In this document: one piece after another, positions 1 through 64,000 of the stretch | Position numbering within the stretch: the stretch's first letter is position 1 | Layout of the letters: each line of letters begins with the position of its first letter | Source of the DNA: Marsupella aquatica | Taxonomy: Eukaryota > Plantae > Marchantiophyta | Length of the DNA: 64,000 nucleotides | Assembly (NCBI GenBank): GCA_973895155.1 | Contig: OZ316899.1 | Coordinates: forward strand, 13,519,934 to 13,583,933 | Direction of reading: 5' to 3' | Translations under genes and position numbers: made by a program | The notes under the pieces: model-generated | Databases searched by the model: none | What the model saw: the letters and a program-made list of their open reading frames with translations, nothing else | Told to the model about the DNA's origin: nothing

Positions 1-3000
1 GAAACACGCCAACCCGCGCCGATACGAGATCGAACGCGAATACGAGAGAGCCATCCGCCTAGCAGGACGACACCACTACGTCCTTAACTTTGACTACCCG
101 TCTCAGAGCGAGCTTTACCGACCAGCTGAGGTATCTGGGTACTTCTTCAACGGAGACAAATATATCGGGTTCTGGGAAGCATTGCTTCGGCTTCCGGACG
201 AGGTCTTCAATATCCCGGGTACAATCGACCTGCAGCGACATCACTTCGACCACATCCCTGCCCAGGTTCGGGCTGTCATTAACGGCGAGTCCAGTACCAA
301 CCGTTCGACAAGGGCGTCCGCACTCGCTTTGGAGAACTTCTACCAGCACCTGCAGAGCTTCATGGGAACTCGGCCATCAACCAACATGACCAACTCAGCC
401 GGACCTGTACCCGTACCCGTGCCCATGCAACCCCAGCCTCAACTTCAGCTTCAGCCTCAACCGTAGCCTAGCCAAACCCCACCACCTATCACCCAGCCAG
501 CACAGGTACGCTCCGTCATCAACGCTGTGGATCTTAGCGATGACGACGAGGCTACCCCACCCTTGACCAGGCGGCCCAGAGGAACAAGCGCGCGGGGGGC
601 CGACACTATATCGTCCCCACCCCCTGCTCTGACCCCAGGAGCGGCCCCAGCAGACAACATAGTGACCGTGGCCGCCCCGGGCCCGTTACCAACCCCAGTG
701 GCACTCCCCAGGCCCGATCGGGAGGATGGGGAAGTATCACCTTCCCCGAGTCAGTCACGGGGAAAGAAGAGGAAGGAATCCGCCACTGCATCCGGGTTAC
801 CGTTGGCCACGGTAGCCGTAGCCAAGGTGACGATGCATCGCATGGGGGAAAACGTTCATAGCAACATCCTCCATCCCAAGCATGCGGTGTACCTGAAGAC
901 TCAGGGATTTGAGCACCTCACCTCTCTCCCCTGGAACACTTGCAGGTACTACGGGGAGGACATGACAGAATTCGTCAAGAATTATGACGACGTACGTCAA
1001 TAGACTCGGCTACGGGGAAGGAATATATCCCTCACAGAAGAACGGCTCAAGATGATCTTCGGGTTACCCGAAGGTGACCATCGAGTCGAATCACGGGCTC
1101 CCGGGGGCAAGGGGGCCAAGTACCAATCTTCAAGTTTTCCCTCAGAGGGATCAGTAGACAACGGGTTCGTGATGAGGACCTGCCTCATGCCCGAGATAGC
1201 TGAGCGGCTGGAGTTCCAGAGGTACGCTCTCCACATGATGGAACCCCGGGGGGAGATCTCCGCCGCCCAGGTTATCCAGGTCGAGAACTATCGACCTAGG
1301 AAATGGGCGTCGTACTTTGCTAAGAAATTCCATGAAGAGATGGAGCGGCGAAGGAAGACGCTGTACATTGGTGGGAAGGCGTATTTCGCTAGCCATATTG
1401 AAATCATTCTTGAGTGGTACGCCCGGTTTGATCGACGAACCCTTCCCCGCATCAACGTTACAAAGCTGGTCCCAGCTAGGTGGGTTTTTCCGGCATTGGA
1501 GAGACCCGAGGCCCGAAGTCCAGTGGACACGCCAGCTTCACCCACCCCACCTCCACAAATAGCTATAATCGTAACCGAGGAGGCACCGGAGGGGTCGGTC
1601 GTCGCAACCGTTGATGCGACCCAACTAGCCGGGCTAAGTACAGAAGTTGGTACGGCAGAGGTCTTACCCGAACCCGGGTCTCCCAAGGACCCGCCGGTGG
1701 CAATTCCGGAGAACCGGACATCGCTGCAGGAGGACACTCCAGCCCCTTCCAACGTTATGTCCCCAGGGCTGGACGTCACTGCCCCGGCCCCTGCGCGTGT
1801 TGATGTCTGCCCGTGCCCAAATCCGGACAGGCACAACTTGGACCACCCGGAACTCTTCGTACAGGGTACATTTCTGAACGGGCTTCTGGGAGATTTCTCT
1901 CATCAAATTGCCCGGGATACCGGGGAGTTCATGGCCCGGAAGGTAGCCTGTTTCTTCAATCAGGAGTTGGTTGCCGCCGTAAAGGCAGGTCGGGCCCAGT
2001 CGGAGGCCCTTCAGAGGATAGAGCGGTACCGGGTGGAGTCCGTGTACCTAAAGAACGAAGTGGCGGCTCAAGAGGCTGAGCTTCTGCAACTACGACCCAA
2101 GGTTGCAGCCGCCGATGAGTTGTTAGCAAAGGCGTACGCTCTTACCGCCCTAGCCGAACAGGCCAAAGCTGGGAACGAGGCCGAGATTACACGACTCCGG
2201 AACCAGATTGACAGTTTGAAGAAACAAGCTGTCACCTGGCAGAAAGACCTGGAGGAGGCCGAGGAGCGAGCCCAGCGGGATGCGACAGAGATAGCCACGC
2301 TGCAGGCCGAGATGGCGCGGCTCCAAACCGAGGTCGAGAAGCAGGACCAGCTGGCGAGTAAACTGACGAACGACGCCCAGCAGCTGGAGGAGGCATGTCA
2401 GGAGGCAACAGAGGAGACGGACGCGGCGAGGCGAGAGAACAAATCTCTGCTGGACCAGGTCCAGCTCCTCAAAGCGGACAATGACAGGCTTCGAAGGCAG
2501 CGGGATGGCCGTTCCCATTCGGGCGGCTCTGGCAAGCGTGCCAGGCATTAGCGGCAGAGTAGGAATAGATTAGGATTAGGATTGGCTTAGTCAAGCTCTT
2601 GGGACAGGCACCTGCCTTAGGTACAGCAGCGCTGCCCTGCTGTCCAGCCTGCGTAGATTAGGATCTTCTAATAAGACACAGCCGTTTTCCGGCCTGACTG
2701 TCAGCTTAGTTAGGACCTTAGTCAGCGAATCTTCGGCGAGAGGACACCCCGTTCCTCGGCTCTTAGTATTTAGTGCACCCCTCGGTAGAGGCAAGGGGGG
2801 GGGTTTTTAGTTTCAGAGTCGAACATCCGCGGGACATGCGGGGAGTCCCGACCTCTGGGAATGACAGAGTACCAAGGGGAGGGGGTAGGACTAAGCTCGC
2901 CGGGCGAGTGCGGAGCCGGGCTCCGTTGTAGTGTGCACCCTCGGCCTTGAACCTGTGCATTCCAGGGCTGTCGTGTCAACTAAGTGTACGCATATGTTCC

Positions 3001-3451
3001 CTTTGTAGTAAAATCCTTTCCCATCATTTTCCTTCGTGTAAATCGAGATTGTATGCATGTGTGCGCATATGTGTGTGGGCTTCTCGTATATGGGTGGCAG
3101 CGCCAGGCCGAACGCACTACCCGAGACGTGCACAGGGTGCAGCCTGCGGGTAAGTGGTTGCGAGCACGGGTTGAGGACCTGTATCATCGAATCCGGATCG
3201 AAGGCGGACAGCACGAAGGCTTAGAAGCCCTTAAGCCGGGGTCGATCCTGCTATCGACTAAGGTACGTTCCGGCGGCGGAACACAAACCATACCTAGGAG
3301 GTGTCTGTATTTAGCAGTATGCGCACTTAGCGCTAGTTTACGAGAATAAGGTGCATTACGTGCTTCCCTTCCTGCCCGAACCCTCAGATTTACGAGGGAT
3401 GTGCCCGTCTAAGCTGAAGTTTGAGTTAAGGCCGAAGCCTACGACGTGACA
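1..3451 (+). mobile_element. 5' LTR of Ty3/Gypsy family A (giant LTR, starts upstream of the window)
   Basis: About 99% identical to 9103-12559 (roughly 30 substitutions and one 6-bp indel by eye). Ends ...CGTGACA exactly where identity stops. Followed by a PBS and gag. Confidence 0.92.
2..2551 (+). pseudogene. LTR-encoded ORF of family A, copy 1 (5' end outside the window, two in-frame stops)
   Basis: ORFs 182-466, 527-1003 and 1052-2551 share one frame. The TAG stops at 464 and 1001 are CAG in copy 2. Confidence 0.85.
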
Positions 3452-3463
3452 TAGCCTTTGTTT

Positions 3464-3481
3464 TGGCGCTAGATGGAGGGG
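3464..3481 (+). promoter_or_regulatory. Primer binding site, tRNA-Asn-like (TGGCGCTAGATGGAGGGG)
   Basis: TGG-initiated 18-mer located 12 nt after the LTR end. Near-complementary to the plant tRNA-Asn 3' end (...CCCUCCUUCUAGCG-CCA, recalled from memory) with one mismatch. Confidence 0.75.
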
Positions 3482-3691
3482 GCACTCTACATATCGTAGA
3501 GGGGAGACATGTGCGTATTCACCTAGGCAGGATACATCAGGACGTAGTACTAACCATTGCATTTATATGAGTAAATGCCCGTCACTCGTTCTCAAGCAGC
3601 TTACTTGAGGAGATTGACCAGCGAACGAGAAAGTGCAACCACAACAAGCTCCGACTCGTCGGGCTCGGAGGACTCGCAATCGTCCTGACGT

Positions 3692-6600
3692 ATGAACATA
3701 CCCCCGGGATCTTCGGGGTCCGGTTTGACCGGCCCTGCTGTGGTTCCACCACCACCACCACCACCACCACCACCACCTATGGCAGCCGCTCCACCGGTGG
3801 CCCGCGCTGCTCAGGCGCCTCCACAAATATCGCAACGATCGCGATTTCATTATCGACCTTTCAAAGGGCGTCATGGGGATGATCCGGATGAATGGTTGGA
3901 TGAGTTTGAAGCCACTGCTAAAGCTAATGGGGAAGACGCCATTAAGCTAACCGTCCTCCCGGGAGTGATGCGGGGAGAAGCTCGTCCATGGTACAACTCG
4001 TTGCCACCCGGGACTACATGGGCACAATTCCAAGCTACATTGCTGCAGGAGTTTCGTGCCATTGGATCAGAACAGCGTTCTCTATTAAAGATTGGCCAGC
4101 TTCGCATGGGAAAAAAAGAGTCCCTGCGGAAATTCATTAAGAAGTTTCAGAAACTTGCGGCCAAGATCCGGCCCAGGCCAGGAGACGCGCTCCAGCTTAC
4201 ATGGTTCCTTCATGGTTTGCCCACGAATATGCAATTCTGGGTACGCCAGAATAATCCAATTTCAATGCAGGCGGCCATAGCATGCGCCGAAACTTACCGG
4301 GAGTCCACCTATAACTCCCGGCGGAGCCAGCGAGCACGCCGCAGGAAGGGTAAGTACGAAACCTTCAGTGACAGTGACTCCGAATCGGACGACGAGAGGA
4401 AGAAGAAACGCAAGAAGAAGAAGAAACATCGTTCGACCTCGTCCAGCTCCGAGACGAAATCCAGTTCGGATTCAGCTTCAAGCATCGGATCCTCTACCTC
4501 CAGTTCATCAGGAAGTGACTTGGAGAGCGAAAGCCGGAGCAAAAAGAAGAAGAGACAAGTGAAGAAGGAGGGGAAGATTAAACCCCGGGCGCGAAGAACG
4601 ATACCAGATCCAAAGGCTGCCGAAGCAGACAAGCTGAACGAAATCACGGATCGACTCAAAGCACTGTCAGTACATCTTGCAGAAAAGCCGGTGGAGAAGA
4701 AGAAGCCATATGAGATTCGAACCCATGCGTGGTGTTCAAAGTGCTTCCAATCCGGCCATGTGGTGCAGGAATGCCCAAGGTGGAAGAACCGAGTTCACCA
4801 AGTAGAGCTGGATGATGTTGACAACCCGGGCCCCGAATTGGAGTCCACGGAGTATTTCTTTGAGGACCCTCCTGATTCCGTGTACCAGATTTCAACGGTA
4901 GGTCCGCGTAATTTAGCGGGTAGAACTGCGTACCCCTACCCAAGTAATGGCCGGAGTTTCCAGGTTATCAGTAACCCGAGCATCCCTCCTAAGCCAGGGA
5001 TTTGGCGGTCCCCGGTTTGTTACAACTGTGAAAAGCCAGGACACTTTGCGAGGGAATGCACCGAACCAAGACGTCAGGGAGATGGCCGAGGCACCCCACT
5101 ATGTCAAGTTTGCAAAACGGAGGCTCATTCCACGGCCAACTGCCCGTTGGTAATCGCTGCTCGAACGAGTGCGGCTAGACCGGCCCAGGCTGGACCAGTC
5201 ACGAGCGATGCAGTCGTCCAAATGATTGTTGTAGAATGGCAAGATGACAACACCGAGTGGGTGAATCTGGTGGACGTGGCGGAACACCCTAATCCATTGG
5301 ATGAGGCCGAGTGCTACCGAGTGTCGACAAGGGCCGAACGGAAGGAAGAAAAGACGGAGGAGAAACGGAGGAAAAAGCAAGATACTACTCCGGTGCAGCC
5401 AGCGATAAATATACCCCCGGAAAAGGACGATGACTACCGAAGGGACGACCCGAAGCTGTTTTTCCCCCGCATCGAAGAATTGGTAAAGAAACAGCTGGAG
5501 GCTTACGAAGCTCGGGAATACCAGAAGGCAATCGATAAGGACATCAAAGCAGCCGAGACAGCCCGGCGTCAGGAGCAAGAAAAGCAAGATAAACAAGAGG
5601 AAGCCAAGCAGCAGCCAACGAAAGAAACAAAGGAGGACTATGATATTAAGGAGGACGTGAAGAGTTGCCCGGTTACAGCGATGGTGGGGCAACTGCTGCA
5701 GAACAACCCACAGTACAGACGACAACTGAGGGAGTTGCTCATGGGTCGCCGAAGGAGGAGACTACCCCGAGTTGGGAGTGCGGACTGCAACATGATATGC
5801 GAGGACCTTGGAGCGTCGGACATCTCGATCGAAATTAATAACTGTACCATCAAGATGGTTCTTGTAGACGGAGGAGCGGGAGTCAACATCATGACTGAAG
5901 AAACGTCAGTCAAGTTAGGATACCTCACGTATCAACCCACGGCCCGAGCTATCAGATTAGCAAACGGGGCAAGGGTCCTCCCATTAGGCACGCTCACACG
6001 AGTGCTCACTCTGGTGGGAGGGGTAGAGTTCTATCTCAACTTCTTAGTCATGAGGCCGGTTCGTCCCTCCTCTTATCCGGTTCTTTTGGGCAGGCCGTGG
6101 TTGTACGATGGCCGCGTAGTCACGGATTGGGGAAAGAAGGAGCTACGGTTCGGGGAACCCACCGTACGGGTATCCTGGGCAATGGACGATTATCAGGGAG
6201 AAACCCCACAAGGACCCGAGGAATATGATTCGGAGACCTCGGAGGAAGAGGAACTCAATATGATCGAACTCATCTCGTCCCTATCCGAGGAAGATGTCTT
6301 CGGAGTTGAAGCAACCCGAGAAACACATCTCCTAAATTACCCGAGGGCTGCCATTGAGTCCACCCCAAGTACATCTACTGTCGGGGATGAGGAAACGCAC
6401 GAACAACTCGTCGAGACGGAGGACACGGCTCCAGCTAAGCAGGGAGCCGAGGCTACTCCTTCCATTTCAGAGCCTCGTAACCATGAACCAGCCCAACAAC
6501 CGCCTGAGGCCGAAAACTCAAGACCGAGACATAAAAAGCGAGTCTCATGGGATCCGTCCATTCCGCAATTGGAGGAAGTAAACCCCATCCCGAGACCAAT

Positions 6601-7849
6601 CCCGGTCCCACCCATGTACGGAGGGGTTCGGTTAGCTGAGCTTGACGCGAGCCTGGACCCAAGTCTGCGAAACCAGGTTGAAGTCATCAGGAAGGAGCAC
6701 TACCGGAAGTACACTATTGGGATGGACAAATCTTTTAACCTGGGCCACGCTCTGACGGGGAAGGCTGAAAAATCCATCCAAGCTTTGCTCAAGGAATATG
6801 AAGATGTGTTTGCATGGAGTCATCATGATTTAACAGGCGTCTCCCCCGAGTTGGGAGAACACACAATCGATCTGAACCTAGGAGCCCATGCGGTACGACA
6901 GCGACAATGTCGCATGAATCCGAGGTACTCCATCTTAGTGAAGGAGGAAATTGATCGTCTCCTCGCCGCCGATATCATTTACCCGGTAATGGCCAGCGAC
7001 TGGGTCTCTCCCATTGTCATTGTACCAAAGAAGGGAGGTACGGATGGAAAACCTAAGATTTGTATCTGTCAGGACACCGCGCAGGCTGATAATCAGAATA
7101 TCAAGGATAAACTGACTCAGACGCAGGGAGAGTTGGCCGATACGATCAAAGAGAGGGAGAAGTGGAAGCGAGAGCTGAGGAATACAGAGGAGGCCCACAT
7201 AATAGCCAACAGCCGGGCCATGGCGGAGACCCAAAGAAAGGAATGGGCGTTGAAGAGGGAGCTTGAGAAAATTCGCGGAGCCCTTGAGCAGAAGGAGGCC
7301 GAGTTAGGAAAATCCTATCAAGGGATTATGGCGCTGCAGCAGGAGCTTGCGTCCCTGACGGCCAGCTTCAAGGCCGACCTAAGGGAGAAGGACGAGATGC
7401 TCGATCAGACTTACGCCAAGATGAACCAGATGGAGTCTGTCATCATTGCAGAGCTCGACAAGGAGCTAAGAGCAACCCGGGAGGAGAGGACTACCTTGAA
7501 AAAAGAACGGGAGGAAGCCCAGAAGGAACTAGAGGAGGCGCGCAAGGACCTGGATGAGACCCAGGAGGAGTTGGAGGAAATCACGAGGAAGATGGAGAAC
7601 CTCCAGCGGCGGGCCGACAACCAAACGGAGCGACTGAAGAAACAAGCCGCAGTATTTAAGTGCTTGTCTTCATCAGGCCCAACTCCAATTGGGGCAACCA
7701 AGTTACCAGGAGTGGTACTGGAAGAAGAAAAAGCCGCGCCACCTGCACCAGTGCCGGAAGTAAGTGGGAAGGGGAAGGGACCAGCTGCCGAACCAGAAAA
7801 GAAGAAGAAGCAGAAACCTTCAGGGTCAAGGAGTAATCCGACTCCATAA
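3692..7849 (+). CDS. Ty3/Gypsy Gag-protease-RT N-terminus (3692-7075) fused in frame to the coiled-coil half of the family B LTR ORF
   Basis: Contains a Gag capsid (DPDEWLDEFE...ARPWY), three CCHC knuckles, protease VDGGAGVNIM and the RT start (VKEEIDRLL..WVSPIVIVPKK..CQD). After GGAC at 7072-7075 the sequence matches 41922 onward. Confidence 0.9.
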   Translation: MNIPPGSSGSGLTGPAVVPPPPPPPPPPPMAAAPPVARAAQAPPQISQRSRFHYRPFKGRHGDDPDEWLDEFEATAKANGEDAIKLTVLPGVMRGEARPWYNSLPPGTTWAQFQATLLQEFRAIGSEQRSLLKIGQLRMGKKESLRKFIKKFQKLAAKIRPRPGDALQLTWFLHGLPTNMQFWVRQNNPISMQAAIACAETYRESTYNSRRSQRARRRKGKYETFSDSDSESDDERKKKRKKKKKHRSTSSSSETKSSSDSASSIGSSTSSSSGSDLESESRSKKKKRQVKKEGKIKPRARRTIPDPKAAEADKLNEITDRLKALSVHLAEKPVEKKKPYEIRTHAWCSKCFQSGHVVQECPRWKNRVHQVELDDVDNPGPELESTEYFFEDPPDSVYQISTVGPRNLAGRTAYPYPSNGRSFQVISNPSIPPKPGIWRSPVCYNCEKPGHFARECTEPRRQGDGRGTPLCQVCKTEAHSTANCPLVIAARTSAARPAQAGPVTSDAVVQMIVVEWQDDNTEWVNLVDVAEHPNPLDEAECYRVSTRAERKEEKTEEKRRKKQDTTPVQPAINIPPEKDDDYRRDDPKLFFPRIEELVKKQLEAYEAREYQKAIDKDIKAAETARRQEQEKQDKQEEAKQQPTKETKEDYDIKEDVKSCPVTAMVGQLLQNNPQYRRQLRELLMGRRRRRLPRVGSADCNMICEDLGASDISIEINNCTIKMVLVDGGAGVNIMTEETSVKLGYLTYQPTARAIRLANGARVLPLGTLTRVLTLVGGVEFYLNFLVMRPVRPSSYPVLLGRPWLYDGRVVTDWGKKELRFGEPTVRVSWAMDDYQGETPQGPEEYDSETSEEEELNMIELISSLSEEDVFGVEATRETHLLNYPRAAIESTPSTSTVGDEETHEQLVETEDTAPAKQGAEATPSISEPRNHEPAQQPPEAENSRPRHKKRVSWDPSIPQLEEVNPIPRPIPVPPMYGGVRLAELDASLDPSLRNQVEVIRKEHYRKYTIGMDKSFNLGHALTGKAEKSIQALLKEYEDVFAWSHHDLTGVSPELGEHTIDLNLGAHAVRQRQCRMNPRYSILVKEEIDRLLAADIIYPVMASDWVSPIVIVPKKGGTDGKPKICICQDTAQADNQNIKDKLTQTQGELADTIKEREKWKRELRNTEEAHIIANSRAMAETQRKEWALKRELEKIRGALEQKEAELGKSYQGIMALQQELASLTASFKADLREKDEMLDQTYAKMNQMESVIIAELDKELRATREERTTLKKEREEAQKELEEARKDLDETQEELEEITRKMENLQRRADNQTERLKKQAAVFKCLSSSGPTPIGATKLPGVVLEEEKAAPPAPVPEVSGKGKGPAAEPEKKKKQKPSGSRSNPTP

Positions 7850-8911
7850 GCCGTGGTGACCAAGGAGGTAGACCCAGCACCATCCTCCGGCATGAATACG
7901 GCAATAGATCCCGCTATCATCACAGGTGGGGGTGGTGCGGCCCAAGCCGAACTACTCAGTAATGAGGCCGGTATCCCAGATCCGCCTCTGGAGCAGGCCG
8001 GGGAGACCATAGCCGAGGCTGAGGCCATAGCCGAGAATGATTCCCGAGCCGATGCCGACGCCGATGGTGGACCCAGTCAGGCCGATGGAGAGTTGACTCA
8101 GTCAAGGGCAGGTAATCTGTCAGAAAACGAACCTACGGCAGTGGCTGAGGAGGAAGCGTTGGGGGCGTCCATTGAGGATCCACCACCGGTGTCGTGACGG
8201 TGCAAGGGCGCCGTTCCTTTTAGGAAGGGCGGACGTGGAGGTAGGAGGCGTGAGTGGGCAGGGCGGGCGCTGATCTCCAAGTTTAGGATTAGGATCAGGA
8301 CCAGGAGCGGCCCTCACACTTAGCTTAGTGGGATTGCGGTTCCACTGGTAGGAGCAACACTTGTGCTCCTGCCTTGCTGTACATAGGTAGATCCGGGCAA
8401 GTAGATTACTGTTAGGTAGATTAGGCTTACGCTGCAAAGAATTAGGCGGATCCACTACCAGGATAAGTACCTGGGCAGCGGGGAGCTCAGGGCCTCTTCT
8501 TTAGCAAGTTTTTAGTTTGCACCAGCCGGGCTGGGATCAAGTAGTAAGAGAAGTGTGACGCCGCCGGTACGGCGGTTAATGAGTGATTCAGTCTAACTGC
8601 GCTCGGCACGCGCGTTAGGTGGGTCTTAGGCCGCTATTATTAGCATAACGACAGTATTTAGGTAATCATTAGGGGTAGGACATCATTAGGCAATAAGGGG
8701 GACTTCAGGTTCGGGCTGGCGGCGGGTCGCTATTCGCACACCCGGGTTACGAGCGTGGAGGGGCCCCTCCCTCGGGTCCGTATAACGAACTTAAGGAAGC
8801 GGCCACTGACGCACGCTGACTCAGACCGGCGGAGTGGCCGGTACACCACAAGCGTGAGCGGTTCAACCTATGGGCGTCGAGGAGACGTCGGGGATCGACA
8901 AGCCCTCAAAG

Positions 8912-8920
8912 TATAAAAGG
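8912..8920 (+). promoter_or_regulatory. Candidate LTR TATA box (TATAAAAGG)
   Basis: Canonical motif ~360 bp inside LTR A and ~105 bp before the ATG at 9020, followed by a CT-rich leader. Confidence 0.65.
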
Positions 8921-9019
8921 GGAGCCAACCCTTTGTAGTGCACCAGTCCATCAGTCCGTGCGCCAGCTTCGACCCCAGCTCTCTCGTTCTCTCTAGGTCG
9001 CCACTACTATCTCCTCTGA

Positions 9020-11659
9020 ATGTCGCACACGATCCTCTCCAGCTCGGCCATTCGATTCTGGACGCAGTTCCTATCTATCGGAAGGCACTTGGCCGATTCA
9101 TTGAAACACGCCAACCCGCGCCGATACGAGATCGAACGCGAATACGAGAGAGCCATCCGCCTAGCAGGACGACACCACTACGTCCTTAACTTTGACTACC
9201 CGTCTCAGAGCGAGCTTTACCGACCAGCTGAGGTATCTGGGTACTTCTTCAACGGAGACAAATATATCGAGTTCTGGGAAGCATTGCTTCGGCTTCCGGA
9301 CGAGGTCTTCAATATCCTGGGTACAATCGACCTGCAGCGACATCACTTCGACCACATCCCTGCCCAGGTTCGGGCTGTCATTAACGGCGAGTCCAGTACC
9401 AACCGTTCGACAAGGGCGTCCGCACTCGCTTCGGAGAACTTCTACCAGCACCTGCAGAGCTTCATGGGAACTCGGCCATCAACCAACATGACCAACTCAG
9501 CCGGACCTGTACCCGTACCCGTACCCGTGCCCATGCAACCCCAGCCTCAACTTCAGCTTCAGCCTCAGCCGCAGCCTAGCCAAACCCCACCACCTATCAC
9601 CCAGCCAGCACAGGTACGCTCCGTCATCAACGCTGTGGATCTTAGCGATGACGACGAGGCTACCCCACCCTTGACCAGGCGGCCCAGAGGAACAAGCGCG
9701 CGGGGGGCCGACACTATATCGTCCCCACCCCCTGCTCTGACCCCAGGAGCGGTCCCAGCAGACAACATAGTGACCGTGGCCGCCCCGGGCCCGTTACCAA
9801 CCGCAGTGGCACTCCCCAGGCCCGATCGGGAGGATGGGGAAGTATCACCTTCCCCGAGTCAGTCACGGGGAAAGAAGAGGAAGGAATCCGCCACTGCATC
9901 CGGGTTACCGTTGGCCACGGTAGCCGTAGCCAAGGTGACGATGCATCGCATGGGGGAAAACGTTCATAGCAACATCCTCCATCCCAAGCATGCGGTGTAC
10001 CTGAAGACTCAGGGATTTGAGCACCTCACCTCTCTCCCCTGGAACACTTGCAGGTACTACGGGGAGGACATGACAGAATTCGTCAAGAATTATGACGACG
10101 TACGTCAACAGACTCGGCTACGGGGAAGGAATATATCCCTCACAGAAGAACGGCTCAAGATGATCTTCGGGTTACCCGAAGGTGACCATCGAGTCGAATC
10201 ACGGGCTCCCGGGGGCAAGGGGGCCAAGTACCAATCTTCAAGTTTTCCCTCAGAGGGATCAGTAGACAACGGGTTCGTGATGAGGACCTGCCTCATGCCC
10301 GAGATAGCTGAGCGGCTGGAGTTCCAGAGGTACGCTCTCCACATGATGGAACCCCGGGGGGAGATCTCCGCCGCCCAGGTTATCCAGGTCGAGAACTATC
10401 GACCTAGGAAATGGGCGTCGTACTTCGCTAAGAAATTCCATGAAGAGATGGAGCGGCGAAGGAAGACGCTGTACATTGGCGGGAAGGCGTATTTCGCTAG
10501 CCATATCGAAATCATTCTTGAGTGGTACGCCCGGTTTGATCGACGAACCCTTCCCCGCATCAACGTTACAAAGCTGGTCCCAGCTAGGTGGGTTTTTCCG
10601 GCATTGGAGAGACCCGAGGCCCGAAGTCCAGTGGACACGCCAGCTTCACCCACCCCACCTCCACAAATAGCTATAATCGTAACCGAGGAGGCGCCGGAGG
10701 GGTCGGTCGTCGCAACCGTTGATGCGACCCAACTAGCCGGGCTAAGTACAGAAGTTGGTACAACAGAGGTCTTACCCGAACCCGGGTCTCCCAAGGACCC
10801 GCCGGTGGCAATTCCGGAGAACCGGACATCGCTGCAGGAGGACACTCCAGCCCCTTCCAACGTTATGTCCCCAGGGCTGGACGTCACTGCCCCGGCCCCT
10901 GCGCGTGTTGATGTCTGCCCGTGCCCAAATCCGGACAGGCACAACTTGGACCACCCGGAACTCTTCGTACAGGGTACGTTTCTGAACCGGCTTCTGGGAG
11001 ATTTCTCTCATCAAATTGCCCGGGATACCGGGGAGTTCATGGCCCGGAAGGTAGCCTATTTCTTCAATCAGGAGTTGGTTGCCGCCGTAAAGGCAGGTCG
11101 GGCCCAGTCGGAGGCCCTTCAGAGGATAGAGCGGTACCGGGTGGAGTCCGTGTACCTAAAGAACGAAGTGGCGGCTCAAGAGGCTGAGCTTCTGCAACTA
11201 CGACCCAAGGTTGCAGCCGCCGATGAGTTGTTAGCAAAGGCGTACGCTCTTACCGCCCTAGCCGAACAGGCCAAAGCTGGGAACGAGGCCGAGATTACAC
11301 GACTCCGGAACCAGATTGACAGTTTGAAGAAACAAGCTGTCACCTGGCAGAAAGACCTGGAGGAGGCCGAGGAGCGAGCCCAGCGGGACGCGACGGAGAT
11401 AGCCACGCTGCAGGCCGAGATGGCGCGGCTCCAAACCGAGGCCGAGAAGTAGGACCAGCTGGCGAGTAAACTGACGAGCGACGCCCAGCAGCTGGAGGAG
11501 GCATGTCAGGAGGCAGCAGAGGAGACGGACGCGGCGAGGCGAGAGAACGAATCTCTGCTGGACCAGGTCCAGCTCCTCAAAGCGGACAATGACAGGCTTC
11601 GAAGGCAGCGGGATGGCCGTTCCCATTCGGGCGGCTCTGGCAAGCGTGCCAGGCATTAG
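9020..11659 (+). CDS. LTR-encoded protein of family A (879 aa by read-through of one premature TAG at 11450; 810 aa as is)
   Basis: Long ORF wholly inside the solo LTR. Has a GFEHLTSLPW..EFV..TRLRGRNISLT..IFGLP domain and a C-terminal coiled coil. The stop codon is CAG in copy 1. Confidence 0.85.
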
Positions 11660-13122
11660 CGGCGGAGTAGGAATAGATTAGGATTAGGATTGGCTTAGTC
11701 AGGCTCTTGGGACAGGCACCTTCCTTAGGTACAGCAGCGCTGCCCTGCTGTCCAGCCTGCGTAGATTAGGATCTTCTAATAAGACACAGCCGTTTTCCGG
11801 CCTGACTGTCAGCTTAGTTAGGACCTTAGTCAGCGAATCTTCGGCGAGAGGACACCCCGTTCCTCGGCTCTTAGTATTTAGTGCACCCCTCGGTAGAGGC
11901 AAGGGGGGGGGTTTTTAGTTTCAGAGTCGAACATCCGCGGGACATGCGGGGAGTCCCGACCTCTGGGAATGACAGAGTACCAAGGGGAGGGGGTAGGACT
12001 AAGCTCGCCGGGCAAGTGCGGAGCCGGGCTCCGTTGTAGTGTGCACCCTCGGCCTTGAACCTGTGCATTCCAGGGCTGTCGTGTCAACTAAGTGTACGCA
12101 TATGTTCCCTTTGTAGTAAAATCCTTTCCCATCATTTTCCTTCGTGTAAATCGAGATTGTATGCATGTGTGCGCATATGTGTGTGGGCTTCTCGTATATG
12201 GGTGGCAGCGCCAGGCCGAACGCACTACCCGAGACGTGCACAGGGTGCAGCCTACGGGTAAGTGGTTGCGAGCACGGGTTGAGGACCTGTATCATCGAAT
12301 CCGGATCGAAGGCGGACAGCAGGAAGGCTTAGAAGCCCTTAAGCCGGGGTCGATCCTGCTATCGACTAAGGTACGTTCCGGCGGCGGAACACAAACCATA
12401 CCTAGGAGGTGTCCGTATTTAGCAGTATGCGCACTTAGCGCTAGTTTACGAGAATAAGGTGCATTACGTGCTTCCCTTCCTGCCCGAACCCTCAGATTTA
12501 CGAGGGATGTGCCCGTCTAAGCTGAAGTCTGAGTTAAGGCCGAAGCCTACGACGTGACAAGAAGCTCTCGGTTAGTCATACAGTGACCCTTGTGTATATT
12601 CATGTTTCCTCATGCCTAAGAGCTGAATAGAGTTGGCCTCACGGCTTAGTTCGCAGAGCTTGTGTATGAGATGTACTGTTTGTATGGCAAGTGCATGGTA
12701 TGACTCAGTCAGAATGAGTCATTTTGCTATTTGTGTATCGCATTAACTTGTGTGAAGAGTGCCCACATCAACCAGAAGGAAGGAAAGTAAGCAGGGGGGT
12801 GAGAGTTGGATGTGTCGAGCTGAGAGAGGTCTTAGCGGCTTAACCAGGCCTATTGGGGATCATTCCGGCGGCGGAATCCAAACATACCTAACAAGACGGA
12901 GGGGAAGACGAGGGAAGGCCTAGATTAGGCCGGCTACGTATCTCATGACCCGATGAAGGATCTGTCCAGTATATGTGTGTAAAATGTTAATAGTAGTAGT
13001 AGAAGGTTAGCAGCGTCCCATGCCGCTAAGCCGCGGAAACGGCCTCGCCAAGCGCGAAACCTGCGGGAATCGGCTTGAGCTGGGGGGTTTCTTGGGTTTA
13101 GGGAGCCATGGGACGCACCACA

Positions 13123-15253
13123 CAAATGCTAGGTGATATGGGGTAGTTGAGTTAAAGGATGATGGTCTATAACTTAATAGTGCAGCAGAGTGGAGGATGG
13201 CATGACCCCAAGCAGCTGTTGGTAGGTTCGTCTGCATTAGTAGGGGTTGGGCAATCATCTATAATCATTTAATCAGGGATTTGGCTATTCCATTTTGAAA
13301 ATGGACGTGAGGTATGGGGTACTGGACATCAATGCTTGTGGCCTAGCAAAACTCTTTGAACATTTTGGAGGTAAATTCTCTTGCATCATCCACTCTGAGT
13401 GTTTTGATTTGGTTTTCAAGGAATTGTGCTCTCAGTTTTAGTATGTGTGCTAGGAGTCTAGAAAATACCAAGTTTCTTGTAGATAGTAAGGGTATCTGAC
13501 TCCATTTTGTTGATGCGACTATGAGTGCCAGGAAGAATCGGAATGGGCTGCTAGGGGGGTCAATCGGTCCGCATACATCAGCGTGTATGCGCTCCAGGAA
13601 GCGTGGGAGCGTTCAGTTTTAGGTGGTGAGGGCCGGATTATTAGTTTGCCCTGTGAGCAAGCTAAACAAGGGGCTTTCATGGACGTAGGATGGACCATTT
13701 CCGGTATACCATGGGTTTCTCTGATAAGCTTCTGGAACATTGTCATTCTAGGGTGACCTAGTCTCCTGTGCCAGATCTTGGTGAGTGTGCCTTGGGGTGC
13801 TTCAATGTGGAAACTGTGAATTTTAGTGGTGTAACAACCAGGGGGTGATGCACTCAGGATCTCTCTGATCTTGGTGTTTGGTGGTTCCCCCAAGGTAATG
13901 TACAAGACCTCCCGTCCATGTTGGGTGCCCGTCTTAATATGTAGCTTGTTAGCACAGATATCCCCAAAGCTTAGTAAGTTTTTGGTTGCCTTTGGGGCGT
14001 ATATTGCAGACTCCACCTGAATTGTTGTTCCGCGGGGTAGGGTGACCAATGCTGGTCCAAATCCCTCTTCCAATTGATGCTAGCCCATAATAGTTGTAAG
14101 TTTTCTCTATGATGGTGTAATTTGCTTAAAGTATTCGTTATGCTTGAAAATGGAATGCAATGTACCACTGTTGACTATGCAGTGGGAAAAAATTTCTTTT
14201 ATACTAGAGTTGGTTCTTGATATGGCCATGTTTATAGATGGTATGAGTTCTGTAGATTCTAAGAAAGTCCCGTACGTCTTGGGTTCATTTTGTGCAGTAC
14301 TCTTCTTATATAGTTGTACTAGGTGTGCAGGGGCACGACAGAATTTTTGAATGTGGCCTTTAGTGCCACAACAAAAACATATAGGGGGGTTTTCGTATTT
14401 ATCTCTTTGAGCACTTTGCTGTTGATTTGTCCTCCCTCGGGGTTGAGAATTGTCTTGTTGCCCGTTGTTTCTGAAGTTGCCGCCATTGTTTTGGTATCTT
14501 CCCTTGGATCTGCCTCTGAAAGAGTTGCTTCTGCCCATGCGTCCTTTGAAGGAGCTTCCTCGACCTTTGTTTGTGTTTCTCCCCTTGAAACTGCCTTGGC
14601 TGCGGTAAGATGATCCCTCTCCCCTTTGGGTTGTGACATAATGAGATTCTATGTTTGTGACTGGGGGGAGGGTTTTGGGGGGTCACTTTTGGGAGTTCTA
14701 TAATAACAATAGCTGATGCTTCTCAGCCAGGAGCATATGGGCAATCAATTTGGAATATTTAGTGAATCACATATTGCGGTATTGAGTAGAGAGGATAAGA
14801 TGGGTAGAGTGAAGGGTGGATAGCGTTTTCCTGATCTGTTCTTCATCATTTACGGGGTGGCCACATATGGCCAGTTGTGATACTATCCGGAATAGTTCAC
14901 AGTTGTAGTCCGCAATCATCTTATGGTCTTGGACTCTAAGATTGATCCAATCGTGTCTGGCTGCTGGTAGGTATATGGTGCAAGTGTGGTCAAAGCGTGA
15001 GTGAAGTTCTTCCCAGAGGACCCTCGGATTGTATTCATTCATATAATGTTGCTTCAAGGAGTCACTCAAATGGTGTCTAATTAGTATCAATGCCTGTGCC
15101 TTTTGCTAAAGAGTTAGGCCATTCACTTATTATTGTATCCTGTAGATTCTTTGAAGTTAAATGAGCTTTAGCATCAAGCCACCAGGACAAGTAGTTGGCG
15201 CCATCGATGCTAAGTGGTTGAAATAAGAGTTTCTCCATAGAATTCGTTGACAT
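13123..15253 (-). pseudogene. Bianca gag-PR-INT fragment with stops and frameshifts
   Basis: ORF fragments 14767-15090, 14107-14538, 13519-14073 and 13007-13258 are colinear with the 61370-63498 copy. Confidence 0.88.
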
Positions 15254-15576
15254 TTTTCTGGATTCTTGTGGTTTAATTTCTTATTGATAAGCTCAAGGTT
15301 GGTATTGTATTTGAATGTCCTATCTCAATGTCATTTGATTGGTGAAATTGAAGGAATTGAGGATGAAATTGCAAATCGTGGTTAGTGAATTGGAGTTTCT
15401 TATCTCATTGCTTGATTTTGTATCCAATTTGCTTCATTCTATGACATCCTTTTCCACTGGATGATTCCAGTCACCGTTGCACCTTCATCTGCCTTTAATC
15501 CTTCCCTAAATGATGCAAAATGTTGCTCGGGAGGGAAAAAAGTGTAATCCCTAAAAATTGATTAATTCAATCAGCA

Positions 15577-15590
15577 TCGTGCTGATAACG
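15577..15590 (-). promoter_or_regulatory. Bianca-type PBS (CGTTATCAGCACGA)
   Basis: Directly abuts the LTR and matches the motif characteristic of the Bianca lineage. Confidence 0.85.
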
Positions 15591-15742
15591 TGTTGTAAGG
15601 TATGAAACAACTAACTATTTCATTCATCATCCCACCATTACATATAGCTCCTATGCTGGCTAGGTAGTTAGGCGGTTGGACTTGGCCTAACTGTAGTAGG
15701 GTTTAACCCTAGGTAGGGTAGGTTTAGGTATGGGTTATAACA
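15591..15742 (-). repeat. Bianca 5' LTR, 152 bp
   Basis: TGTT...AACA termini. Homologous to 57355-57505. Confidence 0.9.
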
Positions 15743-18700
15743 TCTTTGACTTTATAGGGTCCAAGCCACTTGGTATGAAGCTTCCCCTGAAACAACATGT
15801 AAAAGTTATCAAAAAGTAGAACCAAATCACCTGGTAAAATCTTCACTTCTTTGAGCTTAGCATCATATCTCTTTGCACGGCCTACTTGTTGTTTCTCTGT
15901 CTCAATCAAAGCATAATTGCGATCTTCTTCTAGCTTCTCCAAATTCTGTAACCTGATAGTCTGACTTGACTCCTCATCCAGCCAAGTGGTATCAGATATC
16001 CGGTAGGTGGGTACCTCAAATTCCACCGGGACAATACTATGGAGTCCATAACCAAGTAAAAAGGAGTTTGCTTAGTTGTGATTTTCTCAGCTGTCCGATA
16101 TGCCCATAATGCGGAATGTAATTTAAAATCCCATTCTGACTTGTGTCCAACCACCGACTTTGGTAAGATGCATTCCATCAACCCGTTAGTTTTCCCAGTG
16201 AGTCCATTAGCTTTAGGATTGTAAGGGGTGGTTTTTCTATGTCAGATCAGATATGTATCAGTGAGACTTTGGATACTATTGTTGAGAAAATGAAGACCTC
16301 TGTCACTGACCAACTCCAAAGGGCAACCAAATCTTACCAAGATATTTTCAAAGATGAATTTAGTTGCTGTCTGAGCATCATTTTTCCTGGTTGCTCTAGC
16401 TTCCACCCACTTTGTTGCATAATCTGTCGCAAGAATGATGTATCGATTTTTGGTTCTTGTCGAGGGAGGTTGAATGGGGCTCACAAAATCTATGCCCCAC
16501 TTCTCAAAAGGTGCTAAAGGCATAATAGGAGTTAAAGGCCAATGAGAAGTGGAAGTAGGTTTACCCATTCTCTGACAGGGATCACAAGTTTGGATGTAAG
16601 ACTAAGTAGTCCTATACATAGTCGGCCTCCAGTATCCAGCATTCCGGATTTTCTTCACAGTGTTCATTGATGCATAATGTCCACCAACCTCTTCTGTATG
16701 CATGGCCTGAATGACAGTTTGATCTCCTTCTTCTCGAGACATTTCTTCAACTCTTGGTCTGGAGTCTGCTTGTACAACACACCTTCTTGTAAGGTATAAG
16801 GCCCAACCTTATACATGAAGATTGCTTGTTGCTCCTTGTTCAAATTCTCTCGTAAAACACCCAAAGTCAGAAGTTTGATGATATTTGCATACCAAGAATC
16901 CTCCTCATGAACACATAAAATGTCTTCATCCGGAAATCGATCATTCAATGGAGATTCATTTGCCTCACCGTCTAATCTTGAGAGGAAATCAAAATTCTCA
17001 TGATGTTTTCCAGGTCAAACTTCCACAGTAAAGTTGAATTCTTGTAGTAAAAGAACCCATCTAGCAATTCTTCCCAAAATGTCAGTTTGATTGACTAAAT
17101 ATTTCAGCGAAGAATGGTCCGTGTGAAATATCGTATGATATCCCAAAAGATAGTGTCTGAACTTCTTACAAACAAACACCACTGCCAATGCTTCTCTTTC
17201 CGTGACAGTATAGTTCTTCTCAGCAGGGTTCATTTGTCTACTAGCATAGAAGATAGGATGGTCCTTACCGGCTTTGTCCTTCTAACTGAGGACTGCCCCA
17301 ACACAAAATGCTGAAGCGTCAATGTACACATGAAAGGTGGTATCAGCACAGGGGCAAACACCAACTTATCCTTCAAATTCCGGAAAGCTGTTTGCCGAGC
17401 TTCAATAAAGGCATATTCAACATCCTTCTCAACAACTGAGTCAGGGGCATTGCAATCTCAACATATTTACGAATGAATCTTTGGTAGCATCCCACATGAT
17501 TTAAAAATGCTCTCAACTCTCTTAAATTAGCAGGGGGTTGAAGATTTTGAATAATCTTCACTTTTTTAGCATCTACCTCTATCCCTTTTTGAGAGATCAC
17601 ATGTCCCAACAACACTCCTTTTTGCATCCCATGAAACATTTTTGTGGATGTAAGCAAAGGCGAGCTTCTATGCATTTCTGGAAAGTGAATCTCAGCTTTT
17701 CCAGATGATCCTCTTCCATACTGAAGACACATAAATCATCAATACAAATTTCCAAAAATCTATGAAGGTATTCTTGAAAAATAATCATCATGATCCTTTG
17801 AAAGGTTCTTGGGGCATTGTAGAGTCCAAATGGCATTACTGAGAAAGCATATGTGTCGCAGTCCGTAGTGAATGTGGTCTTGTCACGGTCTTCCTCCCTA
17901 ACTGAAATTTGATTGTATCCAAAGTAACCATCAAGGAAGTTGAAAAGGTCATGTCCCGCAACTATATCTAAAACAATGTCAATAAAAGGTAAGGGGTAAT
18001 GGTCCTTCCTGGTGGCCACATTCAACTTCCAAAAATCTTGACAAACTTGGATTTTAACTTTTCCGTCCGGCCTTGGTTTCTTGGGTACAATGACTATGGG
18101 AGAAACCCACTCACAGCTTAGGACTGGAAAAATGAATCCGGCTTGGGTTAGCTTATCAATCTCATCCTTCACCATTATGGAGTATTTTGGATTAAGGCAA
18201 TATTGCCTTTGCCTAATTGGAATTGTTCCTTCAACCAAGTCTATCCGGTGTTGTCCCAGATAAGAGGGTATGGCTTTGATATCAGTATGGCTCCATGCAA
18301 AGACATCCCTATACTACTTCAGCAATTCCACATACTTAGTTCTCAAGTCACCCTGAATATGATTGCTGATATTCAAGAATTTTCCAGGTTCAATCTCCAC
18401 CTTTTGGCAAGCTCTTGGGTCTACTATCCCTTCAGTAAAACCCATAGGTTCAATAGTCAATCCTTTTGCTTCTCCTGGTAAGAACTCCGCGTTGACACCT
18501 TCTTGGTCACTCTTGACTTCCTCCCCATCCAAGGTCCTAGATTTGACTCCAGTACTTAGGTAGGAAGGGTTCTGGCGTCATCCAAGCTATAAGCCTGCTT
18601 CAAAGTCCTTTTCCGGATCAGAGTATAAAACCGAAGCTTTTTGGTTGATCGAAGTGTGATTGATCCGGATTTGCTGATGTTTTTGGATTCCTACCAAGTT

Positions 18701-21135
18701 CCGGAATTTCAGTTATGGCGGTTATTTTCAGAATTTCTCCCATCTCCACGGGAGCATCAAATTCAAAAATATAAAGAAATCACACGTCATCTTCTTTTCG
18801 TCGCTTGGTCTTGTTTCTGACTGAATCAGAGTCTGTCCATGTGATCGTGGAATTTGAAGTATAGCCTTTGTCCATCTCTGTCTCTCCCTGGTGAGGATCT
18901 ACGTCCCAGCTTACAATCACTCTAGGGGTACCAAAAGTTAATTCTTTCATAGTCCAATTAACTTTCACCTCGACACCATACAGCCAGGGCCGTCCTAACA
19001 GGATTGGAAAATTGGAAGGAGAGGAGGGTCGAATAATTACATACACCAAAGGAAATGTAATGCCTCCAATTATTGTATCCACATTCTGCAAAATTCCAAC
19101 TGGAGCAACTCGAGTTTGGTCTGCCATTCTCAGGAACCGATCAGTGGGCTCAAATTTTTCAAACCCAAAACTGTATGCAATAGATTTCATCATGAGGTTG
19201 ACACCTGATCCTCCATCAATAGGAACTCCCCGAATGGAACACCCAACAATTTGAATGGTCAATATAGGTTGTCCTCTATCCAAAGCCTCAAGGTGGAAGC
19301 AATTATGCACATCTATAGTTGGCAATTTGGCTTTTCTCCTTCTTCTACCACCTACTAATCTGATCTCCCTTAAAAATTGAGGGTTAATTCTAATCAATTC
19401 TCCTATTGTGATGTTGGCTTTGACATTGTCAATGTCTGCCACAATGTCATACGGTTGGGATTTCCCCAATTTCAATTTCCCTTCCTCAATTGAAGGCACC
19501 ACTGGGGTAATTGTCTTATTGATTTCAAGTTTCACTTGTAATTTGTGAGCCAAATCTCTTTGACTTCTGCAAAGATGTCCGGTAAGAAGTATTTAAGATC
19601 GTTACGATCATATGCTCCATCATTCATGTGGTCCACCCCTTCTCTTTCAGTTGCTACAGGTTGCTTGGCCTTCTTCAATTCCTTCTCAAGGGGCTTAACC
19701 AACTTTTTATCCTTAGATTGAGTAACTGCAAACACGTTTAGTACTCTGTCTCTCTCTCTCTAACTCTTTTGTTGGGTTGGCCAAGTTCCTCTTCCTTGAC
19801 TAAGTGAGGTACCTCAATGTCAAACACAAGGCCTTGTGGTCCTCCATTATTCATATTTGGAATTCTGGTGGTAGCAGTTTTAATTTCCGGATTCATATCT
19901 AGATCTGCACTTCGAAATAGTTTTCCCCGTTCTTTCTCCTTTTTCTTCACTATGGCAACTTGGGGTGTAGAATACTTCTTTGGGTTCCGATAAGTTGGAG
20001 AGGTGATTTCCACAATTTGGACATGGTCCACCTGTCCTTCTGGTAGCCACATTTCCTTCTCATAACACACAAGCTGAACATTAGATTCAGGTTTTTGCGT
20101 ATCTTTGACTGGCTCTTGTACATACCTTACCAACATTTTTGGCTTTGGTGGCACAGGACATTCCATCAGTAAATGACCTTCCTTACCACAATTTCCACAC
20201 AGAGAGGTCATTCCTTCAGGTCTCTTTGGCCACGAACATTGTGGTGAAAAATGGGCTTGATCCCCACAATTCCAACATACACCTCCTGGCAAAGTTCCTC
20301 TTGGTGGGTATCCTCCTGGTGGTGCCATAGGTGGCTTATAGACAGACCTATTAGGTCCCCCTTGGGGTCTTATTGGTGGTCTAGGGAAATATTGTACAAG
20401 GGCTTGAGGTTGAACTTGATCCACTGAATCTTCATACCTCTGGAACTCTGGATCACATTCTATCTCACCTTCATAGTCTTCACCTGCAATGTAATTCACT
20501 TGCTTTGAGCTAGGGCATTCATTAGGATAATGACCCATCTTCTTACAAACAACACACCACACATTGTACCTCGGTTGTTCTAAGGGTCTCTATGGTGGGT
20601 TATTCATTGCCAGGTTTACAACCAATCCTTTCATCTGTTTGGCAAGACCTTCCATTATGTCTACCAATTTGCCTTCACTTTTTGCAGTTTTTGTAGGTTT
20701 AACAGTGGACACTTTTTTGGGTTTCACCTCCTCCTCATCAGTGCTGTCTATATCATCTCCACTATCATCGCTCTCACTGGATGTATCGTCTTCAGAAGAG
20801 GAAGAATCAGCTTGTTTTTTTTTTTTTCTTAGACTTTTTCTTCTTTTTGCTTTCTTCTTCTGTAATCTCTTTTGCCAGCTGAGACCGTTGGGAGAGATTG
20901 GCATCCTTGCAATTAATTCCTTTCGCTCCTTCAAAGGAAAGTGATATTCTTCAAAATCCATAGTCTCCAATGCATGCACGTACTCTAGTTGGAAGGCTCT
21001 AGAAGCATTAAAGATTGTATATGGTTTGCTTCTTGTGTTTAATGAATGTTTTTTGTGCTCAGAATCTTCTGTAGTACCAACATATCCATTCAAATAATTA
21101 TGCTCCTTCCATTGTGTTGATTGCACCGCTTTCAT
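15743..21135 (-). pseudogene. Ty3/Gypsy family C gag-PR-RT-RH-INT (Athila-like non-chromovirus), degenerate and cut at the integrase C-terminus by Bianca
   Basis: Three CCHC knuckles, PR IDGGSGVNLM, RT (DHYPLPFID, FLDGYFGYNQI, ICIDD), RH (NYTVTEREALAVV, HTDH), INT (PFEKWGIDF, SDRG, ALWAYRT, WLGPY). There is no room for a second, archaeal-type RNase H between RH and INT. Confidence 0.92.
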
Positions 21136-21277
21136 CCACTACAGACTTGAATTGATTCGAGGTTGCTCGCTTTCAAGGACTTCCTCTCAGGAGGGTCTCT
21201 CTTGAAATGGTCTCCTTTGATTACTTCAATCTCTGCACAACTCAAATCTATCAAAGTACCTTCACTTCTTAGGTCAC

Positions 21278-21295
21278 TCCTTGACAACGGCGCCA
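21278..21295 (-). promoter_or_regulatory. PBS, tRNA-Asp-like (TGGCGCCGTTGTCAAGGA), Athila type
   Basis: Resembles the Athila PBS TGGCGCCGTTGCCGGGGA. Separated from the LTR end at 21303 by CGTTTTT. Confidence 0.85.
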
Positions 21296-21302
21296 AAAAA
21301 CG

Positions 21303-23124
21303 TGTGGTAGAGTGGTCACAATGTTAAATAAAAATTTAATATTGGAGGACTTGAATTTGTTCCCTTGAAGAGCTAATGAGAAGTGAATTGGTACTGAAAA
21401 GAACAAATAGGATGTTAATTGGGCATAACCTTGCCAAGGAGTTCTCTCTCTAGAGGATTGATGGTAATCAATGCACAAAACTAACAATTAAAGAAAGATA
21501 TGGAAAATGACTAGTAGGAATGTCTTTTCAATTGGCTTATGCAAAGAGATGATGGAAAATGACGACCCTCTAGTAGATCAACAGGATCCTAGATTTTTAA
21601 GATTCAAAATGCAACAGGGCTCACAACATGGTCGAATTAGAATAGACATCCAACATTAACTAGAAATTGACATGGAGATCTAGTTATCAAACAAAGAATT
21701 CTTTCTGGTCAACAAGTGGCAACGGTACTAAATGCTTAAATTGGTATCTTCCCACACAAAAAGTTCTAGATTGTCAAATTGATAACTTCTCAATCAAATT
21801 TAGATGATTACTCATGGTAAGGAAACATTCCATTTCAACTGCTAAAATAGCAAGAGTTCAATGCTACCAAGAATTCACATGAGTAATTCAAATCAAAATT
21901 CAATTTCCAAGTATGATGTCAAATTTTCTAAGTATTAACTTCTCAACAGGAGAAGGAGTCTGCAGTTCTACTCACAGCATGTCAAGGCTCAACATGAGCA
22001 CTTGAGGAGGAGTTTCTATGCTTCCAACAGAAATTGAGAACTGAAATGAAAACTAACTATCATCCTACTTAAGATGCTAGAGGAAAAGGGGGAAAGATCC
22101 CAAAAGGTAAAGTACCGTTTCTGGTTTTCATGGAAGGAAAAGTAACCGTCATTCAAAATCCAAAAGTGACAACAAAGGAAGATCCGGAAATGAGTATAAG
22201 GCAAAATCCAAAAATGGATTCTCGGGTTTACTACAAAATCCGGATTTTGATCCTAACCAGATCCGGAAATCCTAAATCTAATTTCTAATGAACTACAAAG
22301 CTACTAAACTATTGGAGAATCATCTTCTATCTCTACTCAAACTAGTTCACGTGTAGTATCAACTGGACTAATAGGCTTCTGAGAAGTTGGGGTCCTAAAA
22401 CTAATAGTAGCCTCCACATTCTTTGGGTCGAAGGGAGAACTGCATGGGGGACTGATAGTCAAAGGTGAAACAGACGGAAAACAAAACTCAACCTTCTCGA
22501 ATCCAGGTGGGATATCTTTTGCTTCGATTGCATCTATAATCATAGGGGACATACCGGATTCCGGAATCCGGATTTTGACAGGGGTCAACATGGACTTTGC
22601 ATCCAAAATGGCTTTCTCCATCTGGTTGAACGCTCCTGTGATCTTCTTGGCAAACCGGTTATTGCAGTCAATAACCTTAGCAAGAGTGCCTAGGTTGGTA
22701 GTTGCTAAGTACTTATCAATCAGGTTGGCTTCCAACAAGCCCAAGGCCGGTACATGAAGCGCTTCCTGAACACTGGTGACTACTCCATTCAGAAGCTTTC
22801 GGATCTGAAGATGGTCCTCCAACTTCTTTTGTGCAACATCCAACTGGTCTACCAAGGAGTCAATCTTCCTTCTGTCCTTGTCTACCTGGTCTTCTAAGTC
22901 CCAGATCCTCTTCTTGGCCTGACTTTTAATCACCATATCCAAAGTGGAAATGATGACAATCGGACCGCAGTTGAGCATCTCAGCAACTTTCCCTACAAGA
23001 TCCTCAAGCTGCTTAGCCTTTCCGATTGCACTCTCCACAAATGTCCGGACATGTTCCAACTCTACCGATGCCGTCCACTTGGAACTTGGGGTCACACCCG
23101 GAAGACTTCCTCTGCTTTCTGGTC
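21303..23124 (-). mobile_element. Family C 5' LTR, 3' portion
   Basis: Minus-strand end ...CTACCACA lies next to the PBS. Continues at 47288 once the CACTA is removed. Confidence 0.82.
22337..23124 (-). pseudogene. C-terminal (coiled-coil) half of the family C LTR ORF
   Basis: Removing the CACTA and one GTC copy gives the in-frame join PEPVRR-PESRGSLPGVTPSSKW with 47288-48152. Confidence 0.82.
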
Positions 23125-23139
23125 CACTAGTACATTTTT

Positions 23140-23665
23140 GACGACTTTCCGATACTCAAAATGCGACTATTTTGTCATGTCCAAACCCGAGAGTATCGGA
23201 CGTTGTCCGATACAAATACCTTCGTAATGTCCGATGTGCACCGCATCGGATTTAGTTAGTCCGATGTGTTCCCTAACGCAACCAATATCCCATATCGGTT
23301 ACATCGGAACATTTCCAAAACTAAATGAATCGGACATTTGACCGGAAAAGTATTGTCAAGGGTTTGATCTTCAGGTTATCGGATACAATGTGCGTTAGAG
23401 ACAACATCGGATATTTTCCGATGTTTATTCCAACACACATGGTTTTCGTAATAGAATACTACGGACATAAATTGCGTAAGGTAAAGAATTGGAAACATTT
23501 CTGAAGCGGTCAATATCGGACCCCTCTGTTGGAACATTGGACGAGGGGTCCGATGTTTCCAATATTGGATGTGAGTGTTCCGATAGTTGTGATATTGGAC
23601 AATTGCTGCGATTGAGCCTTTTGTGCTCCGATGCATATCCGATGCAAGTTTCATCGGATAGACCA
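23140..23665. repeat. CACTA left subterminal repeats (TCCGAT/ATCGGA)
   Basis: Many direct and inverted copies of the hexamer. Confidence 0.85.
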
Positions 23666-23849
23666 TTGGACACTGGTTATCTTGAGGTTCTTAGTTGAGT
23701 GGGGTTGAGAGAAGTATTAGAGATACTTTATGGAATATGTTTTATGCAAGAGTGGACATTGAGAAACAAATATAGTGCCGAGAAATATATAATGTCGGGA
23801 AAGTAAACACAAATATGGTAGGGGGCTAGCTATAGTTGCTACTTACTAG

Positions 23850-26800
23850 CTAAGTGGTGGAGGGGATGTCATCAACTTCCACTACAACTACGTTGGGTCT
23901 ATCCTGGACTATGGATCATGATCGAGGGTGTGGGATGGCTCAGTGTCAGCTAGTGTAGAGAAACATGACATTCTTTCGTTTAGAAGAGGAAATAGTTAGG
24001 GAAAAAGTTTTAGTGCTATCAGAGTAGCTAGGTTTAGGGCACTTAAGTAAGAAGGGAAGCTTAGTAGAGGTAAGAGGGAATTTTAGTTATGCAAAGTTAT
24101 CTAGGGGTAAGCAAGTTACTATAGGAGGGGCAGGAAACTAGTTCCGTCCTTAGTTATAATAGGCGACTAAGTCGGGACCGAAAAATGACCCGACACCGGA
24201 CATCTTATTTTTGGCTGATATTTCTCCCATGGGTGCTGGGAGGTCCCTAGGGAACCCTGAAAAAGTATGAAGTCAAGTGGGGTCTTAACCTAGGAGTTAT
24301 AAGTATTTTGGCAAAAATCAAAGTTACCAAATAGCGGGTCCCGGGAAAAATAGCTGATGGGTAAATGTAGGGGTTCCAAGTTTGGAAGTGGGTTAAGTAT
24401 GGTCCCCTCTATCCCTAGAAACTTGTGGGACAACTTTGTCACACTTGGTTACTTTTTGGGAGCATCTCAAAGTTGAGAAGAATTTTGGAAGACATAAAGA
24501 CTTGACCCTCTTTGCCTAATTTTAGAAAAGTTGTTATAGGGTTTTGTTTATATCTTAGTAAACCCGGACATAGTCCTATGTCCATAGAATCAGTGGAGCT
24601 ACTCAGAAGTCCTTTTGGACTTATGTGTGAGTTTTGGAGGGGGGTCCAAAATCGCCCCAAAATGCTGTTTTTCCAAAAAAAAAATGTGTATTTTTTTCTA
24701 AGTGTAAACCGCGTGGGCGGCGATCACGCGGCGAGCACGAGGCAAGGAGGAGCAAGCACGAGGCTGGTGAGGACGTCAAGCACCGGGAGGCTGTCCAAAG
24801 GTGCTGCATGATTACTTGAGGAATCAATTGAGCACAAGGGCGGCTGAATTGAAGGAAGGGCGGCTGAATTGAAATGGCTGCTGCTGATTGAAGAAGCAAG
24901 GGCTGTTGCTGATTGAAGAAGCTATGGCTGCTGAGAAGGAAAAGAGCTATGGCTGCAAATTAGGATCGCTGCTGGCTTTGAATTGGGAAGGCTGCTTGCT
25001 GCTATGACAGCTGCACACTAGATTAGAGGTGCTCCTACTAATCAGGCACGAGATGCTCATGAGAATTGGCTGGCTGCTGCCTTGATGCTGCTGAATTGAA
25101 TGATGCTGCTGCTAGCTGCGAAATTGCAAAGGTGGGCAGCTACGAAATTGAGAAGAGAGACCTGCTTGACTGAGAAGGAATCAAGCTATGGTTGCTGCTG
25201 CTGTGCTTCAAATCTGCTGTTGTTGTGCTGTAAATGCGCTGATGTGACTGTGCTGCTAGCTGCGAAATTGACTGTGTTGCTAGCGGCAAAATTGAAGAGG
25301 TGGGCTAGCTGCGAAATTGACTAGGCTGGCTGTGAGCTATGGTGGCTGTGAAATTGAGGGGCTGGCGGCTGATCAGCTGGACTGCTGCACAAGAAAGAAT
25401 CCAATAGAGAATGCTATGGTTTTAGATTGAATTCACGAGAGAGAAATGGCTGCAAACATTGCTGTCCTTACAATTTCTTCATAAGAAACATGAGTATAAT
25501 GAGAGTGCTCTCCCCTCATGACACGTGGAATCCCCATAAGGGGCATGTAAGGTAAGTGTAATCGGGCCGCCGCTTACACCCGCTTTACACCAAAAACAGG
25601 CCTTGGGAGAATGGGCATAACTTTGGCTAGAGGTATCCGTTGGGGCCCAAATTTTTTTGTGCTGAGTTAGGGGAAGATAAGGCACCCCCTGGTGAAGGTG
25701 GAACCCCAGAAAAGTAATCACTCAAATATATTTTTAACCGAGGCCACGAGGGAGTCTCGACAACTTGCAAACCAAAGTCGGCATAGGGGAATGAATACCA
25801 GATTTAGGGGCTGACCTTTCTTGCACCCATACCACTTGAGTTAGGCTCTAGAGAAGGGTACTTACCTTTGGCCAAAGGTGTAAGGCCATCAAGTTAAGAA
25901 AAGTAAATATAGGGGGTAGTTTACTTAGGGTAGTAAAGGGGTTACAAGTAAAATAAGGCCAACTTTGACTAGGCACAACTTGAGACTCACTCACTCTTTT
26001 TGCGAGCTTTCAAGTGGGTTGGTAAGCTGGTGAGGAGGACCATAAGTGGGAGTAGGTTTGGAAGTCAAAGCATACCACTCATGTGTGGCATATTCCAGGG
26101 CTTGGAAGGAGGCAAAATAGCAAGTAGTAGGGTGGGCTATGAACTATAGAGTTGGACTTTGTGTGTTAGGAGGACTTGGGGGAGGTATAGTTGGACCCCA
26201 GGTCAAGCTTGGTGTGATGTGGAAGGAGATAGTATATAAGGAGGAAGTTTTCATTTGTTAGGGACCGGGAGTCTCATCTCTTAAGTGAAATCTCTACCTT
26301 GCCAAGGTAGGGCTAAGCTTGAGAAAGGAGAGGTGGTCCATGCTTAGTGTGGAGAATGTGTAGTGAACTTTTGTTGTAAAGGTGATGCAATAAAAGGAGA
26401 CTTACCAATCTTCATTGTGACCATTAAGTGTGAGTGCATTTGAAGTATATGAGAGCAAGAGAAGAGTCCATGCTATGGTATAATCTTGGTCTAAGCTTGA
26501 AGGGGATGTGCTAGTACAAAACCAAGGCCAAGGAGGCAAGGTTAAGGTATAGCATTACTTTGAGACTTAGAGAGGATTATAGCTTGAGGGTGGAAAGTAC
26601 TTTGCTTGGTGTGTGGTGTTAACAAGAAGTAAGAACAAGAGGAAGAGTCCTTAGATAGAGGAGCCTTCTCTAGGGCTCAAAGGGGATGTGTGGACCCAAA
26701 CCAAGGCCAGGGGGGCAAGGTTGAGGGGTAACACTACTTTGAGGGTCTTGAGGAGACTTAAGCTTGAAGAGGAAAGTACTTTGGGTTCTTGGGTGTTTGT

Positions 26801-29800
26801 GTGAGAATCTACTCTAAGGTGACAGCTTGGAGCGGAGATCCCCCTTGCTGATCCTTGGAGTAGAGGAGAGGGGAAGGGGTGAGTACAAAAGTAGTCAAGG
26901 GGACTACCTCTCTAGAAGTGGAGAGTTGAAACTACTTATGTATGGAGTGATTGGACATTGTAAGCACACTTCAGAAGTTTTGTCAATCCTTTGTGACCCT
27001 GGTATGACATGGAGCAGGTATTAGGTAGTCTTTTGGGGAGAAAAGCCGCTTAAGCTCCTTGGCAAGTGTTTGACAGAGGGATATATGGCATCACAATAGA
27101 CCAATTTGAGTCATCCGAATAAGGTAGGTAAAAACATTGCTCAAGGTGATGTGGGAATGCAAACGGATCTGAAGACCTCCAATTTGAGCTGATAACACTT
27201 GTCTTCAACCGAGTAAATCCGCATGCATCATCTTCACATGTACGATTGTGGCCCACAAGATTCATCTTGAACCATTTGCACTTCAATACCACTTCCTCCA
27301 AAGTAGTATGTGCATGGTACTTCACAGTTAGGATCTCCTCAATCTTTCCATGATGAGCGATAGTGGACCGAATGGAATTCCTGTCCGATGTGCTGCTCTG
27401 TGAATCCTGGGTGAACCAACCCATGACCCCTCAATCTTGTGTAGCTGCCCTCTTCTCATCAAGTCATTCCACACGAAAGTGTCTTCCCTTGGACCACATG
27501 GCAGTCCAAGTTGTGACTATAAGTAGTGGACCATGAACAAGGGTACGAAGCTTATCAGTCACCTCTAGATAATGCAATACACTGTCCCTTGTACCCACCA
27601 AGGCATCCACTTCTAACAACTTTGACTTCATGTATGGGTGAAACTTAGGAAATATCCGTGGTCGTCGACTATTTTGCTTCTCCTCCTCATAAAACAATGT
27701 CCACTCCCCTACAACCTCTGGTGAGTTGTACAACATAAATGTTGTGAGTTGCAAACGCTCCGCTGAGCTTAAGAGACGCTCTTTTGATGCCCCAGTGAGT
27801 CTATCATCCTTGTAGTCCGCCTCTCGTGCCGCCTCATCTATCCATCCCCTAGGAGCATTTGGATCTAGTGTGGCAACTATGTTTGTACAATAAAACATAC
27901 TCTCTGCTCCAAGATGACGCTGTGCAATGCTACCTTCCACCCTAGCGCGATTAGAGACATACGATTTCATCACTCTCATATAACGCTCTACCCAATACAT
28001 CCATCGACAATGCACTGGGCCTGCAATTGCAACCTCACGCACTAAATGTATGAGAAAATGAACCTGACCATCAAAAAATGAGGGAGGGAGTACCTTCTCC
28101 AACTTGCACACAACCTCTACTCCAAATGTCTCCATTGCAGCAGTTTCATCCTCCTGTACCTCCTTCTGACATACCCATCGCAAAAGCTTTCCCAATGACC
28201 AAAGGGCATAACGAAGTTCCTCACTACCCAATCCAATAATCACAACTGGAATGACATGTTCCAGTAACCGATGATAATCATGTGTTTTCAAGTAAGATGG
28301 CCATTTTGGAGAATCATCCCCCCCAAATGCTTTTTGGAGATTTGCGCCATAACCTGTGGGAAACCTCATTGACCCAATACGTCTGCGAAACTCAGTGCAC
28401 TCTGCCCTACTCAAAACCCAAGGATTATGGATGTTGGGGGGGTCACCAGGGGGATCCAAAGATGGCCAAAAACCAAGAAGACCATGCATCCCCATCTCCT
28501 CACAACTTTCTCTCCAATTGTGGTTCTTTTCCCCATATAGATGACAAATCAATGATCTGCCCACATTCCCCTCAATGTGCATCGGATCTAACAAGTGATT
28601 AATGGGCAACTCTGACCAATATGGCAATTGTGACAATGCAGACAAACGGGTCATGCCACATCGGAGAATTTGTAATGGATCATCTGGGTCTTGAACTCTT
28701 TCCCATACCTCTCTCCAATATGTTGGACCCTTTCGCTGAGGTTGAGGACGAGTATCGGGTTGGTCATCTTCAGTATCATACAATAAATGATCACTCCTCC
28801 AAGGATGGTCTTCTGGAAGATATTTGGTATGGCCAATGTAAACTATCTTACGCAAAGTACTTGACTTGCGTCTTGCCACACCCTCCAAATCTGGTCCGCA
28901 CGAAGGGCAAGCTCTATAGCCTGATGTTTGCAATCTAGAGATATATCCAAACCCTGCGCTTGATCAATACACAACCAGCCAATGAAAGTAAGTTAAATGA
29001 TACAAATTATAACCAAAAAAATTTAATTAATAAGCATGGTGTAAATAGATAGCAATGGAAATAAGGGTTTAATACCCTACCTGGAAAATCATGCATGGTC
29101 CACATAAGAATGGCCTTCATGGTAAATGTGCGGGATAAACCTCCAGTTTTGTCACGTCCGTCATAACAATCCACCCCTCTCCAAAATTTCAAAAGCTCAT
29201 CAATCAAGGGTGGCAAGTAAATGTCAATCTTTTTTACTTGCTTAGGACCAGGGATGATCATTGAGAGTAGTAGATGACCTTTCTTCATGGCCATCCATGG
29301 AGGGATATTGTAATTTGTGAGAACTACAGGCCATACTAAATATGGCTTAGCTTTACCTGCTAATGCAAAAGGACTGATACCATCTGCTGCCAAGCCAAGT
29401 CGAACATGTCGCGGGTCAGTTTTGAACTCACCCCATCTGCCCTCTACAAATCGATTGGCAAGAGAGTCTACCATCATCCGCATGGTACTAGAGTCTGTAC
29501 CCATATCCAAACGATGTTGTGAGTGCCAGACCATATACTCAGCCAACTCTGCACAACGATATTGATGGCGCAATTGAGGGATGAGAGGAAAGTACCGCAT
29601 AACCTTTTAAGGCACCTTCCCCGTCAACATGTCATCACAAAACCGCGGCTTCTCACACATAGGACATATAATTGCATTTTCATGCTCACCCCTGAAAAGA
29701 ATGCAATCATTCACACATGCATGTATCACTTCATATTTTAGGCCAATGGACTTCAACACCTGTTTAGCCTCCTTCCAAGAGCTTGGCATGTTGTTGCCTG

Positions 29801-30250
29801 GTGGTAAAATACAATCATGTAGGGTACGAAAAACATCATCCAAAAGTAGGTTGCTTGCCCCATGTCTTTGTTGCACATTCAACAACAACATTATTGCTGA
29901 GAGCTGAGATAGCCTACTCCCCTCAAATATGCGAGTACGAGCATGACGTTGAGCCTCTTCCCATTCCTTCTCCTGCCCCCCCTAGAGACATGTGTTGTTG
30001 TCATCCTGGCTACCCATGTCCTCCATACCAATGTCCGCATCATCGTCATAGAACTGATCCATGAGCTCATCCATGGCCCTCTCCTTGTCAACATGATCTT
30101 CGGTTGGATTGCCCCCCCTCACGCTGTACCTCAGTCTCCTCCCCACGATTGGCCACCATGGCCTCAACAAGGTGTTGCCACATAGCTCGTGATATTACCC
30201 CAATATCAAGCACTACATATTGGTTCTATCATACAACATGCATCCATGTA
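23850..30250 (-). pseudogene. CACTA TnpD/Tnp2-like transposase, with an intron at 28954-29080 and the last exon split by solo LTR D; start approximate
   Basis: Motifs IHACVNDCILF, MRYFPLIPQL, RLGLAADG, WTMHDFPG|FGYIS, LDPMHIEGNV, LKTHDYH, FFD..VH, GPV..RWMY..ERYM and KCKWF. The C-terminus YIP|RS.SIVQDRPNVVVVEVDDIPSTT* resumes left of 23929. Confidence 0.9.
23929..27075 (+). mobile_element. Solo LTR family D, 3147 bp, TSD GAGGG, no long ORF
   Basis: Termini TGTGGGA...TTTGACA. GAGGG at 23924-23928 and 27076-27080. Its removal restores the TnpD frame. Strand inferred from TATATAAG near 26234. Confidence 0.82.
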
Positions 30251-30427
30251 ATGTCATCAACATCAATCTTGCCAACAATCTCATTAATCCAACATTAGAA
30301 ATGGAAAATAAATTTCAGATATATATATATATGTAAGCCCAAGAAACTAAGTTGGACGAGAACGTAGAGACAATTTTGGTGCATCCCAGTCATAATCACA
30401 CAATAACTCCTCTCCCGCTCTAATGGT

Positions 30428-33400
30428 TGTGGTGCGTCCCATGACTCCCTAAACCCCAGAAACCCCCTTCACAAGCCGATTCCCGTAGGTTTCGCACTTG
30501 GCGAGGCCGTTTTCGCGGCTTAGTGGCATGGGACGCTGCTAACCTCCCTCTACTACTACTATTAACATTTTACACACATATACTGGACAGATCCTTCATC
30601 GGGTCATGAGATACGTAGCCGGCCTAATCTAGGCCTTCCCTTGTCTTCCCCTCCTTCTTGTTAGGTATATTTGGATTCCGCCGCCGGAATGATCCCCAAT
30701 AGGCTTGGTTAAGCCGCTAAGACCTCTCTCAGCTCGACACATCCAACTCTCACTCCCTTGCTTACTTTCCTTCATCTATTAGTTGATGTGGGCACTCTTC
30801 ACACAAGTTAATGCGACACACAAATAGCAAAATGACTCCTTCTGACTGAGTCATACCATGCACTTGCCATACAAACAGTACATCTCATACACAAGCTCTG
30901 CGAACTAAGCCGTGAGGCCAACTCTATTCAGCTCTTAGGCATGAGGAAACATGAATATACACAAGGGTCATTGTATGACTAACCGAGAGCTTCTCTTACT
31001 ACTTGATCCCAGCCTGGCTGGTGCAACTAAAAACTTGCTAAAGAAGAGGCCCTGAGCTCCCCGCTGCCCAGGTACTTATCCTGGTAGTGGATCCGCCTAA
31101 TTCTTTGCAGCGTAAGCCTAATCTACCTAACTGAATCTACCTATGTACAGCAAGGCAGGAGTACAAGTGTTGCTCTTACCAGTGGAACCGCAATCCCACT
31201 AAGCTAAGTGTCAGGGCCGCCTCCTGGTCCTGATCCTAATCCTAAACTTAGAGATCTGAGCCCGCCCTGCCCACTCACGCCTCCTCCCTCCACGTCCCCC
31301 CTCCTTGAAAGGAGCGGCCCTCCACCACCGTCATGGCAGCAGTGTCTGTCCCTCAGTGGACGCCCCCAATGCTTCCTCCTCAGCCACTGCCGTAGGTTCG
31401 TTCTCTGACAGATTACCTGTCCTTGACTGAGTCAACTCTCCATTGGCCTGACTGGGTCCACCCCCGGCATCGGCTATGGTATCGGCTTCAACATCAGCCT
31501 CGGCTACGGCCTCAGCCTTGGCTACGGCCTCCCCTGCACACTTAAGTGGCAGATTGGGTACCTCGACTTTACCGAGTATCCTGGCCTTGGCTTTGTCATC
31601 CCCTTCTAGGGTAGTTGGATCCTCTGCCGTAATCCTGCCTGAGGTCGGTGCTGGGTTTACCTCCATGGTCACCACGGCCTGTGGAGTTGTATTACTCCTT
31701 GACCCTGAAGGTTTCCGTTTCTTCTTCTTTTCTGGTTCGGCAGCTGGCCCCTTCCCCTTCTCACTTACTTCCGGCACTGGTGCAAATGGCGCGGTTTGTC
31801 CTTCGGCCAGTACCACTCCTGGTAACTTAGTGGCCTCAATTTGAGTTGGCCTTGATGAAGCCAAGCACTTAAATATTGCGGCTTGTTTCTTCAGCTGCTC
31901 CGTTTGGTTGTCGACTCATCGTTGTAAGTTCTCTAGCTTCCGCGTGCTTTCCTCCAACTCCTCCTGCACTTCGTCCAGGTCCTTGCGCCTCCTCCAGCTC
32001 CTTCTGGGCTTCCTCCAATTCCTTTTTAAACGCAGCTCTCTCCTCCTGGGTCGCTCTTAACTCCTTGTCGAGCTCTGCAATGATGACAGACTCCATCTGG
32101 TTCATCTTGGCGTAAGTCTGATCGAGCATATTGTCCTTCTCACGCAGGTCGGCTTTGAAGCTGGCCGCCAGGGACGCAAGCTCCTACTGCAGCGCAATAA
32201 TCCCTTGATAGGATTTCCCTAACTCGGCCTCCTTCTTCTCAAGGGCTTCGCGGATAACCTCGAGCTCCCCCTTCAATGCCCTTTGCCTTCTCTGGGTCTC
32301 CGCCATGGCCCGGTTGTTGGCCGTTATGTGGGCCTCCTCTGCATCCCTAAGCTCTCGCTTCCACTTCTCCCGCTCCTTGATCGCATCGGCCAACTCTCAT
32401 TGGGTTTGAGTCAGTTTATTCTCGATAATCCGATTATCAGACTGTGCGGTATCCAATTGGCCCTGCATGATATTTAGCTCATGCCGCTTAATCCGCAGCT
32501 CATCTTGGGCTTTCTTGGCCGCCCCCAGGTCTTTGATTTCGGCTTCTCTTGCCCTAAGCCGACGGATGACCTCGTCCTTCTTGCTTCTTTCCAAAGCCAC
32601 CGCTTCTTCTAATTGGCGCTTCTCCAACATCTCCCTCTGGAAAAAGGGTCCTTGCTCCAACTCCTCCCCAAAGATGCTGAGCGCCAGCTCTCCACACATT
32701 TCCCCGTACTCCATGGCTCTATCCTTAGCATAGGTGGAGTAACTAGAAGTCATCGGCATCAACCACCGTGGCCTCTGCTCCCAAGCCGTCTTGCGGATTT
32801 CTTCTACGGTGGCAAGAGGGTTGCTTTGTTTTTCTGCCAGCCGCCTGATGTCCTCTGGCCATTCTCCTCCTGGTAAATCCTTTTCCCTAGCCAGGGCTGC
32901 CTCCTCTTCCTCCCTGATTCGCTCCTGAAATTCCTGCGCCGTCTGTTTTATGCCATCAAAGCTCGGGGGAGCGACATCTGGTGGGGGAGACTCGGGGTTG
33001 CTCTGCTGGCTTGGGTCTCCTCGAACTACTCTTGGGAGCATGGGGATGAACCGGCCACAGGTCCTTACTCCTGGAACATGATGATCCGACCCGTAGCCGG
33101 AGTCATCATTGCTGTAGTCCTCTACCGCCTCCTGCTCGGCTTGGACTACCGGCTTCTCCCGCTGTTCTCCTGGTTTTGTTGTGAACACGGCTTCACCTCT
33201 CACCGGTCTTGGTTCCTCCTCCGGCTTCCGTGTTGATCTCTTGTTCTCCTTGTCGTGGCTGGGAGCTACGGCCTGCTTTTCCTCGGCTTTGGGACTTGAG
33301 GCTCCTACATACATCCGGACTCCCGGCTCATGTTCCGGCCTCCCTCTCTCCTTGACTCCAGTAAAGGGGTTTTCCCTTGTAAGCCGGCTTAGGTCGGCTT

Positions 33401-35116
33401 CTGGGGCAGCGGCCTGTATCGGTGCCGGTTCTATTGCCGTTGCCGGAACCGTTCTCCTTTCCTTCTCCAGCAATTTCAGCAGATTCTTCATGCTTGGTTG
33501 CTGCATCGGCAAGTCTTCTTTCCTTGGTCTAAACACCTGCTCGATCGTCGGACTGTCGGGCTGGTTGGGCTTCTCTGGTGCCGGCCTCTGCTCCGGGACC
33601 TCCTCCGGTGCTCTTGTTGATAGGGGAAGTACTGGGGCAAAGATTTGACTTCTGGCATACCGGCACAACAGCGGCATGTGATAGCCAAGCCGGGACACGC
33701 TTCCCACGCCGATCACCTGCTGTTCCTCCTTCAAGATCTCCTTCAGTTGGTTGAGGAGGTACCCGTTGTAATCCCGGCTTGGGTCTGGCCTTTATGCCAG
33801 GTAGACCTGAGCGTTGCCGATCTCTGCCCTCGGCAAGTTACAGTGCATGGTCACCCACAAGAAATCGATCATCTCTCCGATGTGCGGGTTGGTGCAGGTG
33901 TTCCGGAAGAAGCCATTCTTTGTTGATGGTCCTGGGAACGACCGAAACTCCTTGTCAGGTAAGGTCTTCCTGGTATCAACCTTGGTCTTATTACCCATCG
34001 GCAAGCCAAACACTTCAGCAATCACCCGGGGAGTGAGATAGAAATCCTTCCCATACACCCTCGTGGAATTGGTCTCGGGTTCCCATGATCCCACGAATTC
34101 TAACAAGTCTGAGTCCGGCACCTCCAGCTTCAGCCATGGTAATCTTACGAAGGCTTCCAAGCCGGATCCGGCCATGAAGCCTTGGTACTTCTTGGTCTGC
34201 ATGGCTGTAAAGCATGCATCCTCCTCCCGTGCAAAGTGTAATTGCACTTCCTCCGGTAGGGTCGTCGCCCAGCCTTTCTAGGTGTCATCGTTTGTTGGAA
34301 TGGCATTGATGGGGTCGACCTCCTCCTCCTCGGCTTCTCTTTGCCTCCTGCTCTGTTGTTCTGCTGGCTTCTTTGGTGCCCCTGACCGCGTTCTTTTTGC
34401 CAGGGTGGCCTCTTCGTTGTTGTTCCCGTTCCTCTTCATCTTGGCTGTCGTGGATGTCTCTCCTAGCACGATTGCCTTTGTCCACCCCTCCGTGCTACCC
34501 TTCAACTCCCAGTGTATGTCGTTGCAGCGTTTGATGGCTTCTCGGATGCCGACCACTCTATCTTCGCAAAACAGCAGGTCGTCTAGCTCGTTGCCAGTAG
34601 GCGTCCACAGGAATTCAGCCTTGATGAGTTCTCCTCCTAAGAAGGCAGCTTTTTGCAGCTCCCACAATCGGGCGAGCTCCAGCCGTTCTAGAGCTACTCT
34701 CTCCGATTCTGCGTCCTCGTAAGTCCCAATGTACTCAGTTGCCCGTTCGAACAGGCATCCCCAAAAATGTGCCGCTTGATTGACGTTGCTCATACCCTTC
34801 TCGAGTTGATAGTTGGTATCTATTCCCACGCTGAGCGCTTGCCTAAACAGTTGACAATAGTTGGCCGCCCGTAGTTGCCTGCTCAGTTCGTGCTTGCAAA
34901 TGAGCTACTATTCCTCGCGAGCGGTCCTTACCCCTCTCCTCCTCTGGTTCTCCCTCCCGTTGGTTACCCCTAGCCGCCGGCACTTAGCGTGCCCTAACCC
35001 TAATCGTGTTCTCTCCCCTGGTGTCCTTACTTCCGGCCTCGGCTCGGGTTCCATAGTCACCCTTAATTGTTTATATTTTCCTTATTTATGTAACTATACT
35101 AAGGTGTTTCTAGGGT
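30428..35116 (-). mobile_element. Family B LTR, inverted and more diverged copy, lacking about the first 55 bp
   Basis: Reverse complement of 39346-44299. Starts TGTGGTGCGTCCC at 30428 and is cut by LINE sequence at about 35116. Confidence 0.9.
31331..34793 (-). pseudogene. LTR-encoded ORF of family B (several stops and a frameshift)
   Basis: Fragments 34278-34829, 33792-34247, 32397-33734, 32184-32393, 31869-32129 and 31331-31864 align end to end with the 39668-43041 copy. Confidence 0.87.
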
Positions 35117-38100
35117 ACACTTCCCTTTTTCGGGAGGACAGGCAGACGGAGTTGCACTTCCCAGAAAAGAAAAGAGCTTTGGACCTCATCACAATGAAGG
35201 TTACCAAAGCTGAAAATGCATCTATGGGACGGGCTCTGACTGAAGCAGAAGTCAACAAAGTGGTCGCAGGGATGCCAAAGGAAAAATCCCTCGGCATTGA
35301 CGGGGTAACCATCGAGGTGCTTCTTAAGTGCTGGTCCTACATGGGTCCCTCCTGCCATAACATGATCCAAGCCTTCTGGGCGGATGGACAGATGACAGTG
35401 AAAGCGTTGGCGGGAGTGATCAAACTCATCCCCAAAAACCAAGAGACGATGGAACTACTCAACTGGCGACCCCTCACAATGTTAACCTTGACTGAGAAGA
35501 TCGTTGCTAAGATCTTAGCAAACAGAATCAAGCAGGTTGCAGGTAGAATTGTGGACCCACAGCAAACTGGATTCCTACAAGGAAGAGACATCATGGACAA
35601 TCTTCTGACTTTCAAAATAGCTCAGGAGCTGGCACCTCTCCGTCAGAGACAATTAATCTTCCTGAAGCTTGATTTCATGAAAGCTTACGACAGGGTATCA
35701 CATGAATTCATCTGGGATGTGATGCAAGCAATGGGATTCGACGACAAGATCATAATGCTGGTCAGGGGTCTAGTGATGCGGGCCAAATCCAAAGTACACA
35801 TTAACGGGAGATTCACTGAGCCCATCACATTAGGACGAGGAGTTAGACAGGGCTGCCCCCTATCTAGTATCCTCTTCTCTCTTACGACCCAACCACTTAT
35901 GGCCATGATCAACAAGAAGATGGAGCAGGGAGCCATTCAAGGGATGCAACTGGTGAATGGATGACACTTGTGCCATCAACTGTTCGCTGATGACACGGGA
36001 CTATTCTTGGAGGCCACAGAGGAGGAATTTAGAGAAGCCAGAGCGGTCATTCAACAATTTGAAGACATCTCAGGTGCAAAACTGAACGTTGCCAAATCCC
36101 CAATTATACCGATCTTTCTCAACAACCAATATCCCCTTTGGTTGCAGAACACGGGATGCAAAATTGCCAAGGCTGGAGAAATTTGTGAATATCTGGGGTG
36201 CCCAATCGGATACAGAGTGCGACCATCACATGAAGCGGAATACTTGCTAAACAAACTCCGGAAGCGCCTCAACACCTGGACTAATCGAAGCCTGACCTGG
36301 GCAGGCAGGACCATTCTACTTAAGCATGTCTTAAAGGCGATCCCGACTTATCATCTGATGGCCCTTGCCTTGTATAAAACCGGGTATCAGGAGATGGAGA
36401 AACTATGTAGAAGATTCCTATGGGGCAGAAATCATACGGGTGGACAGAAGAAGCCGTTGATTGCATGGGATGACATCACAAACACCAAGGAGAACGGAGG
36501 ACTAGGATTTCAGACCTTCGAAAAGCAAGCTGAGGCACTGAAAATGAGGCACATCACCAAGTTGATTACAGGAGCTGACAAGGAGTGGATTACCATGGCT
36601 CAGGAAATTATACTGGGAAGCGCAAGGAACGGACCACACAAGAAAGTAAGGAGGCACTGGACCTGCTTGGAGGTCCTCCTACTTTGGCCTGGGATTACTA
36701 TAACAGGATCTCACACTGTCAAGAATTTACTTAGAGGATGGAACTCACAGTGCTCAAGACTCCAGTTTGAATTCAGACATACCGTCCTACCCCAACAAAT
36801 GTCAATTGACCAGATTGTAAGCTTATACTTACGCGACAAACACATTCCGGAACCACAGCAGATTGACCTGCGGAGGTTCCTTGCTAACAGAAGGATCAAG
36901 CAACTCATTGATTTACTTACGAGCAATGGCAATTGGATGGAACTACAAGAGCTCACTAACCAGATTCGTAGCACCAGGAGGGTAGGAGAGAAGGAATTTG
37001 ACAACTTCTATGGGGAGCTTCGATTGAATGACATGAGCATTGACATCGAGTTACACCAATGCACCGGATGGAAGTGGGCTTGGCCACAACGCAACAGGAG
37101 CTGGTCCTTCCCCACCAAAACCTGGTCCATGCAGACACAAGAGACAAGGTACGACATCACTAAGCTCAACAGAAGATGGGGCACGGCTGACACTCCAGCC
37201 CAATGGAGAGCGAGATGGACACGACTGTGGAGCGGATGGGCACTAGCAAGAATCCGCATTTTTATCTGGAGACTCATCAATCACGGATACTTCACCAACG
37301 GGCAAGCGAGCCACTGGGGAGTATGCTCTGGTATGTGTGAACGCTGTCATAGTAGCCTTGAGAACACATAACACCTTTTCCATAGCTGCTGTAAAGTTCA
37401 GAATCGTTGGCAGGAAATTAAATCACTGCTTAGACACACTACTACAGTGAACCAGATTAAGGACACTCTTTTTGAAACAATTAAGGTGGCTATCGTGATG
37501 CACAAACGCAATCCAGGACCATTGGTGATCCTCACCGAACTATGCAATGTTAATTGGAAGGAGAGGAACGCTCAGGTCTACTCTCAGTTCCTGGGACGGC
37601 TCCCTAGTTGGGTTATTTTGCACAACGCTAACAGTCAAATCAACGCTATGAGGGCCGCCAGCACATCCACCCGTAAAACACGTCAACTACAGCGGATTTC
37701 AGATGAACTCAACTTTGTGCTCAGACCGTGGGCTAATGCGGAAGTCCCCAGCCCTATGACCCCCAACATTTTGAATGATTGACAAACTTCAGGAGTTATG
37801 CTACAACAGAAACTGGTACAGTTATACCATCGGCAAAGGCAATGACTACCAAGGGGGTTTAGATGCCAAGAGCGTAGGTAATAGCAACACTAAACACAGT
37901 AGTAAATATGATCCCATTCTCATGCATTACAAACACCAGTCGCACTGCAACAGACAATATAGTAACCACACCCAGAGTGACAGGAAATACAACATCAGTA
38001 ACTGCTACCAATTAGACAAGCTGAAGCTTAGACGGACTAGTATCGAGAAACAGTGTAGTTTAGTCAGTACCATGATTGATTGGCTCCATTGGGAGTATTG

Positions 38101-38181
38101 GCCCGAGTGATCTTCGGGGGCTTGTGTCGGTTTTGTCGGGTGGCGTTTGTCCCTGGCTGTGCTATAAAGCCTTTAAAAAAA
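35117..38181 (+). mobile_element. 5'-truncated L1-clade LINE: ORF2 remnant (RT, zf-RVT) to 37782, 3' UTR and short A tail
   Basis: Motifs KSLGIDG, NWRPLTML, QTGF, KLDFMKAYDRV, GVRQGCPLS, LFADD, YLGCP, FIWRL and CERC. In-frame stops at 35962 and 37369. A7 tract at 38175-38181. Confidence 0.9.
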
Positions 38182-39667
38182 TGTATTAAAATCCTATACC
38201 AATAAATCCCAAAAGCCCTCAAAGCCCTAAAGTCCTTCAAAGAGAATTGGGATCAATTATAGTAAAAGAGTAAATCTAGGTACCACTTACTAGCCAAAAC
38301 ACCTTGACTTATCCTTGCATCCATCACTCAATGTTGAGCAAGTTAAGGCCCTATAATTACATTACTATACAACTTAGCTTTATAAATCTAGGGTGCAATA
38401 AATTAAGCATGCAATCACAACCATATTTTAGTTATCTTAGGAAATACAAAGTCATGAACTAACCCCAAAATTGTAGTTGCGAATAAGGAACTTGCAAGAG
38501 GCCGGGTAACATATACACAATATGCCATCCCGTTCACGGTGTTACCTAAAAAAACCCGGATATATTCAAAATGACCACAAAAAAGTGACTACAACCCTCC
38601 CTTCTATTACCCCACCCAATTACTTAATTCCATGCTCCACATACAAACCCAAACACCCAAACTAAACCCAAAGTAAATAGATTTGACCTCCTATGGGACC
38701 AAAACATGGAATCCGTTATAGCTGATCGAGGGGTCCGATACTAAAACAAACGGAAGCAGCATTGTAAAAGCAGGAGAAAGAAAAGCAAGGAGGGGTCCAA
38801 AGCAAAATGCATCAGAAGGTCCGATTGTAGGTCCAATTCTTTTGGCTTCGGACATTGCGTTGCATAAAGTATCGGAAACAATAGACCTGTTTTCAAAAAA
38901 TAAGTCCCGATGCGGATGCGAAGATCCGGGCATCGGGCCAAGCTTCGCATTCCGTGTTTTGCAAGGCCGGGAGGCTCAGGTAGACGTTGGTGGGCAAGGA
39001 GAGAGACATGGTGGGAGGAGGATCAGGTGGTGGGGACGGGGCTGGACCCTCTCGGCCCTATGATGAGATTATGAGGGTGATTTTTATGCGTAGGGCAAGA
39101 CTAAGTGCTGAGGATGCAGAGAGAGTTGTGCCACTTCTTCAGACCTTGATTGATGGATCCAGGATTGAGTTTTAGGGAGGCTGCAACCATTGCTGCAGAG
39201 AGAGCTGTAAAGAAGAAGCGAAAGGAGGCAAAGAGAGGCAGGGAAGATGGTGAGGAATCCCTCCTCCCCGAAAAAGAGAGAGGAAGCTTCGTGTGATGCC
39301 TAGACAGGAATCACTCGGCCAGTTAAGTGGGTAAAGCAGGAAGGCACCCTAGGAACACCTTAGTATAGGGACAAAACAAGGAAAATATAAACAATTAGGG
39401 GCAACCATGGAACCCGGGCTGAGGCCGGAGGTAAGGACGCTGAGGGTGAAAACTCGATTAGGGTTAGGGCGCGTTAAGCGTCGGCGGCTAGGAAGGATCA
39501 ATGGGAAGAAGGACTGGCAGAGGAGAGGGGTAAGGAGCGCTTGCAGGAGATGGTGGCTCATTTGCGAGCACGAACTAGGCAGACTACTACGGGAGGCCAA
39601 CTACTGTCAGCTGCTTAGGCAAGCACTCGGGGAGAGAGTAGATACCGACGATCGACCTAAGGAGGGT

Positions 39668-42600
39668 ATGAGCAACGTCAATCAAGCGGCACATTTCTGG
39701 GGATGCCTGTTCGAACGGGCAACTGAGTACATCAAGACTTACGAGGACGAGGACGAGGAAAGGGCAGCTCGAGAACGGTAGGAGCTCGCTCGATTGTGGG
39801 AGCTGCAGAAGACGGCTTTCTTAGGAGGCGAACTCATCAAGGACGAGTTCCTGTGGACGCCTACTTCCAATCAACTCGACGATCTTCTGTTTTGCAAAGA
39901 CAGCGTCGTCGGCATTCGAGAGGCCATCAAGAACTGCAATGACATACACTGGGAATTAAAGGGTAGCACGGAAAGGTGGACCCAGGCAACGGTGCTAGGA
40001 GAAACCTCCACGGCAGCAGAGATGAAGAGGAAGGGAGCCGTCAACGATGAAGCCACCCCGGCAAAAAGAACGAGGTCGGCGGCACCAAAGAAGCCAGCCG
40101 GGCAGCAGAGCAGGAGGCAGGGAGAAGCCGAAGAGGAGGAGGTCGATCCCATCAAGGCCATTCCAACCAGGGATGACACCTGGAAGGGCTGGGCGGCAAC
40201 CCTACCGGTGGAGGTGCAACTACATTTTGCACGGGAGGAGGATGCATGCTTTACGGCCATGCAGACCAAGAAGTACCAAGGCTTCATGGCCGGATCCGGC
40301 TTAGAGGCCTTTGTAAGATTACCATGGCTGAAGCCGGAGGTACCGGAGTCAGACCTATTAGAATTCGTGGGGTCATGGGAACCCGAGACCAATTGCACGA
40401 GGATATATGGGAAGGATTTCTATCTTACTCCCAAGGTAATTGCCGAAGTGTTTGGCTTGCCGATAGGCAATAAGACCAAAGTTGATACTAGGAAGACCTT
40501 GCCTGACAAGGAGTTCCGGTCGTTCCCCGGGCCATCAACGAAGAATGGCTTCTTCCGGAACACTTGCACCAACCCGCACATAGGAGAGATGATCGACTTC
40601 TTGCGGGTGACCATGCATTGTAACTTGCCGAGGGCAGAGATCGGCAAGGCACAGGTCTATCTGGCAGAGAGGCCAGACCCAAGCCGGGACTACAACGGGT
40701 ACCTCCTCAACCAATTGAAGAAGATCTTAAAGGAGGAGCAGCAGGTAATCGGCATGGGGAGCGTGTCGCGGCTTGGCTATCACATGCCGCTGTTGTGCCG
40801 GTATGCCAGAGGTCAGACTTTTGCCCCAGTACTTCCCCTACAGGTAAGGGCACCCGAGGAAGCTCCAACGCCGAGGCCATTGGCTGAGAAGCCTCAACCA
40901 CCTGTTAGCCCTACGATCGAGCAGGTGTTTAGGCCCAGGAAGGAGGACTTGCCGATGCAGCAACCAGGCATGCAGAGTCTGCTGAAACTACTGGAGAAAG
41001 AAAAGAGATCGGCATCGGCAACAACAACGGCAACGGCAACAATGCAGGACACTACTACAGAGGTAGGCCTACACCGGCTCACAAGAGAAAACCCCTTTGC
41101 TGGAGACAAGGAGAGAATCAGGCCGGAATCCAAGCCAGGTGTTCGAATGTATGTGGGAATCTCAAGCTCCGAATTTGAGGCAGAATTGCCTGAAGCTCCT
41201 ACCGACGAAGAGGAGAGGGAGAAGCCGGACGTCCAAGAAGTAGAGGAGGCAGTGGAGGACTGCAGCCATGATAATTCCGGCTATGGGTCGGACCATCACG
41301 TTCCAGGAGTAAGGACCTGTGGCCGGTTTGTCCCCACACTTCCAAGGGTAGTGCGAGGGGACCCCAACCAGCAGAGTAGCCCTGAGTCTCCCCCACCAGA
41401 TGTTGCTCCCCTGAGCTTTGACGGCATAAAACAGACGGTGCAGGAATTTCAGGAGCGAATCAGGCAGGAAGAGGAGGCAGCCCTGGCTAGGGAAAAGGAT
41501 TTACCAGGAGGAGATTGGCCGGAGGACATCAGGCGGCTAGCCGAAAAAGGAAGCAAACCTCTAGCCACGATTGAAGAGATCCGCAAGACGGCTTGGGAGC
41601 AGAGGCCGCGATGGGCGATGCCGATCACTTCTACTTACTCCACCTACGCTAAGAATAGAGCCATGGAGTATGGTGAGATGTGTGGGGAACTTGCGCTCGG
41701 CATCTTTGGAGAGGAGTTGGAGGTAGGACCCTTTTTCCATAGGGAGCAGTTGGAGAAGCACCAATTAGAAGAAGCGGTGGCTTTAGAGAGAAGCAAGAAG
41801 GACGAGGTCATTTGGCGGCTTAGGAGGATGGAAGCCGAGATTGAGATCTAAGGGCGGCCAAGAAAGCCCAAGATGAACTGCGGATTAAACGGCATGAGCT
41901 GAACATCATGCAGGGGCAGTTGGACACCGCGCAGGTTGATAATCAGAATATCAAGGATAAACTGACTCAGACGCAGGGAGAGTTGGCCGACACGATCAAA
42001 GAGAGGGAGAAGTGGAAGCGAGAGCTGAAGAATACAGAGGAGGCCCACATAACAGCCAATAGCCGGGCCATGGCGGAGACCCAAAGAAAGGAATGGGCGT
42101 TGAAGGGGGAGCTCGAGAAAATCCGCGGAGCCCTTGAGCAGAAGGAGGCCAAGTTAGGGAAATCCTATCAAGGGATTATGGCGCTGCAGCAGGAGCTTGC
42201 GTCCCTGACGGCCAGCTTCAAGGCCGACCTAAGGGAGAACGACGAGATACTCGATCAGACTTACGCCAAGATGAACCAGATGGAGTCTGTCATCATTGCA
42301 GAGCTCGACAAGGAGCTAAGAGCAACCCGGGAGGAGAGGACTACCTTGAAACAAGAACGGGAGGAAGCCCAGAAGGAACTAGAGGAGGCGCGCAAGGACC
42401 TGGATGAGACCCAAGAGGAGTTGGAGGAAATCACGAGGAAGATGGAGAACCTCCAGCGGCGGGCCGACAACCAAACGGAGCGGCTGAAGAAACAAGCCGC
42501 AGTATTTAAGTGCTTGTCTTCATCAGGCCCAACTCCAATTGGGGCAACCAAGTTACCAGGAGTGGTACTGGCCGAAGAAAAAGCCGCGCCACCTGCATCA

Positions 42601-43041
42601 GTGCCGGAAGTAAGTGGGAAGGGGAAGGGACCAGCTGCCAAACCAGAAAAGAAGAAGAAGCGGAAACCTTCAGGGTCAAGGAGTAATCCGACTCCACAAG
42701 CCGTGGTAACCAAGGAGGTAGAACCAGCACCATCCTCCGGCATAAATACGACAATAGATCCCGCTATCATCACAGGTGGGGGTGGTGCGGCCCAAGCCGA
42801 ACTACTCAGTAATGAGGCCGGTATCCCAGATCCGCCTCTTGAGCAGGCCAGGGAGACCGTAGCCGAGGCTGAGGCCGTAACCGATTCCCGAGCCAATGCC
42901 GACGCTGATGGTGGACCCAGTCAGGCCGATGGAGAGTTGACTCAGTCAAGGGCAGGTAATCTGTCAGAGAATGAACCTACGGCAGTGGCTGAGGAGGAAG
43001 CGTTGGGGGCGTCCATTAAGGATCCACCACCGGTGTCGTGA
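39668..43041 (+). pseudogene. LTR-encoded ORF of family B (~1120 aa; one stop at 39779, one frameshift near 41845)
   Basis: Starts MSNVNQAAHFW. Has a GLEAFVRLPW..EFV..TRIYGKDFYLT..VFGLP domain, a long coiled coil and a KKKKRK basic patch. Confidence 0.85.
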
Positions 43042-43308
43042 TGGTGCAAGGGCGCCATTCCTTTTAGGGAGGGCGGACGTGGAGGGAGGAGGCGTGAGTG
43101 GGCAGGGCGGGCGCTGATCTCCAAGTTTAGGATTAGGATCAGGACCAGGAGCGGCCCTGACACTTAGCTTAGTGGGATTGCGGTTCCACTGGTAGGAGCA
43201 ACACTTGTGCTCCTGCCTTGCTGTACATAGGTAGATTCAGGCAAGTAGATTACTGTTAGGTAGATTAGGCTTACAATGCAAAGAATGGCGGATCCACTAC
43301 CAGGATAA

Positions 43309-43651
43309 ATCACCCTATTCATTAAAAGTGTATTTTATTTTGTTCACTTTTAGGCCTCTAAATGTTCACTTTTTGATCTCTAAATGTACACTTTTTAAAC
43401 CCAAAAGGTACACTATGGTATAATACTCTACACCTAAATGATCAATTGTAAACTTGAGGTGACAAAAATGATCTTGACTAGAAGGAGTCTCATCCTAGTT
43501 CATTTACAAAAGATGAACATGGTGGTATATCTAATGGCCATCAACTTTGTTTCTTGCCTATTTGTACACTTTTTGAAGGCCAAATGCACACTTTTTATTG
43601 CCCAAATGTTCATAAATTGAATAATAATTCACTTTTAATGAATAGATTGAT
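43309..43651. mobile_element. MITE-like insertion, 343 bp, TIR ATCAnnCTATTCATTAAAAGTG, TSD ATAA
   Basis: Absent from the other two B copies (empty site CAGG-ATAA-GTACC near 8459). ATAA at 43305-43308 and 43652-43655. Confidence 0.88.
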
Positions 43652-46600
43652 ATAAGTACCTGGGCAGCGGGGAGCTCAGGGCCTCTTCTTTAGCAAGTTT
43701 TTAGTTTGCACCAGCCGGGCTGGGATCAAGTAGTACGAGAAGCTCTCGGTTAGTCATACAGTGACCCTTGTGTATATTCATGTTTCCTCATGCCTAAGAG
43801 CTGAATAGAGTTGGCCTCACGGCTTAGTTCGCAGAGCTTGTGTATGAGATGTACTGTTTGTATGGCAAGTGCATGGTATGACTCAGTCAGAATGAGTCAT
43901 TTTGCTATTTGTGTGTCGCATTAACTTGTGTGAAGAGTGCCCACATCAACCAGAAGGAAGAAAAGTAAGCAGGGGAGTGAGAGTTGGATGTGTCGAGCTG
44001 AGAGAGGTCTTAGCGGCTTAACCAAGCCTATTGGGGATCATTCCGGCGGCGGAATCCAAACATACCTAACAAGACGGAGGGGAAGACAGGGGAAGGCCTA
44101 GATTAGGCCGGCTACATATCTCATGACCCGATGAAGGATCTGTCCAGTATATGTGTGTAAAATGTTAATAGTAGTAGTAGAAGGTTAGCAGCGTCCCATG
44201 CCGCTAAGCCGCGAAAACGGCCTCGCCAAGCGCGAAACCTGCGGGAATCGGCTTGAGCTGGGGGTTTCTTGGGTTTAGGGAGCCATGGGACGCACCACAC
44301 TTCGCAAGGCAGCTAAGGAGGCTGAGAAGAAGAGAGTGGAGGATTTAAAGCGAAAGGAAGCTAAGAGAGCTCTGAGGCCTGAGCTAGCCCTAAACTCAGG
44401 TGGCTCCCCAATGCCGAGACGATACAATCTCTTCCGCAGCCAGTTCAAGCAGGTGGTGAGGCCAATTTGGGGCCATTAGATTACTGGGGAAGGAAGACTG
44501 AGGAGGAGAAAGGTTGAATTTGAGAGCAAGTGAAGGAGCGATTCAGGAATGGGGCCTCCCTTGATGACAGGTTCTTGAATAAGAGGATATCAGCTTCACT
44601 TTCAGACATGCGAAATCATCAGAGAGAGAAGTTCAGGAAGTACCTTGCTGATTTGCCAATTGATTCAGAGGTGGTGAGGGAGCAGGGCTGTCCAGATGTG
44701 CTCTCCCCAAATGAGTGGGCAGCTTGGCTTGAGGAGGAATTAGCAATCCGAGCCTGGCAAAAAAAGAGACAATGGGACCACGAAATCAGCTTGGCAGAGG
44801 AGAAGCGGAAGGCTGGGGAGGAAATTGACATCCTCTCCCTCCAACAGAACCTACGGCCCAGTGGGGGGCTCAAGCAGTACGATTAAAAGAGCCACCCAAG
44901 GACATCATCAAAGCATTGGAGCGAGTCCAAGGGCGGCCCATCGTCACTCACCGCATGGGGCAAGGAGGCTCCAATCGACTGAAAGCAGAGTTCGTAAGTG
45001 CCTTCTCCCTCCTCCCTAGCTCCTCCCCCCCAACCACCTGACCTTCTCTTGCAAAGAGTGACTCAATTTCTGCTGCCGAATGCCTTTATGCCGTTTCAGC
45101 CCGATGTTTTTTGCTCTCGGGACTGTTCTGTCCGATACTCATCCAAAGCTTTTAGCATCGGACCTAGTATCGGACTTGTTGTTATGCCATTTAGGGTTAC
45201 CGGGATCCAATACTGTTCCGTTGCTTTAAGTATCGGAAATAGCATCGGACCCCTCATAAGAACAACGGGTTTTTTTAAATGTTGCTCTTTCACTCAATTA
45301 GGGGTATGGGTTTGCATTCTTCAGTACCCTAAGAAGGCATGGGACCCCTTACAAGAATTGGGAAAAGTTGGGCCGATGCAAAGACTAGTTTTCATGCTAA
45401 TGGGTTTCTCGTTTGGTATTGTGATGTGTCAGGAACGGGACTGGGATCGACCTATTGGGCCGTCAGAGAGGGAGTTAGCAAAGAGGGATGGACCCTGAGC
45501 TCTTAAGCTCCACCTTGAGGAGGAGCTGGGAGAGGTAATTGGTGTTGAATTGGCCCTATATAGGTTCAATTTTTTTTTGGTTGTGGTCAATATTAGAGAG
45601 CTTTCAAGGAACTATGTTTTCAAATGCAATTTAACCCTACTTATGTATTGTGCAGGACGAGGAGACAGGGTCTGATGAGGGTGAGGAGGGTGAGGGAGAG
45701 GAGGGTGAGGGTGAGGAGGAGGGTGATGGTGAAGAAGGAGAGGATGGCGAGGGAGAGGAGGGAGATGATTCTGAGGCGTCTGTGCCCTTAGAGGGTGCGG
45801 CAGAGCGATCGGGGAGGGTGCCCCGAGTTACCCCTACCCCTGTAGTCCCTCATGTTGCCCCCACATCAGCACAGAGGGGTAGGTCACATGGTGTTCATGG
45901 TGTGGCCTCCCATCAGTCGGGAGTGTCACGGAGTGTGAGGCCCAGCCCCTCAGGGGGTAGTAGAGGTGGCGCGGGACCAGGCCATTGCTCTGGAGTACTA
46001 TCCGATACACCTGGCTCTTCTCGACGAGTGGGTCGTGACATGGAGGATGGTGGCTCTAGGGGGCGAGCGCCATCACGTGAGTATGGTGGGAGTACCGCAC
46101 GGCATGGGCCACAGACAGCATTTGCAGGGGATGCATCCCATCACTCTCAAGGTCTACCAAAGGGGGAGATGGCTCCTTCCACTCTGCCATGTCAGGGGGT
46201 TTAGAGGCATCTATTGCACCTCAGCATCCTAGCGGTGCATCTAGTGGGTCAGGGTCCCGGCCAGCATCAGGCCAACCCACTGGTGAGCAGGTGGTTGCCA
46301 CGGTTGTGGGCAGCCAGAGAGAGGAGGGGTCTTGTGTTCCTGGACCTGTACCACCCCCTCGTTCTCGCCCGAAGAAGAAGAAGGGACGCAACACACCTTT
46401 TTAGAGCTTAGTGGCATGAGCTAGATATGTAGTGCATGGTAGCTTTTATACTAGCATATATATGTACCATCTAGTATAGTAAGCTACCTAGGCTACTACA
46501 TATTGTACATACCAGGGGGTTTCCCTTTTTGAATATGACATTTTGAGCTTGTACATATAACATTCTTTTGCATCAATCATAATTTAACCCAATTTGGCCC

Positions 46601-46689
46601 ATTTCACCATGAAACTAACCCTAAACCCTCAAATACCAACCCCATGAGGCCCACTCTTCTATCAAGAAAGAATCACCCTTGTCCGTTAC

Positions 46690-47270
46690 TAGTCCAATGC
46701 AATATACATCGGAAAAACACCTAATTATCCCATGCTTTCAGTATCGGGACATCCGATACTCTGCTCTTCGAAAAGTCCTATACTAAATGCATCGGACCCC
46801 TCGTCCAGCAAGCATGACAAAATTCCAATGTCCGATACCGACCACTTTGGACCATCCAATATAAAAACAATCGGATTGTCTGATACATGCAACATTGGAC
46901 CTTCCGATCTGTAATCCAACGGATGTTGTGATACTAAACGCATCGGAAACTCCGATGCTATAAATTACGCACATTGCGAAGCTCTAGGTAACAGAAATTC
47001 TGATATGATATGTATTGGACGCCAAGTTTTGCGATTAAGGTCACCCAAGTGGATATCCGACTCTCTTTACATCGGATACAAAATAGTCCAAAATGGTTTG
47101 CTTCGGAAATACCGATGTAGAGAGAAACGGAAATTTTGAAGGTTGTCCGATGGTCGGTGTCCGATATGTGGAGAATGGGAACATACGAAGCGGGTTACAT
47201 CGGAAGTACCAAATTTAGTGTGCAACTTTCGTGAAGGGATCCGATGGAGATGGCATCGGATAAAGGCCCG
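46690..47270. repeat. CACTA right subterminal repeats (TCCGAT/ATCGGA)
   Basis: Same hexamer array as at the left end. Confidence 0.85.
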
Positions 47271-47287
47271 AAAATGTACTAGTGGTC

Positions 47288-48152
47288 TCCGGACAGGTTC
47301 CGGATCTTTGACTGGATCCGGTTCTGGACTTTGAACTAACCTCTTCCGGATCCTGGGAGGTCGCACTTCAACAATCGGCTCTTCTTCTGATTCTATCCCC
47401 TCTGATTGCTACCGGTCTGGATCTCCAAGTTGAGCCAACATGGCTTGGTTCTCATACTCCTCTGCTTCTTTGTCTGTCAGCACCGGGTCCATGGAGTACA
47501 GGTTAGCCAGTTAGCACAAAAGGGAGGTGGGGGTCTTCAAATAAAGATTTTGGACTTCCTTAGCAATGACCTCCTCCAACACCTTCGCCCAAGAAATCTT
47601 CTTCTCACCAACGTAGGAAGCGGCAATGGTATTCCCAATCCGGATTGTAACTTGGCGAGGTTTGGCACGGGATAGAATTGGAAACAGGATGGACAGGACA
47701 TCAAAAAACTCCTCATTACAACACTGAGACACCTTCCAACCATCCTTTAGATCTACTTTGCCATCAAAATAGTTGTTGGCAAAATTCTCCTTCAAAGTTA
47801 GAAAGCTCTCTCCTTTCAATGGCACATCCAACAATGATGAAATGACAACCGCTGTCCACTTTTCCGGATTTCCTCTAATAGAATCCAGAAATTCCAAAGT
47901 AAGTGTCGCACAATTCCGGACCTCCTTCACAAACACTACACTCTGGTAACCCCATGGTAACTCAAGTAGCTTCGCACAGCCCCTCACCTCTAAATTGTTA
48001 TGAAGTCGGGCCTTCCTTTCCGGATCCGACGGGATCTTGGGTCGCAATGGTTTCTCATTAACCATGACAGTCTGCTCCTTGGTCGTACGCTTAGGCATCG
48101 TCCGGATTCCGGATTTGTCTAGGGAAAAATCCGGATCCTTTCTCTTCACCAT
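47288..48152 (-). pseudogene. N-terminal half of the family C LTR ORF (whole ORF ~550 aa, two in-frame stops)
   Basis: Contains GCAKLLELPW..IRGNPEKWT..DGWKVSQC..ISWA. ORFs 47511-48152 and 47067-47366 are in one frame. Confidence 0.8.
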
Positions 48153-48671
48153 GATGAGGCGATGGAGAGAAAGAAACCAAATTAAAAATCCCTTTACAAA
48201 AATCCAAAAATCTCAAATCTAAAAATTGGAATCAAGTCGCCACTTCCCCACTCAATCGAACGATCACCCACTTCCCTTGTAACCAGTTCCTCATGACTAA
48301 TGCCTAAAATTGGCAGCCTCGTCCGGCTCTATTCTCTCCAATCCTTCAGACTAAAGATTTCCGCAACATCTCAATGTGTGGACTGTAGCCCGAACAATCA
48401 CCTTAAGAACTTGGAAACCAAGTCTCAGTCTCCGGCCGAATGCTCAACTTATGGTTTTATCTTCATTCTCATACGCCTTCTCTCATGGTGCGACTATACC
48501 AGTATTTTAAAGTTCCAAAAAGAGTGTTATCCGGATATGTCCGGATTTTATACTATAAACTAGACTTTGTAGCCATTTCTGGATTTATTATACTCCATTA
48601 ACCTGGTAAAGAGACAAAAATTTCAAAAAAATTCACTTTTTAATTTCTTTGGACATATCCATGATATCACA
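47288..48671 (-). mobile_element. Family C 5' LTR, 5' portion (whole LTR ~3206 bp)
   Basis: Minus-strand start TGTGATATC at 48671, immediately followed on the plus strand by chromovirus LTR sequence (AAGTACGTCC, compare 56095). Confidence 0.82.
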
Positions 48672-48782
48672 AAGTACGTCCTCCCCGGATGGCCTATCCG
48701 GGCCTGGACCATAAGGGAGCTTGGCATCAGAGTTAGTGATGCTAGAGCTAAGTGTTAAGGTAGTTGAGTTCTGCGACTTGCA

Positions 48783-48791
48783 CCCCCCCTT
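48783..48791 (-). promoter_or_regulatory. Polypurine tract (AAGGGGGGG) of the chromovirus
   Basis: Purine run directly before the TG that starts the 3' LTR on the minus strand. Confidence 0.8.
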
Positions 48792-49200
48792 AAAAATGGT
48801 CACATCCGCGTGACCTCAGTAAACATTCCAGCACGCGTAGACCACTTTAGGCCTTAAAAACATTTATGAGGTAACAAATGGTTTGCCCATAAGGCTGATG
48901 CAAACCAGGTTGGTATGCGCATTCCAACCTGTCCCACTTATCCAAGTAGGATGCCAGTCCAAGCGGGTAAGCTAACTCCAAACTTGTTGGAGCCATTTTT
49001 CTCTCCTTGGGGTACTCCCCTTTGGTTCCAACCAGCCCGCCCACGGATTTGAGGTGGGGACCATCAACTTCCACTTGCAAAAAGCAACTTGGCCGCCCAA
49101 CAACCTCTAGCGCCCACACAATCCAACTTTACCTCAAGAGGCCGGGAGGAGTGAAACTAGGATACAACTCACAAAGGTAGCTACAACTGCCTGTACCAGT

Positions 49201-52200
49201 TCACAACGGCGGTAGGTCGCTTTGCTTACGATAGCTTCCAAGGACCTCTGGGGCATTACCCAAATTTACTTCCGGTTCCCAAGTACTCTTGGCTTGATCA
49301 TAGCCAGCCCACTTCACCAAATACTCTAAGATTTGCCTTCCCAACTTGCATTTGTAATGGTGGTCCAAAATTGGCTCCACCTCAAACTCCTCAACGTCCT
49401 CCACCAGCATGGCGTCCGGACGCAAGACCTGATCTCGGATGGGATCATTGTCTTTGACAAACTTCTTGAGTCGGCTAACATGGTAGCTTTTGCCTACGCC
49501 CATTTCCTTGGGTGTCTCCAACACCATCAAAACCGGATTATCCTTGTGAGCCCATTGTATGATGCAATACAACCCCGCATATCTGGGAGCCAGCTTACTA
49601 ATTATGTTCCCATGGTATTGTTCAAGTCTCAACTGCAACCAGATGCTCTCCCCAATTTCAAAGCTTACCTAGCGTCGATGTTTATCCCCTTGCTCCTTGT
49701 ACCAACTTTGGGCAAGGGTCATACCCTTGGTAGCCGCTTCCACAACTAGGCGCCGCTCTCAAATAAAATTGCCCGCAGAAGGAACCTTGCTTTTTGTCCG
49801 CCAAGCTTCCGGATTTATGAACCAGGAGGGCGCCCTTGGCGTCCTCCCTATGGCCAACACAAATGGCGCAAACCTCATCGCCGAATGCCTGGTCGAGTTA
49901 TACTTAAACTTGGCCATTGTTAAGTGCTTTGCCCAATCCTTTTGATTGGCCATCACAAAGTTACGCAAGTAGTTCTCCATGATACCGTTCACGCGTTCCA
50001 TTTGGCCATCCGTCTTGTGATGAAACGCTGATCCTCTAGTAAGGTCTATTCCGGATAACCAGAAGACCGCCTTCCAGAAATGGCCCATGAACTTGGTATC
50101 GCGATTGGACAAGATATGCAACGACAATCCCCATTGTCGGAAGATATTGTCAAACACTAGACCGGCAACCTCTCGGGCCAAAACCATTTTTGTAGTCGGT
50201 AAGAAATATGCCATCTTGGAAAAATGATCCATGATTGTTAAGATAGAGTTACTACCGTGGGACTCATGTAACCCAACAATGAAGTCCATGGAGATGGACT
50301 CCCATGGAGCCACAACTACTGGTAAGGGTTGCAAAAGTCCTCCTTTTGCCCTATAGACAATTTGGTTCTTTTGGCACGAGTAACTATGCATGTGGCAAAG
50401 AACCGATTGCTTCATGTCCGGCCAATACACATCTTGCAACATGCTGCAATATGTAGCAGCTTGTCCGCCATGCCCTCCCTAGGGCAAGTCATGGTACTTT
50501 TGCAGAACCTCTATCCTTAGAGACTATGGGATGTACACACGCCTCTACTTGTATCGCCATAACTGGACATTATGCGCGATATCCAACCCCAATGAAACGT
50601 GCCTCACCTTGTCTTGGCTACCCCCATTGCTTTGCCATTCCTTGGCTAACCTGTCCTTCCCATACGCCTTGGCCAGAACCTTTGGTCACTCGGATTTGAG
50701 CATTGTGATCCCATTGACACAATGATGGTCCCTACGCGATAACCCGTCAGTTGCCGTATTTGTCTTCCCAAGAGCGTGACAGACTTTGAAATCAAAATCT
50801 GCCAAGAACATCTGCCAGTGCATTTTCTTGGGGTTCAGTCTTGGCTTAAAACTGAAGTACTCCGTCGACAAGCTATTTGTGTCTATTACCACTTTGGGAC
50901 AGTTCTTAAGGTAAATCTCCCACTTCTTCAACGTGTAGATCACTGCATATATTTCCCTTTCCGATGTGATCCAATGATTTTCCAACTTACATGACTCAAA
51001 GGCCACAAGACACCCATCTTGGTGAAGACAAGTGCCAATGGCATAATCGCTCGCATCTGTCCAAATCTCAAACGGCTTCCCCATCTCGGGTAACTTTAGA
51101 ACGGGTGGCGTTATCATTAGCCGCTTGAGTTCTAGGAATGCTAACTCGCAATCCTGTGTCCACACAAACACATTGTTTTTCATCGTTAGCGCGTTTAGGG
51201 GCCTCACGATCCTTGCTTAGTCTTCCATGTATCTCTGATAGAACCCCATAAATCCTAAGAAGACTCTAACCTGCCTTACATTGGACGGGCCCTCCCATTC
51301 TTTGATCTCCTTAAGCTTGTCCTGACTAGGCGTAATCCCCTTTGGGGTAAAGGTATGATCGAGGAACTAAACCTTGTTCATTGCAAACTTGTATTTGCTA
51401 GGTTTAGCAAAGAGACAAGCATTACAAAGGCAAGAGGGCACTTCCCTAAGCAACTGCTCATGTTCCTCCAACGTTTTCAAGTAGATTAGGATGTCGTCAA
51501 TAAAGACAACCACTCCTTGGTCCAACAAGTCATGAAAGATGGTATTCATCATCTTCATGAACGTTGCAGTTGCATTACACAACCCGAACGGCATAACCAA
51601 AAATTCATAGGATCCAAACCTTGTGCGCATTGCGATCTTATACTTATCTCCCTTAGCCATGCAGATCTAGTAATACCCAGACCGCAAGTCCACCTTTGAA
51701 AACTTCTTAGCCCCGGAGAGGAAATCAAAGAGGTCATCCATATGAGGTAACGGGTACTTGTTCTTTCCCGTCTGCTTATTGAGGGCTCGATAATTTGTGC
51801 ACAATCTCAAAGTACCATCCTTTTTGGACACAAACAGCGCGAGCGCCCCATAAGGGCTCTTACTAGGCCGAATGAAGCCTTGGTTGATTAACTCTTCCAA
51901 GGCGTTCTTCAACATCATTTATTTGTTCATGTTCAGACATATAAGGAGCTTTAGCCTGAGGAGCCAAACCTGGCTCCAACTCAACTTGGTGATCCACTTC
52001 TCTCCACGGGGTAAACCTTTAGGTAGCTTTTGCAAGAGCACATCATAGAGTTCCTCTAAAATTTCAGGAATTTGACCGCAGTCGGGCCCAACCTTAGCTG
52101 ACTTAACCTTCGGCTGCGAAGCAGCCTCCTTAACTGGGTGGAGTTGAAAGACGAAACATTCATGTCCACCCTTGAAGTCTTTCCACCATTGCTTTGCCAA

Positions 52201-53467
52201 TACACACGGAGATAACCCCGACACTTTACTTACTTTGAGAATCTTTTTTTATTTTTGGTAATTTTGTGTACAATGATGGGCTCACTGCCCTTATTGGGAA
52301 AATTGAGCACTTCATTCCCCGGTATCAAGGTAACATTGTGCTTTCTGAGATAACCTACCAACAAAATGAAGTCTACGGCTAGACCATCTAGAACGTAGAA
52401 CATCTCATGACTAACAAAATTTTGTTGTTTGCCTATGACCTCTACACAAAGTCTGTGTACCACTCTTGACACTATCCCTTTCATGTCGTTGGCAAACTTG
52501 CACACTAACAGTTGTAGTAGCTCTTGCACGTCCACCCCAAGACATGTCACCGCCTGCCCACTTATGAAGTAGGCGGACGCCCTTGTATCCACCAATGCAA
52601 CACCCAGGTTACCGTTAAAAGTGACATTCACAAAAATCACCTTTTTAGGATCCATTATCTTGACCTTAGGTACTTTCTCTCACAACAACACCTTCTCTCC
52701 GATAGGAACATCCCCTATAGGGACCTCATCAACTACTAAGGGTTTGGTTAGAGCGATACTTACCTTAATGCTCTTCTGCCCTCCATCTCCGCTCGGCTTG
52801 CCCCCTTTGAGGGGCAGTCCTTACTTTGATGGCCCGTGGCGCCACACGTGTAGCACAAACCTTCAGCCCGCCTCTGCTCCATAAGCGCCTGCTTCTTCAC
52901 TTTTTGCGCCGATGAGGTTCCTTTCTTGAAGTTGTCGGCCTTCCGGTTACGCTTCACTTCTTCGTTTTGGGGGATCCAAACCACTGGCCCCCATCCCCTT
53001 AGGCTGCTTATGCTTATTCCTGACACCTTTTGCTTTCCCAGCTTCCCCCTTGGATCCCTTGCCACCCACCTTTGCCAAGTCCGGCCGGTTATTCACCAGC
53101 ATAGTGGCCTTGTCAAAGGCGTCAGAAAGCGTTTTAAACTCATGATGCTTTTCCTATAACTTTCCCTCAGCAACGGCGGGAGCTTCACTATAAAGTTGTG
53201 AAGCTGTGTATGTAGGGTCTCTTGCCTTGCCCAGATACATGCCAACTGGTTCTGGTAATAAGTGATGAACTTTTGGATATCACCCCTGAAGCTCATCTCT
53301 GTTACATATTTCTGAGCATGCCGCTCTGGGTACTTAGTGGTGACATGAGCACGGAGACCCTCAACCAGGTTTTCCCAAGTTAACGGCAAGGAGTGCTGGT
53401 AGGCCCCGTCGTAAGTTGGAGGAGTCGGTAGCTGGTTCACTTGGAACATACTCCGTCCAACTACCAT
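49201..53467 (-). pseudogene. Chromovirus gag-PR-RT-RH-INT-chromodomain
   Basis: Motifs CYTCGATGHQSKDC, ALVDTRAS, KYPLP..DLRSGY, VMPFGL..FIDDILI, WTDASD, PWESISMDFI and HKTDGQ. Chromodomain EFEVE.IL..YLVKWAGY....TWEP. Confidence 0.92.
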
Positions 53468-54336
53468 TCCCCCCTCGGGACGCGTCGCACTTTGACTATC
53501 CAGACTAAGTAAGTACTTAATCTGGGCCCCTTGTTGTGTTCCAACTGCTCATAAATGAGTCATTGGTCTTGAGTCAACGGACCCAAACCGTCGTCAGCTG
53601 CTGGGCCCTTGCGGGTTGTATAAGGACGGTCCTCCAACCGTCTTTCCTTTGCGGGCCGCCTATCCTTAGGTTCCTTTGTGGATTTTGGTGACATCCCCGT
53701 GACTTGCGGGCACCATGATCTCCCGGGGCTGAGGCATCACCCACATTGCCCTAGTTCTGCTTGGTCAAATTATCCATGATGACATCCGGCTTGACATCAT
53801 CCTTTGGTTCCGCGTCCAACCCTCTCAAGGCTAGGATCAGTTCCTCTTACGGGTCCTGACCCTCTTCCTCCGATTCAACTTCTGCATCATTGTCGCATCC
53901 ATCCAAGTTGGAGCCGTCATCGCCCAGCCCGTCCTCTAGAGGATTGGCCACCTCCTTCCCTTTAAGTTGACGGCACTTTGCACTTGATGTGTTTGCTGCA
54001 GCGGTTGATGGTTCAGCCGCCACGTCCTTGTCGTCCTACTTGTAACGTTTGTCTAGGGAAGTCAACCCATCCTCCTTCTGTTCTTCTTGAACTTGGGCTC
54101 TCCCCTTTGCCGGGGAGCCTGTTTGCCACTCTTTGATCAAGTGTTCTTCACCATGTCCCTAGTGACCAAATCTGCTCGCAGTCGACCCGCCGGGCACATT
54201 GAAGCACTCAGTCCCCGCAAAATTCTGTTAAGATTTTTGGATTCCGACTTAACACAACTTCGACCCGATGTCTATGCCAACAATCCTGAGCAATCCTGAG
54301 CAATCCTGAGCAATCCTAAGGGATTGGTGAGGGTCC

Positions 54337-54411
54337 CTTAGGCATGGGTGCTGGGATTGGTGAGGACCTTGTCACCTAGCGTCCTCACCAATCCCAACAC
54401 CCATGCCTAAG
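54337..54411. repeat. 31-bp inverted repeat (1 mismatch, 13-nt loop) at the inferred LTR/leader junction
   Basis: 54337-54367 pairs with 54381-54411. The loop contains TGTCAC. Confidence 0.85.
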
Positions 54412-55231
54412 TGCCCCTGGTGCTCGAACGCCTCCACGGATACCTTGAGCAAGCAACCTTGTGCCCCTTGCACCACCAGTGGCCCCTCCCATACCAAGCT
54501 GCACTTGCTCTCCAACACGACCGTTACTCAACGGTCCTCATTGTTTGCACAAGCAACCAAGCATCTCAGTAAGTAACCCTTCAGGATCTAGATCTCCCCA
54601 AGTCTAGCATCCTAACTCAAGCTCAACAGACATTGGTAAGTAGGTCAGTGATAGGTCCTCCCGATGCCATAAGCCGGAACCAGAACTGACGCCCATTATT
54701 TGTCCAAAACACCTCCTTCCTTGGGCGCAGCCTGGGTTCCCCCTTGTACCTATCCATCACCAACTGACCGCCCTGACCCCAAGACATGCTCATGGCCCAA
54801 ATAGCGTAGCTTGTCCTAAATCTTGTCCCAACATGTCGGGACCAAAATGGCCCCGACTCTAGCAACCAACTCCCGGTTCTTGCCCCACTCACAGTCTAGG
54901 GGCCAAGCACCCTTGGAACTCAACCTCCATGCCTACTTGGCCTTGCCTCCCCAATGCAAGCTCCCTTGAGAGACTGAACGCGGCTTGGCTGCTATTTCGG
55001 TAGGATTTGGCAAGCGAGCGAGATAACACCCCAAACCTCGAGAACCCATAGTGCCCCCAGACCTAGATGAGCTCAAGAGGACGTAGCTCTTCTCAAGAGC
55101 TTTCCAAAGCACCCAAGAATTCCTCCAACAGACTTCCCATTGGAAAATTATCGTCGTTTTCATTTGGCATTTTCCCTTAGGATCGCATCCGCCGTGGCTC
55201 ACGACTTCGGCTCGCCCTTAGCCCCCCAAGG

Positions 55232-55585
55232 GGGTATAGCAACGAAGATAAAAAACAGGTAAATAGAAAATTTGTTTCTTGTTTTTAATATGCTGTTATC
55301 AGGAAAAAATTACTGTTACCTGGAAAAATGATAATTTAAAAATGTTTCAAAAAAATATAATTTTCAAACAAATTTAACAATGTAACATTTTTGGCTAGCT
55401 TTGGACGCTGCTATTACCAACTTTGGACGCTAGCAAAAAAAAGTTGTCGACCAAAGAAAAATAATAATCTCCAAAAAAAAATCCAAAAAAAAATCCACTC
55501 ATTTTTCTGTTACTAGTTTTTGTTTCATGTTACCAGTTTTTTTTCTATTATTGTTTGTTGTGTCCTATTTTTTGTAAATACACCC
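55232..55585. mobile_element. AT-rich MITE-like insertion in the chromovirus LTR
   Basis: Abrupt AT-rich block with GGGTATA...TACACCC ends, flanked by the direct repeat CCCCCCAAGG (55222 and 55583). Exact TSD length is ambiguous. Confidence 0.55.
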
Positions 55586-57354
55586 CCCAAGGAGACACCA
55601 CTCCCCTCATATATGCTTCTGGAGACCTGCCGCCCCCGGACCAACTTTGGTACTCAACTTTTTGGTCCACAACCAGGATCCTATCCCGCATGTCTGGGCG
55701 CGCCACCAACTAGCAACGCCCATAACTTCCTAGTTAGGCGTCCGCAAGCAGAGTGCCTTCGCCCATTGTGATCCGACCGAACTAGTGCTCATGCCTAGGC
55801 CCTCAGGTCTCATTGCCGCGCCATCGACCAAACTCGGATCGGGCCATAACTTGTGCCCCAAGCTTTCAATGCCCATGGTGTCAACTCCATTGGCTTTGGG
55901 CCCAAGAGGAGCTCTCACTCAGGCCCTAATAACTCAAAGTCCGTCCGGGGGTCCGGACGGTCAAAGTTGAGCCCGACCCCTTTCCCCTTGACCCAACCAA
56001 CACTCAGCTGGTCTAAGTCCTTAGTGTGTGTCGCCAGCTTGGCGCCTTGCCTTCGCTAGTGCCACGTCTCATTGCCCACAAGTCTCCCTATGCTAAGTAC
56101 GTCCTCCCCGAATGCCCTATCCGGGCCTGGACCATAAGGGAGCTCGGCATTGGAGTCAGCGATGCCGGAGCTAAGTTTTAAGGTAGTTGAGTTCAGTGAC
56201 TATTGACCACAACTTGGCTTGGTGTTACTAGACCTGTTGCCTCTAGCTTCACAGACTCAATGTTCAAATGCAGTGCATCGATGAGAGCTTGCGTTTCCTC
56301 ATCAAAAGTTTGTCCACTAAACAAGTTCAAAAAAGCATGTTCAAGGCTTGGCATGCTTGTATTGCTTGAACTACTAGGGGACCATGCAATAGGCACGTGA
56401 GGGATCTCCTTTCCACTCAAACATGTCTCCTTGCCATTGGTACTCAAGCTTGGGGCCATGGCATAGGCAGACAAACCAATGCTGAACAATGGGGAGGACA
56501 TGATCTCCTATTCAAGGGATAAAGTGCACCATTGAATGTAACATGTTACTGAGATTTTGCTGCTGCATTAGAAATGTGAAAGGACGACTATGGCTTGATT
56601 GAGATAGCAACAAACATAACAGTATAGAGGAGCCAAACATCGGTCGTAATGCAAACTGGGACACAAAATAACCAACCAAAAGCTGGCAATCAATGGTTGG
56701 CACGGATGACCAAAGTTGGGGCTATCAAAGAAGTCTCAGACAATCAGAGGTGCGCATTGGCGAGGACCCCCGCGAGGACCGATTGTGGCCAGATCATAAT
56801 TGTGGAAAGAATAATGTCAAAAGCGAGATGCAAAATATCACTCTAGAAAAATAGAAGTGGAAGCTTGAGATGCTCAAAATATCACAAGCATTACAAGATA
56901 TAATGCTTGCCTAAACTTGGAGCGAGATAACAACACCACATTCGTCAAAGATATATTTAGTGGACCTCAAAATGCAACATTTTCTCTTAATGGACCAAAA
57001 GTTGCACACACCCTCCCAGCAGACCTTCGGGTCCATTAAAGGTACCATTTCCTATGAGATGTTCTTCTAACACATTGTGAAGTTCTTATAACGCGAGATT
57101 GTCACTATAAAATGCAGCATGTTCTACTATTCTTTAGTGTCCAACCACGTCGCCGAATGCGGTCGACTATGATCACAGTTCCGAGTGAATCAATGTATCC
57201 CGCAATGTATACATTGACCACAATGTATACAAACATGAACCGTAATGTCAAACAAACCATATGTTGTGCAACCGCACAATGATATAGAGCCTCACAATTA
57301 GATCATGTATACATTGACATCATTGAATGTATACAAGGACCACAATGTTGGATG

Positions 57355-60300
57355 TGTTGTGAGGTATAGAACAACTAATTCATCATTCATCATTCCACCA
57401 TTACATATAGCTCCTTAGGTGACTAGGTAGTTAGGCGGTTGGGCTTAGCCTAACTGTAGTAGGGGTTTAACCCTAGGTAGGTAGGTTTAGACACGGGTTA
57501 TAACACTCCCCGTTGGGTGTAACATAACCCGGGGTAATGTTGCAACCATCTAAAAACCTACACAAAAGTATAATGGATCCTAGTCATTTAAAGTTTGTAT
57601 TTGGGGAGGGAAATGTAACCTCATTAAAACCCCCTCTCCTTTCTTGTAGGGGGAAAGAGTGTTACCATTTCCTCCCAGCTATAGTGTAATGTAAAGTTAG
57701 TGTAATCTGTAGAAAATAATTGTTTGAAAAGCTTATCATTTTGACTATGTGTGTATGTCGTCAGTTTTGCTTCTTGCTTTTACTTAGTGTTTCACAAATT
57801 TTTTTGTAAGGCCTAAGTCGGTGCCGCAATGCGCATGAGTCCATAGTAGTGTAGACTTAGGGCAGTGGGACTATGCTTAAGTCAATTCCTCTGCTCCAAA
57901 GTCGATGTTTGATGGGTGCGCGATGTCCGGTGTGCGTTGCTACCGTGTTCTTGATTCTCTGGTGTATGGTCGCGATGGTATCGTTTCTGGGGGGGAGGGG
58001 GGAAATGTGATCTCGAGCTTGTAGTCTAGGTCATTTATGGCTGTAATGAGAGGATTTCTGATCTGAGTCGACGGTGGGTGTTAATCCGTGCGTGGAAGAT
58101 AATGTCGAGAGGCCATGGTCTCGACTCTCCTTTGAAGAAGTGATGTTGGGCCTAGGCATGTTCGTCACAAGGTTGATGATTTTTGGTGGGAGGTGTTTGT
58201 ACCTGCATTGTTGGTGGTCGTTCTTGCTAAGGTTGGGGGATTCTTCTCTGGTCAATTCTCTTCTGCGCGATTGGAGTGTTGGGAAGCGGATGTGGCGAAC
58301 TGTAGCTAGTGAGATTTGTTCCCAGCTGCTTTACAGATGAGGTTTTGCATTGCTCCCCCTGACATTGTCTTTTATTTTCATGGCTCTCTTATAGTCATTC
58401 TTTCCGTCGTGTTGACGCAACTGCCGTTTCTTTCAAATGTCAAGAATTTTGCTCTAGAATGTTGCTATACCGGTAGATGCGCGTTTTCTTATAGTCGTGT
58501 GTTGCTAGCTTCCCAAAAAGGTCCTCCTCTTCTTGTGCATGGTGGGTACTATGTACTGTCTTGGAATGAGTGATTGAGTGCTCCCCCTAATGTTGTCAGT
58601 TCTTTGAATTAGTCTGGCTTTGGTGTCTGTCTTCTCAAATGAGTCAGTAGCATCAATCCGTAAAGTAGATGGTGGTGAGCTGGATCGTATTTCTCCCTCT
58701 ATTATCAAAGGTAAAATTTTGTAAAGAATGCTATTCTTGAAGTTTGAATGGCTGTTTGTTTGAGGGTTCAGATCTCTCCCTGATTGCCATAAGCATGTCT
58801 GCTGTGATCTTTGTTCAAGATCTGTTCGAGTTGAGCTGGTCCAAGCTTCACGGTGTAGCCTACAGATCGGGTCTCCCCCTGAGCAAAACGAGCGCTTCCA
58901 CTGTAAGTATAATTGTATTTAATTTTGTAGTTCAGTTAAGGTCCATAGACCTACTGAAATTGCATGTTGTTTATGCAATGTAGGAGGTAGGGATTTTGTA
59001 AACATATCAGCAATGTTCTGTGAGCTTTGTATCCATTTAACTTGAATACTACTTCCTTGCTATTCATGCGTGAAAAAGAACTTAGGAGCGATGTGTTTGG
59101 TTCTGTCTCCCTTGATAAAGCCTACTTGAATTTGTTCAACGCATGCTCAGTTATCTTCATGAATTTCCGTCGGTGTTGATAGTGTAGGTATGTCTGTAGT
59201 CTCATGAATGTGATTGATAACGTTGCGTAGCCAGATACACTCCCTACTTGATTCGTAGAGAGCTATTATCTCTGAGTGGTTGGACAATGTAGTAGTTAAT
59301 GTCTGCTTGCAACTTCACCATGAAATTGTTGTCTCGCCCATCAAGAAAACGTATCCAATCTGAGACTTAGCGTCCTCAGGGTCTGAAAGATAACCTGCAT
59401 CAGCATACCCAGTGAGTAAGTATTTAGCATCTGATGGGTAAAATAGTCCCAGATCCATGGTACCTGCTAGGTAGCGGAAAATGCGCTTTATGCCATTCCA
59501 ATGCCGAATAGTCGGCTTGGCACTGTGGCATGCCAGTAGATTTACGGCAAAGGCTATGTCAGGCCTTGTCTGGTTCAAAAGGAACATCAAGACACCTATA
59601 GCAGATAGGTATGGTTTTTCTGGGCCAAGTAGTGGCTCCATCTTGCTTCTCTTTTGGAAGAGATCCTTTTCTTTATCAAGTGAGCAAATGTCCATGGGAG
59701 ATCTGACTGCAGTGGTTTTGTCCATGTTAAATTGCCTTAGAATCTTTTTGATGTACGTGGACTGATGCAGTAAAATGCCATTGTGCAGGTACTCAAATTG
59801 CAGGCCTAGGTAGAAAGAAGTCTGGCCTAGGTCGCGCATCTCGAAGGCCTTTGTCAATAGTGTAATAGTTTCAGTCAGAATCTTTTTAGTTCCGAACAGG
59901 TTCAGATCGTCCACATAGATGGCTACTATAATAAATTCCTTGTTTTTCCGCTTCAGGAATAAGCAGGGTGCTATGTCTGCATTCTTAAATCCCATAGCCT
60001 GCATCTCGGCCTTAAATCGTTTGTACCATGTCAGGCCACTTTGCTTAAGGCCATACAATGATCTTAACACCTATACTGCAAATCGAGTTCTCCGGGTGAT
60101 GTCTCTCTGATTCTGTATAGGGACTTTAAGGGCTATCTTTGCTGCAGTCTTGTGGAGTATTGCTGAATTGGTATGCTCACATGTTTTCGGTTGCTTCCGA
60201 GTTGCTGCTTTATGGATTTGTTTCCCTTTGCTGTGGTATTCGACTCGTTTCACCAATTTTGGAGGGGCCTCCATGTATATAACTTTGTCTAAGTGTCCAT

Positions 60301-63300
60301 ATAAATACGCTGTCACAATATCCATTTGATGCATGGATAAGTGGTGGCGTTGTGAAAATGTAATCAGGTACCTGTAGGTAATGACATCCATTACCGGCAA
60401 GTATGTGAGGTCGTAGTCCCTGCCTGGGACTTGAGTGAATCCCCGGGCCACCAGTCTGGCCTTGTGTCTTGTTACCTCACCTTTTGCATTTCTTTTCTTT
60501 ACGAGGGTCCATTTATACCTTGTAAGATGTGCTTCAGGTTCTGCTATTGTGATTGGGCCAAATAACTAGCGGGCTATTAGTGAGTCCAGTTCTAAATGGA
60601 TGGCCTGTTCCCATTCAGGCCAGTCAGGTTGGGCCTCAGCTTCTTTGATTGTTTGGGGGTCAGGCAGTTTGTCTTCAATCTACTGTGCTATGTGAAATGC
60701 GAATTGTTCATCTATTGTAGTGTGCTCTCTGTCCCATACATGTCCGGTTCTTCCATAGTTGATTGATATCTCTGCATTGTCTTCTGGTACATTTGGTTGA
60801 CTTGGAGTTGGATCCCTGGTTGATGGGCTGGGTACAGGTGCTGGGGCAGCTCTACACTGTCTTGGTTGCCTGTCAACAGATCCCAGTGGGCGGCCTCTCT
60901 TTGCTTTCGGGGCTGTTGTTGATGCTGGTGGGGTCTCCATTTGTATTCTGGATGGGGCGTTTGCTGCTAGGATATGAGAGCGTGTCACCTGGGTGGCATC
61001 TGCGAAGGAGTCTGGTAGGTGTTCTACCATCCTTGCTAGGTGTAAGATTTGTTGTACTTCAGTGTCTGCATGACTATCCCTTGGGTCGTTCAAGAAGCCG
61101 ACATCAATTTTCCAAGTAAGTTGGGAGGTTTTCTCTGTGTCAAGTTGCTTCATATGTAGGCTGGGAAAAATATCTTCGTAGAAGTGGCAATCTGCAAAGC
61201 GTGCTTTGAAGACATCGGATGTTGTAGGCTCCATATATCTGATAATTGAAGCTGAGTCAAAACCTATGTATATTCCTGGGTGTCTCTGGGGTCCCATCTT
61301 GGTTTTCTTAGGTCCCAGGATGGGTACCATTACTTTACAGCCGAACGTTCTGAGGTGAGAGACATTTGGTATGGTCCCTAGTGCTAGGTGATGTGGGGTA
61401 GAGGAATTAAAAGATGATGGTCTATAACTGAGTAGTGCAGCAGAGTGGAGGATGGCATGACCCAAGGCGGCTATTGGTAGATTCGTTTGCATAAGGAGGG
61501 GCCGGGCAATAATCTGTAATCGTTTGATTAGGGATTCAGCTATCCCGTTCTGAAAGTGAACATGGGGCACAGGGTACTGGACATCAATGCCAGTAGCCTG
61601 GCAGAAATCTTTGAACGTTTTGGAGGTAAATTCTCCGGCGTTGTCCACTCTAAGTGTTTTAATCTGGTTTTTGGGGAATTGTGCTCTCAGTTTTAGTATG
61701 TGCGCTAGGAGTCTCGAAAATACCAGGTTTCTTGTGGATAGTAAGGATATCTAACTCCATTTTGTTGATGCGTCTATAACTGCCAGGAAAAATTGGAATG
61801 GGCCACTTGGAGGGACAATCGGCCCGCATACGTCAGCGTGTATGCGCTCCAGGAAGTGGGGAATTTGGCGCTCAGTTGTAGGTGGTGAGGGTCGGATTAT
61901 GAGCTTTCCCTGTGAGCAAGCTAAACAGGGAGCTTTCATGGATGTGGGGCGGACCATTTCCGGTATGCCCAGGGTTTCTCTAATCAATTTTTGGAACATT
62001 GTTGTTCCTCGGGTGGCCTAGTCTCCTGTGCCATATCTCGGTAAGTGTACCTTGTGGTGTGCCAGTGTAGAAGCTGTGGATTTCAGTAGTGTAACAACCG
62101 GGGGGTGATGCTCTCAGGATCTCTCTGATTTTGGTATTTGGTGGTTCCCCCGAGGTGATGTACAAGACTTCCCATCCTTGTTGAGTGCCCGTCTTAATAT
62201 GTAGCTTGTTACCACGGATATCCCCAAAGCTTAGTAAGTTTTTGGTTGCCTTTGGGGCGTATATTGCAGACTCCACATGAATTATCGTCCCACGGGGTAG
62301 GGTGATCAATGCTGGTCCAAATCCCTCTTTCAATTGATGCTGGCCCATAATCATTGTAAGTTTTCTTTGGGATGGTATAATTTGCTTGAAGTATTCCTTA
62401 TGCTTAAAAATGGAATGCAATGTACCACTATCGACTATGCAGTGGGAAAATTTTTCTTTGATACTAGAATCAGGTGTGGTCTTTGATATGACCATGTTTA
62501 TAGTTGGTATAATTTATGTGGATTCTAGGAAAGTCCCATACGTCTCAGGTTCATTTTGTGCAGTGCTCTTCTTATATAGTTGCACTAGGTGTGTAGGTGC
62601 ACGGCAGAATTTTTGAATGTGGCCTTTAGTGCCACAATGAAAACAGGTAGAGGGGTTTTCGTATTTATCTCTTTGAGTGCTTTGCTGTTGATAGTTGCCT
62701 TGCTGCCAATTGTTTCTGAAGTTACCGCCAGTGTTTTGGTATCTTCCCCTGGATCTGCCTCTGAAGTTGTTGCTTCTGGCTCCGCGTCCTCTGAAAGAGC
62801 TACCTCGGCCTCTGTATGTGTTTCTCCCCCTGAAACTACCTCGGCCACGGTAAGATGAGCCCTCTCCCCTCTGGGTTGTAACATAGTGGGATTCTGAATT
62901 TGTGACTGGAGGGAGAGTTCCAGGGTGTCGTTTTTGGGAATTCTGTAATAGCAATAGCTGGTGCTTTTCAGCCAGGAGCATATGGGCAATCTATTCGGAA
63001 TATTGTGTGAATCGCATATTGCGATATTGGGTAGAGAGAATGAGATTTGTAGAGTGAAGGATAGAGAGCATTTCTCAATCTGTTTGTCATCATTAACGGG
63101 ATGGCCACATATGGCCAATTGGGATACAATCCAAAATAATTTGCAATTGTAATCCGCGATTGTTTTATGGTCCTGGACCCGGAGATTTATCCAATCATGT
63201 CTGGCCGCAGGCAGGTGTATGGTGCGCGTGTGGTCAAAGCGTGATTGACGTGCGTCCCAAAGGACTCTCGGATTATATTCGTTCATGTACTGTTGCTTCA

Positions 63301-63557
63301 AAGAGTCACTCAAATGGTGTCAAATTAGTATCAATGCCTGCACTTTTGCTAAAGTGTTTGGCCATTGTCAGTTATTACTGTATCCTGTAGATTCTTTGAA
63401 GTTAGATGAGCTTCACCATCAAGCATCCATGACAAATAGTTGGCACCATCGATGCTGAGTGGTTGAAATAAGAGTTTCTCCATAGAATTCTTTGACATAT
63501 TGCTAGATTCTAGTGGTGTAATTTCTTATTGGTAAGCACAAGGTTGCAATTGTATTT
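57355..63557 (-). mobile_element. Second Ty1/Copia Bianca element (3' LTR 57355-57505; 5' leader interrupted)
   Basis: LTR homologous to 15591-15742, with an adjacent PPT-like GGGGAG. Domain order is gag-PR-INT-RT-RH. Confidence 0.92.
58919..63498 (-). pseudogene. Bianca gag-pol with stops and frameshifts
   Basis: PR IVDSGT. INT HADVCGP, DNAGEF, QNGIAE. RT ARGFTQ, SLYGLKQSG, IYVDD. RH GYADA, NIADMFTK. Stop at 58919. Confidence 0.92.
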
Positions 63558-63569
63558 CCTGGGAAAATG

Positions 63570-64000
63570 TTTTTTATAATAAAAAAGGGAGACTGCAAAA
63601 ACCCCACGGCCGGGGGGAAGCAAACAGCCCCATAGATATAACATCACAACTCCCTCAGGGAGGCCAGCTGGCAAAAGCAAAGGCCAGAATCACAATAAAA
63701 ATGGGGAGACTAAACCTAGTGGCCCAAAACGTGAGTGACCCACACATCATGTCAACTTGTAGAGCCCTAGAGCCGATAAGCAAGGTAACCCATTCACCCT
63801 CTTCCAATAACTATCACTCCTAGACCAGCAACGCAGCCACTGAGGTGACTCTGCCAGTACTTCTAGCAAACCAATGTCGTCGTTCTAAAACTATGAGATC
63901 CCTAGCCTTAGCCAGTCTGATGCGCCGCCCACCAATGGGGAGGCACCAGCCAGCAGACCGTAAGTGAGTCTCAGTTTCCGAGAGGACCAGCCCAAAATCA
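63570..64000 (-). mobile_element. Probable LINE 3' end (short A tail and 3' UTR) inserted in the Bianca leader
   Basis: Homology to the first Bianca leader stops near 63557. A T-run follows, then sequence compositionally like the 3' UTR at 38090-38181. No coding evidence is in the window. Confidence 0.4.

Follow-up and report, generated by a model that had tools for sequence, protein, structure and literature searches.

Can the LTR of a plant retrotransposon carry a protein-coding gene? The question is raised by a 4006-bp unit in the window (the whole 64,000-nt stretch of DNA analysed), for which the original prediction was that a giant Gypsy LTR, retained as a solo LTR, itself encodes a large protein. 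The family to which this unit belongs, family A, contributes the following features:

8554..12559, forward strand: family A unit, copy A2, TG...CA, 4006 bp, presumed solo LTR
8912..8918, forward strand: TATA box TATAAAA, the sole consensus TATA found in A2
9020..11659, forward strand: 879-codon frame with one stop, at 11450
9920..10582, forward strand: conserved core of 221 aa, its fold predicted to be nearest that of the VANC21 DNA-binding region
11660..12559, forward strand: non-coding tail, 900 bp, including a 29-nt block (12375-12403)
1..3451, forward strand: family A copy A1, placed as a 5' LTR and truncated at the window edge
3464..3480, forward strand: PBS-like site TGGCGCTAGATGGAGGG, 12 nt past the CA end of A1
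3689..7071, forward strand: family A gag, zinc knuckles, protease and RT start, breaking off where a family B fragment is joined on

A2 opens with TGTGAC, closes with GTGACA and is flanked by the target duplication AGAAG (8549-8553 and 12560-12564). Its insertion site is the 3' tail of B3, a copy of family B, and two other copies of this host repeat have a single AGAAG, that is, an empty site; with both ends checked, the predicted 4006-bp unit and its 5-bp duplication are upheld. At the 5' boundary, 13 contigs of run X1 (100-350 nt) exit the unit at 8554 into mixed flanks, with an agreement of 0.43. An empty-site join present in four of four runs was dropped as evidence for A2, because other family B copies yield the same join. 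The second, approximately 99% identical copy that the prediction had placed 12 nt ahead of a PBS and gag is A1: it is 98.9% identical to A2 over 3457 columns, and the solo copy and the PBS-side copy share the same terminal base. The adjoining PBS-like site is probably of tRNA-Arg type; no tRNA gene was found within the window. The element of A1 breaks off at about 7071, where a fragment of another family adjoins it, and the window thus contains no family A 3' LTR.

The large sense frame predicted downstream of a TATA box was also located: the box is 108 nt ahead of the ATG, with a CT-rich leader in between. As the frame has only the one stop, 810 of its codons are stop-free, whereas in 500 shuffles of the A2 unit the longest stop-free run had a mean of 168 and a maximum of 335. 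The stops of A1 lie elsewhere, at 464 and 1001, and the two copies therefore differ in their premature stops, as had been claimed. From its N-terminus, the A protein comprises an N-terminal domain (residues ~1-150), a proline-rich linker, the basic patch KKRK, the core domain, a further linker, a coiled-coil-like region and a basic tail; a homolog of 906 aa (P0152) aligns to its N-terminal, core and C-terminal parts. No transmembrane-like segment was detected (the top 19-residue mean hydropathy is 1.13, on a simple scale only), and the protein thus lacks the transmembrane helix expected of an env-like product. Within the tail, the block at 12375-12403 is hairpin-like (TTCCG-N4-CGGAA), and 26 of its 29 columns are the same in the family B tail.

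Families A, B and C/D occur in the one window with one plan and homologous genes, the latter two being represented as follows:

39292..44299, forward strand: family B unit B1, TG...CA, target duplication CTTCG
30428..35124, reverse strand: family B copy B2, ~84% identical to B1, 5' end cut beside a LINE
7072..13123, forward strand: 3' portion of a further family B copy, B3, split by A2
47285..48671, reverse strand: family C/D unit, 5' part, with ATG at 48152 and core domain, broken off at a CACTA element
21303..23124, reverse strand: family C/D unit, 3' part, frame remainder to 22337, then a 1034-nt tail ending ACCACA
15743..21295, reverse strand: C/D PBS-like site TGGCGCCGTTG, 7 nt past the CA, and decayed gag-PR-RT-RH-INT, cut by a copia LTR

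B1 measures 4665 bp once a 343-bp MITE-like insert (43309-43651) is subtracted; its frame (39407-43041) is disrupted by a stop at 39779 and shifts near 41845, and its core is 29% identical to that of A over 185 aa. The C/D unit is about 3.2 kb net, with the CACTA element excluded: its TG start at 48671 is the exact break of a match between two chromovirus LTRs, a TATA lies near 48552, and protein P0014 aligns to both halves of the gene. The unit is followed directly by a PBS-like site and gag in A1, after a gap of 12 nt, and in C/D, after 7 nt, but this was not found for B; the C/D site shares 11 nt with the PBS-like site of loci L023 and L024. Every copy of the gene within the window is broken, and the internal regions of A and C/D are both truncated there; neither an element with both of its LTRs nor a junction between PPT and LTR was found.

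Independent families on the same plan, units without internal terminal repeats and the mixed flanks at 8554 strengthen the claim that the unit is an LTR, and A2 is most likely the giant LTR (end-repeat) of a retroelement. It is improbable that the units are instead non-autonomous TG...CA elements, or rearranged tandem products, placed before gag by insertion or recombination: no shorter terminal direct repeats were found within A2 and B1, in two unrelated families the unit gives way at once to a PBS-like site followed by gag, the last base is the same in the solo and PBS-side copies, and there is a clean 5-bp target duplication at both A and B. Such an origin would nevertheless accord with the fact that a two-LTR element was not seen, and with the existence of relatives that have short LTRs and the gene internal; locus L007 (pol, gene, 575 nt, PBS and gag, as a collapsed circle) is compatible either way. 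A Pfam match of L007 to Transcript_VP30 was judged to be due to chance.

These relatives also bear on how the gene came to lie where it does. It is found between pol and the 3' LTR in 5 of 80 metagenome loci, and L014 and L032 each carry a pair of 540-bp LTRs with the gene internal, in that same interval. The arrangement that the original prediction had named as counting against it does, therefore, occur in related elements from other sources, but it was not seen in A, B or C/D. The short-LTR relatives suggest that the gene was captured into the LTR by a moved LTR boundary. The Gypsy order gag-PR-RT-RH-INT is present in C/D, whereas family A is legible only to the start of RT. In a quick RT tree without named references, the A and C sequences are sisters (SH-aLRT 92), the A row being only 44% filled, and they join the L014 and L007 groups, whereas loci whose PBS is Ogre- or Athila-like fall elsewhere. 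The C translation, cut at its 3' end, shows no evident extra archaeal-type RNase H domain in the interval from RH to INT. The accessory ORF lies upstream of the PBS, inside the TG...CA unit, and not in the internal position of the Athila, Ogre and Retand ORFs. We infer that A2 is a solo-LTR copy, that there would be two gene copies per element and that the family may belong to the Athila/Tat/Ogre group.

The gene of family B is clearly under purifying selection: between B1 and B2, dN/dS is 0.11 for the core (95% CI 0.05-0.20, 221 codons) and 0.24 for the first 807 codons, against 1.19 and 1.43 in shifted-frame controls. The tails of B1 and B2 diverge by 0.03-0.08 as against a dS of 0.37-0.44, and are thus far more conserved than synonymous sites. 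For family A, dN/dS is 0.43 from 21 changes, with a CI (0.19-1.10) that includes 1; the listed variants comprise 14 synonymous and 15 non-synonymous changes (p 0.004 versus site counts, 0.08 versus a transition-only expectation). The dN/dS comparison across copies proposed with the prediction is favourable for the B core. That the frame is a passenger relic, open merely through the young age and GC-richness of its family, is very improbable, and for family B this is largely refuted. The stops in all window copies, and a ratio within A that is not significantly below 1, would fit a relic; set against it are the 810 codons compared with a longest shuffle frame of 335, the constraint on the B core, a domain common to 156 database proteins and the confident predicted folds of the cores.

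The core domain is predicted to have a VANC-type DNA-binding fold. The model of the A core (pLDDT 93, pTM 0.89) matches the VANC21-DNA complex in Foldseek with probability 0.99 and TM 0.54, the E-value being only 0.013; in VIA it aligns to VANC21 with Z 8.3 and an rmsd of 4.1 over 208 residues, the next row among 48,161 chains having 2.3. For the D core, the corresponding values are Z 7.1, rmsd 4.0 and 176 residues, the next row having 2.4 (again 48,161 chains). The A and D cores are 14% identical, yet both models place VANC21 first of the 48,161 chains and as the sole match with Z of at least 5; these matches are at 10-11% identity, and Z values of 7-8 are middling on the tool's scale. The Foldseek check suggested for the ORF product thus returned VANC21 for the A core, whereas with the D model it was absent among the best 50 matches listed.

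Sequence comparisons place the core among the 156 relatives noted above, from which P0046, a bacterial repeat protein, was removed as a false match. Transposase_32 gives a weak match in 1 of 57 relatives and in 6 of 102 (best E 1.6e-7); Athila ORF1, PMD and Transposase_28 are absent among the Pfam families listed for them. The window proteins gave no match to any of these four families in Pfam at the curated cut-off. A word-based protein search with the core returned 1929 candidates, none at E of 0.001 or below, and a profile search against the sequences of solved structures gave none for A3 and only weak coiled-coil rows for A7. Additionally, no convincing match was found in a viral structure library, no relatives were found in viral contigs in four scans, and a metagenome scan with the A core gave no match.

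If the protein binds DNA, candidate sites are available in two families. ATCCGGA occurs 19 times in C/D versus 2.5 expected, and AAGCCG 18 times in B1 (3.8 expected) and 22 times in B2 (4.3 expected); each is absent from the other family's frame, they fall in several reading frames, and none of 500 synonymous shuffles reached the counts. Both motifs contain CG, are dispersed rather than tandem, are partly coding and were found after the fact. The scan recovered the CACTA subterminal repeat as a positive control, and found nothing enriched in the copia, LINE, chromovirus and CACTA-transposase sequences or in both gag-pol regions. Family A has no significantly enriched motif, and none was found in loci L007 and L014. 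In the non-coding parts of A, TTAGG and CGGCGG were rejected since 9 and 8 of 200 shuffles, respectively, reach their counts, TTAGG also being common across the window.

Our preferred reading, to which we give a probability of about one half, is that A2 represents a giant non-chromovirus Ty3/Gypsy solo LTR carrying a selected gene, whose product, with its predicted VANC21-type core, would likely be a family-specific anti-silencing factor. The plus-strand start site would have moved upstream of a 3' accessory gene and its promoter, making the gene part of U3 and leaving the 0.9-1.0 kb tail as the former LTR. Each LTR, solo LTRs included, would then transcribe the gene from its own TATA promoter; the protein, with its basic patches and coiled coil, would enter the nucleus, oligomerise and bind short, family-specific, CG-containing motifs across its own LTR, where methylation would fall. 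This would close a positive feedback loop, with an effect in trans on other copies. Of the roles originally envisaged (anti-silencing, targeting or scaffolding), the predicted match to VANC21 lends specific support to the first, but the direction of the effect is not fixed by the fold, as this is also reported for the silencing factor MAIN.

The same giant LTR and gene could serve another nuclear purpose, the protein being an activator of LTR transcription, a MAIN-like repressor of copy number or a cDNA-end factor for nuclear import or integration. We consider this unlikely, albeit a rival of some weight: the fold is common to MAIN, described in accessible parts of two reports as acting in silencing (PMC13547354, PMC5418596), the core is remotely related to Transposase_32, itself related to Athila ORF1 according to part of PMC11728184, the passages of the literature available record no anti-silencing role for the Transposase_32 family, and family A is without an enriched motif. 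The mutually exclusive, family-specific CG motifs of B and C/D fit a VANC-like system better, however, and the only solved structure matched is that of VANC21 bound to DNA. A slightly less probable departure from the preferred reading concerns the architecture, in that the gene might lie in R or U5 rather than U3, with the 5' TATA driving the genomic RNA and the gene as first cistron; the LTR would then have grown by a downstream shift of its PBS end past an Ogre-like 5' gene. Such a layout would fit the TATA positions: units A, B and D each have a single consensus TATA, at nt 359, 95 and 120, respectively, ahead of the gene, and none was found in their tails. The 12-nt CA-to-PBS gap of A also exceeds the 4-7 nt of C, L007, L022 and L023. 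On the other hand, the layout would demand that minus-strand strong-stop DNA extend over 3-4.5 kb and that gag be the second cistron; moreover, in the relatives the gene lies downstream of pol rather than upstream of gag, and the tails are alike in length and, in B, conserved as described above.

The closest parallel to the anti-silencing reading is VANC21 and the other VANCs of the VANDAL Mutator-like DNA transposons of Arabidopsis (PDB 9LNJ/9LNK). According to PMC5735166, VANC21 recognises short motifs particular to its family and brings about demethylation. The likeness lies in the predicted core fold (Z 8.3 and 7.1), in a transposon-encoded accessory protein with a coiled coil and in family-specific short motifs, here in two of the three families. 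The differences are that the gene described here is inside the LTR of a retrotransposon and its host is probably a non-seed plant, VANC having been described as specific to dicots (PMC5735166, PMC13547354), that identity is 10-11% and that the motifs here are dispersed, CG-containing and partly coding. As the gene is encoded in a Gypsy LTR and not in a VANDAL transposon, the protein would 'work like' a VANC rather than be one. The plant mobile domain proteins MAIN and MAIL1 are likewise reported to have the VANC fold, and Gypsy-encoded PMD-A clades are known in angiosperms (both from PMC5418596), but there is no PMD Pfam match here, and MAIN is a host gene acting in silencing.

The expectation that the extra ORFs of plant Athila/Tat/Ogre-type elements are normally internal is borne out by the literature in the portions available, which places Athila ORF1/Transposase_32, the Ogre PMD and the Retand Transposase_28 ORFs there and describes LTRs of up to ~5 kb without ORFs (PMC6317226, PMC7264820, PMC11963269, PMC11728184). 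These ORFs resemble the present gene in the remote Transposase_32 link (6 of 102) and as sense accessory genes with a core and a coiled coil, and the Athila plan recurs in L014 and L032; here, by contrast, the gene takes up half to three quarters of the LTR, and its product is without a transmembrane segment. LTR-borne genes are otherwise known mainly from retroviruses (MMTV sag, and the nef of HIV/SIV, which overlaps U3), and the LTRs of Cassandra TRIMs carry a 5S RNA unit. All of these lie in an LTR, are duplicated in each round and are kept in solo LTRs, but their products are unrelated to this 550-1200-codon protein gene, present in three families of plant retrotransposon. No plant precedent for an LTR-borne protein gene was found in a literature search.

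A broader proposal, advanced tentatively and at somewhat less than even odds, is that in a Gypsy clade of non-seed plants the LTR has taken in a VANC-like anti-silencing gene together with a promoter and binding motifs of its own, and that solo LTRs, usually where host clean-up ends, go on supplying the protein in trans. If so, each LTR would be a self-contained epigenetic switch, a sequence-specific anti-silencing system would be on record for the first time in an LTR retrotransposon, and the VANC/PMD/Athila-ORF1 fold would have been present in Gypsy elements well before the angiosperms. The three families, with their different candidate motifs, form a natural specificity series. Moreover, the extra ORFs of plant Gypsy elements, long without an explanation, gain from the fold match a function that can be tested, and the match also points to retrotransposons outside the flowering plants as the root of the VANC/MAIN fold. 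Annotation tools would overlook such units, through limits on LTR length, or miscall them as host genes. LTRs are regarded as non-coding, and solo-LTR formation as the genome's way to disarm retrotransposons; a protein gene in the LTR would make solo-LTR deletion a route for spreading the gene.

The window is composed of nested plant transposons. Within it, the 4006-bp TG...CA unit of Gypsy family A (A2) was found with both the ends and the flanks that the original prediction had described, and it is inserted in the tail of a family B copy, the empty site being present in other copies of that repeat. The units of the three families, A, B and C/D, are as follows:

1-3451: A1, a 98.9% copy of A2, with stops at different positions
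8554-12559: A2, 4006 bp; TGTGAC start, GTGACA end, AGAAG on both sides
8912: TATA box of A2, inside the unit
9020-11659: A2 gene, an 879-codon frame with a single stop at 11450
900 bp, 3' of the frame: A2 tail
39292-44299: B1, family B; bounded by TG...CA, with CTTCG duplicated at the target and a gene frame of about 1200 codons
48671 (-): TG at the 5' end of the C/D unit, exactly at the breakpoint of the match between two chromovirus LTRs
21303 (-): 3' end of the C/D unit; PBS-like site 7 nt on, then gag-PR-RT-RH-INT

The predicted sense ORF downstream of a TATA box is present, and it has 810 stop-free codons versus a maximum of 335 in 500 shuffles. The second copy, A1, shares its terminal base with A2. 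As anticipated, its stops differ from that of A2, and a PBS-like site (presumably of tRNA-Arg type) follows 12 nt after that end, with a gag-protease-RT frame beyond it. The A1 element is broken off at about 7071 and no family A 3' LTR was found within the window; nor were terminal direct repeats found inside the A2 unit. Contigs from each of four public runs cover 29-30 of the 30 A2 bins, and in one of these, X1, at least 13 contigs exit the unit at 8554 with mixed flanks, among the 24 listed of about 926 loose ends. Separately, the junction at about 7072 fuses the family A gag-protease-partial RT in frame with the coiled-coil part of a family B gene, giving a stop-free chimeric frame of 1386 codons (3689-7849, +), most likely a chance deletion product.

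Families B and C/D follow the same plan. The conserved core of the B1 protein is 29% identical to that of A over 185 residues (E 6e-20), and the repeat interrupted by A2 belongs to the same unit type as B1. The C/D unit is split by a CACTA element, both halves of its gene being matched by a single database protein, P0014. In all three, a single consensus TATA precedes the gene; the tails, 0.9-1.0 kb long, contain none. The unit lies directly before a PBS and gag in two families and stands alone with a target duplication in two, which is indirect but strong support for reading it as an LTR (probability about 0.9).

The family B tails (43042-44299 against 30428-31350) diverge by 0.03-0.08 between B1 and a second copy, B2 (30428-35124, -), versus 0.37-0.44 at synonymous sites of the gene, reflecting either strong cis constraint or recent 3'-end exchange by template switching. 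The A and B tails, otherwise unalignable, have one 29-nt block in common (12375-12403 in A2); it contains the inverted repeat TTCCG-N4-CGGAA and is a candidate RNA or DNA cis-element. B1 also carries a 343-bp MITE-like insert (43309-43651) with 29-nt terminal inverted repeats and 22-nt internal repeats.

The 24-kb CACTA element (23125-47284; terminal CACTAGTACATTTT, target duplication GAC, subterminal ATCGGA repeats, Transposase_21) divides the C/D LTR gene and contains B1, B2 and a LINE. The C/D element apparently interrupts the 3' LTR of a chromovirus with a chromodomain (48672-56200, -), whose other LTR also appears interrupted, and the family C/D integrase is cut by one LTR of a decayed copia pair (57354-63557 and 13127-15742, about 85% alike).

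The proposed dN/dS comparison shows constraint in family B. For B1 versus B2 the core has a ratio of 0.11 (CI 0.05-0.20), the first 807 codons 0.24 and the coiled coil 0.23; the C-terminal tail reaches 0.79, and shifted-frame controls 1.19 and 1.43. For A1 versus A2 the ratio is 0.43 with a CI of 0.19-1.10, spanning 1. Among the 40 of 447 family A variants listed, 29 fall within the gene's frame, 14 synonymous and 15 non-synonymous (p 0.004 versus site counts, 0.08 versus transitions only). Very probably, the unit encodes a selected protein.

No Pfam family was found for the window proteins and a word-based protein search with the core gave no match; a three-sequence profile matched 156 proteins, and one of the 150 listed was discarded as false. 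Two of ten homologs looked up are named, both from the liverwort Calypogeia fissa, and it is solely on these that homologs are placed in non-seed plants. The 906-aa P0152 matches the A protein across its N-terminal, core and C-terminal parts. The Logan contigs that carry full-length homologs (P0152, P0028 and P0153; 623-906 aa) measure 3.4-4.6 kb, close to the length of a single LTR or transcript, which is no more than a hint. Transposase_32, which the accessible text of PMC11728184 relates to Athila ORF1, is weakly matched by six of 102 members (best E 1.6e-7).

In the suggested Foldseek comparison, the only notable match for the A core (confidently predicted fold, pLDDT 93) is DNA-bound VANC21, the Arabidopsis anti-silencing protein of VANDAL transposons (probability 0.99, TM 0.54, E 0.013), and VIA likewise gives VANC21 (Z 8.3 over 208 residues at rmsd 4.1; the runner-up has 2.3). 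The D core, from the C/D unit, is 14% identical to the A core and was predicted from its own 57-row alignment (pLDDT 91); VANC21 again comes first (Z 7.1, rmsd 4.0, 176 residues; next 2.4), but is not in its Foldseek listing, and the two alignments have many rows in common, so that this repeat is not fully independent. Z-scores of 7-8 are middling, yet both matches cover the whole domain and have no near competitor; the predicted models make a VANC-type fold likely. The A protein has three basic patches, and no transmembrane-like segment was found in it.

VANC proteins bind short, family-specific motifs, according to the accessible text of PMC5735166. ATCCGGA occurs 19 times in C/D versus 2.5 expected (corrected p 3e-7), and AAGCCG 18 times in B1 versus 3.8 (2e-4) and 22 times in B2 versus 4.3 (2e-6). 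Within the coding parts, each is missing from the other family and its copies are spread over several frames; none of 500 synonymous shuffles reached the motif count, although these motifs had been picked from the very sequences tested. No enriched motif came from eight control regions (two copia, LINE, two chromovirus, CACTA transposase, two gag-pol), and the CACTA ends, as positive control, returned their own subterminal repeat. No significant motif was found in family A or in the metagenome loci L007 and L014.

On balance, we favour a sequence-specific regulator of its own family. The gene would be transcribed from each LTR, solo LTRs included, and the protein would enter the nucleus, oligomerize through its coiled coil and bind motifs of its own family; methylation would be lost locally, and the action may extend in trans. 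The VANC and Athila domains have themselves been modelled as coiled-coil pentamers (PMC13547354, accessible part). Anti-silencing in particular has roughly even odds. The strongest competing reading gives the protein some other task in the nucleus: the accessible parts of PMC13547354 and PMC5418596 place the VANC fold also in MAIN, a promoter of silencing. The protein is predicted to work as VANC does; it is not a VANC family member.

A metagenome RT scan, in which 80 of 95 loci were kept, bears on the origin of this arrangement. The core profile matches five of the 80, representing three distinct sequences. Short LTRs with an internal ORF, which the original prediction had set against an LTR-borne gene, are seen in these relatives: L014 and L032, both full-length but decayed, have an LTR of about 540 bp at each end and the gene between pol and the 3' LTR. 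In L007/L027, an intact homolog immediately follows pol. This element is an intact, circularly assembled Gypsy whose 987-codon frame (2467-5427 in L007) has a coiled coil and a core that is homologous (hhalign 93%, E 3e-7); next come a 575-nt stretch containing a TATA box, the CA, a PBS and gag. A quick RT tree makes the window's A and C sisters, grouped with the L014/L032 and L007/L027 groups. Most simply, the U3 boundary would have shifted upstream of a 3' accessory gene; possibly, the PBS end moved instead.

LTR-borne comparisons are MMTV sag, nef and Cassandra 5S. In plants, extra ORFs sit in the internal region, as far as the accessible parts of the sources describe (PMC7264820, PMC6317226, PMC12885004, PMC13547354, PMC5418596; also PMC5735166, PMC11963269, PMC11728184, PMC12844716, PMC1560396, PMC10223558). 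Among the openly accessible papers listed by the searches, none offered a precedent for a plant LTR that contains a gene or for VANC linked to retrotransposons; the supplements of PMC6317226, which list extra ORFs, may bear on the question. Overall, the observation is real and repeated in three families, with no printed precedent found in the literature covered; it represents a variant plan for Gypsy LTRs, with a specific predicted function that lends itself to testing.

Follow-up and report, generated by a model that had tools for sequence, protein, structure and literature searches.

Accessory ORFs of plant LTR retrotransposons are placed by reviews and surveys only in the internal region, 5' or 3'. 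They include the extra ORFs (eORF/aORF) of the plant Ty3/gypsy OTA elements, among them Ogre ORF1 (PF10536), the Retand ORF (PF04195) and those of the PMD-A clades. Literature searches for an ORF located in an LTR yielded essentially MMTV sag papers only; as in the preliminary description, no account of this location in plants was found. A further described system is VANC, a DNA-binding protein that counteracts silencing, carries a coiled-coil multimerisation helix and is structurally similar to PMD-C; VANC21 targets short motifs clustered in the noncoding parts of its own element.

The window analysed here is a stretch of 64,000 nt from Marsupella aquatica, and all coordinates are positions inside it. 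Family A is present with the following features:

1-3451, plus strand: A 5' LTR, truncated at the window start; 98.9% identical to 9103-12559
3464-3482, plus strand: A primer binding site (PBS), TGGCGCTAGATGGAGGGGG, 12 nt past the LTR end
3692-7071, plus strand: A gag, protease and start of RT (Pfam Retrotrans_gag, zf-CCHC, aspartyl protease)
8554-12559, plus strand: A solo LTR, 4006 bp, TGTGAC...GTGACA
8912-8917, plus strand: the only TATAAA of the A LTR, 108 bp 5' of the ATG
9020-11452, plus strand: A LTR ORF, 810 aa; core at about residues 300-510, with linker and coiled coil C-terminal to it

The A LTR is delineated by the repeat copies at 1-3451 and 9103-12559, by the PBS at 3464 and by gag-PR-RT beyond it. 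The 5' copy terminates with GTGACA at 3451, and the downstream copy has the structure of a solo LTR within a B copy, flanked by a perfect 5-bp target duplication (AGAAG at 8549-8553 and 12560-12564). Uninterrupted B relatives reveal the corresponding empty site, the minus-strand B copy, B(-), being contiguous over it (30990-30994). The ORF is located between the LTR start and the PBS and is therefore duplicated at both ends of the element and retained in solo LTRs. At 7072 the A Gag-Pol frame enters coiled-coil sequence of a B LTR, which forms a chimeric A-RT/B-LTR junction. For both families the PBS type and the Tat/Athila-like lineage names are provisional.

Family B is represented by three copies:

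7072-8553, plus strand: third B LTR copy, 3' part, interrupted downstream by the A solo LTR; 96% identity between 7072-8466 and 41922-43308
12560-13122, plus strand: third B LTR copy, 3' end, with CACCACA terminus; 98% identical to 43735-44300
30428-35119, minus strand: B(-) LTR copy; identity to B(+) about 85%
39292-44299, plus strand: B(+) solo LTR, 5008 bp, TGTGATG...CACCACA
39668-43041, plus strand: B LTR ORF, about 1120 codons, with linker and coiled coil after the core

Without a 344-bp insert, the B(+) LTR measures about 4.67 kb; it is enclosed by a perfect target duplication (CTTCG at 39287-39291 and 44300-44304) and contains a single TATAAA at 39386. About 50 bp are missing from the 5' end of B(-), which adjoins a LINE fragment. 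In the window, B occurs three times, as solo or partial copies, none of which lies beside Gag-Pol; B is assigned as an LTR on the basis of its termini, its target duplication and analogy. As noted previously, the A and B LTRs share no DNA similarity. The termini described as common to three families hold for A and B, the end of the third unit, C (CCTGACA), being only putative.

The core peptides originally quoted for A and B were recovered in the ORFs 9020-11452 and 39794-41851, and in both the core is followed C-terminally by a low-complexity linker and a coiled coil, as had been described. The cores, about 190 aa long and in B covering about residues 136-345 of the 39794 ORF, are homologous (BLASTP E=6e-20, 29% identity over 185 aa). 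The N-terminus MS....A..FW, also thought to be common to A and B, produced no BLASTP alignment at E<=100. None of the A and B ORF copies in the window is intact, all having stops or a frameshift. In the 5' LTR copy, the A ORF (2-2551) is interrupted in frame by stop codons at 464-466 and 1001-1003 and keeps a longer C-terminus, extending to the equivalent of about 11660. The B(+) frame is broken twice, by a TAG at 39779-39781 and, near 41850-41908, by a frameshift; B(-) contains two in-frame stops, yet is open across the B(+) frameshift point. Between the B(+) and B(-) ORFs, dN/dS amounts to 0.19 overall and drops to 0.087 within the core, with dS at 0.49: the LTR-encoded protein evolved under purifying selection. 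A selected protein family inside the LTRs of diverged elements, as originally suggested, is found in A and B, with C as a borderline third member.

The unit C and an element formerly connected with it are arranged as follows:

45427-48671, minus strand: unit C, boundaries probably those given in the preliminary description, TGTGATATC...CCTGACA, 3245 bp
47511-48152, minus strand: C ORF, 213 aa, with borderline distant homology to the A/B core
21303-24443, minus strand: 5' LTR of an Asp-primed, A-related element, TGTGAC...CTACCACA, 3141 bp, start inferred

The C core peptide is real, although its pairwise BLASTP comparisons with A and B are insignificant. In an hmmsearch with the A/B profile, the C ORF attains 9.0 bits (E=0.04 among 837 window ORFs) and is the best non-A/B match among these ORFs, its score being equalled in 2 of 5000 shuffles. 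With hhalign, 138-146 colinear columns spanning the core and its landmarks LPW, EF, NGY..C and W were aligned (P=4e-4, probability 35%). It is conceivable, if somewhat unlikely, that the C ORF has no relationship to the A/B family and resembles it by chance, which would leave two families in the window. Such a coincidence would fit the insignificant BLASTP results, the low hhalign probability and the failure of searches to find homologues of C, as well as a single-sequence fold too poor to be used (pLDDT 42), the absence of the coiled coil that had been reported after the C ORF and the lack of LTR evidence for the unit. Against it speak the P-values near 4e-4 that two methods give for this candidate, which had been named beforehand, the first rank among the non-A/B ORFs and the colinearity across the full core. 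The unit itself starts with TGTGA at a break in a chromovirus 3' LTR and ends at a putative position. In the window it has no second copy, PBS or adjacent Gag-Pol, its flanks (TACTT upstream, CATCA downstream) form no target duplication, and the chromovirus LTR does not resume beyond. The count of three families in the window is consequently not sustained, C being a borderline homologue in a unit that is only a putative LTR. The Asp-type PBS and the A-related Gag-Pol attributed to C belong to the separate minus-strand element at 15.5-24.4 kb, the LTR of which holds only a coiled-coil ORF (22337-23095), with neither a detectable core domain nor similarity to unit C.

The AlphaFold model of the A core (pLDDT 92.4, pTM 0.88) has one real Foldseek match in the PDB, the VANC21-DNA structure 9lnj_A (probability 0.99, E=9.9e-3), with a moderate TM-score of 0.53 normalised to the query over 244 columns; the next-best match has an E of 2.5, and everything besides 9lnj_A is noise. 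As modelled, the core is a well-folded domain sharing the fold of the VANC21 DNA-binding domain. At the sequence level, no match to VANC21/DUF1985 or PMD was detected in Pfam or in a profile search of PDB sequences, which returned only coiled-coil noise. The preliminary description had linked the core to the 'putative plant transposon protein' domain. What is left of this link is weak: A, B and C have no Pfam match at E<=1, and PF20167 (Transposase_32) is matched below threshold by three relatives (P0037, P0058 and P0053), in colinear alignments of 12-17 bits (gathering cut-off 45) over profile positions 16-87 around the motif EF..N...T.V.G..I.L....F.L. PF10536 (plant mobile domain) was unmatched in A, B, C and 35 family members (E<=0.1), and PF04195 (Transposase_28) in A, B, C and the family members tested. 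The modelled fold-level link to VANC21 is better supported than that to PF20167, and it suggests, via VANC21 only, a relation of the core to PMD at the level of the fold.

Around the ORFs, short motifs are clustered in the noncoding LTR sequence:

8615-8690, plus strand: five sense-strand TTAGG at the 5' end of the A LTR
11678-11822, plus strand: five TTAGG/GATTAGG right after the stop of the full-length A ORF
43064-43354, plus strand: six TTAGG/GATTAGG right after the B ORF stop

The noncoding LTR parts contain 10 TTAGG in A (2.4 expected) and 12 in B (3.2 expected), counts reached in none of 1000 shuffles for either family, for a motif that was picked out after the fact and not preset. The A and B ORFs themselves are not enriched in TTAGG, and the window bins densest in it are noncoding LTR segments of A and B.

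From the moderate fold match (0.53) and this post hoc motif pattern, the two sources of the functional assignment, we propose that the LTR gene product probably regulates its own element by binding DNA or chromatin. In the scenario that we favour slightly, the elements to which the LTRs A and B belong are non-chromovirus (Tat/Athila-like) Ty3/gypsy retrotransposons of a liverwort-type genome, with an accessory gene within the LTR for an element-specific transcriptional or anti-silencing factor. Each LTR would constitute a self-contained transcription unit. Its single TATAAA is located about 100-280 bp 5' of the ATG, so that a transcript starting there would be the mRNA of the LTR protein; read-through transcription would yield the genomic RNA. 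Plant promoters often lack a TATA box, and the ORF could thus occupy U3, R or U5. The protein might oligomerise via its coiled coil, bind the short motifs clustered in its own LTR (TTAGG/GATTAGG flanking the ORF in A and B) and act on its element as VANC does on VANDAL, or as PMD proteins do. Only tentatively, and with rather more doubt than belief, do we extend this scenario to every LTR, solo copies included, as an autonomous gene with promoter, ORF and terminator for a VANC/PMD-fold coiled-coil factor that binds its own GATTAGG-type clusters and counters silencing.

A function of the LTR gene in replication, as an extra structural, nucleic-acid-chaperone or nuclear-import protein of the particle, would be comparable to proposals made for Ogre ORF1 and other extra ORFs and is considered unlikely here. 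In its favour, Ogre and Retand elements often have PMD or Transposase_28 extra ORFs of unknown role, multimeric structural proteins typically contain coiled coils, and a genomic RNA initiated at the TATA box would have the LTR ORF as its first cistron. Against it, the one relative with a solved structure binds DNA sequence-specifically and counteracts silencing, motif clusters surround the ORF in both A and B, and the data contain no sign of RNA binding or of particle assembly.

The presumed regulator has relatives outside the window. A profile search yielded 72 representative proteins at E<=1e-3, 25 of them at <=1e-10, without annotation, and the layout of core, linker and coiled coil is common to them. 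All relatives with a named organism (14 of 20 clusters looked up) derive from liverworts, Calypogeia fissa and Riccia sorocarpa, and the LTR-protein family is so far one of liverworts. Its database entries are designated "unnamed protein product" and carry no Pfam domain. The LTR location recurs in another genus, as anticipated in the preliminary description: in two complete Calypogeia fissa elements, L001 and L006, the ORF start lies within the 5'/3' repeat and the PBS downstream of the ORF. Their LTRs start with TGTGAGG, as confirmed by alignment with differing 5' flanks, and the A PBS string is found identically before gag (at 13656 in L001 and 14151 in L006). Four further loci of Calypogeia and Riccia (L002, L003, L007 and L008) are consistent with an LTR-borne ORF, with one element side visible. 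At loci other than L001 and L006, the ORF is situated 1-3.5 kb past integrase or 2.5-8 kb ahead of gag/RT, always on the same strand.

L004, a member of the P0037 clade, has no Gag-Pol within 10 kb, as would be expected if the family consisted of host genes or fragments captured by LTRs, or of domesticated copies, without a role in the element; both capture and domestication have been proposed for PMD and VANC. We regard this origin as quite improbable, because ORF position and orientation are kept in diverged elements of at least two genomes (that of the window and that of Calypogeia fissa) and selection persisted while the LTR DNA diverged to a dS of 0.5; a capture at the origin of the family would be compatible with a regulator acting on its own element. 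A dense nest of repeats with the chimeric junction at 7072, the lack of Gag-Pol near B and database loci that reveal one element side might still evoke an ordinary 5' or 3' extra ORF with repeat boundaries misread, or made by rearrangement or assembly, but this very improbable reading is already largely refuted by the A ORF in both LTR copies upstream of the PBS, by the A solo LTR with its perfect target duplication and matching empty site, and by the repeat arrangement, aligned LTR starts and PBS after the ORF in L001 and L006 from an independent assembly.

A gene borne by the LTR is present twice per full element, promoter region and accessory protein would be inherited as a single unit, and the thousands of solo LTRs accumulating in a genome could stay expressed genes. 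The fold link to VANC21 provides a testable function, namely element-specific DNA binding and anti-silencing. If this holds true, the system would be a retrotransposon counterpart of VANDAL anti-silencing and a pre-angiosperm retroelement branch of the PMD/VANC superfamily, with a bearing on the origin of host PMD genes such as MAIN. According to Ikeda et al. (PMC5418596), the ancestry of the PMD in retrotransposons relative to that in host genes "remains fully open", a question to which a family of bryophyte retroelements with a VANC21-like fold would contribute a deep data point. A profile of the LTR-protein family would also improve the annotation of liverwort genomes.

Among the known systems, VANC21 of the Arabidopsis MULE VANDAL21 shares with the LTR protein a transposon-encoded globular domain plus coiled coil, and it is the only solved structure like the core; the motif clusters in its own element are paralleled by the TTAGG/GATTAGG clusters that flank the A and B ORFs. 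In contrast, VANDAL21 is a DNA transposon, VANC21 is said to be dicot-specific, and the LTR protein is retroelement-borne and found in liverworts, has no detectable sequence similarity to VANC21 and is only predicted to bind DNA and to act against silencing. Transposase_32 (PF20167) resembles the family through the weak colinear matches of three relatives and differs in that these lie below the cut-off, with A, B and C unmatched. With MMTV sag, the liverwort ORF has in common the coding capacity inside the LTR of a reverse-transcribing element; sag, however, encodes an unrelated protein of an animal retrovirus in U3, overlapping the 3' end of the genome, whereas the liverwort ORF extends over 2.4-3.4 kb and is preceded by the only TATA box of the LTR. 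The OTA extra ORFs are likewise sense accessory ORFs of large non-chromovirus gypsy elements with very long LTRs, have a PMD/VANC-type structural domain and unknown function, and recur in their lineage. They are, however, internal (between 5' LTR and gag or between pol and 3' LTR) and known from seed plants, whereas the liverwort ORF matches neither PF10536 nor PF04195 and resides inside the LTR, upstream of the PBS, twice per element and also in solo LTRs.

Self-comparison of the window revealed a nest of retroelements rather than three tidy elements. Two LTR families, A and B, are confirmed in it, each with a sense ORF inside the LTR, and a third, C, is unproven. The features of A and B on which the analysis is based are the following.

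Window start to 3451, plus strand: A 5' LTR, ending GTGACA and cut by the window start
12 bases past the A 5' LTR end at 3451, plus strand: primer binding site (PBS) of A, TGGCGCTAGATGG
Beginning past the PBS, plus strand: A internal ORF, with gag, zinc knuckle, aspartyl protease and the start of the reverse transcriptase (RT)
7072-8553 and 12560-13122, plus strand: interrupted B fragment, split by the A LTR at 8554-12559
8554-12559, plus strand: second A LTR, 4006 bp, TGTGAC...GTGACA, 98.9% identical to the first copy
9020-11452, plus strand: A LTR ORF, 810 aa, the sense ORF in the A solo LTR
~35119-30428, minus strand: B(-) LTR, roughly 85% identical to B(+)
39292-44299, plus strand: B(+) LTR, 5008 bp, TGTGATG...CACCACA, with CTTCG on both sides
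39668-43041, plus strand: B(+) LTR ORF, with ATG at 39668, TAG at 39779-39781, open to 41851, a frameshift, then 41908-43041

The second A LTR is bordered by AGAAG on either side, and the B(-) copy is contiguous across the very point where this LTR interrupts the B fragment; 8554-12559 is therefore a clean solo-LTR insertion with its empty site still visible. At 7072 the A internal ORF passes in frame into sequence that matches the coiled-coil portion of the B LTR at 96% identity; this junction is a chimera of A-internal and B-LTR sequence and could have been produced by deletion, recombination or template switching. The in-frame switch of the A gag-pol ORF (3692-7849) falls at 7060-7085 within the RT motif ...KICICQD. 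None of the three B copies in the window adjoins Gag-Pol. Over its final ~650 bp (43652-44299 versus 30428-31079) the B LTR is 95.9% identical between B(+) and B(-), as against ~84-85% for the rest including the ORF, which on sequence comparison suggests strong constraint or recombination at the 3' end. Directly past the ORF, B(+) contains a 344-bp AT-rich insert (43308-43652) relative to B(-). Between B(-) and B(+), which lie head to head 4.2 kb apart, is a 5'-truncated, LINE-like reverse transcriptase ORF recognised by eye (35130-37780, plus strand), which abuts B(-) and is separated from B(+) by ~1.5 kb.

The peptides quoted in the preliminary description are all present in the window ORFs, and its central proposal of a homologous core in the A and B proteins is borne out by BLASTP (E=6e-20, 29% identity over 185 residues); a common N-terminal motif, likewise proposed, receives no BLASTP support. 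C-terminal of the core, both proteins continue with a proline/acid-rich stretch, followed by weak matches to coiled-coil families only. The LTR ORF is damaged in every window copy today. That of the A 5' LTR contains two in-frame stops, yet its C-terminus is ~70 codons longer than in the solo-LTR copy, while B(-) reads through the point of the B(+) frameshift, so that an intact B ORF would comprise ~1120 codons. Codon-by-codon comparison of B(+) with B(-) by the Nei-Gojobori method yielded a dN/dS of 0.19 at a dS of 0.49 for the whole ORF, with 0.087 for the core, 0.25 for the linker and 0.37 for the coiled coil. The ORF was therefore a working gene during the divergence of the two B lineages.

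The core had been likened to the "plant transposon protein" domain of accessory ORFs. A Pfam scan of A, B and C gave no match at E≤1 beyond coiled-coil noise, and PF10536 and PF04195 were never matched by A, B, C or the relatives scanned. Three relatives match PF20167 colinearly over profile positions 16-87, with 12-17 bits versus a cut-off of 45; one of the two best of these sub-threshold matches comes from the clade of the family protein P0037. The AlphaFold2 model of the A core, calculated from a 35-row alignment, reached a pLDDT of 92.4 and a pTM of 0.88. When it was compared with the PDB by Foldseek, a single match rose above noise: VANC21 in complex with its target DNA (9lnj_A), aligned over 244 columns with a probability of 0.99, an E-value of 9.9e-3 and a query-normalised TM-score of 0.53. 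The next match followed at E=2.5. A BFVD fold search returned nothing meaningful, and the sequence profile run against PDB sequences retrieved only coiled-coil noise and not VANC21. The earlier assignment thus pointed in the right direction but holds at the fold level only, without Pfam membership. VANC21, the anti-silencing factor encoded by the VANDAL21 transposon, binds short motifs in its own element. According to recent papers, the DUF1985 domain of VANC is structurally similar to the PMD-C domain of MAIN/MAIL1, and VANC multimerises through a coiled-coil helix (10.1101/2024.09.27.615353, PMC13547354).

Queried with the A core, the core alignment or the C ORF, word-indexed protein searches returned nothing or only three already known matches, and no exact counterpart of six window ORFs was found in the protein collection. 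A profile built from both cores, A and B, and searched against 1.84 billion representative proteins recovered 72 proteins at E≤1e-3, 25 of them at ≤1e-10. Every named host among the 20 of 72 clusters examined is a liverwort, either Calypogeia fissa or Riccia sorocarpa. The relatives examined lack a Pfam domain and bear the label "hypothetical" or "unnamed protein product"; the longer ones share the layout of variable N-terminus, core, low-complexity linker and coiled coil. In P0053 and P0058 (Riccia sorocarpa and relatives) the gene models fuse a fragment of a Harbinger-type transposase (DDE_Tnp_4) to the core; these fusions probably arose as chimeric gene predictions spanning nested elements.

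Where the ORF lies relative to the LTR was surveyed at seven genomic loci, of which six are Calypogeia loci and one is from Riccia. At two Calypogeia loci (L001 and L006) both LTRs are visible as a repeat of 94-96.5% identity. Their aligned LTR starts read TGTGAGG, the 5' flanks differ and the 3' copies share an identical flank on the polypurine tract side. The ORF starts inside the repeat and is followed by a PBS string identical to that of A and then by gag, protease, RT and integrase. At three loci (a second, upstream element at L001, L002 and L007) the ORF lies 1-3.5 kb past the integrase on the same strand, and at L003 (Riccia) and L008 upstream of a PBS-like site or of RT/integrase. No Gag-Pol lies within 10 kb, in either direction, of the family member at L004 (Calypogeia fissa, 9932-11431, P0037 clade); this member could represent a domesticated copy or a solo LTR. 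As the ORF sits within the repeat, ahead of the PBS, the homologues are not mostly internal to their elements. The LTR position is the same as in A in Calypogeia; in Riccia it is consistent with it, as seen from one side only. A further A-like ORF (P0002) occurs on a Logan contig, with a short and weak DNA match to the window (72-76% over about 115 bp).

For C, the preliminary description conflates two elements: the Asp-type PBS and the A-related Gag-Pol credited to it belong to a different minus-strand element.

15500-24443, minus strand: Asp-primed gypsy element, related to A, with the PBS TGGCGCCGTTG at 21285-21295
24443-21303, minus strand: 5' LTR of the Asp-primed element, AT-rich, with an intact 252-aa coiled-coil ORF at 22337-23095
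~45427-48671, minus strand: unit C, with a tentative end at ~45427
47511-48152, minus strand: C ORF

The protease of the Asp-primed element is 42% identical to that of A (E=4e-53). Its LTR showed no core remnant by tblastn with 83 family proteins or by HMM search of translations with X at stops, and neither its DNA nor its translation resembled unit C. ARAGORN detected no tRNA genes in the window, so the PBS assignments to tRNA-Asn or tRNA-Asp are presumptive, by analogy with Tat1 and Athila. A copia fragment stands in place of the 3' LTR of the Asp-primed element. Two fragments of copia type, with gag and integrase, at 13127-15312 and 61382-63557, minus strand, are 84.6% identical and 48 kb apart. 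A CACTA-type transposase remnant lies at 27464-29891, minus strand (DUF4218, E=5.6e-30; Transposase_21).

The C ORF itself is real, but BLASTP relates it significantly neither to A nor to B, and the coiled coil said to follow it was not found. With an HMM from 81 domain alignments of database relatives (matches to the A/B-core profile), C was the best non-A/B ORF among 837 (9.0 bits, E=0.04), a score reached by 2 of 5000 shuffles. Hhalign gave P=4e-4 at a probability of 35%, the next unrelated ORF having P=0.064, and its alignment is colinear across the whole core with the LPW, EF, NGY..C and W landmarks matched. A single-sequence AlphaFold model was unusable (pLDDT 41.9). On these profile comparisons we consider true homology of the C ORF to the A/B core rather likely. 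Unit C begins, with TGTGA, precisely where the match between the 3' LTR of a minus-strand chromovirus and its 5' counterpart ends. Interrupted by unit C, this 3' LTR has only ~107 bp in common with the 5' LTR (48672-48778 and 56095-56201), and its remainder is missing; its resumption past unit C, sought to fix the end of the unit, was not found. Unit C showed no target duplication, second copy or PBS. The chromodomain gypsy element spans 49201-56201, minus strand, with gag at 53467, integrase and a chromodomain ending at 49201.

TATAAA occurs exactly once per LTR in A and B, upstream of the ORF, and sense-strand TTAGG, often as GATTAGG or TAGATTAGG, clusters at the LTR 5' end and just past the stop codon.

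8912, plus strand: A TATAAA, 108 bp before the ATG
39386, plus strand: B TATAAA, 282 bp before the ATG
8615-8690 and 11678-11822, sense: TTAGG/GATTAGG clusters of A
39395-39620 and 43064-43354, sense: TTAGG/GATTAGG clusters of B
2570-2714, and 31096-31241 on the minus strand: TTAGG/GATTAGG clusters in other copies

Noncoding A LTR sequence contains 10 TTAGG versus 2.4 expected and that of B 12 versus 3.2, as many being attained in 0 of 1000 dinucleotide shuffles in either case for this pattern noticed post hoc. Enrichment was absent within the A and B ORFs. The densest 300-bp TTAGG bins of the window are the A and B cluster segments, in every LTR copy, and the clusters are common to two LTRs otherwise without DNA similarity. 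The LTR at L001 carries arrays of CGCTTA/AAGCGC-type hexamers instead.

A and B thus carry a selected gene inside the LTR, downstream of its only TATA box, whose product has a core of VANC-like fold and then a coiled coil. Transcription from this TATA box would provide mRNA for the LTR protein from any LTR, solo LTRs included, and read-through beyond the LTR would provide genomic RNA. The protein might multimerise and bind the motif clusters in cognate LTRs, thereby promoting transcription or counteracting silencing; judged from their sequence, the TTAGG clusters are compatible with a protein binding its own element. The main alternative assigns the LTR protein a role in nuclear import or within the particle.

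Ogre, Retand and Athila elements are well known for extra ORFs: a PMD occurs in 57% of Ogre elements, Transposase_28 in 23% of Retand elements and ORF-1 of Athila in 16% of Athila elements (PMC6317226). The PMD-A clades have been reported as gypsy-encoded in angiosperms (PMC5418596). A dedicated review sorts extra ORFs solely into internal 5' and internal 3' ones (PMC7264820), and a 2026 Tat survey reports liverwort Tat elements without the extra RNase H and leaves an LTR ORF unmentioned (PMC13468544). Text searches on ORFs located inside LTRs yielded essentially only papers on MMTV sag, and no description of a plant LTR-located ORF was found in the openly accessible literature searched. We regard the LTR-borne ORF as a genuine and interesting variation on the extra ORFs already known: whereas the extra ORFs of Ogre, Retand and Athila are internal, those of A and B and of the Calypogeia elements at L001 and L006 reside inside the LTR.
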